Shown: positions 1 to 64,000 of the stretch, one piece after another
How positions within the stretch are numbered: position 1 is the first letter of the stretch
How the letters are laid out: each line of letters begins with the position of its first letter
Origin: Cyanophora paradoxa CCMP329
Taxonomy: Eukaryota > Plantae > Glaucophyta
Assembly: GCA_004431415.1 (NCBI GenBank)
Contig: QPMI01000435.1
Coordinates: 62,001 to 126,000, forward strand
Reading direction: 5' to 3'
DNA: 64,000 bases
The notes under the pieces: model-generated
The model's input: the letters and a program-made list of their open reading frames with translations, nothing else
Databases searched by the model: none
Told to the model about the DNA's origin: nothing
Program-made: the position numbers and the translations under genes

Positions 1-795
1 CCAACTATCATTAGCAGCACCTGCGAATCACGTTTTGCAGCATGCTACCTTTGATGATGTAGAAGGTCTCCAATCCACAGAAGTGCAACCTACCATGAAT
101 ACATTTGGTTCCACCCACAAACTGAGATTGCAGGAACTCAGGTGTGATAAAAATAATGGTATAGTTAAGACAACGAAACTCCTTGTCACAAATGCAAACT
201 TTTCTGCCCACTATGGAGACCCAGACAGTTATGGTGATCCTCTTTCTACTTATTCTTTTGAATCTCGGTCGGGAGCTATTAACTGCAAAACGGGGGAGCA
301 TATATTGGTGATGGTCTTCGGATTGGTGGAGCTGTTGGTGCGCCTCTTTTCGTAAATGATCAACCCAATCCCATTGATCCCAACACCAGAATTCGCACCT
401 ATGTCCCCAGTATGAATGCACCATATATTATCAAGATCTTCCCAATTGTTGTGAATGAGCAGACATCAGTAGTTGATTCTCTTGTTGAGATTGGTGACCA
501 CTACAAGGTGGTTGTCGATATCCCACCAGATGTTTATGCTGTCTGTCAAGTAGAGGGTGGAACCCCAAATATTGCAGTTGTGATCACTCCATATGACAAT
601 TTCGGAATCGCTTATCATGGTGTGAATTTCGGTCTTGAAGATTACCAGTTCTTGGTGAGAGCCACCAGATTTGGTATCTACAAATGCATTCTCTATGCTG
701 AGAGAACCGATGCTATTGCAAAACAGAATACATATGCAGAATATTACGGCACAAATCGCTACTTCCCCATTTTCGGGCAGGATACTGCTCCATAG
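1..795 (+). CDS. C-terminal part of a fibre-like virion protein (ORFs 35-355 and 412-795 joined across a probable 1-nt deletion at ~295)
   Basis: Frame is open from the window start (HATFDDVEGLQ). Adding one G to the G5 run at ~292-296 gives GAINCKTGGAYIGDGLRIGGAVG, a fibre-type glycine repeat, and runs in frame into the ATG at 412. Confidence 0.5.
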
Positions 796-822
796 AAATC
801 TCAGGTATATATAGAGAGAGGG

Positions 823-1095
823 ATGGATGATAAAACAAAGAAATTCATAGAGTCTGCAATGATGGTTCATGGTGATGCTAAATTCGATTACAGTGAGACA
901 GTCTATAAGAAAGCACAAGAGAAGGTCTCTGTTAGATGCCTCAAATGCAACAAGATCCTCCAAACCTACCCATTTAATCATGTAAGGGGAAGTGGATGCA
1001 GAGAGTGCAACAAGAAATCCTCTCATGCTTACAGAAAAAAGACTACATCAGGAATTGTGATAGATGATAAACCAGTAGTATTATATTTTGATTAG
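823..1095 (+). CDS. Small zinc-ribbon protein (DUF723-like, of the type associated with viral endonucleases)
   Basis: HGDAKFDYSETVY...KVSVRCLKC...HVRGSGCREC pattern. Confidence 0.6.
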   Translation: MDDKTKKFIESAMMVHGDAKFDYSETVYKKAQEKVSVRCLKCNKILQTYPFNHVRGSGCRECNKKSSHAYRKKTTSGIVIDDKPVVLYFD

Positions 1096-1280
1096 ATCTT
1101 TGAGAGAGAAATGAGGATCTTTCCCCATTTTCCCTTTGTGATTATGCATGTATCAAAGCAGTTTGGACAGGTCTTGTGGTAGTGCAGCAGAATGATATCC
1201 ACCAACTCATATGGTAGCACTCTTGCTAAGATGGTTCGCATTCTACCAATCGCGTTTTTTAATTTTTCTAAATTATTCAT
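1092..1280 (-). CDS. Small hypothetical viral protein with a CxxC motif
   Basis: 62-aa ORF tightly packed between neighbouring genes; LPYELVDII...CPNC. Confidence 0.35.
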   Translation of the reverse strand: MNNLEKLKNAIGRMRTILARVLPYELVDIILLHYHKTCPNCFDTCIITKGKWGKILISLSKI

Positions 1281-1282
1281 AA

Positions 1283-1684
1283 ATGAATACTCATCGAGGC
1301 TTCCATGTGATGCTGGATTACAAATTCAGAACCCAATTAGCAGTAGGAATGGAGGACTTGGAGACAACAACCAGGTGGTTAATGCAGTTCTTGCAAACTA
1401 TTATTCAAGAGCAAGGTATTCGAGTAGTTCACAAGCATTGCGAGATTTTCGATGGTGGTATTTCTCCTCCTGGTTTTGCAATGGTTCTTCTGCTGGATGA
1501 GAGCCATTGCACTGCTCATTGTTACTCAAATGAAGGTATGTTGGCGATTGATATATTCAGTTGTGGATTAGAAGCAGAGAGGAAAACCACGAGAGTATCT
1601 CATGAGATAGATGAGAGAATAACAGGTGTGTTTTCAGGGTTGGAGAAATCGGAGAAACATAGAGTATTGCGATTTCCGAGTTAG
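1283..1684 (+). CDS. speD: Pyruvoyl-dependent S-adenosylmethionine decarboxylase family proenzyme (class 1b-like)
   Basis: RGFHVMLDY...LLLDESHCTAHCY...GMLAIDIFSCG: E|SH self-cleavage site, downstream His, and Cys in D-I-F-S/T-C-G; 133 aa. Confidence 0.9.
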   Translation: MNTHRGFHVMLDYKFRTQLAVGMEDLETTTRWLMQFLQTIIQEQGIRVVHKHCEIFDGGISPPGFAMVLLLDESHCTAHCYSNEGMLAIDIFSCGLEAERKTTRVSHEIDERITGVFSGLEKSEKHRVLRFPS

Positions 1685-1785
1685 TTGACACTGAGAAATT
1701 CAGAATTTCAGATGGTCTTACTGAAAATGGTCAGATAATCGGGTGTGACACCTATTTAATTGACTGTGACGCCTCTTTAATTGAC

Positions 1786-2179
1786 TGTGACGCCTGTGAC
1801 GCCTGTGACGCCTACTTTCAAACTTTTTAAAATTTTCAAAAATGACAGACTTCTTAAAACAGCCGTCACAGCCGTCACAGGCGTCACACCCAATTAAAAA
1901 TGGAATCTCTTTCTCTTACTGAGATATTCAAAAATATATTCTTGTCTTACTGAAATCCGTCTTGTGACACCTCTGACACCTACAAAACACTATCCATTAA
2001 TCCACCTTTCCGAAAATGCGAAGTTGTCTTACTGGAAATGGTCTGCAATTTCGCTGTGACACCTAATTTAATTGAGTGTGACGCCTGTGACGCCTGTGAC
2101 ACCTACTTTCAAACTTTTTAAAATTTTCAAAAATGACAGACTTCTGAAAACAGGCGTCACAGCCGTCACAGGCGTCACA
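1786..2179. repeat. Duplicated module (1786-1888 and 2077-2179): three TGTGACGCC repeats facing three inverted G(G/C)CGTCACA repeats across a 49-bp AT-rich core
   Basis: Read directly; the two copies are 291 bp apart and nearly identical. Confidence 0.9.
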
Positions 2180-2325
2180 GACATTCCACCCCTCTTACTG
2201 ACTTTCTCAAAAACAAAACTATCTCTTACTGAATATCATTTGAATACTACCTGTCACACTTGATCTCAATTATTCTGTTTTATAGAACATATGCAATCTA
2301 ATCGATTGTTCAATTGGAGACCATG

Positions 2326-2758
2326 CAACTCTGTGACACTTTTTCGGTGCAAAAATGTAAATCCGCAATTCCATCGATTGTTTAATTGGACGTGATGCAG
2401 TTCCGATATATTCCAATAGAAAATCCCGCAATCTGATCGATTGTTTAATTGGACATAATGCAACTCTGTGACACTTTTTCGGTGCAAAAATGTAAATCCG
2501 CAATTCCATCGATTGTTTAATTGGACATGATGCAACTCTGTGACACTTTTTCGGTGCAAAAATGTAAATCCGCAATTCCATCGATTGTTTAATTGGACGT
2601 GATGCAGTTCCGATATATTCCAATAGAAAATCCCGCAATCTGATCGATTGTTTAATTGGACATAATGCAACTCTGTGACACTTTTTCGGTGCAAAAATGT
2701 AAATCCGCAATTCCATCGATTGTTTAATTGGACATGATGCAACTCTGTGACACTTTTT
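2326..2758. repeat. Two-unit tandem array (72-bp A and 63-bp B, order A-B-A-A-B-A-partial) sharing the core ATCGATTGTTTAATTGGAC
   Basis: Read directly; units are near-identical. Confidence 0.9.
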
Positions 2759-3150
2759 GCGTTTTTCGATACAGAATGGGCGGTGGTCTACTTCAATACC
2801 AGAGAGATATATCGAGTTTATGCGAATTTATGCGAATTTATGCGAATTAATCGCGATTATATCGTTCTTTAAGTAGTTTAATGTTAATCAATCGAAGTTA
2901 TATATGTAATCGACAAAGAACATAATATATCGATATAATATCGATCGAATCAATCGTGAATATGCATTAAATTAAACGCGTTTATCATTTTTAATACAAA
3001 GTTTGCATTAATTTATACAAAGTTTGCATAAAAAGTTAAAGAAATTAATCGATAAATATGTATTTTAGTAGTTAAATTAACACATATTGAAAAACGAATT
3101 TAAATCCAGAGTGAATCGAGATCGCGAAGCGATCGAGATGAACGAGGGAT

Positions 3151-3411
3151 TTAAATTCGTTTTTCAATATGTGTGCAGTGCGAGCATATCTTCGATTGTA
3201 CTTCGATCTTCGGACGCGTTTTTAACACGAAATGATAAAGGTAATTGTGATAGTCTCGGTCGCAAACTTTGCACCTCCAATTCAAAAGTACATTCCCTGA
3301 GCTACGCTTTTGCAATGCATAACTCGATGCCGGTTTTACCTTATCGCAAACATTGCACCGCTTACTCTCAGGTAGATTTACTTGATTGCTTGCCATTGTT
3401 ACATTATACAT
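3151..3411 (-). CDS. Small Cys-rich zinc-finger protein
   Basis: KRCNVCDKVK...WRCKVC...KICSHC, a CxxC-CxxC pattern common in large DNA virus proteins. Confidence 0.5.
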   Translation of the reverse strand: MYNVTMASNQVNLPESKRCNVCDKVKPASSYALQKRSSGNVLLNWRCKVCDRDYHNYLYHFVLKTRPKIEVQSKICSHCTHIEKRI

Positions 3412-3446
3412 TCGGGATATCTTTAAGTGGGGATCACCTGTTTATT

Positions 3447-3779
3447 TGGTGGGGTTTACCTGGATTTTTCAATTTGGCTAACTGAAAACAGTCCGGAAAC
3501 GATCGGGAACATTTCGTAAAAATGAGGGTCTTACTGTCCTTACTGAGAGATCGGGGGAAAGTTAAAGGGCTTACTGGGAATGGTAAGGAATTAGAAAAGT
3601 GGAGAATTAAAGGGTTTCGTGATTGGTTTCAGTAAGGAGAGGTTAGAAGTCTGAAAAATACAGTGTGGCTCAGTGCGAATTTGTGATTTTGTGACTGAGA
3701 TTCGTGATGCTGAAAATGTGCTTATTGAAAATGGTCGCGGGAAGGTCGCGCAATTGGTGGGGGCTACCCCCAAGCGAGC
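3447..3779. repeat. Terminal repeat of PLV-A (part homologous to the PLV-B TIR)
   Basis: Shares long blocks with 27241-27584 (e.g. GGAAACGATCGGGAACATTTCGTAAAAAT, GGGTCTTACTGTCCTTACTGAGA, GCGCAATTGGTGGGG, CAAGCGAGC). Confidence 0.85.
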
Positions 3780-4672
3780 GGCCCCTCACGGCTCGAGGGC
3801 GCCAGGGGACACAGCGTTTGCCCCGAGAGGGCCTACGTATGCCTTCCCTCGCCGACGCCGGTACGCCGGCCCGCTCGCGCTCTTCGCCGCCCGGCCGACC
3901 GTACCCCGCGCAGCACGGCGCGCCCTCCGCGAGGCGCTGCGCTGCCCTATCCTGGAGCGCGGCCTCGATCTCGCGGGCCCGGTGGAGGCGCTGCCGGCCC
4001 CGCGCCGTGCGCGAGCTCCGGCCGCGGCTCCGATCGCGCGCTCGTGCGCATCCTGCCCCACGCCGACGCCGGCCCCGGCGCCGGCGACCCCGGCCACGCC
4101 TTGGAATTCGAGGTGTGCTTGGGCGCCGCCCCCGGGCCGCCGGCGCCCCTCCTTCCCTTCCTACGATGCCCGCTCCACGGCAGATGGAGCGCCCCGCTGC
4201 GGAAGTGAGCGCCTTCCTGAAACAGGAGCTCGAGGCGCCGGGTGCGGCTGGAGCTTCCTTTCCCTCGCCCCCCCCCCCCCCTCCCCCCCCTCGAGATCGA
4301 GATCGCGATCGCGACGCCGGCGGTAGAATACGGCGGGGCGGGCGTGGAGCTGCCGGGCGGCTGCATCGCGGCGCCGGCGATGGAGCGTGTTGTCGTCTTC
4401 GGCCGCTTCCGCGCGCTCGAGGCCGCCCGCCTGCCCGACGAGTCCGTGCGGGTCTGGGAGCGCGCCTTCGCCGCCGGCCTCTCCCCCAGCGCCATGTCCG
4501 CCCTCGCGCAGGCCCGCCGGCGCCTTCGCTCAAGTCGCCCGCGGCTCGCGATCGGCCCCTCACGCGCCCGGCGCGCAGGCCGGGCGCCGCCTGGAGATCC
4601 CGCCTCTTATCGACTTCGCCCTGAACGCCATGTCCGGAGCGCTCGCCCGTACGTTCCCGGCGCCGGCCTCTC

Positions 4673-4678
4673 TGGGCC
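4673..4678. repeat. Left target-site duplication TGGGCC of PLV-B
   Basis: Identical 6-mer immediately after the right TIR (27585-27590). Confidence 0.95.
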
Positions 4679-5239
4679 GCTCGCTTGCAGGTAGACCCCA
4701 CCAATTGCGCGCCCTCTTCTTTCCTTCCCCACTACCATTCTCAGTAAGCCCATTATCCATTTTCAAATTTCTCAGTAAGGCTCAGTAACAAATTATAAAT
4801 TAGCACTGTATTTTTCAAACATCTAACCTCTCCTTACTGAAACCAATCACAAAAACCTACACATAATCTTCTCTCTAATCCCTTACCATTTTCAGTAAGC
4901 CCTAAAACCCTCTCTCGATTTCTCAGTAAGGACAGTAAGACCCCTATTTTTACGAAATGTTCCCGATCGTTTCCAAACTGTTTTCAGTTACCCAAATTGA
5001 AAAATCAAGGTGAACCCCACCGATAGAGAACGATAATCGACAAAGTACGACGATAGACCACGATTAATTGATTTATCGGAAGCAATGAAAAATAACGAAA
5101 GCAAGTTTGTGCATGAGCAAGCATGCGGAAATGCCCACCTGCACAAACTTGCGAGATCAAGGTAAGCCCCACCGACAAAGTACGACGATAGACCACGTTA
5201 AAATAAACTCGCGCCCCGCCCACTATGCAAGATACATGC
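4679..5239. repeat. Left TIR of PLV-B (561 bp, begins GCTCGCTTGCAGGTAGACCCC)
   Basis: Reverse complement of 27024-27584 with no mismatch noticed. Contains multiple CAGTAAG/CTTACTG motifs, a 25-bp direct repeat (5038, 5173) and a 13-bp stem (5101-5152). Confidence 0.95.
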
Positions 5240-5496
5240 AAACTACATGCGAGTTGTATGAAAAAATAACGATTTAGTCATGTATATATTTCGTGTATAT
5301 GTCCGAACCTCCGTGTGTGTGATCCCGCACAACTTTGCATTTTTTGTTTTTTCTTTTTTTCCGCATATTTCGACATATACATATATACACCGGCGTCACC
5401 GACACATTCGGGGTCATCACATCGCGGCGATTCCGAAAACATATAGCATGCCACAAAGTAGTATTTTCACTTATGTGACCAATCAGAACCGATTGC

Positions 5497-5642
5497 AGGT
5501 CAGGTCAGGACAGGTCAGGACAGGCTAGGTCAGGACAGATCGGTTGGCTTGTCGTTTTTTACGTCAAGGAGACAAATGGGGTATCGGAAAGGAGACGAAT
5601 GGGGTATCGGAAAGGAGACAAATGGGGTATCGGAAAGGAGAC
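5497..5642. repeat. Subterminal short tandem repeats: (CAGGT/CAGGA)n and ~3 copies of AAGGAGACRAATGGGGTATCGGA
   Basis: Read directly. Confidence 0.8.
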
Positions 5643-6111
5643 ATTTTTGACTTGAAAAAGTTTTTTACTGTCAGCTATAACATGAAAAAACAAAAAGACT
5701 CTCAATCCGAAAAAACAACATATATATATTGCACCGGCGATCGCGACTCGGCGGCGACCCCCCCTTCCGTTTTTCCCGCATAACTTTGGACAGGAAGCCG
5801 ATCTCGGCGCGCTCTCAATTGCTACGTGCTCGTAACTTGCTTCCGGGCATGATGGTTATGCTTTGACTAGCTTAGCCCACCGTGGAGCGAAGAGCGACCT
5901 CGATTTCTGCACAAGTGCCCGAAAACCGAGGTATGCGCTACATTCTGAGCGCCGGCGCGCGTTCCCCTGAGGCTACACTAGTCATACTTTGCATCCGTGT
6001 GCGTATAGAGTAGTTCTACGCTACTACAAAGTGGCGCGGTCTGATTCGCAAAGGGCGCGATTTGGCGGCTACGAAACCACATAGCTCACAAAAATATCGA
6101 CTTAAATAATA

Positions 6112-6504
6112 ATGGATTCCCGATACCGCGGCTACCACGTTATGCTCGACTATATAACCGACCCGTTCACCGAGTCTCCGGAGGCATGCGCCGAGTGGAT
6201 CACAGCGAACCTGTCGCAATATATCACAGATCGCAAGATGCGCATCGTGCACCAGCACACTTGCATTTTCGATGGCTCTATTTCCCCTCCCGGTTTCGCG
6301 ATTGGCTTTCTATTAGATGAGTCGCATGCCACAGCTCACTCTTATAGCGACCAGGGGCTATTAGCGATCGATATCTTTACATGCGGCTCAAATGCCGAAG
6401 CGAAGACAATGGGTATAGCACAGGACATTAACGATCTCATACAGGAAAGGTTGAAAGTGCGAAAGTGGGACTTACAGGTCGAGCAAAGGTTCCCAATTTC
6501 ATAA
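6112..6504 (+). CDS. speD: S-adenosylmethionine decarboxylase family proenzyme
   Basis: RGYHVMLDY...FLLDESHATAHSY...GLLAIDIFTCG; clear homologue of 1283-1684. Confidence 0.9.
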   Translation: MDSRYRGYHVMLDYITDPFTESPEACAEWITANLSQYITDRKMRIVHQHTCIFDGSISPPGFAIGFLLDESHATAHSYSDQGLLAIDIFTCGSNAEAKTMGIAQDINDLIQERLKVRKWDLQVEQRFPIS

Positions 6505-6529
6505 AAAATGAAAAAAACGACAGATATAT

Positions 6530-6844
6530 TTAATGCTCCTTGATCGGAAACTTGCCCATTAGCGGGTGATCGAGACCCATGACATACCAGGATTTCATAA
6601 CGGGATCCCAGCGGGCTTTCTCAGCCTTCGCTTGATCCTTAAATTCATAAGGAATATCGAGGTAAACCTTCAAGTTTCTTTGATACACTTGCTCATAGCT
6701 TAAAGTCTTGAACTGAGAGCATAGAGAGTGATCTTTCTTCGTGACATACCAGCATGAATTCTCACGATCCCACTTTCCACCGAGGGATTTCGCAACGTCT
6801 TTTTTATCATACGGAATGTCCACGAAATGCTTTTCACCCTCCAT
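6530..6844 (-). CDS. Protein made of two tandem DUF5710-like domains
   Basis: VDIPYDKKDVAKSLGGKWDRENSCWYV and LDIPYEFKDQAKAEKARWDPVMKSWYV. Confidence 0.75.
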   Translation of the reverse strand: MEGEKHFVDIPYDKKDVAKSLGGKWDRENSCWYVTKKDHSLCSQFKTLSYEQVYQRNLKVYLDIPYEFKDQAKAEKARWDPVMKSWYVMGLDHPLMGKFPIKEH

Positions 6845-6858
6845 CTCTTTTTATATTT

Positions 6859-6878
6859 ACCGGAGAAAATAATTTCGG
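6859..6878 (-). promoter_or_regulatory. Putative viral promoter motif ATTTTCTCCGGT (copy 1)
   Basis: 14 nt upstream of the ATG at 6844; 20 nt identical to the copy at 12616-12635. Confidence 0.65.
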
Positions 6879-6884
6879 GGTTTG

Positions 6885-8264
6885 TTATGAACGAGATGAC
6901 CGAAGAATGCGCGTAGTAGGGGCTGTATAGCTTGCGCTCTGATTCTTGAATGATTTATACCACCTCTGACTGTTTACCTCTGAGAGCTTCTCAGTGCCGG
7001 CAATCGTGAGTTTCGCAAGCTCTCTTAGCGCCCTCTTTGTCTTTTCTGCGCGATCTTCCAATAATGCGCCTTTTGGAACACTTGCGGCAACATCTATTCC
7101 TTCCTTTTGAACCTGCCGGATCGAAGCTGCCTCTACATCAGCCGCTAAAATAGCGTTGCTCGATGGCTCCACCACAGCCTCGACCTCTGTAATGATTTGC
7201 AATTCGTGCGGCTTAAAAAGCTTCGGCATAACGTTCCCCGCTGCATCTTGCACCTCTATCGCGTTTCCTCTCCTTCCCGCAATTTTGTAGACCTCTCGGC
7301 TATACCTTTGAGTCGCCCCTTTATCGAATTTTGATCTCGGCAATAACAGGCGGACGTGGAGACCCGGCTTAAAGTCGCTGAATATATCCTTTACGATTGT
7401 GTTCTTCCTTGAAATAATAGCCGCTCGGATCCGCTCCATATCAGAAAGCTTAACATCTGCGGGTTTCATTCCTATGGTTCTGTGAATGGTGTTATTATAA
7501 TTGAAAACGAAGTCGTCCAGCTTGTCCATAAACCGCACAGTATTATATGCGACACAGTAATTGTTTATCATCGTTTTTAGGGTCAAATGAAAGCGATTCA
7601 TTATTCCCAGCGAAGTGTGATCTCCGACCTGTTTAAAGCGGTGCTCTATTCCATTGCTTTTAACGACCTCCTGAAACTCCTTCGCGATGAATTCTGAGCC
7701 GTTATCTGTCTCCAATCGAATCATCGGAGCCGGGAGCTCTGTAAGCATCTCCGCAAAAGCGGCGGCAACACTTGCGCCCTCTTTGTTCTTTAACTTCTTG
7801 GCATATGCTTTTCGGCTTGTCATCTCGATGAGAGTAAGGACTGCAATGTAGCCGGAATTATAGCTGCCATATGAGAGATAAAAGATGAGATCGGCTTGGT
7901 AGCACCACAGCGGGCTGTGATGGGAATAAAAGCTGTTTGGGTCGGTGCGGGGGCTTCTTGTTGATCTGCATAAATTCTTGTTTCGCTGCGACATCTTGCA
8001 CTTCTTTTAATGTGAGGGTCTTGTCCTCTTTTCTCAGCTCTTCGTATATCGCGGACGGGTTCTTAAAACCTGTCTTCGGGTCATACATGCGTCGCACGAT
8101 CTTAGAGGACGGGTTAGCAATGCTAAAAGGAACATCTCCTAATAAATTTGATTTTGCTTGGCGTTTTGTGATTTTTTGGGGACTTGCTCAGTTTCAGGAA
8201 CCGCGATAGGTAGAATGGTGGTCTCCGTTTCCTCGCCCGCTACCCTTCTGACGATCCGTGACAT
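6885..8264 (-). CDS. Retroviral-type (rve) integrase of the Polinton type; 5' part broken by probable homopolymer indels (~8175, ~7937, ~7912)
   Basis: MYDPKTGFKNPSAIY N-terminal motif; YQADL and LETDNGSEF catalytic Asp motifs; YNNTIHRTIGMKP; GLHVRLLLPRSKFDKG...YSREVYKI C-terminal motif. Confidence 0.9.
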
Positions 8265-8282
8265 TCTTCTAATTAACCCTGT

Positions 8283-11200
8283 TTATTTTTTGCTGCAATT
8301 GCACCCGTGATGCGCGAGTTGACAATTGTCTTTAAGATGTGGGCGCTTATTATTGATGCGATCCACGACGAGCCTATAATTCGGATCTTGCGGCTCAATC
8401 GGAATCGGAAGGGAACAGATCGCACAGGCGCCCTTCTGTTGCTTCTTGCGCTCTAATATCCACTCCGGCGTAATATAATCCGCTTCGTTGAAATCGCGCC
8501 CGGCACGCTGATCCTGGCATTTATATCCGCGGATCTTCGTTTTCAGATATTCGATGTAGTCGCTCTTTCCTTGGAACTTGTGAATCGGTGTATAAATCAG
8601 CACAGTGGACAGATCGCGGTTACGAGTGAGAGCGGTATAGAACCATTCGCGAGTGGTATAGCGGAACGTAGCCTCACAAATGACAATGCCCGAATCAAGT
8701 GTGAGACCTTGCGTTGAATGACCTGTTCCTGCATAAGGGAGAGAAAAATGTTCTAACATCGCGCACGGAACCTCGAACGTGACGCCATCGAAAACGTCAG
8801 TTAATGTGACCATTTGCTTGGTGATTTTGGTGATTCGATAGGTGTAATTCGTGTATGCATTAATAGACTCACCCTCAGACCGCGAAATGCGTAGATACCT
8901 GCGACAAACGACTTCCAGACCCTTGTAGAATTTGATGCCATTGACCTCTACGGTTGGGATATTTACTTTCCGTCTATCGTGCATCAGTTTGTTATAGGCT
9001 AAGGTCATTTCGTTTCTGTAAGCGATGCCAAAGTAGCCGTCGGGAATAGCGTTTAGATCATTAATTGTCGGTAAGCCGTATTTTGAAATGATCTGTGAGG
9101 CTTCGAGTCCGTTTTCGAAGAGATCCTCTTTAATCGCCCGAATTAATTCACGGTCTGTCTCCTTCTTGTGCCGCTTGTTAATGCGTAGACTCAGGACGTT
9201 AGGGAACATGCTCTGCACAGCGCGCTTATAGTAGCCCTTGCGATCAGAAACCGATAGCTCATCATTAATCGGTTCGTTCTGATAGGTATCGCCATTAGCC
9301 AAATATTTGATATCCGGATAGCGATCGATAAACGACTTGATCTTAGCGAGATCTTTTACGGAATACGCGAATATCTCGTCGAACATAATGTGACTGAACT
9401 CGGAGACGAACGCCCTCTGGTCGTTTTCGCTCATAGCCTCTTCGTAGGTCTGATCATTTGAGACACGGATCCCGAGAACATTATACAAAGTGCGAACGGT
9501 GATATTCTCGATTCCGCGGACTTTGAGAGAGTCCCTCAGCTCTGCGCACTGTTTGTTATAGGGGCAAATGACTAAGCAATTTGACTTTTGAGAGGCAAAG
9601 CAATTAATACCGAGGGTCGACTTTCCACTTCCGGGCATGTCAGCAAGGACAAGCATACGATTATGGAGCTCCGCAACCCAATTAAAGCACTCCGGATTAA
9701 ATTCGTCCCTCAGCGAGAACCGGTTAATGAGTGTCTCGGGATCCTGAAATTCGAGAGTTACACCCCGTGGTGGGCGGAGTGCATTCTCAGGGCATCTTTT
9801 CCCGGGAATATAGCTGAATTTGCCCATGTTCTCAAACGCATTTCGGTCGAACTCTTTCTTACTTGTCCATGAACCTTCGATATATAGGCAATCCGTTCTG
9901 ATCCCGGCAACCTTGTGCCCGCGCGCTGTCAGGCGCTTGTATTGCGCAAACATATTAGCACGGTTGCGATCGTAAATATGAAAGTGGATAGGAAGGAATC
10001 CGTTAACGAGCTCGCGGTGGGAGCTGATCTTAACGAAATAGATGTGACCTTCGAATTCGCTAAGAGTTTTGACACGTTTCGAATTCTTAGGATTGAAAGT
10101 AAACACCTCTACTGTTCCTCCGCATTCTTGGGCGAACCTCTCAGCCTCGGCACGGTTGTAGAACATTTTCGTGGATGTTTGCGAGTCTTGGAATTTGCCG
10201 AGCATTCCGATCTCTTTCACTAAAATATGCTTCTTATCTGTGGTTTGAATGTCGCTTGACAGCACTTTTTGCATCTCAGCGATCGACGTATTGGGCACCA
10301 AATGCGAAGGCTCCGCGACCGCGATAATCTCTATCTTGTCCTTTACGTCCGCCCAATGCATGGAGAGAGTGTAGCCTGTCATGAAATTATAACAGCGACC
10401 ACTCACGGAAAATGCGCGATCCAGAATAATTTCGATTCCATCAATCTTGCGAGACATGGCGGCATCATAATCTACATCCTCATCGTCGGCGAAAGTCGCT
10501 TGCTCTCTCTCAAACGCAACGACACGCACGTAGTAGATCGCGTATTCGAGAATATCGCTTCCCGCTTTAAAGGGAACGAAGTCATCAAACACATTGTATT
10601 TCGGAAGATATTGCATGCCTTTCAGTATCGAAGGGTAGCACTTCGCCATATCGACAGCTGTGTAGGTGGCTTTCGGGTTCGGCTTATAGAAAAAGCCGCT
10701 TAGTGCGGATCGCTTGTAGTGCGTGAGAATTTCGCGCATGTTCGGGCTGTAATGTGAGATATTCGTCGCATTTAGAAGCGACTCCCGGAATCCCTTCCCG
10801 ATTTCACAGACCTTATTATAATACTCCTCTGTTTCGAAATCTTGCTCAATAAAGTGGTCTGTTGTGCGTGGATCTTTGATAGAGAACATCGAGCCATTGG
10901 CTTTGAATGTGATGCTGTCGATCTGTTTCGATGGTGTTAGCTTCACAGCGGGCTCATATCGCATTTTCAGGAACGTAAATAGAAGACCTTCCAGACCTTC
11001 GCGCCCAGTATAAAGAATGCGGATGAAACTGCGCTCGTCGGGCGATAGTTTAAGTTGCGTGATCTTTAACAAATCCTTGGATGTGTGCGCGAAGATATCG
11101 TGAGTAAGACACGTCGGAATTTTATAGAGTGCTAACGAAGAGGTCGACTTAGGAACATGATTATCGAGCTCTTCGACCTCCATCTTTGCCATGCGCATTT

Positions 11201-12593
11201 CGAGCGACCTTATGTTATCATTGAAAATGTAAATGTGCTTGTTGTGAATCATAAAGTGAATATTGCGGGGATTGATGTTTCTGTTAATTGATTCCGCCGC
11301 GAATTTGTGTATTAACTTTCCGTCGACATCAAAGACGCGGAAGCCTGTCTGAATTCTCTTACAGAATTTCTCGATATGGCGGAGGGTGAGAGCCAGAGAG
11401 TCGCCAGGTGTGCGTTCGCGACCGTGAAAGAATTTATAGAGACCGTCGTAGGACATAGTTAAGTCAGTATATCGCGGTTTTGGCGCGTCCTGACACTTCT
11501 TAATGGACGCTCCCCATGTGGAGATGATCATATCGTATCCGCAAGCGTTAGATGTAGATGATTTGGGAAGCTCAATAACATCTTCGAACTCAGACGCGTT
11601 TGGATTTAATGTGTAGTCTGTGAATTTGCTCATAATCGCGGTGCATCGCATACTGTCCATTAGCTCATCATCCAGGAACTCATAGCGATTGCCAGGGATA
11701 GCACCGGCTCCGTCATCTTCGACACCTTCGTCCCCATCGATCACGACCTCATGAACAGTTATAAAGGCATCATCGACACTGCCGCCAAAATCATCGAAAC
11801 CTTTGCGTAGTTTTTTCTGTTCCTCGGTTGGTGGTGTCTTAAAGAAGAACATCTCGTATGCTTGTCCGAACGTTTCGAGATATATAGCCAATTCATCGTA
11901 GTTTTCGAGTAAACGGAAGATTGATTCTCTCTCTTCCGAATAATAACGATTTTGAGCGGTGAGAACTCCATACCGTTTATCGATTTTTGCCAGAGCAAAG
12001 TTTCGCAACACCCTCACCGAAACTGTCTCTCTTATATTCTGGTAGGTGACAAAGGTTCTGTCTTTTATATATGTTCCGGGAATTCCGGGAATAACAATTA
12101 CCTCCGACGACCGAGCACCGGATCCAGGTCCCCATAGCTTGAACGTAATTGTTGCGAGAGTTTCCGGATCGTATGCGGCGATTGGATCGAGAATAGTGCG
12201 TTTAATCGCATCCTCTACCGCTTTTAGTTTACCTCTCTGCTGCTTCGCTTCGAGTTTCGCTTCTTTCGCCCGTTTCTGTTCTCGTTTGCGATCGAAGCGC
12301 TGTAAACGCTTCGCCTCTTGTTCTTTTTGCTTTTGCTTTTCTATATTAACTTGGGTGCGAGCGGAGCGCTTCTCTTTCCGCTCTGCCCTGCGGAAAACGC
12401 GGGGATTAATGATTCCATTCAGAGTGTCCCGAATGTCGATCAGCGTTTGGAGCTTGGGCTTCCGATTCATTGTGTTGTGCATCGCCCAATGCGCCTGTTC
12501 TTCGGTTAGCAAATCCTGACTCAATCCCTGCATAATGTATCCGATAATTTCATCCCGAACATTGTTAGCGATTCTGTTGGTTGCGCGCGGCAT
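8283..12593 (-). CDS. Replicative fusion protein: putative OTU-like protease + divergent protein-primed-type PolB + superfamily 1 helicase + C-terminal HNH/EndoVII-like nuclease
   Basis: PolB motifs AVDMAKCYPSIL, KHILVKEIGMLGK, GIRTDCLY. SF1 motifs DMPGSGKS, FDEIF, GDTYQNEPI, YAGTGHSTQGLT, YTALTR. CAIC...VDRINNKRPHLKDNCQLAHHGCN. Candidate protease Cys (NACGY) and His (NKHIY). Confidence 0.85.
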   Translation of the reverse strand: MPRATNRIANNVRDEIIGYIMQGLSQDLLTEEQAHWAMHNTMNRKPKLQTLIDIRDTLNGIINPRVFRRAERKEKRSARTQVNIEKQKQKEQEAKRLQRFDRKREQKRAKEAKLEAKQQRGKLKAVEDAIKRTILDPIAAYDPETLATITFKLWGPGSGARSSEVIVIPGIPGTYIKDRTFVTYQNIRETVSVRVLRNFALAKIDKRYGVLTAQNRYYSEERESIFRLLENYDELAIYLETFGQAYEMFFFKTPPTEEQKKLRKGFDDFGGSVDDAFITVHEVVIDGDEGVEDDGAGAIPGNRYEFLDDELMDSMRCTAIMSKFTDYTLNPNASEFEDVIELPKSSTSNACGYDMIISTWGASIKKCQDAPKPRYTDLTMSYDGLYKFFHGRERTPGDSLALTLRHIEKFCKRIQTGFRVFDVDGKLIHKFAAESINRNINPRNIHFMIHNKHIYIFNDNIRSLEMRMAKMEVEELDNHVPKSTSSLALYKIPTCLTHDIFAHTSKDLLKITQLKLSPDERSFIRILYTGREGLEGLLFTFLKMRYEPAVKLTPSKQIDSITFKANGSMFSIKDPRTTDHFIEQDFETEEYYNKVCEIGKGFRESLLNATNISHYSPNMREILTHYKRSALSGFFYKPNPKATYTAVDMAKCYPSILKGMQYLPKYNVFDDFVPFKAGSDILEYAIYYVRVVAFEREQATFADDEDVDYDAAMSRKIDGIEIILDRAFSVSGRCYNFMTGYTLSMHWADVKDKIEIIAVAEPSHLVPNTSIAEMQKVLSSDIQTTDKKHILVKEIGMLGKFQDSQTSTKMFYNRAEAERFAQECGGTVEVFTFNPKNSKRVKTLSEFEGHIYFVKISSHRELVNGFLPIHFHIYDRNRANMFAQYKRLTARGHKVAGIRTDCLYIEGSWTSKKEFDRNAFENMGKFSYIPGKRCPENALRPPRGVTLEFQDPETLINRFSLRDEFNPECFNWVAELHNRMLVLADMPGSGKSTLGINCFASQKSNCLVICPYNKQCAELRDSLKVRGIENITVRTLYNVLGIRVSNDQTYEEAMSENDQRAFVSEFSHIMFDEIFAYSVKDLAKIKSFIDRYPDIKYLANGDTYQNEPINDELSVSDRKGYYKRAVQSMFPNVLSLRINKRHKKETDRELIRAIKEDLFENGLEASQIISKYGLPTINDLNAIPDGYFGIAYRNEMTLAYNKLMHDRRKVNIPTVEVNGIKFYKGLEVVCRRYLRISRSEGESINAYTNYTYRITKITKQMVTLTDVFDGVTFEVPCAMLEHFSLPYAGTGHSTQGLTLDSGIVICEATFRYTTREWFYTALTRNRDLSTVLIYTPIHKFQGKSDYIEYLKTKIRGYKCQDQRAGRDFNEADYITPEWILERKKQQKGACAICSLPIPIEPQDPNYRLVVDRINNKRPHLKDNCQLAHHGCNCSKK

Positions 12594-12615
12594 CTCTATT
12601 AGTTCTTTTAAAATA

Positions 12616-12635
12616 ACCGGAGAAAATAATTTCGG
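12616..12635 (-). promoter_or_regulatory. Putative viral promoter motif ATTTTCTCCGGT (copy 2)
   Basis: 22 nt upstream of the polymerase ATG (12593). Confidence 0.65.
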
Positions 12636-12762
12636 CGCAATCTACCAAATTCTCCTTTTCATACCCTTGTCGCCAATTCTTTAAGTGCTTTTTTGACCTA
12701 TACGGGGAATAAAAAGGGAGGTAAAAAATTAATCATTTTTTGCATCGTACGGATACTTTCCG

Positions 12763-13176
12763 CTACGGATTTTTCGCGTTCTCGACCACATGCTTTCGGG
12801 GTCTCCCAGCGGGCTTTTGTGGCTGAGGTTTAGCGGGTGGGTTCCGCTTTCGTTCCGCTCTTTTCCTTCGTTGGTATTCACGTGCCTTCTCTCGGATTTT
12901 CTCCCGATACTCTTCATCGTCTTGGTATCGCTGCTGTTTACGAATTGCGATCTTTTGTAGCTGTTCCGGGGTGAATATAGTAGCCTCTCCGGCGGCTAAT
13001 CGCTCCTGCTTTTGTCTCTGATGCTTGTTTCGCTGCCGCTCGGCGTCTTTTTCGCGTTTTAATCTTAATCTCTCCGCCTTCTCCTCTTCTGTGATCACCT
13101 TTTTCGGTCGCCCGGGTCTGCGCTTTTCCTGCTGTGCCGCCATCGCCTCTTGGTTTGAAATCTTGGGTTTCGCCAT
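12763..13176 (-). CDS. Basic DNA-binding protein with two AT-hook-like motifs
   Basis: RRPGRPKK and PAGRPRK flanking a K/R/E/Q-rich helical region. Confidence 0.7.
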   Translation of the reverse strand: MAKPKISNQEAMAAQQEKRRPGRPKKVITEEEKAERLRLKREKDAERQRNKHQRQKQERLAAGEATIFTPEQLQKIAIRKQQRYQDDEEYREKIREKAREYQRRKRAERKRNPPAKPQPQKPAGRPRKHVVENAKNP

Positions 13177-13184
13177 TTACTATA

Positions 13185-13196
13185 ACCGGAGAAAAT
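13185..13196 (-). promoter_or_regulatory. Putative viral promoter motif ATTTTCTCCGGT (copy 3; a variant copy at 13769-13779)
   Basis: 8 nt upstream of the ATG at 13176; the variant is 30 nt upstream of the ATG at 13738. Confidence 0.6.
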
Positions 13197-13300
13197 AGTT
13201 TTTTGTCACTCTGTATTATTTCCCTTGCCCTTAAATACCTTTTACCGAAACCTTCAATTTTTGCCCTTGGCTCGATACAAGCGCCACCGAAATTCACCGC

Positions 13301-13738
13301 TCAATAACCATTCCAGACGGTTCGTTCTTGTTGCTGAGGATATACATAAGGTTGCTGAGGATAAACATAAGGGTTCGTTACATTTTCATCGTCGCCTAAT
13401 GCCATTTGATCCAATCTATACATCGGATAAGGGGAGTCAGCGCGCAAATGACCTTCTACAAACTCAGGACATGAGCGCCTTCTAATATGCTCTACATGCA
13501 CGTCCTCTATCTGAGCGGTTTCGATATTAGAACTCATAGCCGCGGGCACAGGCGAGGGCGATCGAGATCGTGGGTGGTTGTGATTGTCGCTGTGGTTAGA
13601 ATATACAGAAAGGCGCCTACCTCCATTATCCTCGCCATCTGATATTTCGATTTCTACGGTTGTGTCACAGCATGGACTGTGGCAATTAGACACGACATGA
13701 AGCTGAAACATCTCAATGCATTGTGTGATGAAATTCAT
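13301..13738 (-). CDS. Hypothetical viral protein (SNCHSPCC motif)
   Basis: ORF track 13301-13885; start moved to MNFITQ because the promoter-like motif lies just upstream of it. Confidence 0.5.
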   Translation of the reverse strand: MNFITQCIEMFQLHVVSNCHSPCCDTTVEIEISDGEDNGGRRLSVYSNHSDNHNHPRSRSPSPVPAAMSSNIETAQIEDVHVEHIRRRSCPEFVEGHLRADSPYPMYRLDQMALGDDENVTNPYVYPQQPYVYPQQQERTVWNGY

Positions 13739-13942
13739 CGATCCTACAAATGGGCAACGTATTAAATATCGGAGAAAATAAAAGGGAATGAGGCTATTGC
13801 TTGCTCGTGTGTTCCCATACGAATTAGTCGACCTTATAATGCTGTTTATGGAGCCGACCTGTCCCTTTTGCAAGGGAGTCCACATAAAGACACGCTCTAA
13901 ATACGGGCGGGTTCAGCTTTGCCTTGCGGATATTCACAGTCA

Positions 13943-14626
13943 TTAGCGGATATGGCGTTTACCACCGAGCATTGCCGCGAAATTCGCTGGTGCTGTCGGC
14001 ACTATATGTGCATATTGCGGGGCAACCGATTGCTGACGCGTTATGGCTTGCGCATCTGTCTTTTCCTCCTTTTTAATCTCCTCTACGTCGACCTTTTGCT
14101 TTAATCCGAGTTTGGAGATCTCTTTCTTTACGAGACCCTTTAATTTCTTGCGTTCGTTATAATCTTGCATCCATTTCTCGTAGTTAGAGACTTTCATTTC
14201 AAGGTCTCGCACTTTCTCTTCGAAGCTCATGACAACGTCGACAGGAACCGTGTGTTTTTGATAGGATCCGCGCTTTTTGAGCTCAGTTTCGGCGGCTTTC
14301 GGGACGTCTTGCGTTTTGTGCTGGCTTGCGACAACTTGCGCTTTGAGTACTTTGTCGGTTGCTTCATCGACGGAGCCGCCTCCAATCTGTGGTTTTACAG
14401 TAGCTAAATCGTCCATTTGGCGTTTACCGCTATCTTGGTTTCCCTTGTCCGCGGTGGCACTCGCAATAATCGCCTCTTGCTTGGCGACCTCCTCTGGCGA
14501 AGTGTCTATAAGATATTCGGGCATTTCGAGACCGCCGCCCGACGTTAATCCAGACTCTTCAAGTCCGCGATTAGGATTACCGGAAGCGACCGTTTGAATG
14601 GTTTGAGGCTTCTTTCGGTAGACCAT
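13943..14626 (-). CDS. Hypothetical coiled-coil viral protein
   Basis: 227-aa ORF starting 2 nt after the ATPase stop. Confidence 0.65.
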   Translation of the reverse strand: MVYRKKPQTIQTVASGNPNRGLEESGLTSGGGLEMPEYLIDTSPEEVAKQEAIIASATADKGNQDSGKRQMDDLATVKPQIGGGSVDEATDKVLKAQVVASQHKTQDVPKAAETELKKRGSYQKHTVPVDVVMSFEEKVRDLEMKVSNYEKWMQDYNERKKLKGLVKKEISKLGLKQKVDVEEIKKEEKTDAQAITRQQSVAPQYAHIVPTAPANFAAMLGGKRHIR

Positions 14627-14628
14627 GA

Positions 14629-15495
14629 TTATCTTTTCTTACACTTGATTAACATTTTCTTTTTCTTGGGCGAAATTTGCGAAAGTTTGGGGATACCTTC
14701 AAGCTCACGCTCAAATTTGGATAAAGTTTTGCATACAGTTGTCGAATCTTTGACAGGCGGCGGTTTTGATGCTTGCTCTTCTTGTTGTTTGCGCTTCTTT
14801 TCTTCAAAAGCCGCCCGCTTGTGGAATTTAGTAAACGGATGGTCATCGATCATATCGGCTTTTTCGACCCACCATCGCACAGAATACCCGGTATTATCGT
14901 GAATGATCGCTTGGTAGCTATGACAGAATTCTTGGAACATGCGCTTAAAACTCTCTTTATCCATGTTCCCGAACTCTTCGTGATATGCTTCAAACTCTCG
15001 CATGTTTGACCAGCTTAGGAATATGATATACTCCGCATTGCTGCGAATGATCGTTGAAAGCTTTGTTAGTTTCTGCGATATTAAAGCCACGGAACAAAAC
15101 GTATGACGACCTTGCGCCATCAATTTATTTAGCAAATGATCGCGCGAAAGATCGATAGTTCCGGACTCCAAACAATCGTCGAGCACGATAAGAATATTCT
15201 TTGGTTTCTTACCCGCGATGATGGCTTTTTTGCGGGCTTCTATGATCGACTCTACATATTCCGGTTTCCAGGTGTCATGTACTTCGTCTGTTATTTGACC
15301 CCAGAAACCGTTAAAACTCGTAGGACAGAAAACCAGAACATACGAGATCTGATCTTCGAGTTCTTTGATCAGCCACTTTAAGAATACCGATTTACCACAA
15401 TTGGTTTTCGCCAATAGGAGAAATCGTGCGGGAAGTTTCACCCTCTGTTTCGGGTTCCATTCTTCGAGATCCATGGGCGTCGTCCCTTTTTGCAT
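14629..15495 (-). CDS. A32-like (FtsK-HerA) genome packaging ATPase
   Basis: RFLLLAKTNCGKS (Walker A), LIVLDDCL (Walker B), LMAQGRHTFCSVALISQ, IRSNAEYIIF. Confidence 0.92.
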   Translation of the reverse strand: MQKGTTPMDLEEWNPKQRVKLPARFLLLAKTNCGKSVFLKWLIKELEDQISYVLVFCPTSFNGFWGQITDEVHDTWKPEYVESIIEARKKAIIAGKKPKNILIVLDDCLESGTIDLSRDHLLNKLMAQGRHTFCSVALISQKLTKLSTIIRSNAEYIIFLSWSNMREFEAYHEEFGNMDKESFKRMFQEFCHSYQAIIHDNTGYSVRWWVEKADMIDDHPFTKFHKRAAFEEKKRKQQEEQASKPPPVKDSTTVCKTLSKFERELEGIPKLSQISPKKKKMLIKCKKR

Positions 15496-15553
15496 TCTTT
15501 CACTATAAAAACAATAGAAAAATAAGACTGAATGTGGTAATCGCACGAATTCC

Positions 15554-16400
15554 TTAGCTACTTACTCTGCGAATACCATCAGCTCCGACTATCATGATGT
15601 TGTGGGCGAGGGCAATGCACTGAATTTGCATCTTCTGATAAGCGGCACCCGCATACCATTCTGATGAACCTTCGGCTGCCGTTGTGACACCGTTGAATTC
15701 GAAGACCAGATCGAACGCCGATGTGCCTGTGGCATCGATGTAGCCCGTGTTCTCTTGGTTGAGAAGCGACGCCTTTCCGTTTCCGGCACCGAAGTAAATG
15801 CCAGTGAGCGCGGGGTAGCTTGTGCTCTCGGTAAAGATCGCCGAATTATATTTATCTTGAAGTTCGGTCGCGGCAATCATGAGAGGAAGCGAAGTATTCG
15901 AGTAAAGGCGGTTATTGTTGAGTTCCACATAGAAGCTTACAGCGTTGGTTCTGAGTGCACGAGGAGCCAGAACCGAGAGAGTTCCGTTGTTCACCTTCGT
16001 CTTCGCGTTTTGGCGCACAGAGAATACGAGAGTGTGGATGAGACCCGCACCTGTGAGTTGCGAGAGATTGACTCGCGAACCGGAGGCGGTCGGCTGGAAA
16101 TCTGTGTGTAGGAAACCGATTTCGTTGTAGGGGATCGCGATGCCAGTCGATTTAACACGGGCAATGGTCTCAGATACAACCGCCTCATCGGCATTTACGA
16201 CCTTGCAAATAACGCGGGGTTTCAGCACTTGAAGGGAAGCGCCATTGTTGGTAACCGCAATAGTAGCAACATTATTCACATCCTCAATAATACCATCCCC
16301 TTGCGCCTTGAATTCGATTTCTACTGTGATCTCAGAGTTCAGAGCGCAAAGTGGGAACATTGCCTTTTCGAAAGGAGAGGGTAAATCGATTTCGTAGGTT
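15554..16400 (-). pseudogene. Double jelly-roll major capsid protein, C-terminal ~280 aa only (5'-truncated)
   Basis: TYEIDLP...MFPLCALNSEITVEIEF, GIAIPY, FYVELNNNRLY, IALAHNIMIVGADG resemble PLV MCP strands; adjacent to the ATPase; the frame is closed by TGA codons upstream with no N-terminal part. Confidence 0.65.
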
Positions 16401-16566
16401 CCACCGACAGTGTTACCAGCGGTTCCGACACATTGGGAACCGTTGCCTGCACCAGGCGCACCGATTTTACGTTGTCATAGCGACGGGGTAATGTCACTAC
16501 ATACTGGTTTGGCTGAGTAAACTCCTCATCGCGATCATCGCTCGAAAAGCTCAGGTATTCTTTCAT
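16339..16566 (-). pseudogene. N-terminal fragment of a second penton-like (single jelly-roll) protein
   Basis: YLSFSSDDRD...PNQYVVTLPRRYDNVKSVRLVQATVPN parallels the N-terminus of 16583-17428; similarity ends after ~55 aa. Confidence 0.6.
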
Positions 16567-16582
16567 CTTACTATAATAGATT

Positions 16583-17428
16583 ATGAAAAGAATAACAATA
16601 AATTGCGACAGTAGAGACCTTGAAAACGGCGTGCTGCATTTGAAAACGCGCCTTAATAATGTTCGACGATTTCGTGTGCTATCCGCTGAGATTCCAAATA
16701 GCTCTTATGTTGTTCCGCCCGATCAGACAATAACTATAACGCTTCTAAACGAAGAGCCCACAGTAATCCCCGCATCCAAAATGATAGCACCGATTCCCAG
16801 CGTAAACGATTATTATTACGTCGATGCTGATAACGAACGATACCCAAAAGAGAGAGCTCTAAACAGTGATGCTTTACTCGGATTTGCGGGCGGTTCTTTT
16901 GATCCGCTCGGTCTCTTCCCGGTTTCCTATTCTCTCGCTCTGTCTACGAACCGCTTCGTGTTCTCATCTCCGAATAGCCCTTTTACATTAGAGTCCTCAG
17001 ACCAGGAGTTCTGTGACTGTCTCGGCATAGAACCCGGAGTGGTTTACGCCAGCACACCAGAACCAGTGCCGGTTCCACTCAGAGATTACCCCAGTCGCTA
17101 CGCGATTATATGCCCGAAAATGGTCGACTTTAATGCAATTCCATATATTTACCTTGATATCGAAGAGCTCCGCCCGTTTACCAAATTCGCAGCGGTTACT
17201 GGGAGACAGAACAATTTCGACGACTCCTATCTATTGCGAATTCAGATGAACTCGGACTTTGGTAGATATTCCTTTTACCACGAACCGAGCGCAAGCATCC
17301 CTTTCGTAAATGTCACATCGCAACTCGATTTAGATCGTCTCACAATTTCGCTTCGAAAATGGCGGGGATCTGTTGCAGATATAAACGGTCTCTCATACTC
17401 GTTCCAGCTCGAAGTGATCACCGATTAA
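16583..17428 (+). CDS. Minor capsid protein (penton)
   Basis: ITINCDSRD...NVRRFRVLSAEIPNSSY...PYIYLDIEEL...LDRLTISLRKWRGSVADINGLSYSFQLEV. Confidence 0.8.
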   Translation: MKRITINCDSRDLENGVLHLKTRLNNVRRFRVLSAEIPNSSYVVPPDQTITITLLNEEPTVIPASKMIAPIPSVNDYYYVDADNERYPKERALNSDALLGFAGGSFDPLGLFPVSYSLALSTNRFVFSSPNSPFTLESSDQEFCDCLGIEPGVVYASTPEPVPVPLRDYPSRYAIICPKMVDFNAIPYIYLDIEELRPFTKFAAVTGRQNNFDDSYLLRIQMNSDFGRYSFYHEPSASIPFVNVTSQLDLDRLTISLRKWRGSVADINGLSYSFQLEVITD

Positions 17429-17463
17429 GCGCTGTCTCGTCAGCGCGCAACGACCGAAGGAAG

Positions 17464-18946
17464 TCACACGTAGTAGCCCTCGAAATCTATTCGGCATGCC
17501 GAAGCTACGTTCGTCGTGAGCACCCAGATTACGAGGGTTCTCACAGATCTCGGGTTCGCTAAGAAATGTTCGTCGGGTTCTACACTTCCGGCTATTTGAT
17601 TTGCATTGGTAAACACTCTCGTCGCGCCGGCTTCTGTGTATGTGACAAGCGCCGAAACTCCCGGAGTTAATTGGTAATCGATTTCAAACGTTTTAATGTA
17701 GTTTCCATTCGCAGCCGGCTTCATTTTTATAGAGGAAAGCATAAACAGACGCGGAAAATCAATGCGTAAATAATTGCCTCCCGACCTACTACCTTGCGGC
17801 GGGTTGGTAAATCCCACCCACCCCGTAGCATTTGACCAGCGGGCATCAGAAGCTGTGCCAAATTCCGCAATAAAGGCGCTATTATCGAGCGGCACCCAGT
17901 TAGACTCCGGGGGTGCGCTTACATCTGTGCACCCGGACAGATTAATAATGGGAACGTCTCCCTCTGATATATTCATCGTCAGCACTGAATACATCGCATT
18001 AAAATACGTTTGCTGTGCGGAAACAAACGCGAGCGCTTCCGTTTCTAAATATTGCAAGTGCGTCGTTGTGATAGTATCGAGGGTCATTTTATCTTTCGGT
18101 AAAGGAACGCTCAGCTTATAGTAGCGATCGTAATTCTGATCATCGTTTCTGGGTAAAAGTTCCAGTAGCTTTACGTGGGCGTTTAGATCAGAACATGCTG
18201 AGAATTGGCGATCCTGTGGCGCTTAGCATCCATTGCACGATCCCCCAATTTTTCATAGTGTCGTACGAATATCCAGATGTCGCCTTATCAGAGTCTTGGA
18301 CGTGACCCGCCGTAATCGAGACCACTATAAGCTCCTCCTCGCAAGAGTTTCCGAATAAAGTGCGGGCGAATGTGTAACCACAAACCCCGGGCGAATTATT
18401 TCCGCTCATGCAACCATCGATTAAACAATATGTTCTCCCGGCGACTGTGACTTGTTTCGGCTCGAAATAGGTGGGCGCAGCCGAGGTAGCCCTTGCAGCA
18501 TCGCGCACAAGCATCCCATTAATATCTTCATCGTTGCTTGAAATAAAAACGGGGGACATTTGAACCGTGTCGAACGCAGTTACTATGGTGGGTTTGTAGA
18601 GATCCGCCATGGTCGCTGAGCCGCAGAGTTCCAGAGCCACAGCTTCTAAGTTAGTTGCTTCGTACTTTGGGCGCTGTACAATCGATGTAAGCACTCGTGG
18701 ATTCGCGAAAATCATCGGCAGCTTCGCTTTGTAGAGCGCCAGAATATCAGTGGCAGTATATTTAGGGGCGCCATCGGTTCCCTTGATATTCAATAGGAGC
18801 GCGATTAATCCACCTGTGCATGTTCCCGCAAAGCAGTCGAATAGCTGTTGGATTCGTTTACCGGTTTGGGCTTCAATCTGTGCCAGTATAGCAGCCTCGA
18901 TTATTCCACGCGACCCTCCACCACTCAGACATAAAACGGTCTTCAT
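17464..18946 (-). CDS. Patatin-like phospholipase fused to an F5/8 type C (discoidin) domain; one frameshift at ~18190
   Basis: LCLSGGGSRG, FDCFAGTCTGG, ARATSAAPTYFEP, LIDG. The frame of 17464-18087 is open upstream to ~18195 and encodes the patatin tail (SDLNAHVKLLELL...RYYKL...LD). YLRIDFPRLF...YIKTFEIDY...ACRIDFEG is discoidin-like. Confidence 0.8.
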
Positions 18947-18989
18947 TATCTTATATACTTCTTATATATCTTCTTTGTTTATAAAGAGG

Positions 18990-21900
18990 ATGTCGTTCCT
19001 GAATCCGCGACCAGACGCACGAGTTATTAATTCGACCACTCAGATAGAGGACACTGATCAGGTAAACACTGAAATTCGCGGGTCTCTGAGAATAAATTAC
19101 AATGCAGACCGCGAAGATCCAGTCAGTGGGACACCGAGCAGACCCGCAGCTTTGCAGTTAATGAACGTCGAGAAAGGGGATCATAAACTTGGAATCGACT
19201 TTTTACTTGATGATAACGAACGAAACAGAGTCGCCAGCATTCAGGCAACCCGCCAGCTACCGAAAACGGTGCGATATAATCGCAGGAACATCCCAAAAGC
19301 ATTCGATAGAGGTCGCTTAAACTTCTTCATTCAAGATGAGAGCGGTTTCCAAAATGCAGCTATGAGAATCGTGGATAATAGCACACTTATAGCGGGAGTA
19401 TCCACACGGAAAACAAAGGTAGAGGTCGTCCATGATCTCTCAGCAGGTAATCTTACGACGAGTAACATTACAGCAAGTAACATCACTACGGATACCCTAA
19501 ATGTAAACTCGCTCAACTCCGAGTCGTTTTTCGCCACCAATGTCGCAACCTGTAACCTAAACATCGAATCCTTTGTGATTCAGAAGAGCGAATCGGTTCC
19601 CCAGATAACAGAGGGTGTTTTCACATTAGACCCCGCGAAACCGACCTTAGAAATTGTCGAAAATGGGAACGTTGTCGATATAATTGGCGCCAATGCTCCG
19701 AATGTGAGATCCTTAGCACTTGATAAAACGACTATATCATTTGCAGAAGAAATTCCGGCTTTTACCACAGAGAAACAGGCACTGAGAACAGACCATGTTC
19801 ACATAACCAGAGACAATATAAACGATCTTTTAGGCAAGGACATCGTAAAGGCGTTTTTGGAGTTTGAAAGGAGCAAGAACACCAAAGATTCCAGCCAGGA
19901 TGGAACCCTCACGACCCACACAACCGAAATCGCGGCTTTGCAATCAGAAATTAATGCTCTGTTTGCAGCAGATGGAGCGCTTGCAATTACCTTAGCCCAT
20001 ATTCTGTCGAAAAGGAACATATACCCCGCGACTGACAACACATACCGAGTTGGTTTATCGAATCTGAGATGGTCAGAGTTGCATGGAGTTTCCATGTTTG
20101 CCTCCAATTTAATCCTTCCATTTAATCACTCACTCCGACCCAATCAGATTCTCACCAGTGATAATGCACTGATCAGCTACACTGACTTTAATAGTAACCT
20201 TTCCCGATCAGTTTCGCGAACTGAGACCTACACTGTCGAGGGATACCCTCAGCAGATTGCGAATGGGGTCTTTGTCGCTTATGTAGGCAAACCTACATAT
20301 ACATTCACTTGGGATCAGTTGGGTGTCACAGGTTTCGAGACGACTATACCCACTGTTTCATTGGTGGATCACACTACTTATTATAATCCTATCACTAACA
20401 ATAATGAATCGAATAAAGCATTTATTCAAAATGTCACCTCCACAGGGTTTCAGGTTTCGTTTGTCATTAACGAGACATACAATTTACTTATCATCCGAAA
20501 CAACTTATTGACTTCCGAAGCTACTATTAGTTTCACTCTTAACATCAATTATATCACCCTGAATTCGATAGCAAACCCAGAGTAAAGGTTTACCGAGATT
20601 TACAAGGTAGCAATATCGTGCCCTTCTCACAGAGTTTCGATCTTGGCGCGAACTCTTTAAGGTGGAACACAGTTTATTCTTTGAGTGCAAACACCTGTAA
20701 TATTGTAGTCGCAGGTTCATCGGCTACTATTGGAGATCTGACCGCCCCTTTTAAAAAGGAGTATCTTAAAGAACTGTATATTACAAAGTCTGATTTACCA
20801 GATGCTATTTCGTTGGTGCTCTCCCCGACTCCCAGCATCTCATACCACAATGTGAAAGACACAAGTAATGTAGTGCGGAGTGGAAGCAAAGTATTCCAGG
20901 CATCCGAGATATCAGCAACAACATATAGATATCTTGCAGGGGTTCCAGCGAATTTTAATTTCACATTTGAGACACCATTTGTTTCCCCTCCTACTATTGA
21001 AATAACAGACACGAATTTGTATGTGGTCAATGATGGGTCAGCTACATCACTTCAAAATGCACCAGCCGGCTACTCCCCATTTGTTGCAACTAACATAACA
21101 ACCACCGGCTTCACACTTGTCGGAAATGCAACAGTGACATATGCTCTGTCAGGGTATCCTGTTGGGTTGTATTTTTCGAAATTTAATCTCTCTGTTATCC
21201 CAGCAGTGTCCCTTGCTCCTCCCTTTACTATCAGTTGGAAGGCAACAGGAACTATTCCGCGATTTGACCCCGAAGATCGATTAAAAATAAGGTATCCTCT
21301 CGATGTTACAGACATTCACACTACGAGGATCAATGGGCAGAATTTCGTGTTTAATGGAACCAATGCGACTTTGATCGATAATAGAGTCACAAATAATTAC
21401 TTTTTCGATTCTCGATATATTAATACTTGCAACATTGTCATACAGAAAACGTTTGAGGATCGCAGTAAGACCTTAACAGTCACCTTGCCCACTCACTCGA
21501 ATGTCTCAGATGGATTTTACTATTATCTGTTAAATCGCTATTACACCTCTTATATTCCATATCCTTCTGAGACTGTCAACATGAGCTATCCCAGAGTCAC
21601 CCTAACATCGACCAATGCTGACTTCTTTGGATCCACAGACTTCATGAGAGACTTCTTTTATTTTACATCCTCCACAGATGGTCTCTTAGTTTATTACTCT
21701 TACAAATATGAGTCTATTGCTACCCAAATTGACAGCCACCCAAACACTGATGTGATCACAGCAGGCGATAAGAAATATATAAAAACCGCTTCCCCATGGG
21801 TGTGCACTGTCCGGCTTGATGACAGATACACTCCTAACCTAAATAACATTGGATTGCATTCGACATGCAATATTTATGTGCAAGGTGCGATTTCGGCTAC

Positions 21901-22702
21901 CAAATATTTTGAGGGTGGAAATTGTGATACAGGACATAGGTTGCTATCGCGAAATGGACTCTTTGAGTCATTCAGTGGGACGGCTCTACCGCCTTTTATC
22001 AGGGACACAGTCTATGACACCACATGCAATATTTGGGTGTGTCGATCTGTGAGCAATCCACCTGTGACACAGGAATTATACAAGTATCTCGCAGATACCT
22101 ATGGTGCAATCTCAGGATCCTCCACAGGAAATCCAGCGACGGCTCCCATCGTGTTTGCAAATGCATACACAGCGCCGACCTCATTAGCAGGGTCGACGGA
22201 ACCGCCCCCAGATTCAGATCCTAACTTGCCTCCTGATGAGTCAGACCCACAGACCCCACCTACCACTGATCCTACAACACCTAATAATCCCACAAATCCT
22301 ACTAATCCAGTCGGAGCACCCGGATCGGATCCAGGAAATTTAGTGCTTATCATTCTCTTGCCGATTCTCGGTGCTCTTGGGCTTGTGCTTGCATACAAAT
22401 TCCGAGCTTTGTGTTGTGCATGCATAGACAGAACCATTGCAGGAGCAGGTAATAAATACTCCACACCTGAGCTGAATGTGACCCAAACAGCCGAAGGAGA
22501 TGTGGGCTTAGAGGTGAGGTCAGCCGAGGGGCATGGTCTAAGTGTTGTGAGAACTGATCAACCACCAGCAAGTAGGGCAGCACCCAAAAAATCACGAGCA
22601 CAAGAATTGGCAGAGCAAACGATGAACAATGATAGAGACTTTATGGCGGAAATGGCACAGCGAGAAGGGAGAATATATGAACATGTTCCAAATGTTATGT
22701 AA
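18990..22702 (+). CDS. Large fibre/spike-like virion protein with C-terminal transmembrane helix (ORFs ending 20585 and 22702 joined across a probable frameshift at ~20550)
   Basis: Fibre motifs PATDNTYRVGLSNLRW and PFSQSFDLGANSLRW; recurring TCN(I/L) motifs; P/T/D/N-rich linker; LVLIILLPILGALGLVLAY followed by CCAC. The second frame is open upstream across the junction. Confidence 0.65.
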
Positions 22703-22739
22703 CAACCTTAATTTTTGTAGTATTCCATAATAGAGTATA

Positions 22740-25700
22740 ATGACTGAACCCATAGTAGAAACGACAATAAAGAATGCTGTCTTGGATAATCAATTTTATA
22801 TAACCCATGCCAATATACCCAGTGAATCCAATGACCTGATAGTAGATCTAAAAGGGTATGTGATGGGAGCTATGGCTTCCAATCTGTGGAATGACATTTT
22901 TGGTTACGAGTTTGGTCACATATATGACATAGCAAATGGGATTGGCTATGTGGATGCAATGGCAGGAACAGCCTTTCGAAATCTAAATTGCAACTGTGTG
23001 GGAGGGTGGATGTTTCAGATCTGTTCAAATGTCGATCCTACTATTGATCCAGCTACTGTGACCTTTGATTGCAATCTATTCGCCCTAAAACCATATTCTC
23101 CATCACTTGCAACCTTGTATGTTCAGATGTGCCCATTGTAGCACCTGTAATAGGTGCAAATAATATATATATACGGAAAGAAGCTGTTGTTACTTCAAAT
23201 GTGGTTCAGGGTTGGATCCAAAACCACACACACACGAAGTCCCAAATAACAGACTTCGATCACACTCATTTATGGGAACATATCACAAATCCGCCATTAA
23301 CCTTCCCACCTGCTACACACACTCATGATTATTCCCAGATCACCAACAGCAACCACACTCACACCAAGTCAGAGATCACAGATTTTGCACACAATCACTT
23401 GTGGGAACATATCACAAATCCGCCATTAACCTTCCCACCTGCTACACACACTCATGATTACTCCCAGATCACCAATAGCAACCACACTCACACCAAGTCA
23501 GAGATCACAGATTTCGCCCATCCTCATTTATGGGAGCATATCACAAATCCTCCCTCAACCTTCCCACCAGGAAAACACTCCCATGATTATTCAGAGATTA
23601 CCAATAGCAACCATAGGCACCCATGGAGCGAAATAGACGAACAGCCAGTTTTTGCACAATTGAATGCAATCGGAAACGTTTTTAATGGAGTCACACTTTA
23701 CCAATCGATTAATACACCTGAAAGGCTATTTTTGAATGATCATTATGTTAGTCTGAATGGGTCGTTTACAGGTGAAACAGGCACACCGATGGTGGGAACT
23801 CTTGCAGTAAGATTACCCAGGGATCCAATTGTAAATGGAGTTTATGATGGCGATTTTAATGTAGGAGTAAATGATACTTTCCCCAGTATCTATGTCACGA
23901 ATTATCACCCGGGTGAAACAGGACAAGTAGAGAATTTCTCGGCAGCAATACAAGTAAATGTAACAGATCAAAGTGCATATGATGGAGCAAGACCTAAAAT
24001 AGTTTTCACAAGGGAGAAAGTTGTTAACTATCTTCCCGTTGCAGGACAACCCACAGATGATCACGGTAAATGTGAGATGGCGTGGATAAAAACGACATCA
24101 GGTGGCGCCTTAGAAGTCAATCAAAGAATGGCGGCAAAAAACTTACACAATACCACCCTTTCGGGTGTGGTTACAGATGATTACCTTACCAATAAAGGAT
24201 ATCTTACGACCGCGGATTTAAGCAGTTATGCAACCGATGCAGAATTAGCGGCGGCACTTGCGAATTATCTACCTCTCACAGGTGGAACTGTAACAGGAAC
24301 TGTGAATGCTACCACTTTACAAATTGGTGGAACCACAATACCAAAAGGTTACGATTTTGACCAATTAGATGTGGTTTCGACAGATAGAAGCGCAAATAAT
24401 TGGAATTTAGGGTGGACACCAAGAACAGGTCAAGCAGGATGTTACACAACACCACAAAATGATGAAGATTGCAGTGCTTGTTGGATGAGGTGGAATGTCC
24501 CCACAGGAATGAAAACGTTTTATATTCAAACCATGTGTTGGTCTAATTGTAGATATTTTGACATCTATGGTCAAACAGCCAATGGTAATCAACATTTCCT
24601 TCGGCGTTTAAATGTTTATCAAGGTATTCAAGCATCAGTACATGATGGAACACAATCCAGTATACTTTTCATCTCTATAAATTGTGAGTTTTACACAAAA
24701 ATATATGTTCAAGGTCGAAAAGGTAGAATCCATCTTACAGGTGTTTTTGGGTGGAGTAGACAGAGGGCAACAGATAATGAGATTGGGATGATCTCTTGGG
24801 ATAATATATTTAGTAAACCATCATTTTACTCAGCCGCAGACCTTCCAGCAACAGCAAAATGGACAACTAACACATGGTTAAAATCAACAGACAATATAGA
24901 AAGATTTTGGTTTGGTAATAATGATTGTACATATATACGAGGGAGAACAAATGGAGATAATGCGTGTGTTGTATTCAGAAACTCAGCAGATGCTACAATT
25001 TTACAATCATATGAAAACGGCAACCTTGCGATTACTAATACTGTGTCAGCTCCAACCATAAGTGGAACGATTATTAATGGGGGTTCAATTAATGCGACTA
25101 CAAATTATAAATTTGGCGACAAAACAATGCCCCGATGTGTAGAATATGACGCAATTGTTGCAGGAAATTCGCCACATGGTTATGCAGGAGGTTGGGGTTT
25201 TGAAGGTGGAACAGCATGGGAACCCTACTATAATTACGGTGGGTATGCTTCCAATAATGAGAGTGGCGACACTGTTGTTAACGGCTCATGGATTGATTAC
25301 ACAATACCCACTGATTTATATACGGGAACAGCCCACTTAACATATCTCCCTTGGGTAAATTGTCGTTACTTTGAGATTTGGGGAATCAATAGACAAGGTA
25401 ATGCGGTTTTCATTGCAAGAGTGAATAGTTATCATCAATATGAAAGCGCACCAGATGGAAACCACAATGGTTTACAAAATGTCCCTATTATGTTGGGAAA
25501 TCGCTTTACTCGCCTTCGTATTATTCCAAAGGTAGGAAGAGTTCACATTATGGGCATTGGATTTACTCGCACTTGGACAGGAAGTAGTTATGGTGGTCAC
25601 ACAGGTTATGTTTCTTGGGATAACATTTATAGTAAACCAAATCTACTAACTCCAAGTTTAGTGGGAAACATTATAGGTTTTGATACTTGGAGTGGAACAG

Positions 25701-26647
25701 GTAGTGGTGGTCTATCATTCAGTGGTTCTTGGGGAACAGGTTGGACAGCTTCTGTTTCTAATCCTGTGGATGGATTTTATAGTATTGTTGAAGGTGATTC
25801 AACAAGTGGAGATTGGGCGCAAATTGAAGTCCCCGCAAATATGCAAACATGTCACGTTCAATATTTGTGTTGGACGAATTGTAGATATTTTGATATTGGA
25901 GGTTATCGATCGGGTAGATGGTTCCACATTATGCGTGTAAATACTTACCAGGCTATCTCAAATTATGCATCCGCAGATTATCACGATGGATTGGCGTGGG
26001 CTTCTTTTGCTTGTGATTATTTCACACATGTTAGATTTGTTGCAAGGAAAGGGCGATGTTATATTGGAATGGTTGGATGGACGAAAGAAAAAGGGAGAAC
26101 CTCACCAGCAAATGGTATGATCAGTTGGGATAATGTTTATAGTAAAGATGCTCGCACAACTTGGGCAACCGGAACTTGGATAACATCAGATGATAATTAT
26201 GGGAGAGTTTATTTTGGTTCATCATCAACTACATACATTAAAGGTTATGGTTACGAAATGATCCATTTTAGAAATGGAAACGATATAACAATGCAAGCTT
26301 TTTATAATGATGGTAACGCTTACTTTTGGGGATGGCTTACACAAGGAAGCGACCGTAGATATAAAACCGACATTAAAAATATAACCGGCGCCCTTTCAGC
26401 AATCGAACAATTACAGGGTGTGAGTTATAAAAAGATTGGTGATGAAAAACAAAAAGTTAATGTAGGTTTGATTGCGCAAGATGTCCAAAAAGTCATACCA
26501 GAAGTAGTAGGTAAAAATCACGAAAACTATTTAACCCTTGCATACACAGGTTTAATTCCAGTTCTCATAGAAGCTGTAAAGGAATTATCCCAGAAATGCA
26601 AGAGTCTACAAGATCAAATAGACCAATGGCGCAGCCAGGCTGCTTAA
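22740..26647 (+). CDS. Tail-fibre-like protein with HxH repeats, three repeated ~140-aa domains and a C-terminal peptidase S74 intramolecular chaperone (probable frameshift at ~23085)
   Basis: HTHTKSEITDF repeats; three copies of W.NCRYF.I.G...R.N.Y...H.G...GR...G..SWDN.(F/Y)SK; SDRRYKTDIKNI...GLIAQDVQKVIPEVV...YTGLIPVLIEAVKEL. Confidence 0.85.
23224..23630 (+). repeat. Three 129-bp (43-aa) His-rich coding repeats
   Basis: Read directly. Confidence 0.85.
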
Positions 26648-26678
26648 CTGCCGTAATAAAAATGTCACAGTATAATAA

Positions 26679-26984
26679 ATGGCGACCTATCCACTTGGTG
26701 GAACCACCTATTCTACTGAGCCTGTCGCTCTTGCATTCGATACTATCAAACTTGTAGCCGCACTACAAACTGTCGAAAAAACGATACAGCAAACCAACAA
26801 ACTGTCACCGGTTGTTCATGAATATAAAAACCTTTTGGTTAATGTCCTTGCGCAATCGGCGTATGGTGATCCCGTAGCACGTTACGGCGAATGTGATTCT
26901 AACCTAAAAGCGATGACATCAAACATCCAATGTCTAACAACCGCTTACCAATCTCTTGGATCGAATCTTATCACATTGGCTTAA
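26679..26984 (+). CDS. Hypothetical viral protein
   Basis: 101-aa ORF with TATAATAA directly before the ATG; last gene before the TIR. Confidence 0.6.
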   Translation: MATYPLGGTTYSTEPVALAFDTIKLVAALQTVEKTIQQTNKLSPVVHEYKNLLVNVLAQSAYGDPVARYGECDSNLKAMTSNIQCLTTAYQSLGSNLITLA

Positions 26985-27023
26985 CGGTTTATTTTTATTT
27001 TTCATAGATCATGCATAAGAAAG

Positions 27024-27584
27024 GCATGTATCTTGCATAGTGGGCGGGGCGCGAGTTTATTTTAACGTGGTCTATCGTCGTACTTTGTCGGTGGGGCTTA
27101 CCTTGATCTCGCAAGTTTGTGCAGGTGGGCATTTCCGCATGCTTGCTCATGCACAAACTTGCTTTCGTTATTTTTCATTGCTTCCGATAAATCAATTAAT
27201 CGTGGTCTATCGTCGTACTTTGTCGATTATCGTTCTCTATCGGTGGGGTTCACCTTGATTTTTCAATTTGGGTAACTGAAAACAGTTTGGAAACGATCGG
27301 GAACATTTCGTAAAAATAGGGGTCTTACTGTCCTTACTGAGAAATCGAGAGAGGGTTTTAGGGCTTACTGAAAATGGTAAGGGATTAGAGAGAAGATTAT
27401 GTGTAGGTTTTTGTGATTGGTTTCAGTAAGGAGAGGTTAGATGTTTGAAAAATACAGTGCTAATTTATAATTTGTTACTGAGCCTTACTGAGAAATTTGA
27501 AAATGGATAATGGGCTTACTGAGAATGGTAGTGGGGAAGGAAAGAAGAGGGCGCGCAATTGGTGGGGTCTACCTGCAAGCGAGC
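27024..27584. repeat. Right TIR of PLV-B
   Basis: Reverse complement of 4679-5239. Confidence 0.95.
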
Positions 27585-27590
27585 TGGGCC
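27585..27590. repeat. Right target-site duplication TGGGCC
   Basis: Matches 4673-4678. Confidence 0.95.
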
Positions 27591-29439
27591 CCCTCATTTC
27601 AGTCCGACGGTCTGGCCGGCCGGGCAGGCGCAGCGCCGAGGGACTGGCGGAGCGCCTTCTGCGATGACCGGCCGCGGCAGGCCGCCGGCGCCGGGGGCCC
27701 CGGGTTCGCAGACCGGGAGGAGGAGGAGGAGGAGGAGGAGGGCGCCGCGGCCGGGCCAGACTGGCAGCTCTTCCTCGCCCGCGCGGGCGGGATCGAGGTC
27801 TAATTTCTTCCCACTGACGACCTCAATTGCAACCGCATGCAATGCGGCGGAAACGCTAGCGCTAGGTATGCATATGCGTGTACTTGTACATGTACATGTA
27901 CAGATATTCCTCGTTCGAGCCTCGACCAGGATTTGTATTAATACAAGCAGGGGGGCAAGCCCCCCCGCACCCCCCCATTTAATAATTCCAGCTGCAGTCT
28001 CTGTCTGTGCGTGAAATTAAACATGCATGAATTTGAAACGCGATACATACCCGTACGTGTACGGGGGTTTCGCCCCATCGCAGTATCTCAGAAAAAATGC
28101 CAGATCTAGACTTCGAATTCAGGGCACTGCGGTCTTTCTTTGTCTTCAAATTTAAATAGCCTCGCTACTTCGAATTCATCATTAATAGGCGGGCGCCTCG
28201 AGCCTTAAGCTTCGAAATATTCGCTGCTTCCGCTAGCTATAGCCGAGCGCTGCGTTGGCTTCGCCTGCTGATGTGCTCCTTCAAGACAAGCGCCTATGCT
28301 AGCGGCTAGCCACGTACGTGTGTACAGACGCTATCTATGCAGCAGGAGCAGTGCGTACACGGTCACCGGGTTGCTGAGCGCAACGTTCATGACAGCTGCA
28401 GCTGCGCTTCTAGATCTGCAGCCTGCCAGGCTGCGCATGTCGTATACGTAGTGCGGGCTGTAGCTGCGTTAACCTAAGCTTTTTAAGCCTGCTTATAAAG
28501 CCTACATTAGCAGTATACGTACTAGTCCAGCGCTAGCTGCATGCAGACTGCAGTCACGGTGTGTTTCCGTTACTTTCCGTTACTAGTATCCGCCATTTTC
28601 CGTTACTTTCAAAAAAGTTCCGTTATCCGCGGATAAGCCATGGCGCGCGGCCACCACGTAGTTTCCGTTTGCAAACGATGTCAAACTTGAAAATCTAGCG
28701 TTTTGAGGAACGACGTCATTTGGGGTAACTACGTTCGTCGATCGATATCCACGTACGCCGCGGCCCGCGGGACGAGTCGACGTCGACGTCGACATTAACT
28801 TAGTAAATCTAGATCTAGCGTTTTGGGGAGATTCGAATTCGCGCGAGTCGCGACTCGCGAGTCGCGACCTCGACTCGCCGACGAGTCGCCGTGGTCTAGC
28901 TGTCACACAGTGTGGTCCGCCGCCCGCGGCCGATTCGAACTTAGTATGCCACCGTTTTTTTTTTGGAAAGCCTGTTGCATTCGTACACACTTGACAACAG
29001 TCCCCCGCTCCTCGCCTACCGGATACTGGGATGCTGACTGCAGGAGGAGATAGATGACAAGAGTGCTACAGCTAGTAGTCGTGTCGAGCTGGTGCTTGAG
29101 CTGTAGTCTACCGAGTCGCCTCCAGAACATAATATGCGCCGGTCCTCTAGCAGTGAGCGCGGCATTATGAGCTGCACGGTCCTAGATGCCCGCTTGCTGT
29201 CTCGTAGAAATTGGCCGTGGTGCGCTGTGTCCTATCTAATAATGGGGGAGATGCGGTAGGGGAAGAGGGTCCGCGGTGTCGTCGCGCCCGTCGTCGTCGC
29301 CGCCGTTCGAAGTCCAGCTCCGACCAGTAGGACGAGGCGCCGCGCTCCGAGACCTGCGCCACCCCCCCCCCCCCCCCCCCCCCCCCCCTCCCCCCACCCC
29401 TTCCCTCCCCCCCCCCCCCCCTCCCCCCGGACCTCCTCG

Positions 29440-32400
29440 CTAGCCCCTGTATTTCAGGATGTCGTGCCCCGAGGGGTCGACATGAAGGAAGTGATATGTA
29501 GCTGACAGGCGCAGTGATGAGCTGAGTAGTTGGCGGGCGTATCTGGAGGGGCAGAGCAGATGTGGGAGACGGGCCGGGCCTGTGGGGGTGATCGCGCCAT
29601 GGTGGATGCGGCGGCAGCCGCACGTTGCGCACATGTCTGGGAGGTATTGGAGTATGCTGCCGGGCTTTCGAGGTTTGCGCGGCTTCGGGGAAGGCGTCGG
29701 CAGTGGCGTCGGCGGCAGCGGCGGCGGCCGGGGCAGCGGGGGCAGCTCTTCCAGTCGGGCTGGCTGTCGGCGTCGGAGTTTTTTCCGGGGTTCCGAGGTT
29801 GTCTGGCCCGCGGGGGCGCGCATGCTAGGCGGCCGCACCGTAGCTTCTGCCATCGGTTTCCATTCGCCTGGGGCAAAGAATTTAAAGATGGAGCCCTCAG
29901 GGAGCCCTGGAATGGGGTCCGGTGGAGAGGCTGAGGCGTCACGCTTGCCGCGTTTCTGTCCTGGAGGCTTCCGAGGGGCCGGGGCGTGTTTGCGTTTGCT
30001 GCTCAGCGGCTCTGATGGTGTTATCTCTGGGCGACGCTTGGCGCTGGGGGCCGGGGCTGCATCGTCATCCTCCACCGTACGTTTGGAGCCAACGGGTGGG
30101 GGCTTACTGGTGGGCGGTGGCGGGTGCTGCGGGGCCCCGTGCTCGTCTCTGAAGCGTTTAGCTGATGTCGGGGGTGCTGCGGGCGTGGCCGCAGGCCGTT
30201 TCACTACGCGGGCGGGGGGCTGCGGGGGGTATAGAAGGGGTAGTTCCAAGTCGTTCGTCGAGGACGTGGGCTGGGAGGGGCGAGGATTGCGGACTAGGTG
30301 GAATCCGACTCCCGCTGCGCTGTCGATGCAGAGACCTGTAGCGAGGTGGCGGAGGCACAGTCGGGCGGAGGCAAAGCTTGCCCCGCAGGTGTCGCAGCGA
30401 GGGCGTCGCGCTTCGAGTTCGCGGAGGCGGGCGCTACGTCGGGGGGGCTGGCTGTCCTGATGCTGAGCTGGGTGCTGACCGGGTTCCTCTTCCAGCTTCT
30501 TCCAGGTGAACGCCGCCAGCTCGGCCGCCAGGGCAGGAGCTGCCCCGCCGAGGTACTCCGTGATCGTGACTTGTTGGCGTTCGAGCGAGGGGCACCGGGT
30601 AGTCGGGGTAAGAGGAATTGGAGCCGGGGCTGGAGTAGGGACCTGAGCCATCATCGAGGCCTTGGTCCGCTTGGTGCGTTTTTTTCCCGGCGTGATGCCG
30701 TGTTCCTGTTCCCAGGCTATGACTGCGTCGCAGCGGGTTTTCCAGATGCTCCGTGCATGCTCGTCCGCTAGTTGCACCAAGCCGTTCACTGCTTGCTTCG
30801 AGGTCGTGGCTAGAGCTCGAACTCCGAATGCTCGGAGTAGGACGTGAATTCCTTGCGGGGCGACAAGCTGGAAGAGAGCTCGAAATTCGAATTGGTGAAG
30901 GAGGTCAGCTGCTTCGAGAATAGCTAGTTTTTGGCCCAGTGGGCAATCCGGAGCGAATTCGAGCGGAGGGCTGGACATGCCGGGGTCTAGTAGGAAGGGG
31001 AACAGCGCGTCCCAGGAGCTGCGAAGTCCCGTCGGCTTGTGTTTCATTACATGTTTAAGGACGTGCTCGCGGGCGGCTAGGCGGAAGACGTTGACGGCAG
31101 TAGCGGCAGCAGGGCATACCCAGATGTGATCGAAGTCTTCCTCTGCGAGGCGGCAGCGGGGGCAAATTGGTCCCTCGGGGCAGATTGCTGCATAGATGTC
31201 CGGGCGCGTGCGAGCACGGACTCGCAGCGTGGCCAAAGATGCAGTCAGCAGTTTTGAGCGCGTCGCGCGAAGCTGAACCCCGGCTTGGGTCTTGCGGCGT
31301 CCATCTTTGCGGTGTGCGGACATGAGGGAGAGAGCGGCGTCGAGTTGGCCGCCAGTGAAGCGCAGGAGTCTACCAGCTTCGAGTTGACAGCTCCACTGAA
31401 TGAAGTCCACGAGCTGGGCTTCCTCGTCCATGTGTTTGCGCGGGTCTCCGTTCACGCGGTACGCCAAGAGGTGGCCGGCGTATCTCTCTGTGCCGGTCGG
31501 CAGCTCCGCAGAGCCAGACTTAAGCTTGGTGCCATAGCGGATAAGCGGGGTAGTAGACCCGCATCCTGCGGGAAGGTATAGGAGGGCAGGGCAGGGCCCA
31601 TCATTGCAGCTTTTCGCGAGGCGATCGGCCTGGTCGTTGTAGCAGTCGTACGCTGGATTGGGTACCAGTTCCACTCCCGGCGCCCGGCGGGCTCGTGCAC
31701 GGTTTTTCTTGGTCGGGTCAAGGGCAGAGGCCGGTGGGGGCGGTTTTGAGTTCTCTTCGGCGAGGGTAGCAACCTCAGCGGCACGGAGCGATGTCGGGCG
31801 GGTAAGGTTAGAGAGAATTTCGGCGCGAGGCAGATGCAGCCTCCGTTCTCTTTGTAGTTTTCCTACAACCTGGGCGAAGGCAGCTTCGTCTGATTTTGGC
31901 GGGGGGTCTGCTGCCGGGTCTGGTAATGTGATGAGCGTTTGCGAGGGAGGGCGGGAGTGAGCCGCGAGGGAGTCATCTTCGCTGTCGCTCGCCTGCGATT
32001 TGCCCTCAGGTGTGAAGCGGGTCTCGCCGTCGTCACCGATTTCAGAGTCAGGTGGCGTCGGCAGCGTGCCACCGCGGTGCGAGGTTCGCCGGCGCCGACT
32101 GCCGAGCGTTGGAACAAAGGCTGTTTCTGGAGTCGCAAACGCGAGCTGATCCGGGGGAAAGGGTTCGGGGCCTATTTCAGTGGTGCCGAGGTAAAGGGCA
32201 AGTACAATGAAATGGGTGTAGGTCCGTAGTCGTTCCGGGAAGTCCCGAATGAGTGTGCTGAGGCGCTGCGTCGACGGGTCTCCAGAGAGGACGTAGGCTG
32301 TCATGAGAAGAAGTATCCCGCAGGAGGAGCGGTCGATCTGAATGGGTCCGTCGCAGGCATCTGTCGAGAAGGATGTCCATAGAGGCGGGGCGAAGGGTTC

Positions 32401-33380
32401 GTCATCCCGTCGAAGCCAGATTCGGACAAGGTCAAGGCCTAGGGCAGTCCGGTCGGGTCGGCTCCGGTTCCCGCCGTCGTAGATTCGGATCGAGCGTTGT
32501 CTGGGGGCGATGAGAAGGAGGACCCAGTGGTCGGCTGGGTCGCCTTCCCGGTGCGGGAGGCGGGACGGGACCAGAGCGGGGAAGAAAACCATGCGATACG
32601 ACCGTAGTGGTCGTGGTGGCAGATAGTGCAGTGTTTGTGCTGGGTTAAGAGTATGGGGTTGGGCGCCGACACCAGCTGTGGAGATTGCAGTGGGGAGGAA
32701 GCAGACGTCGCCCCCGCGGCACGCCGGTCGGGCTGCCAGGACGTCGAGGAAGGCATCGACCACCCGATCCGGGACTCCACGGGGAAGAGCGCTAGCGATA
32801 GTCCTATAGCTAGTTCGCCCGCCGCTCGGTGCAGGGGGTAGGTCTGTGTATAGGCAGGCAAGGTCTGCAACGTAGAGCGCCGGGGCAGGCGAGCGGGATG
32901 GTCGGCTCTCCGGCGTAGTGTGAGCTCGCGGGTATCCAATGACGGCGTGTTCCGCTGCGTGGTCACCTCGGTTGAGGGCTGGGCCCCAACTGATGCGGAT
33001 TTGGGGAAGCAGGGCTTTCTCGGCCTGCGAGAGAGCTCGAGGGAGGGGCGGCACACGGGGTGGTAGCTGAGGGCTCGTCGCCAATGTTTGCACAGATGAC
33101 ACCGGTGGCAGCGTGGGAGGAGGCATTGAGTCCGCTGCGGGCTCTGGTGAGGACGTGTCGGCGAGCTTGGGTGCCGATGCAGGGCTAGGTGCGGGTGGCG
33201 ACGGGAGCTCCGGTTGTAACGTCGTCACAGTTGGCGGGTCCACGGCAGAGTGGTGGTCATGAGTGGGCCCGGACCAGTCAGCGGGAAAGGAGGGCTTCGT
33301 TGGCTTGTAGCCTTGTCCAGTGAGGCTGAGATCTGAGAGGTAGAGAGCAGCGGCGTACCGGAGCCGGATTGCCGGGAGAA
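29440..33380 (-). CDS. Retrotransposon polyprotein C-terminal part: Ulp1/C48-like protease, last RNase H motif, CCHC zinc finger, C2H2-like finger, Pro/Lys-rich tail
   Basis: DHWVLLLI...IYDG...QIDRSSCGIL; YNDQADRLAK; CPRCRLAEEDFDHIWVC; IWKTRC; CDTC...LRH. Confidence 0.8.
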
Positions 33381-34875
33381 TTGTGCGCGATAATTTGCCG
33401 GGGCAGTCCCAGTCATGCGTGAGATGTAGCCCGATGCAATGTAGTCCGCGGCCGCCAATACTAACAGGGCGTCTTCACCGTGTTCTGCGCCGGGCCAGCT
33501 CGGCGAGTTGAGGGTGCTAGCATCGCAGAACCAGCGAGGGCATTGCGGGGCTGGGCCCCCGGCTTGCTCCTGCCATGCATCTGCCCAGGCTTGAAGCTCG
33601 GGGAGGACATCGGAGCAGGGCATGTGGGAGCCGTCAATAACCCTTATAACTCGGGTGCGTGGAGAGATAAGCGCCAGGCGCCAGTGGCGAAGGAGTGCTC
33701 GACCATCAGGCCCAGGGATGGGCGGGAGGGGGAGCAGGAGGTAGTCAACGTCGTTCGGGCGGAGGGTCGCTTTGTTTGAGCAAATGAACTCTGGAGGGCA
33801 GTCGGGGTCCAGGAGGGCCCGTCTGGCTGCACGGGGAGAGACGAAAATGCAGCTGGGGAGGCCCGGCGTCCGTGCCCGTTCCTGCGCAGCTCGGCGGGCG
33901 ACAAGGCGGAGGAACGCAATTACGTGCTGCTCGTGAAGGGGCATTTCTTGTAAGAGGAGCGCAGATGCGGCTTCATGGTCGGAGAGCGTGAGGGGGTTAC
34001 GCATAGATGCCGCCTGCACTTGCTGGCGTAGAGTTGGCGGTAGCGGCGCGGCGCGGAAATTTGGGTATGCGGCTGAGACTCCCACGGTGGGCGGTGACGG
34101 ATGGTATGCACGGATTGCGTCTGCTTCTGTGAATTTGCCATGCGAAGGCCGTTCGGGCAGGATTGGGCTAGGAGTGTTGGGCAGAACTGACGGGTGGCAT
34201 AAAGTGCAGAGGGGGGCTGGGCCCGCTCGCCAATCCTGAAGTACAAAATCAAGGGAAGTGCACGGGCGGTCCGGGTCGCAGCGGTGATACGCTGCAGTGG
34301 GGTCGTTGGGGGACAGGGGCAGGTCCTCGTCCCAGTGCCAAGCGGGGTGCTCAGCCGGGAATGAGCCATTTTCAGCCATCTGCCATCGAGACGGCGAGGC
34401 GAGCCAGGTAGTCTGGTCGCGCCGGGCCCCAGTCGAGGACGGAGGGCCAGTGAGGGGGTAATCCCGGCGTGCATTCGCGCGGACTGCGAGTGCATCCCAG
34501 TACTCCGTGCGTGACGGGCCCGTTGTTGGGAGAGACACATCGACTTCGGGCCAGAATATTGGGTTAATGGGGGAAGTGCAGTGGAGACTGATACGAGTGC
34601 GATACCGAATCGGAAGGGCGGCAAGCCAGGGTGCGTAGCGGCGTAGGAAGTCAGCTGGAGCTGTAATCACGAGAGACTTTTCAGGCAGCACTCGTGTGTG
34701 GGCCCTCGGGATGCGGATAGCAGTTTCCCAGATTATGCATTGCTCGGCAGGGTGTGCTGCCAGATCGGGGGCAGCTGCAGCAAGGTCAAGTAGGAGGTGG
34801 TGCGGCGTTCCAAATTGCGCAAGTTCTATGATTTCAGGGTTCGCCAAGTATTGTTCGTATTCGCCAAGCGTTTGG
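33380..34875 (-). CDS. Retrotransposon polyprotein middle part with a degenerate Ulp1-like domain
   Basis: HVIAFLRLV...YLLLPL...RHWRLALISPRTRVIRVIDG with no Gln/Cys motif (HGEDALLV). Both flanking frameshifts are repaired by adding one base. Confidence 0.65.
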
Positions 34876-37800
34876 GGGCAATATAAACGTGGGCACGCCC
34901 CTCGTCATCTGGGGGCCCATCATGGAGGTAGGCAATGGGAATATTTAGTCCTCCATAGACACTGCGATATTCCCGGGCTGCAGCCTCCGATGGAGAGGGC
35001 TGGCTGCGTGGAGGCGGGGCGGGGCCAGGGCGCGCGACATAGGGGCGGGTGGCGTCGAAAGGCATACGTGGCGGGGCAGCTGCAGCCCTTGAGGGCTGGC
35101 GGGTTAGTACCGGGTGGGTTAGTCGGGTCTCGAGCTCTGTTATAGGGATGGTTTTCGGCTCGTGGGCTGGGGTCCAGGTTAGAGTCGGGAGGGGGGCGTA
35201 GCCAGCGCGTTCGCGGGCTGCAACAATTGCACGTATTGCAAGAATCGTGTCGCAGTATGGGCTGCGGAGAATTTTCCGAAGGAGAAGAGGGCATCCCGTG
35301 AGGCAAAAGCGCAGCAGAATCGAGATTGTGCCTTTGCTGTCTAGGGTGAGGGTGCCTCCCTCCTTGCCGAGGTACGTGAACGCGAGCATGACAGCCTCGA
35401 GCTCGCCGAGGCCGATGTTATATTGGACTCCACTGACACGAGCTGAGAAAGTAACTGTGGAGAGCAGCTGGGGGTTACGGGCTGCAGGGATGACAACTCC
35501 AAACGTCGTTCTGACTGTGGATTTCCCCGCGTGTCTAGTGCTCCCGTCTGTCCAGATTGAGGTTGCGAGGGCATCGGATGCTGGCGCGTGTGTAGCCTCG
35601 ATCACCCGAGCTAGTGCCGCCGGCGGCTTCGTTGTGTTCCGGTGGGCCGATGGAATAAGACATGGATTTAGGTCTTCACGTCGCGCGGAGGGGGGGGGCT
35701 TTGCTTCAGCCACGTCGAGCTGCACTGCTTCGTCCTGGAATTCTTCCCACCAGGGGGCCAGCTCGAGCCAGATGGAGCGGGCGGCCCCCTCGGGTACTTC
35801 GTAGTAAATCGAGCGGGGCTGTGCGTGTACCTCGGCGCCCTCTAGATCTGAATCCGAGTCGTGCACCGGCCGCGGGGGCAGGGATCGGATTCGGCGTGGG
35901 CGGGGGCCGGAGGCTAAGCGGAAGTCTTGGCGGTTCGTCGGAAGCCCGACAAAGGCTAGCTGTTTGTTTAGCCTTGCGAGCCGTTTCTGTGCCGCAGTCG
36001 AGAGTCTTTGGGTCAACGTCGGGTTTGCAGGTGGGAGAGCTTCAGAGGCGGGCTTGTTTCGTTTGTTGAGCGCCCGTGGGGGGACGAACGGCCCGTCGGC
36101 TGCACGACGAGAGCGCTTGGAGGGATGCCCCGGCGGTCCTGCATCAGCGATGCGGGCCACTCGTACATGGGTGGCCCATTCGTGCCATTCGCACACATCA
36201 GTAGCCAGGCCGAGGTGCTTGTGCAGGCCAGCGCTGCCGCAGTATGATGGCGCTGGACAGGGGACAAAGCAGGCCTTTTCGTCATCGGTCCCTGCGATAA
36301 TTTCATTGCGTTCGCGGAGCTCAGAGTCGTCGAGCCGCCAGTGGCGCAGGTGAACCATGTAGACCTTTTCAGTCTCCGCTGTTGCCTCTGGATCAAGGTT
36401 CGCAGCCTCCGGGTCTGCTATCAGGGGCGTGGATACGACCTCGGCTAGGTAGCCCGCTGAAGTCCAGACCAGTGTGCCGGGGGTGAGCTTGGCGATGAGG
36501 GGGCTAGCGCGGACTGCTTGGCGAATATCAAGGGGACGGGAGAGTAGGGGCATGCAAAATTCTGCGCGGATCGGGCGGGGCCAGGTGGGGCCCTCCGCTT
36601 CGTCAAAATGTGCGCGTTCAGACAGTTCTTCGCGTAGCCAATCCCACCATTCCGGCTGTTTGCGTTTTGTGTAGGGGACGCGGCAAAGCTGCCAGAGCTC
36701 TGACCAGGTTGGGATGCAGACTTCGCCATGAATCTGAACTGTGATGTGGGCCATCGTGAAGAGGCCACATTCCATGAGAAAGACGCCAGCCTTGGCTAGA
36801 AGGGCGGGAGAAAGTTGGGAAGCCAGGATGAACCGACGGTCAAGTTTAGCTTCTGTCCCTGAGAGGCCTAGCACCCATCCGTTCGCTGCAAGCGTCGTCC
36901 AGTTGGCGAAGGCATGATCAGACGCGGCTAGAGCCCGTGTAATGGACAGGCACAAATGTGTGTCCTCTTGCCGGGAAGTTGGTGTGAAATTCGAGTATTC
37001 GTAGGGGAGCAGGCAGAGCCCGTGTCGGGCTTGGGTATCCAGTATGCGTTGGCGGTGGAGCTGTCCAATGAGGGAGTCCGGGAGAAAATAAGCTGTCTCG
37101 AGCCGGAGCCGCTCGTCGAGTGTCTGAGACTGGAGCAGGAGCGTGGAGACATGGCGCAGCTGGTAAAGAAGGTAGAGTGCTGGTGTACTGGTTGACTTAG
37201 CGTGGCCTGCGGCGTGTCTAAACACTTCGGACCAAACTCGCTCCAGCTGTGCACAGCGGGCTGCACTGAGCGTCATGATTCGCATCGGGTAGGCCAGTTT
37301 AGGATAGATAACGCGGTGTAAAACAGTGCGAAATTCGTCAACGGAGAGATATTTTGGGCCGAGGAGGTGCATTGCGGTGCGTGCATGTGAGAGGAGGAGG
37401 CGAAATTGGTGCCCCCAGTCAAGCGATGCTGTGAAAAATACTCCAAGGATTCGGAAGGCATCATTTGGTTGATGGATGGTGCCGATGGGCTCGGCTTGGG
37501 GTCCCAAGCCCACTTTGATCGGTGCAAGTGTAATCGGGCGCGATGGCCGCCAGTCCGGTCGCCAGAAAGCTACCTCGCTCTTCTTTGCATTCAGGCGGAT
37601 GTTATGAATGTGTAGGAATTCTGAGAGCCACTGAAAGAAGCGCTGGAGGGTGTGTGGGGAGTCTGCAAACATCGTTGTATCGTCCGCGTAGGCCAGGATC
37701 GATAGGAACGAGCGGGGCCCAGCTGGAACTTTATAGGTCTCCCCGGGTCGCGCGGCGCCTGTGGTGCCTGGGACAAAATCACGGAGCTTCCCGGAGGAAG

Positions 37801-40800
37801 TACCTGGGAGGGGGCCCATGCGGTACCCAATATTGGCTGCCCGTGCTTCTTCATCGATTGCTGTGAGCACCGTGTCATAGAAGATGCGCCAGTGGAGGGG
37901 GGCTTCAATCCCTCCCTGCGGCAGGCCGCAGCGAACTTGGAACCATTCTGTACGGCCATGGGGCGTAAGGATGGCGGCCGTGCGGTGTCGAGCTGCGTAG
38001 GCGTGGAGTTGGATGTATGCGCGGCCAGCCGGATGCTCGTGCATGCGTAGCCGGCGGAAGCTGGCTTCCATGCTTTCCCAGGAGACGCTGTCGTACGCGC
38101 TAGCTATGTCACCAAGGCCAATGTATATTGGTTTGCGGTGGTCATGGGCGTCCTCAAGGGCTGCGCGGACCGCGTACAGGACTGGGTCGGTAGATTCGTG
38201 TCGACGGAAGCCGTAGTTGGGTCCTCGCAGGATCTGGTGGTCTTCCAGACGGGAATCGAGCCTGTCGGTGAGGATGCCCGTGACAAGCTTCCAGAGAACT
38301 TCCTGTAGCGTGATTGGGCGGAGGGAGCCTAGATCAGTAGCGTTGTCGCGTTTGGGGATGGTAAAGACCTGTCCGCGGAGAAGATGGTCGCATATATGGC
38401 CTTCAAGCGTGGCTTTGACGATCGCCTTTATGACCTCGCGGGAAGTGGTCCAGAAGTCGGTACTGGCCCATGCATCAACTTCGGCGTGGCTGTGCTTAAG
38501 GGTGAGAAGCTGACGATCAGCTTTTGAGAGGTGCGGGGGGAAGAATATCATTTTAAGCATGCCATTAGTGAGACCCGACGGGCCGCCGGCTCCGTCTGAT
38601 GTGGCTGCAAGGCGGGCTGAGAGTTCGCGATCTTCTGGCATGTCCGTCATGCCGTCGAATGCAGCAAGCTGAACGTGTGGGAGGGGTGCATATTGGCGGA
38701 TCCAGTGTTCCGCGCGTTCGGGGTGCAAAGCCAGGCGAGCACGGATGCGCTCTGGTGTGACGGCGGCATCACGTGGGTACCAGAATCTCTCATCGAAAAA
38801 TTCTTTATATTCGGTCAGCACCGCTTGCGGCGCCGTTATGACGTGCACGATGCCTTCCACCAGTTTTGTGAGGTACGGCTTGACAGTGCTTCTGAATTTG
38901 TCGAACAGAATCTGGATCGCTTGCCCCATCGAGGACGAGCGGGAGAGCATGTGACGTCGGGCATCGATGTCGCGGGATAGTTTGTCGGTCTGGAAGCCCC
39001 GGCGGTGTGCATCAAGAGCTGCCATATTGCGGTTTGTCCAGGAGGTTAAAGCTGCGAAGTAGCGCGACCAGCATTCTTCAGGAGTCGCACGGTCGGAGGC
39101 GCCTGGGAAAATTGGGGCAGCTTCTCGGGGGACGGGATAGTAATGGAATTCCGTCTCTGGGCGCTGGGCTACTTCAAAATTATGGAATTCAACCGTCTGT
39201 TCGAGCTGTGTAAGGTAGTGTAGTGGGGAGGATCTGGAGCCGTCGGCACTGTCAGGAGCTAGTGCCGGTGGGGGGCCAGACGTGTCGGCGTGGCGTGCCC
39301 AAGCTGAGAGGCATCCCTGGACCTGAAGCAGGATGCCGGAGTCCTGGTCCTTCGCTCCTGGGGTGAATATGCTGGGGGTCCGGTCGCGGCGCTGGCGGTA
39401 TTGGAGGAGCTGGGCCTCACTGAGGTCGGGCGACTCGGCCGCGTATTTAACCGCTTCCACGAGGGCGTGCATGAGCGTGCGGACTGCCCGCTTGACCCGC
39501 CTAGGGTAATTTGGATGCGTCCGCTGTTGTTCCGTGGGGCGGAGGATGAGGTTGACTTGGTGCGAGGATCGGGCCAGCCAGGTCTGGACGTGCATCTTTG
39601 CCCTGACGCGCGTCTCTGCCGGTTGCGCCAGGTAGGTGAAAGCTGGGGGAAGGGGCTGGGTTTGAGGGCGTACGCTGGGGCGGACCGCGTTCCCTTCGTT
39701 ATCTAGCGAGGGGAGAAGGCCCTCGATGTTGAACGAGGTGATCACGGGGAAGTGGTCAGAGCGGATTGCAGTCAGGACTCGGGCAGTGTAGAGTGTGCGA
39801 GTAGCCTGCATGCGCGCTGCCAGAGCTTCGGATGCAAGAATCCCGTCCAGTCGCGCAGCCGTGTGGAGGCGCTGCGGGGCTGGGGTGTCTGGGCCTTCGT
39901 TCTGGGGCCGAGCAGCTTTAACCCAGGTTATATCGCCTGGAGTACCGAGGTCGATCAGCCGCCAGTCGTGGAGCAGCGTTGTCCAGAAATCCCGCTCAGG
40001 GGCTGATTTGCGGGCTCGGGCCGTGGAGATGCGGTCGCGGCGAGGGTCATGGACCGCATTGAAGTCACCCATTAGCAACAGTTCGGTGTGTTTGAAATCC
40101 TTGTGTCGCCAGTCATTCAGGACAGTTGTCGTTAGATATTCCATGACGTCGTCTAGTTCGCTCTGGGGAAGTGAGCGATGAGGCATGTACACGTTCAAGA
40201 CAAGGAGCCGCTCGGCTGGAGATTTCTGATAGAGAACGCCAATTAGACGGCCGGGGACCGCATACGTTTTGACAATGTCGTGTTTGAATCGGTTGTGCAC
40301 CCAAAGGGCCACGCCTTTGCCTCGTCCGGCCTCGTCGGCGTTGGTGGGGCCTGAAACATAGAGAGTGCCCTCGGGGCGGATGCGGTGTATGGCGCGTACA
40401 AGTCCTTGCATTCGTGCGCCTGGCAGGCTGAGTTCTTGGAAAGCTACGAAGTCCGCGGCCCAGGTCCCCACGGTTTCGTTGAGGGCCGCTAGGAGGCGGT
40501 CTGCCGGGTCACGTAAGGTCTCGAGCAGTCCCTGGACATTCCAAGTGACGCAGCGAATCTCAGAGTTGAGCCGTGGGCAGGCCGCAGAGGGGCTGCTCGA
40601 GGTCCGGCCCCGGAGGACGAAGCGGCGCTCATCGGTCGAGCGAGGGTATATGGCGGTGTTCTGATAGAAATTAGGCGGGTACAGGTCCGCAAGCGAGAGG
40701 GGGGCTTGAGGCGGCGGCTGGTCGCTCGCAGGGGCGGGGTCGGTGCTGTCGTCGTTTATAATTAGGTCTCCGGATTCCGGGGGGTCCGCTTCGAGGTCCC

Positions 40801-43800
40801 CCCACGGCGCTGGTAAGGGGCCGGCGGGGGCGTCGCTGTCAGATGAGTGAAGCGTGGCCATGTCCGAGTGCCAATCGTCGGCTGAGAGGCCTTGTTCTCC
40901 GCTTGCAGAATTGAGGAAACCGGGACGCAGCCCTGCAAAGGGGCGGCGCGCCGTTTTAGTCGGGGGCGGGTATGAGGGGCCGGCGTCGTCGGCGTCGGCC
41001 GCATTGTCTACGTCCGTGTCCGTGTCCTCGTCTTGGTCTGGCCATGGAGAGATCGAGATCTCGGGGGGTGCGCAGTCGTCGGGGTCCGAGTCGTAGGGCT
41101 CGAGATCTGCGGATCCAGACGCCCGCGGTCGGGTGTCGACTAGGTCAGGGAGTTCAGCTTCGAAATCGGCAGTGTCACGTGCGGCGAGTGCGGTGGCCAT
41201 CGATGCTGCTGCCGGTACAAGCAGGGCCGCGGTCGCCGACGACGGGCCCGCACGCGTCGATTCAGGGCAAGATGCTGGGGCTGCGAGGGATGTCTCAAAC
41301 AGGAGGAAGAGTATAAGCAAGGATAAGAGGCGCCTGCGAAGTGCGCTGTGCGTCAAGCATGCGCGGCCGACAGCGCGTGTCCGGTTTGGAGTACTACAGT
41401 GGGGCGTGATTCGGGCGGCGCTCATCGTGAAGGCTGCGGCGAGCGTTGTCGCAGCATTCTGGGCATCACCAGCAATTGCTCTTGCCAGGGAGAGGCTAAT
41501 GCGGAGGGGGTCCCGCAGCGGGGCCCAAGCCAGCACCGTTATCACGTCTCCTGCTGTAAGAGGTCTCAGGGGGAGAGGGCGGCGAGGGCGTGGCGCCCGC
41601 AAGGCGGGACAGGGGCGCCGCGGGCTCCTAGGGTAGAGCAGCCTTGTGACCGCACGGGCGGCCAAGCGACGTGCGAGGAGCACGAGCGTAACGCAGGCGT
41701 AGAGGAGAAGCAAAATTGTCCAGGTTATCAGTGCACTGAGGGCGTAGGCGGGGAGCGTGAATGCTAGGAGCAGCCCGATGGCGACTGGGACGAGCAAATT
41801 CTGCGCCCTTGGCGCAAGGAGGCGTAAGCTCATCGCCGCCTGTGCAGAGGCCAGGGCGGTCGCGGACACTGCAAGGATGGCTGTGAGGCCGGCAAGAGGC
41901 AAGAGTCCGTAGAGGGCTCGCGACGGGAGGCCAGCGTCCAGCTTGGAAACCGCTGAGCGTGTGCACGCGCTGGCGTGTACGGCGCCTTTCTGGAATCCGA
42001 GCGCAATGTGTCGTCGGGCAGCCGCTGCGAACAGGGAGGCGAGCTCGAGGAGAGAAGTGGCTCGGTTTAGGCGTCGGCTGAGGGCCACGGCCGCCGCATC
42101 AGTGAGTCGCCAGCGGCGGCGCCATATCTTGGTCAGGGACCAGAGTAGGCGGTCCCAGGGTGAGGGGCACCAGTCTGCTTTGGCTTCGCGGGGCCGGGGG
42201 CCGAACCAGAGGGCGCTGCGAGGGGGGTTGAGAGTGGCTCTAATCGTGGAGCGGATAGAGCTGCCGAGGCGCCGCAGCCTTTCAGCTCCCTCGTCGATGC
42301 CTGCCAGCGGGGCGAGGGCTACTAGAAGAAGGAGGAGACCCCCCAGGGAGAGTCCGGTCCGAAGATGGGAGGCCGCGGGCTTGCGAGGCAGGTCTCTGGG
42401 CGGGGAGAGGAGTAGCTGCGCGCGGCGAGGGGACAGCACTTGCAGGCGGAGGGTCGATCCGTGCCCGTCCTGTGCCTGCAATTGTGCATGTGAAGTCATC
42501 AAATTCATCGATATAGGTGCGTCCGCGTTGAGTAGCCCGAGCAGCCGGCTAGAGAAGGAGAGCAGGAGCTCATTTTCGAGGTTGTCCCCTACACGGGCTT
42601 GAGAGGAGAGGTACAGCAGAAGACCGTATAGGCGGAGCATCGCGGGCAAGATCTCGAGGGCGACTAGATATAGAGGCGTCGAGTAAAGAGGCCGGGCAGT
42701 ATCCCGGGGGCTACGGGCTTCAGGGCGGGGATGGTTGCTGTAGCTACATTCGTGAGCCGAGCAGTGAAAGTCTGGCCGAGGCCTCCGACTGGTGGTGTTC
42801 CGCTTGCCAGCGCGCACGCCATCATCCCAAAGGCCTGGCGTCGACGCCCAGGCCGGTTCTGTGAGCGTGCGTTCTAGTAAACAGGCTGTACCTAGCCCTG
42901 GCGCACTAGAGCCAGTCTGCCTGGCATCTGGCATGTTAATGTACCGGGCTGACTGTGATTGGGGTTTGGCGAGCCAATCATGTGCGAGGGCGGACTCGGC
43001 TGGAAATGAGTTTTGTTCTCGTCTGACCGATGCCTCCCGGTACACCCGGAACGCCGGCGAGGAGAGGGGGGGAAGAGGCGCACCCGGGGTAGGATCGAGC
43101 GGCTCGCCCGGGCGCCTGCATGTGCGCCAGCGTCGGCGGCCCTGTGCGTGTGGTGAGGCGCTCGAGCTACTTAGTAGCGCCCAAGTTAGCTTCTGGATTG
43201 CTGGGGTCCGTTCGGGCTGCTTCCGAGGCCCGTCAGCTGCAACCGCTGTCCGGGGGTCGTGGTAGCCTGCCCGGGCAGTGCATAAGTCATCTGTGCTCTC
43301 CTTGCCGAGGCTAGGCCGCACGACATGCGCATGACAGGGCTCAGACGCAGTGTGGTGGTCATGCGCATAACAGGCGCGTTGCGACGGAGCGCGCCCTCCC
43401 GCCTGCATTGACATGTGACCAGCAGCTACGATGCGTCCGAAGGGCTCTACTAGTGCCGAACGACGAGTTCCTGCCGGGGCACGCATCGCTTCGGGCGGTA
43501 GGGCCGACCGCGCTGGAGGTTCGCAAGGTGCCGTCGAGCTCCGGATGGGCACCGTTTTCGATGCCAAGCTGAGCCGTACGCTAGCGCACTGGTCGAGGTG
43601 TGCGACCGCCGGGGCAGGAGCGGCGGGGACCGCGGGCAGCTCCGTTGTAGGATTGAGCCGCGCGTGCGGGCGGAGGTGCGCAGCCGACGAGGCGGGAGCG
43701 GCTGGAGCACCCCGAGGGTGTCGGGCGGGCGAGGGCGACTGTTCGGGCGCTCGGCGGGGGCGCTCGGCGCTCCACGCTTCGTTCGCGATTACGGTGAGCG

Positions 43801-46800
43801 CCTGTACGGTGGGCGCCGGGGCGGGGCTGACGGCTGCGCGCAGGTCCGGGCTTTCGACCGGGGGGGCGGAGCAGGCGGCGCTGGGGTTTCGGGCGGGCGC
43901 CCCGGCCGCCGCAGGCTGGGCGCGTGAGGCGGCAGGCGGAGCAGGGGTGCGGGGGCACGGCTCGGGCTTCGCTGCGGAGTCTGGGGCGGCGCTCTCCACC
44001 ACCGTGAGCTCCTCGGCCTCACTGGGCGCCGAGGTTCCGCTGAGCGCAGCGCGTGGGCCCGGGGCGGGCTCCCTCGCGGTCATTGGCGGGGTACGTGGCG
44101 TCCCCGTCGGCGCCGGGGCCTCGCTGAGCGCGACGCGCAGGTCTCTCGTCCTGGCCGGCTGGGCGGGGGCGACGGGGGCAAAGCGCGGGCCCTGGGCGGG
44201 CTCCCTCGCGGTCATTGGCGGGGTACGTGGCGTCCCCGTCGGCGCCGGGGCCTCGCTGAGCGCGACGCGCAGGTCTCTCGTCCTGGCCGGCTGGGCGGGG
44301 GCGACGGGGGCAAAGCGCGGGCCCTGGGCGGGCTCCCTCGCAGTCATTGGCGGGGTACGTGGCGTCCCCGTCGGCGCCGGGGCCTCGCTGAGCGCGGCGC
44401 GCAGGTCTCGCGTCGCGGCTGGCGGGGCGGGAACGACGGGGGCAGGGCGCGGGCCCGGGGCGGGCTCCCTCGCAGTCATTGGCGGGGTACGTGGCGTCCC
44501 CGTCATCGCCGGGGCCTCGCTGAGCGAGACGCGCAGATCTCGCGTCGCGGCTGGCGGGGCGGGAGCGACGGGGGCAGGGCGCGGGCCCGGGGCGGGCTCC
44601 CTCGCGGTCATTGGCGGGGTACGTGGCGTCCCCGTCGGCGCCAGGGCCTCGCTGAGCGCGACGCGCAGGTCTCGCGTCGCGGCTGGCGAAGCGGGAGCGA
44701 CGGGGGCAGGGCGCGGGCCCGGGGCGGGCTCCCTCGCAGTCATTGGCGGGGTGCGTGGCGTCCCCATCGGCGCCGGGGCCTCGTTGAGCGCGACGCGCAG
44801 GTCTCGCGTCGCGGCTGGTGGGGCGGGAGCGACGGGGGCAGGGCGCGGGCCCGGGGCGGGCTCCCGCGTAGTCATTGGCGGGGTACGTGGCGTCCCCGTC
44901 GGCGCCGGGGCCTCGCTGAGCGCGACGCGCAGGTCTCGCGTCGTGGCTGGCTGAGCGGGGGCGACGGGGGCGGGGCGCGGGCCCTGGGCGGGTTCCCTCG
45001 CAGTCATTGGCGGGGTACGTTGCGTCCCCGTCGTCGCCGGGGCCTCGCTGAGCGAGACGCGCAGATCTCGCGTCGCGGCTGGCGGGGCGGGAGCGACGGG
45101 GGCAGGGCGTGGGCCCGGGGCGGGCTCCCTCGCGGTCATTGGCGGGGTACGTGGCGTCCCCGTCGGCGCCGGGGCCTCGCTGAGCGCGACGCGCAGGTCT
45201 CGCGTCGCGGCTGGCGGGGCGGGAGCGACGGGGGCAGGGCGCGGGCCCGGGGCGGGCTCCCTCGCGGTCATTGGCGGGGTACGTGGCGTCCCCGTCATCG
45301 CCGGGGCCTCGCTGAGCGAGACGCGCAGATCTCGCGTCGCGGCTGGCGGGGCGGGAGCGACGGGGGCAGGGCGTGGGCCCGGGGCGGGCTCCCTCGCGGT
45401 CATTGGCGGGGTACGTGGCGTCCCCGTTGGCGCCGGGGCCTCGCTGAGCGCGACGCGCAGGTCTCGCGTCGCGGCCGGCTGGGCGGGATCGGCGGGGGCA
45501 GGGCGCGGGCCCGGGGCGGGCTCCCTCGCAGTCATTGGCGGGGTACGTGGCGTCCCCGTCGGCGCCGGGGCCTCGCTGAGCGCGGCGCGCAGGTCTCGCG
45601 TCGCGGCTGGCGGGGCGGGAGCGACGGGGGCAAAGCGCGGGCCCTGGGCGGGCTCCCTCGCAGTCATTGGCGGGGTACGTGGCGTCCCCGTCGTCGCCGG
45701 GGCCTCGCTGAGCGAGACGCGCAGGTCTCGCGTCGCGGCTGGCGGGGCGGGAGCGACGGGGGCAGGGCGTGGGCCCGGGGCGGGCTCCCTCGCGGTCATT
45801 GGCGGGGTACGTGGCGTCCCCGTTGTCGCCGGGGCCTCGCTGAGCGCGACGCGCAGGTCTCGCGTCGCGGCTGGCGGGGCGGGAGCGACGGGGGCAGGGC
45901 GCGGGCCCGGGGCGGGCTCCCTCGCGGTCATTGGCGGGGTACGTGGCGTCCCCGTCGGCGCCAGGGCCTCGCTGAGCGCGACGCGCAGGTCTCGCGTCGC
46001 GGCTGGCGGGGCGGGAGCGACGGGGGCAGGGCGTGGGCCCGGGGCGGGCTCCCTCGCGGTCATTGGCGGGGTACGTGGCGTCCCCGTCGGCGCCAGGGCC
46101 TCGCTGAGCGCGACGCGCAGGTCTCGCGTCGCGGCTGGCGAAGCGGGAGCGACGGGGGCAGGGCGCGGGCCCGGGGCGGGCTCCTTCGCGGTCATTGGCG
46201 GGGTACGTGGCGTCCCCGTCGGCGCCGGGGCCTCGCTGAGCGCGGCGCGCAGGTCTCCCCACGCGCAGCTGACGGCTGCTAGCAGGTCGGAAGGCGAAGC
46301 TCGCGAGGGCGAGGGCTCTGGCACACGGATGGGGCCATCTGCGCGCAGCGCTTTAGCCTCGGTCGCTGTGTTCGCCTCCGGGACAGGCGCCGGCGTGAGA
46401 CTGGTCACCGCCCAGGCGGGGTGCCGTGCGGCATGTACTACTAGCGGAAACGTGAGGAGGATAGCGAGCACTCTAGCTGTTCGTGCAGGTCCCAGTCCCG
46501 TGTGACCCGGCCACCCACGTGCTGGCTGCAGTTTTGTTTTTGTGATGTTGGTATATGATTGTGGGTTATACAAATTCGAGAACGATGGCGGTTTCGTTTG
46601 TGGTCGCGTCAGCATCGAGGCGGAAGTGGGCGGCGCCCACTGCCTCGGTGAGAGCTGGTGCGGCCGCCGCAAGGTAGCCCGGTTCGAGCTCGTGTGCCCG
46701 GATCTGGTCAGCGAGGGCGAGGGCGGGTTTGATGGGGTGGTGGCAGGAAGCGGGGCCGTCCGGGATGCAGCACAGTGCCAGCAGGAGAAGATTCCCGTCC

Positions 46801-48529
46801 ACGGCGTGCACGTGATCAGACCCCATGGCCTGCGCAAGGCCCGCCCTGTCGCAGAGAGTGAAACTGGGAAGAGGGAGGGCGAGCAGGCTGCGGCGGGAAG
46901 GGAGCAAGCAAGGACTGGAGGCTGGAGGAGGACGGCTGCAGTCGGGAGGGGGCCAGCGATGACTTGCGCCGTCTGTCGGGGTTGTGAGGCTGGGCGGGGC
47001 ACGAAACGCCCCGGCGTCCGGAGCCAGCAAAAACCGACCTGGACCGCCCGGAAGATCGAGGAGAGCGTGATGTAGAGGAGGCAGGGGTGCCGCGCCGGGC
47101 TCACAGCCGCCGTGCCATCACCGCGCGCCGTGGTGTACTCCCAGTGGGAGAAGGCGAAGGCGAGGTGCGTTGCGGCTGGGATGATGGCCGCAAGGACGAT
47201 GGAGATCGCCGTCATCGCCGAGACCCGCATGCGATCTGGCTGCATCCAGCCATCGGGCGGAACGCCGCTGGTCTCGGGCGCGTAGTTGATGGTGATAGCT
47301 ACTACGCGCGCGGCTGAGGCTGTTGCAGCTGCCGGCCTGGAGGTGAGCGTGAGCACGTAGTTGCTGGCGGTCCCTGCCACGCGGAGGCCCAGGGCGAGCG
47401 AGGGGTGCTTGAGGAACGTGAGCAGTTCCCGGACGCCAGCTTCAATCGTCGCGATGCGCGTCCCCCAGGCCGGGAGCTGAAGCTGCTGGAGCTGCTGGAG
47501 CTGGCGGAGCACTCGTAGAAGCAAACGGCGAATGGCGTTGGGGCCGAGAGGGCTGTTAAACCAGTCGAGCAGGATCCAGTCGCCGCCATGCTCAGGCGCA
47601 GGCGACAGCTGGGCGCTAAGGGCTTCGTTCGCGAGCGGAAAGAAGCACGCCGAGAGAGTCGGGACGAGCTGGACGATGCCGTCGAAGAAATCAGGGGCTG
47701 AGAAGGCGTTGGCCCAGAGCGGGGGCGGCAGGGCCGGAAGGCCGCTGCCCTGCGGGTCCGGATGAAAGTGCTTTGCGGAGCAGAGGATAATTGGGCCCGC
47801 CTTCGGCAGATCAACGAAGTGGAAACTGATCGCGATGAGCACCGGGCATTTGTTGCCGTCCATGAAGTCTTCTGGCTGGCAGCGGCGGCCGAGACGCCGA
47901 ATTCGAAGGATTTTCGCCAGCAGCGTTTTGGCCGGCAAACTGGGTCCTCCTACGATCTGGCCAGGGCCGGCGCTAGAAGTAGATGGGATGAATGCTCGTG
48001 TAAGTTCGGGGTGCTCGCCCGCTTGATGCAGAGCTCGGATAGGGATGGGCCGGAAGATGATCGCCATGCGCGCGTTGTTCCTGAGGAGCACCCGTGGCAA
48101 GACGCCGATGAGGCCGGCGAACTTGCACCGCGGTACGGCCGCGTGGGCCAGCCGCGCAATGAGCGTGGCCATGGCTAAGCTGGACCGTGGCTGTGGCACT
48201 TCGTTCGCTGCAGCTGGACTCGGGGGGGGGGAATAGCTAGCGTATGCATACCATGCATGCGCAGCTCCCACTCCTTCCGCAGCCGGCTTGGCAGCATGCG
48301 CAGAAGGGCCTACTTGAGAGGCACCTGGCGGGCCTCGCTGCACGTTCGAATTCCTGTCGCGCAGCCTGCTAGCGCTGCAGTTCGTGCTCGGAGTGCCGTT
48401 CTCTGCTCCGAGAGCCGCTATGAACGGTACTGCGTGCGAGAGCTGTCTGTTGGATACATTCGGGGCGTGCTGCGCCGCGATGCGACCCGCAGTCCCTTCC
48501 GGGCTAGTGCAGGTTGGGAGGACGCGTAC
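34875..48529 (-). CDS. Retrotransposon polyprotein: Pro/Ala repeats, hydrophobic segments, APE endonuclease (~39740-40560), reverse transcriptase (~37430-38360), RNase H N-terminal motifs (~35160-35560)
   Basis: APE: TWNVQGL, FQEL, MGDFNA, RLDGIL, SDHFPV. RT: LRPITL, YGFR, DIASAYDSV, GLPQGG, YADD, RILGV. RNase H: IWTDGS, GELEAV, LDSKG, WTPAH. Confidence 0.92.
44040..46260 (-). repeat. About 17 tandem copies of a 132-bp (44-aa) coding repeat DLRVALSEAPAPTGTPRTPPMTAREPAPGPRPAPVAPAPPAATR
   Basis: Counted in the translation. Confidence 0.92.
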
Positions 48530-48897
48530 TGCGAGGGGGTAGACAGGCCGGTAACTAGAGAGTTCTATAGCGCCAGAAGTATATGATATGCATGTGCCTT
48601 GTGTCTGCGCATAGCGGGGCGACGGGGGCACCTCAGAAGCGATGAATGTGGTCTAGTGCATGTGAAATGGCCGCAGCGCACGCTCAGGGAAGCGGCCGTG
48701 CAAGTCGCGTTCTGCATATAGATGTAGCTAGCATGGGGCGGGCGGCACTGCACGCAGGGATGGCGCACGTCGATTCTGTGCGGCCCCAGGGACGGCGCAA
48801 GGTCTTTACGCATCGTAATGCATGCCAGTGCAGGCGCGAAGCAGGACGAGTGCGCGTCAGTTCGGTACGTACCCCCCACTCTTCTAGCTGCGAGAGC

Positions 48898-51147
48898 ATG
48901 GTGCGCCCCAGCGGGCTGGACGAGCATTTAGCTTCTCGACTTCGCGAGCTCGTAAATGTTCAGAAGCTTCGCGTTCCAGCGATGCTGATAGCTTTGCGAA
49001 CGGATCCGGAGCAGCCCATTAAGCTGTCTCGGACGACACTGCGTTCCTACCTGCGGCAGTTAGGCTTGTCAACTTGGCATTGGGTTTCGAAATCCGAATT
49101 GGAAAAGCACGTGCGCGCAGCCTCGGAGCTTCGCGGCGGAAACTGCGGCAAATCTGTGTATGGGACGCTGCGGGCAGCGAATCACGGGAAGCTTTTCGCT
49201 GGACAAAAGCGCATCAAAAAAGCTCTAGCGAAGGTCGATCCAAAAGGGCGCGACCAGCGCCTCCTGCAGTTCGGCAAGCGGAGCCGGCGGGTGATTCCGC
49301 GCGCCCCCTACTTCGGTCCCTACGTCGGATGGAGCATGGGAATCGACCAGGCAAGCGTCTGTGGACGCGGTGCGCGCGGAATGTGAAGCATGAACTGACG
49401 TCGCGCGAACGCGCTCGCACAGAATGAGAAGATGCTGACGTGGCTGGGCGTGTGGATTGAGAACGCCATCGACAACTCGTCCTCCATCGTCATGGCCACT
49501 CGAGTCTTCCAGTCGCGTTCTACAAAGCAGGGGCTTGAGATCTACTAGTGCGCATCCACCGCCCCGTGGCCATTACAAACTGTTGCTCTTAAAATTAATA
49601 TTGATGCCCCATGGTCACTTGCAGTTCGGCACTCCGCAATTACGGGGTCCCCGAACAGCTCAGCTGCGATTCAGGGTGCGAGAACAGGCTTCTTCGTACC
49701 GCGCACGTGCGCCGCATGTCCAGTCGCACCCCCGCACATTTCTGCAGTCTTACTTGAATTTTCACAGGCATATGTGATTGAGAAGACAAATGCAGCCCTC
49801 GATCTACTGAATGCCGACCCAGCATGGGTTGCTGAGCACGGCATCATTCAGCCCATCGACCTTTCTGCTCAGCGAGCCCAGTACAACCTGCACTACGACA
49901 GGGAGCCCGTGTGGGAAGGGGAGTCCTTCCGAAACGTCGTCGCTGAGCGGTACTGGCGGTGCGGTCGCGGCGGCAGTCCTGCTTGGAAAATGAAACGTTT
50001 TAAAATACAAAGATGGCTATGGTATACGTAATGATTTAGATTATATGAGAATGCAACCTAAGACGGCGCTACGAAATCGGCAACGCTTGTGCAACGCAAC
50101 GACCAACGCTTGCAACAACGCTTGAGCAACACTTGCGTTGCACTTGCGTTGCCAATTGCGTAACACTTGCGTTGCACTTGCGTTGCATAATTGCGCTGAC
50201 AATTGCGTGACGACAGGCAACCAAACATGAACGCTGCAGCGCACCTCACTCGAGCTGCAGAGATGCTTTTCAAGATGGGCATGTACCGGATGTGCGGATC
50301 GAGCTGCGAAATTATCTGCAATGTAAATAGTGTTCAGAATATCACATGCCACTGCGCAGGATCGACCCTCTGATGTACTTCTCCATGTCGAAAGCGGCCA
50401 TCTTCCTGCTCGAATTCGGGCTTGAGCTTGAGCGGGTCAGCTGGAACGAGCATGTCAACACAGGGAGCAAGGAGACGGGTCAAAGGGGCCGTCCCAACAA
50501 ATGGTAATTGAAATGCATATGTATAATTATGGTGCACTTAAAACCGGCTAAATTTGGAATTCGCAGGCTCGAAAGGCCAGGTCTTAACCGCCTTTGGCCT
50601 CTGCTTATCCGTCTTCCATCGTACGAGGAGATGCTGGAGCTTCATTTCGAAAAGAACCCGAGATCCAAGATTGTGGGGACAGACTCGGATCCCCGCCTTC
50701 GGGATCCTGTTGCTCCGCAATTCAGGTGCGATAAATATTGAGAATAGCCGCAGTCTCTCCAGCTTGTATATTAAATCCGGTTTCTGACTGGTTCCATTCC
50801 CGATCCATGGCCAGGGCGACTCGAGATGCTTTTTTCGACGCATCGTTCCCAGACAGCAGGAGATGTGGAAGCGGGCGGTGAATTTTGGAAGAGACACTAC
50901 AAAAGAAGATGCACCTGGAGTAGAGTACGCGCGGTCACCTCTATCGGGGCTGCCCCTGCTGTTTTGCACGCAGTTAACTTTGAATTCTGAATTGCTGTCA
51001 AGATCTAGATATCCAGATGCAGCAGAAGGATGGTTGGAGTGGATGGCAGCAGCTCCCGCGAACGACCTGGCAGCGCGCACTATGCGCGAACACGTGACCT
51101 ATTTCTTTTTCAATGGATCAGTATTGAAAAATCTCATGTATGAGTAA
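48898..51147 (+). CDS. Multi-exon integrase-fold DDE transposase (IS3EU-like)
   Basis: With introns 49351-49422 (GC-AG), 49548-49624, 49707-49767 and 49959-50216 removed: VDPKG...WSMGIDQNEKM...AIDNSS...YGVPEQLSCDSGCEN...GESFRNVVAERYWR...SWNEH. The 3' exon boundaries are uncertain. Confidence 0.8.
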
Positions 51148-51494
51148 ATTTAGGTCTAGTAGATCCGGTAGATCCAGATATAATGCACTAGTTCGAAATG
51201 CAGTGTACTTTGTAGAATTCAACAAGATAAATATCTGGACATGGAAGCGCATATACACTAGGGGCAGCACGTGGGGCACATGCATGGGCACATAGATAAT
51301 ACTAATCGCAGACCTAGGTCATTGCTGATGTCCTTCCATGGTCCTTAGAGCACATACATTTGTGTTACGCAATCCGCAACACATGCGTTGGGATTGCGTA
51401 ACGCATGCGTTGCGGATGCGTTGTGTGCTAGGTTGGAGGTTTCAACGCATGCTTAATGAAAGGAAGCGGAAGCTTACATTTGTTATACAGGGAT

Positions 51495-51875
51495 TTAAAA
51501 TCTATGCGATAAGTTGGGTGCGCCGGGTGCGAGGCACGAGGTCTGCCTCGAGGTATTCAGGGGGGCCACATGAGGGGTTGGGCCTGCGGAACCGCTGCCT
51601 CTCACCCCATGGTGGGCCCCACGCCTGAATCGGGCCGTCGAGAAACATTATGCTACAAACAAGGATCCATAATCTATAAGATGAGCTGGGGTCGCCGGGT
51701 TCGAGGCACGAGGTCAGCCTCGAGGTAGCGGGGGGGGGCCACCTGAGGGGATGAGCCCACGGAACCGCGGCCTTTCACCCCAGGGCGGGCCTCGTGCCTG
51801 AATCGAAGCACTGCCAAAGAACAATTATTACACTGGGATTCAAAATCTATAAGATGAGCCGGGGGCGCTGGGCGC
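51495..51875. repeat. About 2.3 diverged copies of a ~170-bp repeat (AATCTAT..GAT.AG...CGAGGCACGAGGTC.GCCTCGAGGTA)
   Basis: Starts seen near 51498, 51671 and 51843. Confidence 0.6.
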
Positions 51876-52429
51876 CAGGAGGATGGCCAGAGCAAGACGA
51901 GGGTGCCATGTGCCACCCACAGCAGGTTCCATTGTAAACTGAATATCTTTGGATAGAAAGTAGTTATATTCTGTCGGAGGGTATCATGAGAATGACAATT
52001 AAAAGAGCTTTCAGGATATATAAAAAGGTTGGGACTCGCAAAAATAATCTATCCCGGAAAAGGCCGCCGAAATGTCTGACGAGCTCACAAACCTAACAAC
52101 TAAACCTCACCTGAAACTGATCATGATATCATGAAAACTGACCAACGTGGTTGACTTCAGTACCACTGTTGAACATACTGTATATTGCATTAAAGGCTTA
52201 AACATGCCTCATTTGTCACTCGGCATTGCTTGTTGGCGAGTTCAATTGCGGCCAGGTGCCGCCTAGTGCCCCAGCCATGCCCCACCATGCCCCGCTTGTG
52301 CCCAAGTCATGCCCCGCCATGCCCCGCCTGCGCTCAAGTCATGCCCCGCCATGCCCCACCATGCCCCCACAGTGCCGCCAAGTATCTCGACGTGCACTGG
52401 TCCAGTCCTGGGCCTGACATGGTCTTCCA

Positions 52430-54208
52430 AACACACTCACTTTTTTTTTGCATCCGCAAGCACACAAACATCTACGTTTCTGAAGAACTACTTCTTTAAG
52501 TTCAAGGCTTTGTCCGCAGACACGGTGTTGGCGTCCTTGCGCCTGCAGCTGCGCTTCCCCGTCGGGGGCTCTTGATCTACCAGAGTTGTCTCTAACTGTC
52601 TTCTCTCCCGAGCTGGGAGCTGAGCTGCAGCTGCAGGCGGTGTGCCAGACGATATCGATATCGGTGACGAAGCTACGCTGTCGATGTCAATGGGGAGAGG
52701 AGGAGCAGGAGGGAGCGCTGCTTCTTCTTGTGCACTGCTTCCCTGTGGCACAGCTGCAGCAGGTCGATTGACTTCTGCAGGGTTCGAAGTCTTCTTGGCC
52801 CGCTGCTTCTTTTTGGCAGCCGGGCTCTTTGGATCTGGAACACATGCATCAGAACGCAATTCTATTTTAATTTGAAGATAGATAACATATGGGTACTGAC
52901 CATTAGACTGGCAGGGACAATTGATAGCACCAGATCTTTTGCCCGACGTGGTTGTGCACCCGAAGCATATACCTTCCTTGCAAATCATGCCAATCTTGCC
53001 GCACTCAAATGTAGAGCTTGCAACCGAGCTCTTGCACTGCGCAAGCTCCTCTGGCCGCAGCTCTCGGATGTAGCCACACGAGACGCAGTCCACCTTCTCA
53101 GGCCCTGCAGGAACACATGTGTTACGCAATTGTTGCGCATGCGTTGCACTCAGCGTTGGGCATGCGTACTATACGCACCGCAGGTATCCTGATAGTACTT
53201 GGATAGGAGGCCGTCGATCTTGCTAGGATCTTCGATGAAACGTTCAATCCCGCTCCGCACCGCGGGATCAACTGCTGTTGGATACAGGAAGCGAGCCTGC
53301 TCGAGGCCGAAATGAATTATCACAAACCACAAATTATATTAATAGGAGATGACAGGCACGACGAACCCCGTCCTTTTCCAGCATGTTCCGTACTTTGTCC
53401 TTGCCAGTATTCTGAAGCATGTGGATGAGGACGGCAAGGCGTCGATCGGCGGCTGTAACGGCCTGCGGGCCGTGCTCCTTGTAGACCAGCTCGGGTTTGG
53501 CACCGTACGTGAATGCAACCTTTGCAGAATCAATGAGCACATAGGGTATATAAATAAATAAATTATGAAAGCACGTTGGTCGGCTTGTCAAAGACAACTG
53601 TCGAGATGTCGACGCCATCACACTCTGTGAATTTCTGCAGGTCGACAAAGATGTGCTGGGAGTCGCCAGTATAATTGAGCCATTCCGATATATCTGATTC
53701 CAGTCAAGGACCAAGAACGCATGCAAAACGCATTGGAAAACATCTCTAATACCGGATTTGGAGCATGTTGTCATAGTCAGCTGTGCTCCCCACACCACTC
53801 CGTCTGCTCGTGTCTTCTTCTTGACGTTCTTCGGTGTGTAGTTGGGGGCGTAAATCGCCGCGATGGCCACAGCTCCAAGAACTCTTGACAGTTCCAGCAC
53901 GCGGAGCTCGTCTGTGATTTTCTCTGCACCAATAATATTCAGATGAGGATAATTCCGTTCCTTCTAGTAAGCGGGCGGATACCAATGACAAAATCGAGGA
54001 CCTCTCCGTCATCCTTCGACTCATACCCAGTCACATTGACACGGTACGACGTCTCAGGAGCCGACGTCAAAGCGAATCGAAGCATGGGTGCTCCGGAATG
54101 AGTCTTGTCCGCCTTCCCGAACTTCTCGCTGGCTTCGTTCTGCATCTTGATGATGGCCTGCTTTGCGGCGAGCGTGCAGATGATAATCGTTTTCTGTTTC
54201 GCAGCCAT
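52430..54208 (-). CDS. Multi-exon accessory gene of the DNA transposon with a CW-type-like zinc finger
   Basis: Successive minus-strand ORF pieces separated by short AT-richer GT-AG segments; VDCVSCGYIREL...FECGKIGMIC...CFGC. Exon boundaries approximate. Confidence 0.5.
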
Positions 54209-54499
54209 TTTTGATCCCCATGCAGACCAGGTGCAGACGCATACATAGCGCACCTGCTGCTGGCCCTTACCCGCCTCATTCTCGAACGCTACGTTGCGGA
54301 GGTCCCGCAGCGTCGCGTTCTACGCGAGCGTGACGCAAGCGCAACGCAAGGTCAACGCAAGCGTTACGCAAGGTGTTACGCAATTCCAACGCTTGCGTTG
54401 GCCCTCATGTGTTACATACTTGCAACGCATGCGTTGCGCATGCGTTGGAATACAGAATTATGCGTTGAGACGCACCGGTTCGAAAAAGTCGACGTACTT

Positions 54500-55806
54500 A
54501 TGTGGCTTGTTATCGATTTTCTTGCGCTCGATCCAGCCGGCAACAAGAGTTTGAAGCTTGCCACCTCCCAGCAAGAAATCTGGGGCTTCGATTAACATGC
54601 AATCGCTTGATCTTCGCTTGCATGCCCTGCACCTGGATACGACGGTTCTTCAGGCTGCAGAGGCATCGAGCATGCGTCCCGATGGTTTGAGAACCGGATA
54701 CTGATCGTGTTCACAATTGTGCCCATGAATTGCGGCCCGTAGACCAGGGACTCGTTGTCTACTGTCGAAACTGCAATTGTTTAATTTCGATTGATCATGA
54801 GGAGCTCAAGAGAGGGAACTGCAGCTCACTAAAAATTCGACTTTACGCACCCTGGATAGCTGGAGAGAGCTTCATCGAGAGTGGATCGTATCGTTCGATC
54901 CCATTTGCATCCAGGAAACCCCAGGCGACGCTCTTTACTTGGGCACCGCTGCCGAAGCTGTCTGATTTCGACTGAGTGCCTCCCCTCTGGGACATTGGGG
55001 CAGGGGGGACCGTAGCTCCCCGTGCAGGAGCCTGTGATAGAGGGGGCCCGCGTCACTGGAAGCGTGCGTAGCACACACGTGCACGTTCAGCACCTCCGTG
55101 AAGGGGTTGGCGTTGGAGGGACTCGAGCTCCCTCCACCGCCACCTAGGCTGGACGCCAGCTCCCGCAGCTGTTCCATCGTCATCGGGGCGCCCGGGTCCC
55201 TCGACCTGTTGATCTGACCGAGGATCGCCCCCATCCCGTAGTTCGCGCCAGTTCCACCTGACGCGCGCACACATCAGATCTAGAGCAGCGCTTTCAGAAG
55301 TCGCTCGGTGCAACTTGCCTGACCCGGCGGGAGTGCGCAAGTTCTTGAGCATGTCCAGGAGTTCGGGCGTAATTCCAGATGCCCCAGCAGCCGCGGCCGC
55401 GGCCGCAGCTGGAGGTGGCGGCGAGGCAGCTGTCTGCGACGCGCTCTCCGGCTCTGCGTTCGCGATTCAGACTGCGTTCGCGATTGATCGAAAAGCATCG
55501 AAAACGCGTCGCACTTCCGCAGCTGACGATGGCGTAGTAGGTTTTGCTCGGGCTCTCATTTGTGCCGGTCTTCCACTTGAAATCAGGCATGAGCTTCAGC
55601 GAGAATGTCTCTCTCGAATTCGCGCGCTCGTCGACTTCTTCGAAGATCGCTGTCTGCATCCACAGCTGGCTCTGGAGCACCGCTTCTACGAGGTCGGGTA
55701 GCTGCTCCTTCAGTTTCGACGAGCGGATACTCCTGATCTCTTCGCCAACCTTTACGCGCACGAGACCATCGCTAACGCTCTCGTTCTCGCCCGCGTTCGA
55801 CGTCAT
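54500..55806 (-). CDS. Second multi-exon accessory gene of the DNA transposon (unknown function)
   Basis: ATG at 55806; ORF pieces 55294-55806, 55053-55352 and 54935-55270 with coding-like composition; 3' end uncertain. Confidence 0.4.
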
Positions 55807-56053
55807 CTCGCGCTGCGCGATGCTCCACGTGCGCGTGTACCCTCCCCCGCATATATGACAGCCTGGCGCACTGCTCGAACGAGGTGCGCAGCGACCGCCC
55901 AGCGTTTGCGTTTAGTGCTTGCGCATCTAGATGGCCAAATAAACGCGCTCAGAACGCGCCTCGTCTACAGCCATAGCCTGTTTCTGGACCTATATACATC
56001 TGGAACATACAGTCTGAGGGGTTTCCGGCCTGTAGGACCCCTGTTACGCGTAC

Positions 56054-59000
56054 GCTTAAGTTTATAATCAGGTCGTCCTGCTCAGCGGGCTTAGACTCGT
56101 TGATGCGGACGGACCACGTGTATATGGGCCTGATAAGGTGCGCTGCAGGACGCCCTGTGTCCTGGCTTCTTCTCCGGGTTGCCCACACGAGCACAGGTGG
56201 CCAAGGCCGAGCCATGTGGTTGCAGATGCCAGCCGCCAGCTGAAGGAGATCGAGCTCAGACTCGAGTGTATGCACGGGATCCTCGGTGGCATAGGCATCG
56301 TCTGTGGCTCTCACATTCTCGTGCGCTGCGCTTCTGTTGATAGTCGATGAGGTGCGCCTCGTCTCAGTTAGCTCTGGGGCTAGGCTCAGCGTGGCTCGCA
56401 GGCTACGGGTCAAGTTCGGCTCAGCGGGGCCTGCGGGGGCTCTGCAAGGGCTCCTGGCTCGCCCGGCCTCAGCCACGGGCGAGGTGAGCGCCGCCCTGGG
56501 CAGTTCCGGGTTCATAATCAGGGACAAGGTCGGCGTCGCTGTGATTAGCTCCGGGGCCGGGCTGAGCTGCGCGCAGAGGTCGAGGGCCTCGGCCGGCGGG
56601 ATGGGGGCGGCGGGGGCGGCACGAGGGCCCCGCGCGGGTTCTTCTTCGGCCAGGCTCGAGTTGGGCGTCGCCGCGGGCGGCCCCGAGGCCGGGCTGAGCC
56701 GCGCGCAGGGGTCGAGGGCCTCGGCCGGCGGGACAGGGGCGGCGGGGGCGGGACGAGGGCCCCGGGCGGGCTCTTCCTTGGCCAAGCTCGAGGTGGGTGC
56801 CGCCGCGGGCGGCCCGGAGGCCGGGCTGAGCCGCGCGCAGGGGTTGAGGGACTCGGCTGGCGGGACGGGGGCGGCGGGGGCGGCATGAGGGCCCCGGGCG
56901 GGTTCTTCCTCGGCCAGGCTCGAGGTGGGTGCCGCCGCGGGTGGCCCCGAGGCCGGGCTGAGCCGCGCGCAGGGGTCGAGGGGCTCGGCTGGCGGGACAG
57001 GGGCGGCGGGGGCGGGACGAGGGCCCCAGGCGGGCTCTTCCTCGGCCAAGCTCGAGGTGGGTGCCGCCGCGGGCGGCCCGGAGGCCGGGCTGAGCCGCGC
57101 GCAGGGGTCGAGGGGCTCCGCTGGCGGGACAGGGGCGGCGGGGGCGGCATGAGGGCCCCGGGCGGGTTCTTCCTCGGCCAGGCTCGAGGTGGGCGTCGCC
57201 ACGGGCGGCCCCGAGGCCGGGCTGAGCTGCGCGCAGAGGTCGAGGGCCTCGGCCGGCGGGATGGGGGCGGCGGGGGCGGCACGAGGGCCCCGCGCGGGTT
57301 CTTCTTCGGCCAGGCTCGAGTTGGGCGTCGCCGCGGGCGGCCCCGAGGCCGGGCTGAGCCGCGCGCAGGGGTCGAGGGCCTCGGCCGGCGGGACAGGGGC
57401 GGCGGGGCGGGACGAGGGCCCGGGCGGGCTCTTCCTTGGCCAAGCTCGAGGTGGGTGCCGCCGCGGGCGGCCCGGAGGCCGGGCTGAGCCGCGCGCAGGG
57501 GTTGAGGGACTCGGCTGGCGGGACGGGGGCGGCGGGGGCGGCATGAGGGCCCCGGGCGGGTTCTTCCTCGGCCAGGCTCGAGGTGGGTGCCGCCGCGGGT
57601 GGCCCCGAGGCCGGGCTGAGCCGCTCAACGTTGCGGGGGCGCGGAGTGGCCCCAAGTTCCGCTTCAGCGCCAAGTCGGCGGTATAGCTCGCCCCAGTTAG
57701 ACCCCGTCACCGTTGCACGCTGGCCTAGTTCCCGGTTGCCCGCCTTTCGTCGCTTCCCGCGAGCTTGTGAGATGTAATTCAATTCAATCAAGGAGAGGTT
57801 CAGGAGGTCGGGCGGGGCAGCTATGCCTACGGAAGCGAGCGGGGCGCCAGTAGGCTCTATATCTGCCGAGGCTGGGGAGACATTCAGGAGGTCGAGCGGG
57901 GCGTCTGTGCCTGCGAAAGCGGGCGGGGCTCCAGGAGGCTCTGCCGCGGGAGTTGGCTGCGTGCAGGCTGCATCATCGGGGCTGCGAGGGACCCGTACCG
58001 TGATCGGGTTCAGTCGTCGTCGTTGCGCAAGGAGACCCGCTTCGGCTCCCGGAGCAGCGGAACATCTTGCTTCTGGGCCCGCCGAGACTGTGATCGCAAG
58101 CGGAGTAAGCACGGGGGAGAAGTCAGAGGCAGTGCCGGGAGGGCGAGCCTTGGGGCAGTCGCGCTCGGGGTGGAACCAGGTTGCGACGTCGGTGGGGTCC
58201 GTCCGGCGGCAGAGGAAGCAGATCGAGCCCATAGCCGCCTGGAAGGAGAGGCGGACGAAACCGAGCGTGTCCGCCTCGAGGGTGCCCCGGGCGCCTGGCT
58301 CCCAGGTGTGGGGCGGCTTGGCCTGGCGCTTTGATGAGCTTGGGGGGGTCGCGGCCAGCTTGCGCTCCTTGCGCTTCTGGGCCGAAGACCCCGCCGCGGG
58401 GGTCAGAGGCGGGGAGGCGCTAGCCGGCTTGGTCGGCGACGAAATGGCCATGCTCTCGAGGTCCATCGGCGTGGCATCGTCAGCGCGGCGCTCCTCGTCG
58501 GTGAGCTGCTGGCCGTAGAAGACGTAGCCCAGCATTTCCGTGTTATTCTGCGACGTCATGGTCATTGGCTGCTGCGGGCGGTGGTGGGGGCGTGGCGCCG
58601 GCGGGCAGGGCGGACCCAGGGGAAGAGAGAGCGGATGATAGCCAGGCATCGCTCGCCCGCGCGGGGGCCCACTGTCGGGGTGAAGAAGACACTGACGCCT
58701 CCCGGGAGGCGGTGGAGCAGTCCCGTTACGACTCCCACTTGGAGCGCGCAGCGCCAGGGCGCCAGTGCGTCGAGCTGGTTCGGGCGGGAGAGGAAGACGC
58801 CCTGGACGTATATCTGAGTAGAGGGAAGCAGAGTTAGTGTTCAGCAGGGTGTGGGTTGGGTCCGGGCGAACCGAGAATCCGACGGCAGCAAAGCGAAGGC
58901 AGAGTTCTTCGTATCGGGATTCCAGATACTTGAAGGCGTCCTCTGGGGTGAGCTGGGCAAGAGCGGAGCAGCTGAAGATGGGGCCGGGTGCGGCGGTCAT

Positions 59001-62000
59001 AGCCACCAGCTCGACCGTGTTGTCCCTGAGTACGGCGAGGTTTGCGAGCGGCAGTACGGCGATGGGGAAGCCGAGGACGGAGCGGGGAGACAGGAGTCGG
59101 CAGCCCGACTCTGTCAGGGAGCTGGTGCCGCGAACCGCCGCGGCTGCCGCCGGGCTGATTGCCGCGAGGTAGGTCGGGCCGAGAGCCGAGTGGACTCGGA
59201 GGGCGAAGCCTTCGAACTCGTCAAGGACCTCCGTGACTGAGTTGCGCTGCATCGCGTTCCTGATGACGCGGAGGAACTCTCCTGCTGCCACGGGGGGGGG
59301 CAGCAGTTCCTGGGCTCCGTTCCAGGCCGCAATCTGAAGGCAAAAGTGAGTATGATCTTCCTGAGCGCGTGTGAGGGGAGGAAGTTGATTGTGCACGAAC
59401 CGCGATGATGTTTTCGCCCGGCCAGTAGATAATGTCGAGGTGCGGGAGCTGGCGCCACAGTCCCCGAACGGGCTTGTTGGGCTGGTCCGCTTTTCCGACC
59501 AGACGTTCTTTGAGGCGGGCCACCACCTCCATGTCGAGTCGAAGGGGGAGGTTCTGGAGCTCCGGGATTTCTTCTTTCTAAGAAGCGCCTTGCGTTCATC
59601 AGGTGATGCAGTGAGGCGCCGGGTATTGGGCGAGAGACTGACCTGAACCGCGAAGGTGTAGCAGCTGGGGTGACGGCTCATCTCCGTCTTCGGCTCGAGC
59701 GAAGCGAGGGGGAAAACGCGGGCCGCTTGCTCCGGGATCTTGAACGGTGGCGTCGGGACTGCCTCGACATCGGGGTTCTCCGGATCGGGGCCCGGGACCT
59801 TGATCGGGCCGTCTCCAAGATCGATGCCTTCCAGGTACTCGATCATCGATGCTGTGGTGTCGTGAGCGGCTTCGCTCATAGCTTTCCCGAACTGCGTGGG
59901 GACATTCTTCTTCCCCTGTAGCTGCCGCTGGTCTAGCGTGAAGCGATTGACCACTGGATGTATGGATATGGGCAGGAAAAGGATGCAGTAACGGCGAACT
60001 TTTGTGCTTTTCGCGAGCGAGGCCGATCGGACGACTTGCAATGCCTCCGAGGGCAGCTGGCGGAAGTGGCCGACCTGGATTCCCAGGCTGAAGCCACGGA
60101 TTGACTGTGCGTCTGTCAGCTCCTTAGTCGCTGCTGCCGCGCCCGTGCCGATGGACGGCTCCTGGACGCCAGTGAGAATCTTTTTCTCGAGTTCCTTGAT
60201 TGCTGCTGGAACTTTGTACTGGACAGAGCTCGCGTGGGCCAGTTGGCCCAGGGAGACCGCTGTAGCTGAGGCCAAGGCGGCCATTGTTTTATGGAGTTGG
60301 CGTTGCGATCGCGAGGTGGCGATCGGCGTACCCTGACCCTGACTCTTACTACCCCCTCCCAGCTCCGCATGATAGGCGGTACTATTGTTGTTCATCAAGT
60401 AGGGCCACTGCTGGTGCCCTAACAGGGGGCGTTCCGGCCTGATATCTACGGCCGCAGATGGCGCAGTCACTATATGCAGTAGGGCGGGCGGCGGAGTCGA
60501 GGCCTGCTCGCAGTCTGCAGCGGCCGGGGCCGCTGGCCTTAAAGGAGAGGGGAGCGCCGCGTCGGCGGCTGCCGCTGTGCGGGGGGGTACGACACCGCGA
60601 GGCCGGGGGGTACCCGAGAGCGATGCGGGGCGCGGGGCGGGTGCCTCAGGCGGCGGGGTCACGTCTGCAGCGGCCGGGGTCGCTGGCCTTGAAGGGGAGG
60701 GGGACGTCGCGGCGGCCGCTGCCGCGGCGGGGGGTATGACACCGCGAGAGAGGGCCCCGTGGCGGGCTCCCGGTAGGAGTGCCGCCGGGGGGGTACGCGG
60801 GGCGGGGGCGGCGAGTGGAGGGAGGGCTTCGGGCGCCGCTGACGGCGATAGGGCGCGTCCCCGTTCGCCGATCGACGCCGAGTCCTGCGGCGGGGATACA
60901 GCTTCCGGGGCGGGCGAGGGCTGGGGGGTACCCGAGAGCGCGACGGGGCTCGGAGCAGAAGCCTCGGGCGGCGGAGTCGCGTCTGCAGCGGCCGGGGTCG
61001 CTGGCCTTGAAGGGGAGGGGGACGTCGCGGCGGCCGCTGCCGCGGCGGGGGGTATGACACCGCGAGAGGGGGGCCCGTGGCGGGCTCCCGGCAGGAGTGC
61101 CGCCGGGGGGGCACGCGGGGCGGGGGCGGCGAGCGGAGGGAGGGCGTCGTGCGCCGCTGACGGCGATAGGGCGCGTCCCCGTTCGCCGATCGACGCCGAG
61201 TCCTGCTGTGGGGGTACAGCTTCCGGGGCGGGCGAGGGCTGGGGGGTACCCGAGAGCGCAGCGGGGCTCGGAGCAGAAGCCTCGGGCGGCGGGGTCACGT
61301 CTGCAGCGGCCGGGGTCGCTGGCCTTGAAGGGGAGGGGGACGTCGCGGCGGCCGCTGCCGCGGCGGGGGGTACGACACCGCAAGAGGGGACGTCGTAGCG
61401 GGCTCCCGGCAGGAGTGCCGCCGGGGGGGTACGCGGGGCGGGGGCGGCGAGCGGAGGGAGGGCGTCGGGCGCCGCTGACGGCGATAGGGCGCGTCCCCGT
61501 TCGCCGATCGACGCAGAGTCCTGCTGTGGGGGTACAGCTTCCGGGGCGGGCGAGGGCTGGGAGGTACCCGAGAGCGCGACGGGGCTCGGAGCAGAAGCTT
61601 CGGGCGGCGGAGTCGCGTCTGCAGCGGCCGGGGCCACTGGCCTAGAAGGAGAGGGGGGCGCCGCGGCGGCCGCCGTCGCGGCGGGGGGTACGACACCGCA
61701 AGAGGGGACGTCGTAGCGGGCTTCCGGCAGGAGTGCCACCGGGGGGGTAGGCAGGGCGGGGGCGGCGAGCGGAGGGAAAACAAGAGCGGCGACGGGCGCC
61801 GTTGGCAGCGCCAGAGCACGTCTCACATCGCCGATCACCGCCGAGTGCTGCGGCGGGCGTGTAGCTTCCGGGGCGAGCGAGGCCGGGGGTACCCGAGAGC
61901 GATGCGGGGCGCGGGGCGGGTGCCTCAGGCGGCGGGGTCACGTCTGCAGCGGCCGGGTCGCTGGCCTTGAAGGGGAGGGGACGTCGCGGCGGCCGCTGCC

Positions 62001-63998
62001 GCGGCGGGGGTGCGACACGCGAGAGGGGCCCCGTGGCGGGCTCCGAGAAGGAGCGCCGCCGGGGGGTACGCAGGGCGGGGCGGCGAGCGGGGGGCGGGCG
62101 TCGGGCGCTGCTGGCGGCGATAGGGCGCGTCTCCGTTCGCCGATCGACGCCGAGTCCTGCTGTGGGAGTACAGCTTCCGGGGCGGGCGAGAGCTGGGGGG
62201 TACCCGAGAGCGCGACGAGGCTCAGAGCAGAAGCCTCGGGCGGCGGAGTCGCGTCTGCAGCGGCCGGGGCCACTGGCCTAGAAGGAGAGGGGGGCGCCGC
62301 GGCGGCCGCCGTCGCGGCGGGGGGTACGACACCGCAAGAGGGGGCGTTGTGGCAGTCTCCCGGCAGGAGTGCCGCCGGGGGGGTACGCGGGGCGGGGGCG
62401 GCGAGCGGAGGGAGGGCGTCGGGCGCCGCTGACGGCGATAGGGCGCGTCCCCGTTCGCCGATCGACGCCGAGTCCTGCGGTGGGGGTACAGCTTCCGGGG
62501 CGGGCGAGGGCTGGGGGGTACCCGAGAGCGCGACGAGGCTCAGAGCAGAAGCCTCGGGCGGCGGAGTCGCGTCTGCAGCGGCCGGGGCCACTGGCCTAGA
62601 AGGAGAGGGGGGCGCCGCGGCGGCCGCCGTCGTGGCGGGGGGTACGACACCGCAAGAGGGGACGTCGTAGCGGGCTCCCGGCAGGAGTGCCACCGGGGGG
62701 GTACGCAGGGCGGGGGCGGCGAGCGGAGGGAAAACAAGAGCGGCGACGGGCGCCGTTGGCAGCGCCAGAGCACGTCTCACATCGCCGATCACCGCCGAGT
62801 GCTGCGGCGGGCGTGTAGCTTCCGGGGCGAGCGAGGGCCGGGGGTACCCGAGAGCGATGCGGGGCGCGGGCGGGTGCCTCAGGCGGCGGGTCACGTCTGC
62901 AGCGGCCGGGGTCGCTGGCCTTGAAGGGGAGGGGGACGTCGCGGCGGCCGCTGCCGCGGCGGGGGGTGCGACACCGCGAGAGGGGGCCCCGTGGCGGGCT
63001 CCGAGAAGGAGCGCCGCCGGGGGGGTACGCAGGGCGGGGGCGGCGAGCGGGGGGCGGGCGTCGGGCGCTGCTGGCGGCGATAGGGCGCGTCTCCGTTCGC
63101 CGATCGACGCCGAGTCCTGCTGTGGGAGTACAGCTTCCGGGGCGGGCGAGAGCTGGGGGGTACCCGAGAGCGCGACGAGGCTCAGAGCAGAAGCCTCGGG
63201 CGGCGGAGTCGCGTCTGCAGCGGCCGGGGCCACTGGCCTAGAAGGAGAGGGGGGCGCCGCGGCGGCCGCCGTCGCGGCGGGGGGTACGACACCGCAAGAG
63301 GGGGCGTTGTGGCAGTCTCCCGGCAGGAGTGCCGCCGGGGGGGCACGCGGGGCGGGGGCGGCGAGCGGAGGGCGGGCGTCGGGCGCCGCTGGCGGCGATA
63401 GGGCGCGTCTCCGTGCGCCGATCGACGCCGAGTCCTGCGGCGGGGATACAGCTTCCGGGGCGGGCGAGGGCTGGGGGGTACCCGAGAGCGCGACGGGGCT
63501 CGGAGCAGAAGCCTCGGGCGGCGGAGTCGCGTCTGCAGCGGCCGGGGCCACTGGCCTAGAGGGAGAGGGGGTCGTCGCGGCGGCCGCCGTCGCGGCGGGG
63601 GGTACGACACTGCAAGAGGGGGCGTCGTGGCAGTCTTCCGGCAGGAGTGCCGCCAGGGGGGTACGCGGGGCGGGGGCGGCGAGCGGAGGGAGGGCGTCGT
63701 GCGCCGCTGACGGCGTCGGGGCACGGCTTGGATCGCTGATCGGCGCCGAGTCCTGCGGCTGGGGTACAGTTTCCGGGGCGAGCAAGGGCCGGGGGGTACC
63801 CGGGAGCGCGGCGGGGCGCGGGGCGAAGGCCTCGGACGGCGGCGTCTGCATGGGGACCGGCATGGAGCAGGGGCTTGCGCCCTCTGTGGCGCTCTGCGCA
63901 AGAAAAGCAGTCCAGGGAAGGGGCGGGGGAGGTGTGACTGGCGAGGGGGGCGGGGACAGGCCAGCGGCGATTGGGACACCGAGCGCGAAGACAAAGCA
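56054..63998 (-). CDS. Retrotransposon polyprotein 5' part (ORFs 55949-57673, 56469-61838 and 61938-63863; open to the window edge) with a CCHC knuckle
   Basis: CFLCRRTDPTDVATWFHPERDC at ~58155-58225; frame changes fall in G/C runs inside repeats; joins in frame to the APE-RT ORF after transposon excision. Confidence 0.65.
56540..57625 (-). repeat. About 8 copies of a 132-bp (44-aa) coding repeat ARLSPASGPPAAAPTSSLAEEEPARGPHAAPAAPVPPAEPLDPC
   Basis: Read from sequence and translation. Confidence 0.88.
58562..60284 (-). CDS. Nested five-exon gene (491 aa if spliced, unknown function) inside the long ORF
   Basis: AAAACAATGG start; GT-AG introns at 59916-59999, 59578-59642, 59361-59400 and 58814-58871 (the last with a CACTAAC branch point); spliced length 1476 nt = 492 codons ending in TGA. 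Confidence 0.65.
60490..63850 (-). repeat. About 10-11 copies of a ~318-bp (106-aa) Pro/Ala-rich coding repeat with a ~960-bp higher-order period
   Basis: Equivalent positions at 60779/61097 and 62369/63329. Confidence 0.88.
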
Positions 63999-64000
63999 TA

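Follow-up and report, generated by a model that had tools for sequence, protein, structure and literature searches.

The locus and its open frame

The sequence analysed is from Cyanophora paradoxa CCMP329 (assembly GCA_004431415.1, contig QPMI01000435.1, positions 62,001-126,000 of the forward strand); the whole stretch of 64,000 nt is called the window below. On its minus strand, a frame running from 63998 to 29443 is open apart from four small breaks and, once a 7,516-bp insertion and one duplicate are removed, comprises ~9,010 codons, or 27,032 nt of non-overlapping sequence (Table 1). The earlier note had read here ~27 kb of minus-strand coding sequence, interrupted at four sites by what look like small indels and open at the window edge. 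The observation holds, with the frame still open at 63998, and the order of the modules is also as described there: 318-bp array, nested gene, CCHC-like motif, 132-bp array, second nested gene, 132-bp array, helices, APE, RT, RNase H/Ulp1, and CCHC.

Table 1. Features of the window, with strand and remarks
Feature	Position	Strand	Remarks
Stop-free piece	63998-61941	-	Frame 2, 686 codons, open at window edge
Stop-free piece	61937-56472	-	Frame 2, 1,822 codons
Stop-free piece, insertion excised	57706-34829	-	Frame 0, 5,118 codons
Stop-free piece	34904-33228	-	Frame 2, 559 codons
Stop-free piece	33474-29443	-	Frame 1, 1,344 codons
Break 3, frame 0 to 2 (-1 shift)	34829-34904	-	C5A3 run in the interval; P0003 uninterrupted there
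Break 4, frame 2 to 1 (-1 shift)	33228-33474	-	From P0003 comparison and frame pieces
318-bp (106-codon) tandem array, 10.2 copies	60597-63846	-	GC 0.78, internal frame slips, carries the stop 61938-61940
First nested gene	58179-60284	-	Exons 1-5 of EukProt Cyanophora model tig00020616_g12253.t1 (P0001), exact mapping
CCHC-like motif CFLCRRTDPTDVATWFHPERDC	58155-58220	-	After the first nested gene in the order of modules
132-bp tandem array B, 8.2 copies	56551-57624	-	Open in all three minus frames
Secondary insertion, 7,516 bp	48530-56045		Imperfect terminal inverted repeats, 8-bp target duplication
Second nested gene	46566-48172	-	ATG 48172; stop TAA 46568-46566; AT-rich 3'UTR-like tail after it
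132-bp (44-codon) tandem array A, 16.8 copies	44046-46257	-	~67% identical to array B
Spliced antisense RNA	43078-44085	+	Contigs of runs X17 and X19
Hydrophobic region	41273-42408	-	Five helices (42352-41273); LINE-like codon usage, in frame with LINE ORF
LINE core, ~11.7 kb	29443-41200	-	Acidic N-terminus, APE, RT, RNase H split by Ulp1-like block, CCHC, conserved C-terminus
AP-endonuclease (APE)	39773-40570	-	PF03372, E 4.3e-11, aa 2695-2960 of 4,601-aa ORF
Reverse transcriptase (RT)	37550-38380	-	PF00078 (RVT_1), E 2.3e-20
RNase H motifs, split	31612-35557	-	DGS 35557, E 35407, H 35179, ...NDQADRLAK 31641-31612
CCHC motif CPRCRLAEEDFDHIWVC	31114-31164	-	Also in P0003
G-rich tract	29362-29430	-	Directly after stop codon TAG (29440-29442)

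The first break is a single in-frame TGA (61938-61940), which comes after the loss of 1 nt in a C4 run with respect to neighbouring units of the 318-bp array. At the second, the frame passes from 2 to 0 somewhere in 57706-56472; this break falls in a 132-bp array, none of whose three minus frames contains a stop. The other two split the LINE core (Table 1).

On either side of the insertion (GC ~0.54, without strand skew) lies the same 8-bp sequence, a perfect duplication that reads ACGCGTAC on the plus strand (48522-48529 and 56046-56053). As first noticed from the letters, excision of the insertion with one duplicate makes ...DDLIINLSVR meet VLPTCTSPEG in frame and yields one stop-free frame of 5,118 codons; the frame was thus open at the time the transposon landed.

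Throughout the non-repeat segments (GC 0.62-0.69), the open frame has 0 stops, whereas the other minus frames have 15-30 each and the plus frames 9-38 each. Since every plus-strand frame carries stops, the long minus frame is not an antisense shadow ORF, and that origin is rejected. Introns, off-frame exons, and linkers together make up 1,487 codons, in which 0 stops occur in the read-through frame against 43.5 expected from the other frames; locally shuffled sequence has 32.5 stops on average and never fewer than 16 (2,000 shuffles). Chance cannot explain this stop-free state. Downstream from the LINE 3' end (27000-29442), there are 26-36 stops per frame and no host ORF continues. The decay load is comparably light in the upstream part and in the LINE core.

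The LINE core and its relatives

The LINE core is a genuine APE-type LINE with one ancestral ORF of ~3,700-3,900 codons, split in the present copy by two frame changes and with candidate starts at the ATGs 41200 and 40861. The APE is N-terminal to the RT, both in one frame (Pfam). Among solved structures, those nearest to the RT are R2 proteins (E 5e-7), so that it is nearer to the R2 type than to L1 in that set. The RNase H motifs are separated by ~3.5 kb with Ulp1-like sequence, and the match to Peptidase_C48 (PF02902) at 32529-32260 is weak (E 0.001, 19.4 bits vs. a Pfam cut-off of 20.7 bits). The C-terminal 686 aa have no match in the PDB. When a target-site duplication was looked for, 29220 and 41341 were found to share only a chance-level 10-mer; the long form has its 5' end beyond the window.

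An uninterrupted metagenome ORF of 3,720 aa (P0003) is 42% identical to the core and collinear with it over 3,700 residues, aligning to 40570-35141, 34739-33402, 32775-30670, and 29658-29443. This collinearity, with all three core pieces and to the last residues, supports the earlier note in so far as the 3' part is an APE-type LINE with one very long ORF. The two share the CCHC, the C-terminal ending ...SATYH.LHVD...RG, and, at the same place past the stop, a purine-rich tract. However, the ORF of P0003 starts 5 residues before the APE, with another, separate ORF upstream of it across a gap of 177 nt, whereas the Cyanophora frame continues upstream for >5,000 further codons. With P0003 starting at the APE, the upstream extension is not ancestral.

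Other copies were sought on 38000-43900 with contigs of sequencing runs at a likeness of at least 88%; the statements concern contigs rather than reads and cover the listed pieces. Contigs that represent other copies (~89% and ~99% identical) cover the core in each of two independent DNA runs and end near 41.07-41.15 kb. The ~89%-identical contigs extend over 38.9-39.9 kb, with 27 of the 28 listed differences at third codon positions (38954-39296), and a further near-identical copy covers 40.1-41.1 kb. The core family is multicopy, under purifying selection, and recently active.

From 41152 to 42136, each DNA run has one contig only, at single depth. Of the upstream part covered, only 42.14-42.73 kb has a second version in the DNA runs, visible as extra depth and as a contig with a 139-nt skip; among the listed contigs on 38000-43900 (likeness of at least 88%), none from another copy joins the APE-RT core to upstream modules. 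Window and run contigs show nine differences at 41.2-43.9 kb, which fall 3/3/3 over the codon positions, a spread that, in so small a sample, shows no amino-acid constraint there. At 42798-42805, 6 letters in the window correspond to 42 in the run contigs, an in-frame change.

The upstream modules

The stretch upstream of the LINE, at least 16 kb and in frame with it, contains two orphan genes that have canonical introns and an ATG each, three tandem arrays, and five hydrophobic helices. All three arrays have periods divisible by 3 and, at GC 0.78-0.82, can be read without a stop in two or three frames. The units of the 318-bp array read in differing frames; since this array is open mostly through composition and its units lack one consistent frame, firm support for the frame begins at ~60.6 kb.

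The first nested gene has four phase-0 GT..AG introns (65, 67, 58, and 68 nt), and codon-usage scores place its exon 2 in frame 1 and its exon 4 in frame 0, both off the read-through frame. Intron 1, exon 2, and intron 2 add up to 309 nt, and intron 3, exon 4, and intron 4 to 324 nt; both blocks are multiples of 3 and stop-free, although the exon within each codes in another frame. At 57.6-60.6 kb, the sole match in protein databases is the gene model of the same locus (P0001), and AlphaFold2 gives a pLDDT of 34 for the first nested protein. In the codon-usage frame plot, the second nested gene is in frame 0 to ~47039 or 46964, followed by an intron of 134-209 nt and a last exon (46829-46569) in frame 2; homologue searches for it found none. 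None of the upstream modules had a match in Pfam, PDB, Atlas, or viral sequences.

When a codon model is trained on the core, the coding islands of the upstream part obtain scores similar to those of the core itself. On the sense strand, all upstream segments have a C>G skew of 0.07-0.38, compared with 0.21 for the core and 0.25 for the metagenomic relative P0003/L001; in the inserted transposon and the downstream flank it is ~0.

The antisense RNA has introns at 43528-43584 and 43794-43843 (GT..AG on the plus strand) and a third at ~43371-43425; its longest ORF has 129-160 codons and is G/A/R-rich. Among the contigs on 38.0-43.9 kb, which show presence and not absence, there is no sense RNA, only the antisense spliced RNA.

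How the frame may have stayed open

The locus holds a dead LINE copy, with a core ORF of ~3,800 codons continued upstream in frame for at least 16 kb. The present copy is inactive: it has two core frameshifts, an upstream frame change, an indel-caused stop, and the 7.5-kb transposon. The best reading, which we hold tentatively and at somewhat less than even confidence, is a 5'-extended LINE variant that accreted upstream modules and was translated from unspliced RNA. By cis-preference, a LINE RNA would itself have to be translated through to its RT; only RNAs stop-free from the first used AUG to the RT would then copy themselves, and stops would be purged from linkers, introns, and off-frame exons. 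The unspliced RNA would serve as both template and RT message. In the first gene, splicing of all four introns would keep the downstream frame; in the second, splicing of the intron would shift reading into the frame ending at 46566 and give an upstream-only product.

This variant is supported by the absence of stops, the frame split by the transposon, the 309- and 324-nt blocks, the codon usage, the C>G skew, the similar decay, the second version at 42.14-42.73 kb, and the active core family. Counting against it are the ends of the copies at ~41.1 kb, the own gene model as sole match, the start of P0003 at the APE, the 3/3/3 differences, the inconsistent frame of the 318-bp array, and the antisense-only RNA; in addition, sense-oriented introns should be lost once spliced RNA is copied. 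The interpretation in the earlier note is upheld in part: the APE-type LINE is there, and the upstream part is joined in frame, stop-free beyond chance, and LINE-like in codon usage and C>G skew. A single mobile unit of 27+ kb, as an undescribed giant LINE lineage, is not supported, with other-copy contigs ending at 41.07-41.15 kb, the relative's ORF starting at the APE, upstream genes keeping spliceosomal introns, two exons lying off-frame, and only antisense RNA among the contigs on 38.0-43.9 kb.

Somewhat unlikely, but a serious contender, is that an ordinary 11-12 kb LINE copy, minus its extreme 5' end, landed by chance in sense and in frame (1 in 6) in a pre-existing, locus-specific giant frame of different origin, be it a second retroelement or some unknown translated unit; the upstream frame would then owe neither its origin nor its upkeep to the LINE. 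Such a landing agrees with the similarity of other copies ending inside the acidic N-terminal region at no recognisable feature (~41.07-41.15 kb), with the 3,720 aa of P0003, with the single depth at 41.15-42.1 kb, with database searches of the upstream gene matching P0001 alone, and with nested genes that bring ATGs and introns of their own, besides a stop and a 3'UTR-like tail. However, it offers no mechanism for a frame that is stop-free across introns and linkers, no host ORF continues below the LINE 3' end (26-36 stops per frame in 27000-29442), and the upstream codon usage and strand skew resemble the LINE and not the flank.

Very improbable is a set of unrelated same-strand host genes and satellite arrays beside a LINE, the long frame arising from high GC and proline/alanine-rich periodic repeats and not being translated as a whole. 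The arrays, open in two or three frames anyway at GC 0.78-0.82, the differing frames of the 318-bp units, the lack of Pfam, PDB, Atlas, and viral matches for the upstream modules, and the pLDDT of 34 would fit, but the non-repeat segments, with 0 stops against 2-38 in each other frame, and the local shuffles, never below 16 stops, disfavour this reading. A giant host gene whose C-terminal part would be a domesticated LINE polyprotein, with host selection holding the frame open and assembly errors producing the breaks, is scarcely credible. In its favour, the upstream part looks single-copy, the breaks are in or near base runs, and window and run contigs differ in frame at 42798-42805 (6 to 42 letters), but a 7.5-kb transposon interrupts the frame in the assembled sequence, other members of an active family match the core at ~89-99% identity, introns would be free to gain stops if host selection acted on a spliced mRNA, and sense RNA is not seen among the contigs on 38.0-43.9 kb.

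Taken further, the 5'-extended variant would be an APE-type LINE measuring 27 kb or more, or 34.5 kb if the nested transposon is counted, that expresses one ~9,000-codon polyprotein from unspliced RNA, with spliceable genes within the ORF and with intron retention versus splicing acting, by analogy, as a Gag/Gag-Pol-like switch. In this full form, we consider it somewhat unlikely.

Comparison with known systems

The Dualen/RandI LINEs of Chlamydomonas have, as described in PMC4640811 and PMC9977147, a very long single ORF with APE, RT, RNase H, and a defining second endonuclease, RLE. The present LINE resembles them in the length of its single ORF and in its APE, RT, and split RNase H motifs. 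Kojima and Fujiwara, in 2005, reportedly found a cysteine protease in Dualen as well. On inspection of the P0003 alignment, no conserved PD...(D/E)xK follows the CCHC; with RLE not found by this inspection, the present LINE is not assigned to Dualen.

In L1, 5' transduction or 5'-end replacement is known. L1 3' transduction is described in a review (PMC6431247), and SymbioLINEs of dinoflagellates carry a DNA methyltransferase in their ORF (as cited in PMC12344493). These LINEs take coding sequence of foreign origin along in their RNA, fused in sense orientation, as the LINE at the present locus would; the latter differs in its scale of at least 16 kb, the introns kept, and the stop-free reading through them.

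The giant retroelements in the same review (PMC6431247) are Terminons (Penelope-like) and Burro (Gypsy), and it describes no giant non-LTR (LINE) element. Terminons and Burro are similarly tens of kb long, with added ORFs including transmembrane and structural ones, but they are PLE or LTR elements, and the several added ORFs of Terminons are separate. In retroviruses, the unspliced genomic RNA is both template and RT message, and the choice of recoding or splicing sets the ratio of upstream-only (Gag) to RT-containing (Gag-Pol) product. For the present locus, which is without LTRs, this is an analogy only, its splicing switch being putative.

Implications

Were the full form true, the element would be by far the largest LINE, with the largest ORF of its class. 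Should the whole frame retrotranspose as a single unit, LINEs would not be confined to about 5-15 kb. They could carry intron-bearing genes yet stay translatable, a selfish element keeping introns stop-free, and retroelements would thereby have a new route to the capture and expression of host-like genes. Even with the LINE as a passenger, >5,000 codons are kept open across introns, off-frame exons, and intergenic-like linkers, a translation signature without a described explanation.

Extent of the stop-free frame

The read-through frame of the minus strand is composed of stop-free stretches of 686, 1,822, 4,608, 559, and 1,344 codons (ORF scan). With the insertion and one copy of its target duplicate removed, the flanks fuse in frame into 5,118 codons, which bears out the in-frame join proposed in the earlier note. 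The other interruptions are small. The stop TGA at 61938 is the product of the loss of one C from a C4 run in a unit of the 318-bp array, one frame change is concealed within a 132-bp array in which no frame contains a stop, and two −1 frame changes occur in the LINE core. Neither of the latter two has an X XXY YYZ site in the correct register, and programmed −1 frameshifting is also disfavored by the unbroken ORF, at these points, of P0003 (a 3,720-aa relative of the LINE ORF).

Features of the read-through frame and its surroundings (window positions)
Feature	Position	Strand
Read-through frame	63998-29443	−
318-bp array	60597-63846	
First nested gene	58179-60284	−
132-bp array, distal to the LINE core	56551-57624	
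Inserted transposon	48530-56045	
Second nested gene	46566-48172	−
Last exon of the second nested gene	46829-46569	−
132-bp array, proximal to the LINE core	44046-46257	
Antisense RNA	43078 to ~44085	+
Hydrophobic region	42352-41273	−
LINE core	41200-29443	−
Candidate starts	60284, 48172, 41200, 40861	−
RNase H motifs	35557-35156 and 31641-31612	−
−1 frame changes	34904-34829 and 33474-33228	−
G-rich/purine-rich tract	29362-29430	−
568-bp inverted repeat	4674-5239 / 27024-27591	

In each non-repeat segment, the read-through frame has 0 stops vs. 15–30 in the other two minus frames and 9–38 in the plus frames, so that GC content does not explain it. All plus frames carry 2–38 stops per segment, which rules out the shadow ORF of a plus-strand gene. 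When the count is restricted to introns, off-frame exons, and linkers without coding-like codon usage (1,487 codons), there are still 0 stops vs. 43.5 expected from the other frames; local shuffles of the same set contain 32.5 on average and 16 at minimum (2,000 shuffles). The tandem arrays add little evidence for the frame, since two or three frames are open in them and the reading frame differs between units of the 318-bp array. Their periods (132, 132, and 318 bp) are all multiples of three.

Nested genes and repeats upstream of the LINE

For a 990-codon stretch from the upstream frame, the databases give a single match, P0001 (tig00020616_g12253.t1 of EukProt, the 921-aa Cyanophora model at the first nested gene), which maps back onto the window in seven blocks with 100% identity. 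The gene contains four phase-0 introns (65, 67, 58, and 68 nt) that are bounded by GT..AG and carry branch-like motifs as well as pyrimidine-rich tails. Exon 2 is in frame 1 and exon 4 in frame 0. Under a codon model with the LINE core as training set, these two exons score higher in their own frames (+0.39 and +0.20) than in the read-through frame (−0.13 and −0.20) and, therefore, the spliced reading is the real coding one. Intron 1, exon 2, and intron 2 together span 309 nt, and intron 3, exon 4, and intron 4 span 324 nt; both lengths are multiples of three, and both blocks are stop-free in the read-through frame. The AlphaFold2 model of P0001:1-616 has a pLDDT of 34.

The second nested gene is coding in frame 0 from its ATG to ~47.0 kb, has its last exon in frame 2, and ends with TAA, after which comes an AT-rich tail. 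Through the entire gene, frame 0 is unbroken. The hydrophobic region, with five helices, lies within a zone of coding-like codon usage. The upstream modules (the second nested gene queried with its first exon) have no homolog in Pfam, PDB, ESM Atlas, or IMG/VR; spliced models served for stop counts only. On the sense strand, C exceeds G in every upstream segment, introns included, as in the LINE core (0.21) and in L001 (0.25), the metagenome contig carrying P0003. Neither the inserted transposon nor the downstream flank presents that skew. At the candidate starts, both nested genes and the LINE ORF have ATGGCC(A/G)C, or MA(T/A).., a common sequence that may reflect no more than the start-codon context of this locus.

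Between the two 132-bp arrays, which are homologous, nucleotide identity is ~67% but amino-acid identity in the open frame only 36%–39%; they have diverged roughly neutrally with the period kept. When the ORF pieces were compared among themselves as protein, the only matches were of proline/alanine low complexity.

The insertion (7,516 bp, GC ~0.54, without strand skew) is flanked by an 8-bp target duplication free of mismatches (ACGCGTAC), and its terminal inverted repeats of ~25 bp are imperfect, with the core ACAGGCCGG in common. It contains nine ORFs of 126–246 aa, all lacking a Pfam match, and is probably a DNA transposon. Shortly downstream of the LINE, ~23 kb of lower-GC DNA is enclosed by a 568-bp inverted repeat with 99.6% identity, an arrangement that fits an integrated Polinton-like element with its terminal repeats.

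The LINE core and its relatives

The 3′ part is a true LINE with one long ORF. Pfam recognizes APE and RT within a 4,601-aa ORF (the Ulp1 match downstream is sub-threshold), and an exhaustive HMMER search yields one strong relative, P0003 (42% identity, E 2.7e-259), from an ENA metagenome contig (L001, 11,942 bp, ORF 297-11459). The other HMMER matches cover short stretches at no more than 63% identity; several of these come from other Cyanophora LINE models. Because P0003 is collinear with all three core pieces, up to a common C-terminal ...SATYH.LHVD...RG, the core ORF is ancestrally single, and its two frame changes are either damage to this copy or errors of assembly. In both the window and L001 (11480-11570), a G-rich/purine-rich tract comes right after the stop; it may be a conserved 3′UTR feature of the family.

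The RNase H motifs are separated by ~3.5 kb. The nearest solved RT structures are R2 proteins; despite this, we do not assign the element to Dualen, since a conserved restriction-like endonuclease motif was not found downstream of the CCHC. At the 5′ side of the LINE, there is no NPGP motif (2A peptide) and no ribozyme (no Rfam match with E up to 1 on 29–64 kb), and a search for a target duplication between the 3′ flank and 40.5–41.7 kb gave a chance-level 10-mer only. In word-indexed protein searches, the APE junction piece (41500-40400) has no match and APE–RT a single weak one. One scan of JGI metagenomes was empty; another gave only RTs of at most 36% identity, uninformative on 5′ architecture. 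The first 600 nt of L001 have no similarity to the upstream region, and look-ups of exact products aimed past the edge of the window had no match on record.

Other copies and RNA

Contigs from two DNA runs and two RNA runs were aligned to 38000-43900, a region of which 83%–88% of sampled words are present in sixteen DNA runs. Several contigs ~89% identical align to the LINE core, with 27 of the 28 differences listed in 38954-39296 at third codon positions. At 40.1–41.1 kb, there is a collapsed near-identical contig with twice the depth. Above ~41.07–41.15 kb, each DNA run has one contig, except for a second version of 42.14–42.73 kb. In one contig, the sequence from 40768 upward is joined to unrelated AT-rich DNA; in an empty-site test, the 30 loose letters beside 40768 were absent elsewhere within the window.

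In public-run contigs, the second version of the hydrophobic region has a lower depth and a 139-nt skip at 42358-42498, and 42798-42805 has 42 letters vs. 6 in the window (net +36 nt, in frame). Both differences point to strain or copy variation in that region.

The RNA runs, from two studies, give a single spliced contig. It is antisense to the read-through frame, since its introns (50–57 nt) are GT..AG on the plus strand. Its longest ORF (129–160 codons, G/A/R-rich) is unconvincing, and the transcript may be non-coding or related to silencing. No sense contig occurs on 38000-43900 in the two RNA runs, which is weak evidence because contigs cannot show absence.

Discussion

A stop-free frame across intron and exon-frame boundaries is predicted by no host-gene model. 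If the unspliced RNA itself were translated through to the RT, the frame would ignore those boundaries and have no stops; a LINE under cis-preference is in just this position. We thus tentatively favor a 5′-extended LINE variant, at somewhat less than an even chance. That a LINE landed by chance in frame, within a pre-existing frame itself unexplained, is somewhat less likely. Readings outside those named are jointly improbable, and the minor rivals, taken together, more improbable still.

The earlier note had gone further and proposed one giant mobile unit. The continuity of the frame upstream stands in its favor, and the end of similarity among other copies near 41.1 kb stands against it, as do the introns, which are still there, the 5′ end, which is beyond the window, and the nearest relative, which lacks the extension. 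In LINEs, 5′ truncation and 5′-end replacement are normal, so the end at 41.1 kb and the extension-free relative weaken a 5′-extended giant element but are not fatal to it. A review of giant eukaryotic transposons includes retroelements of the Gypsy and Penelope-like kinds, with no giant LINE among the elements it describes (PMC6431247).
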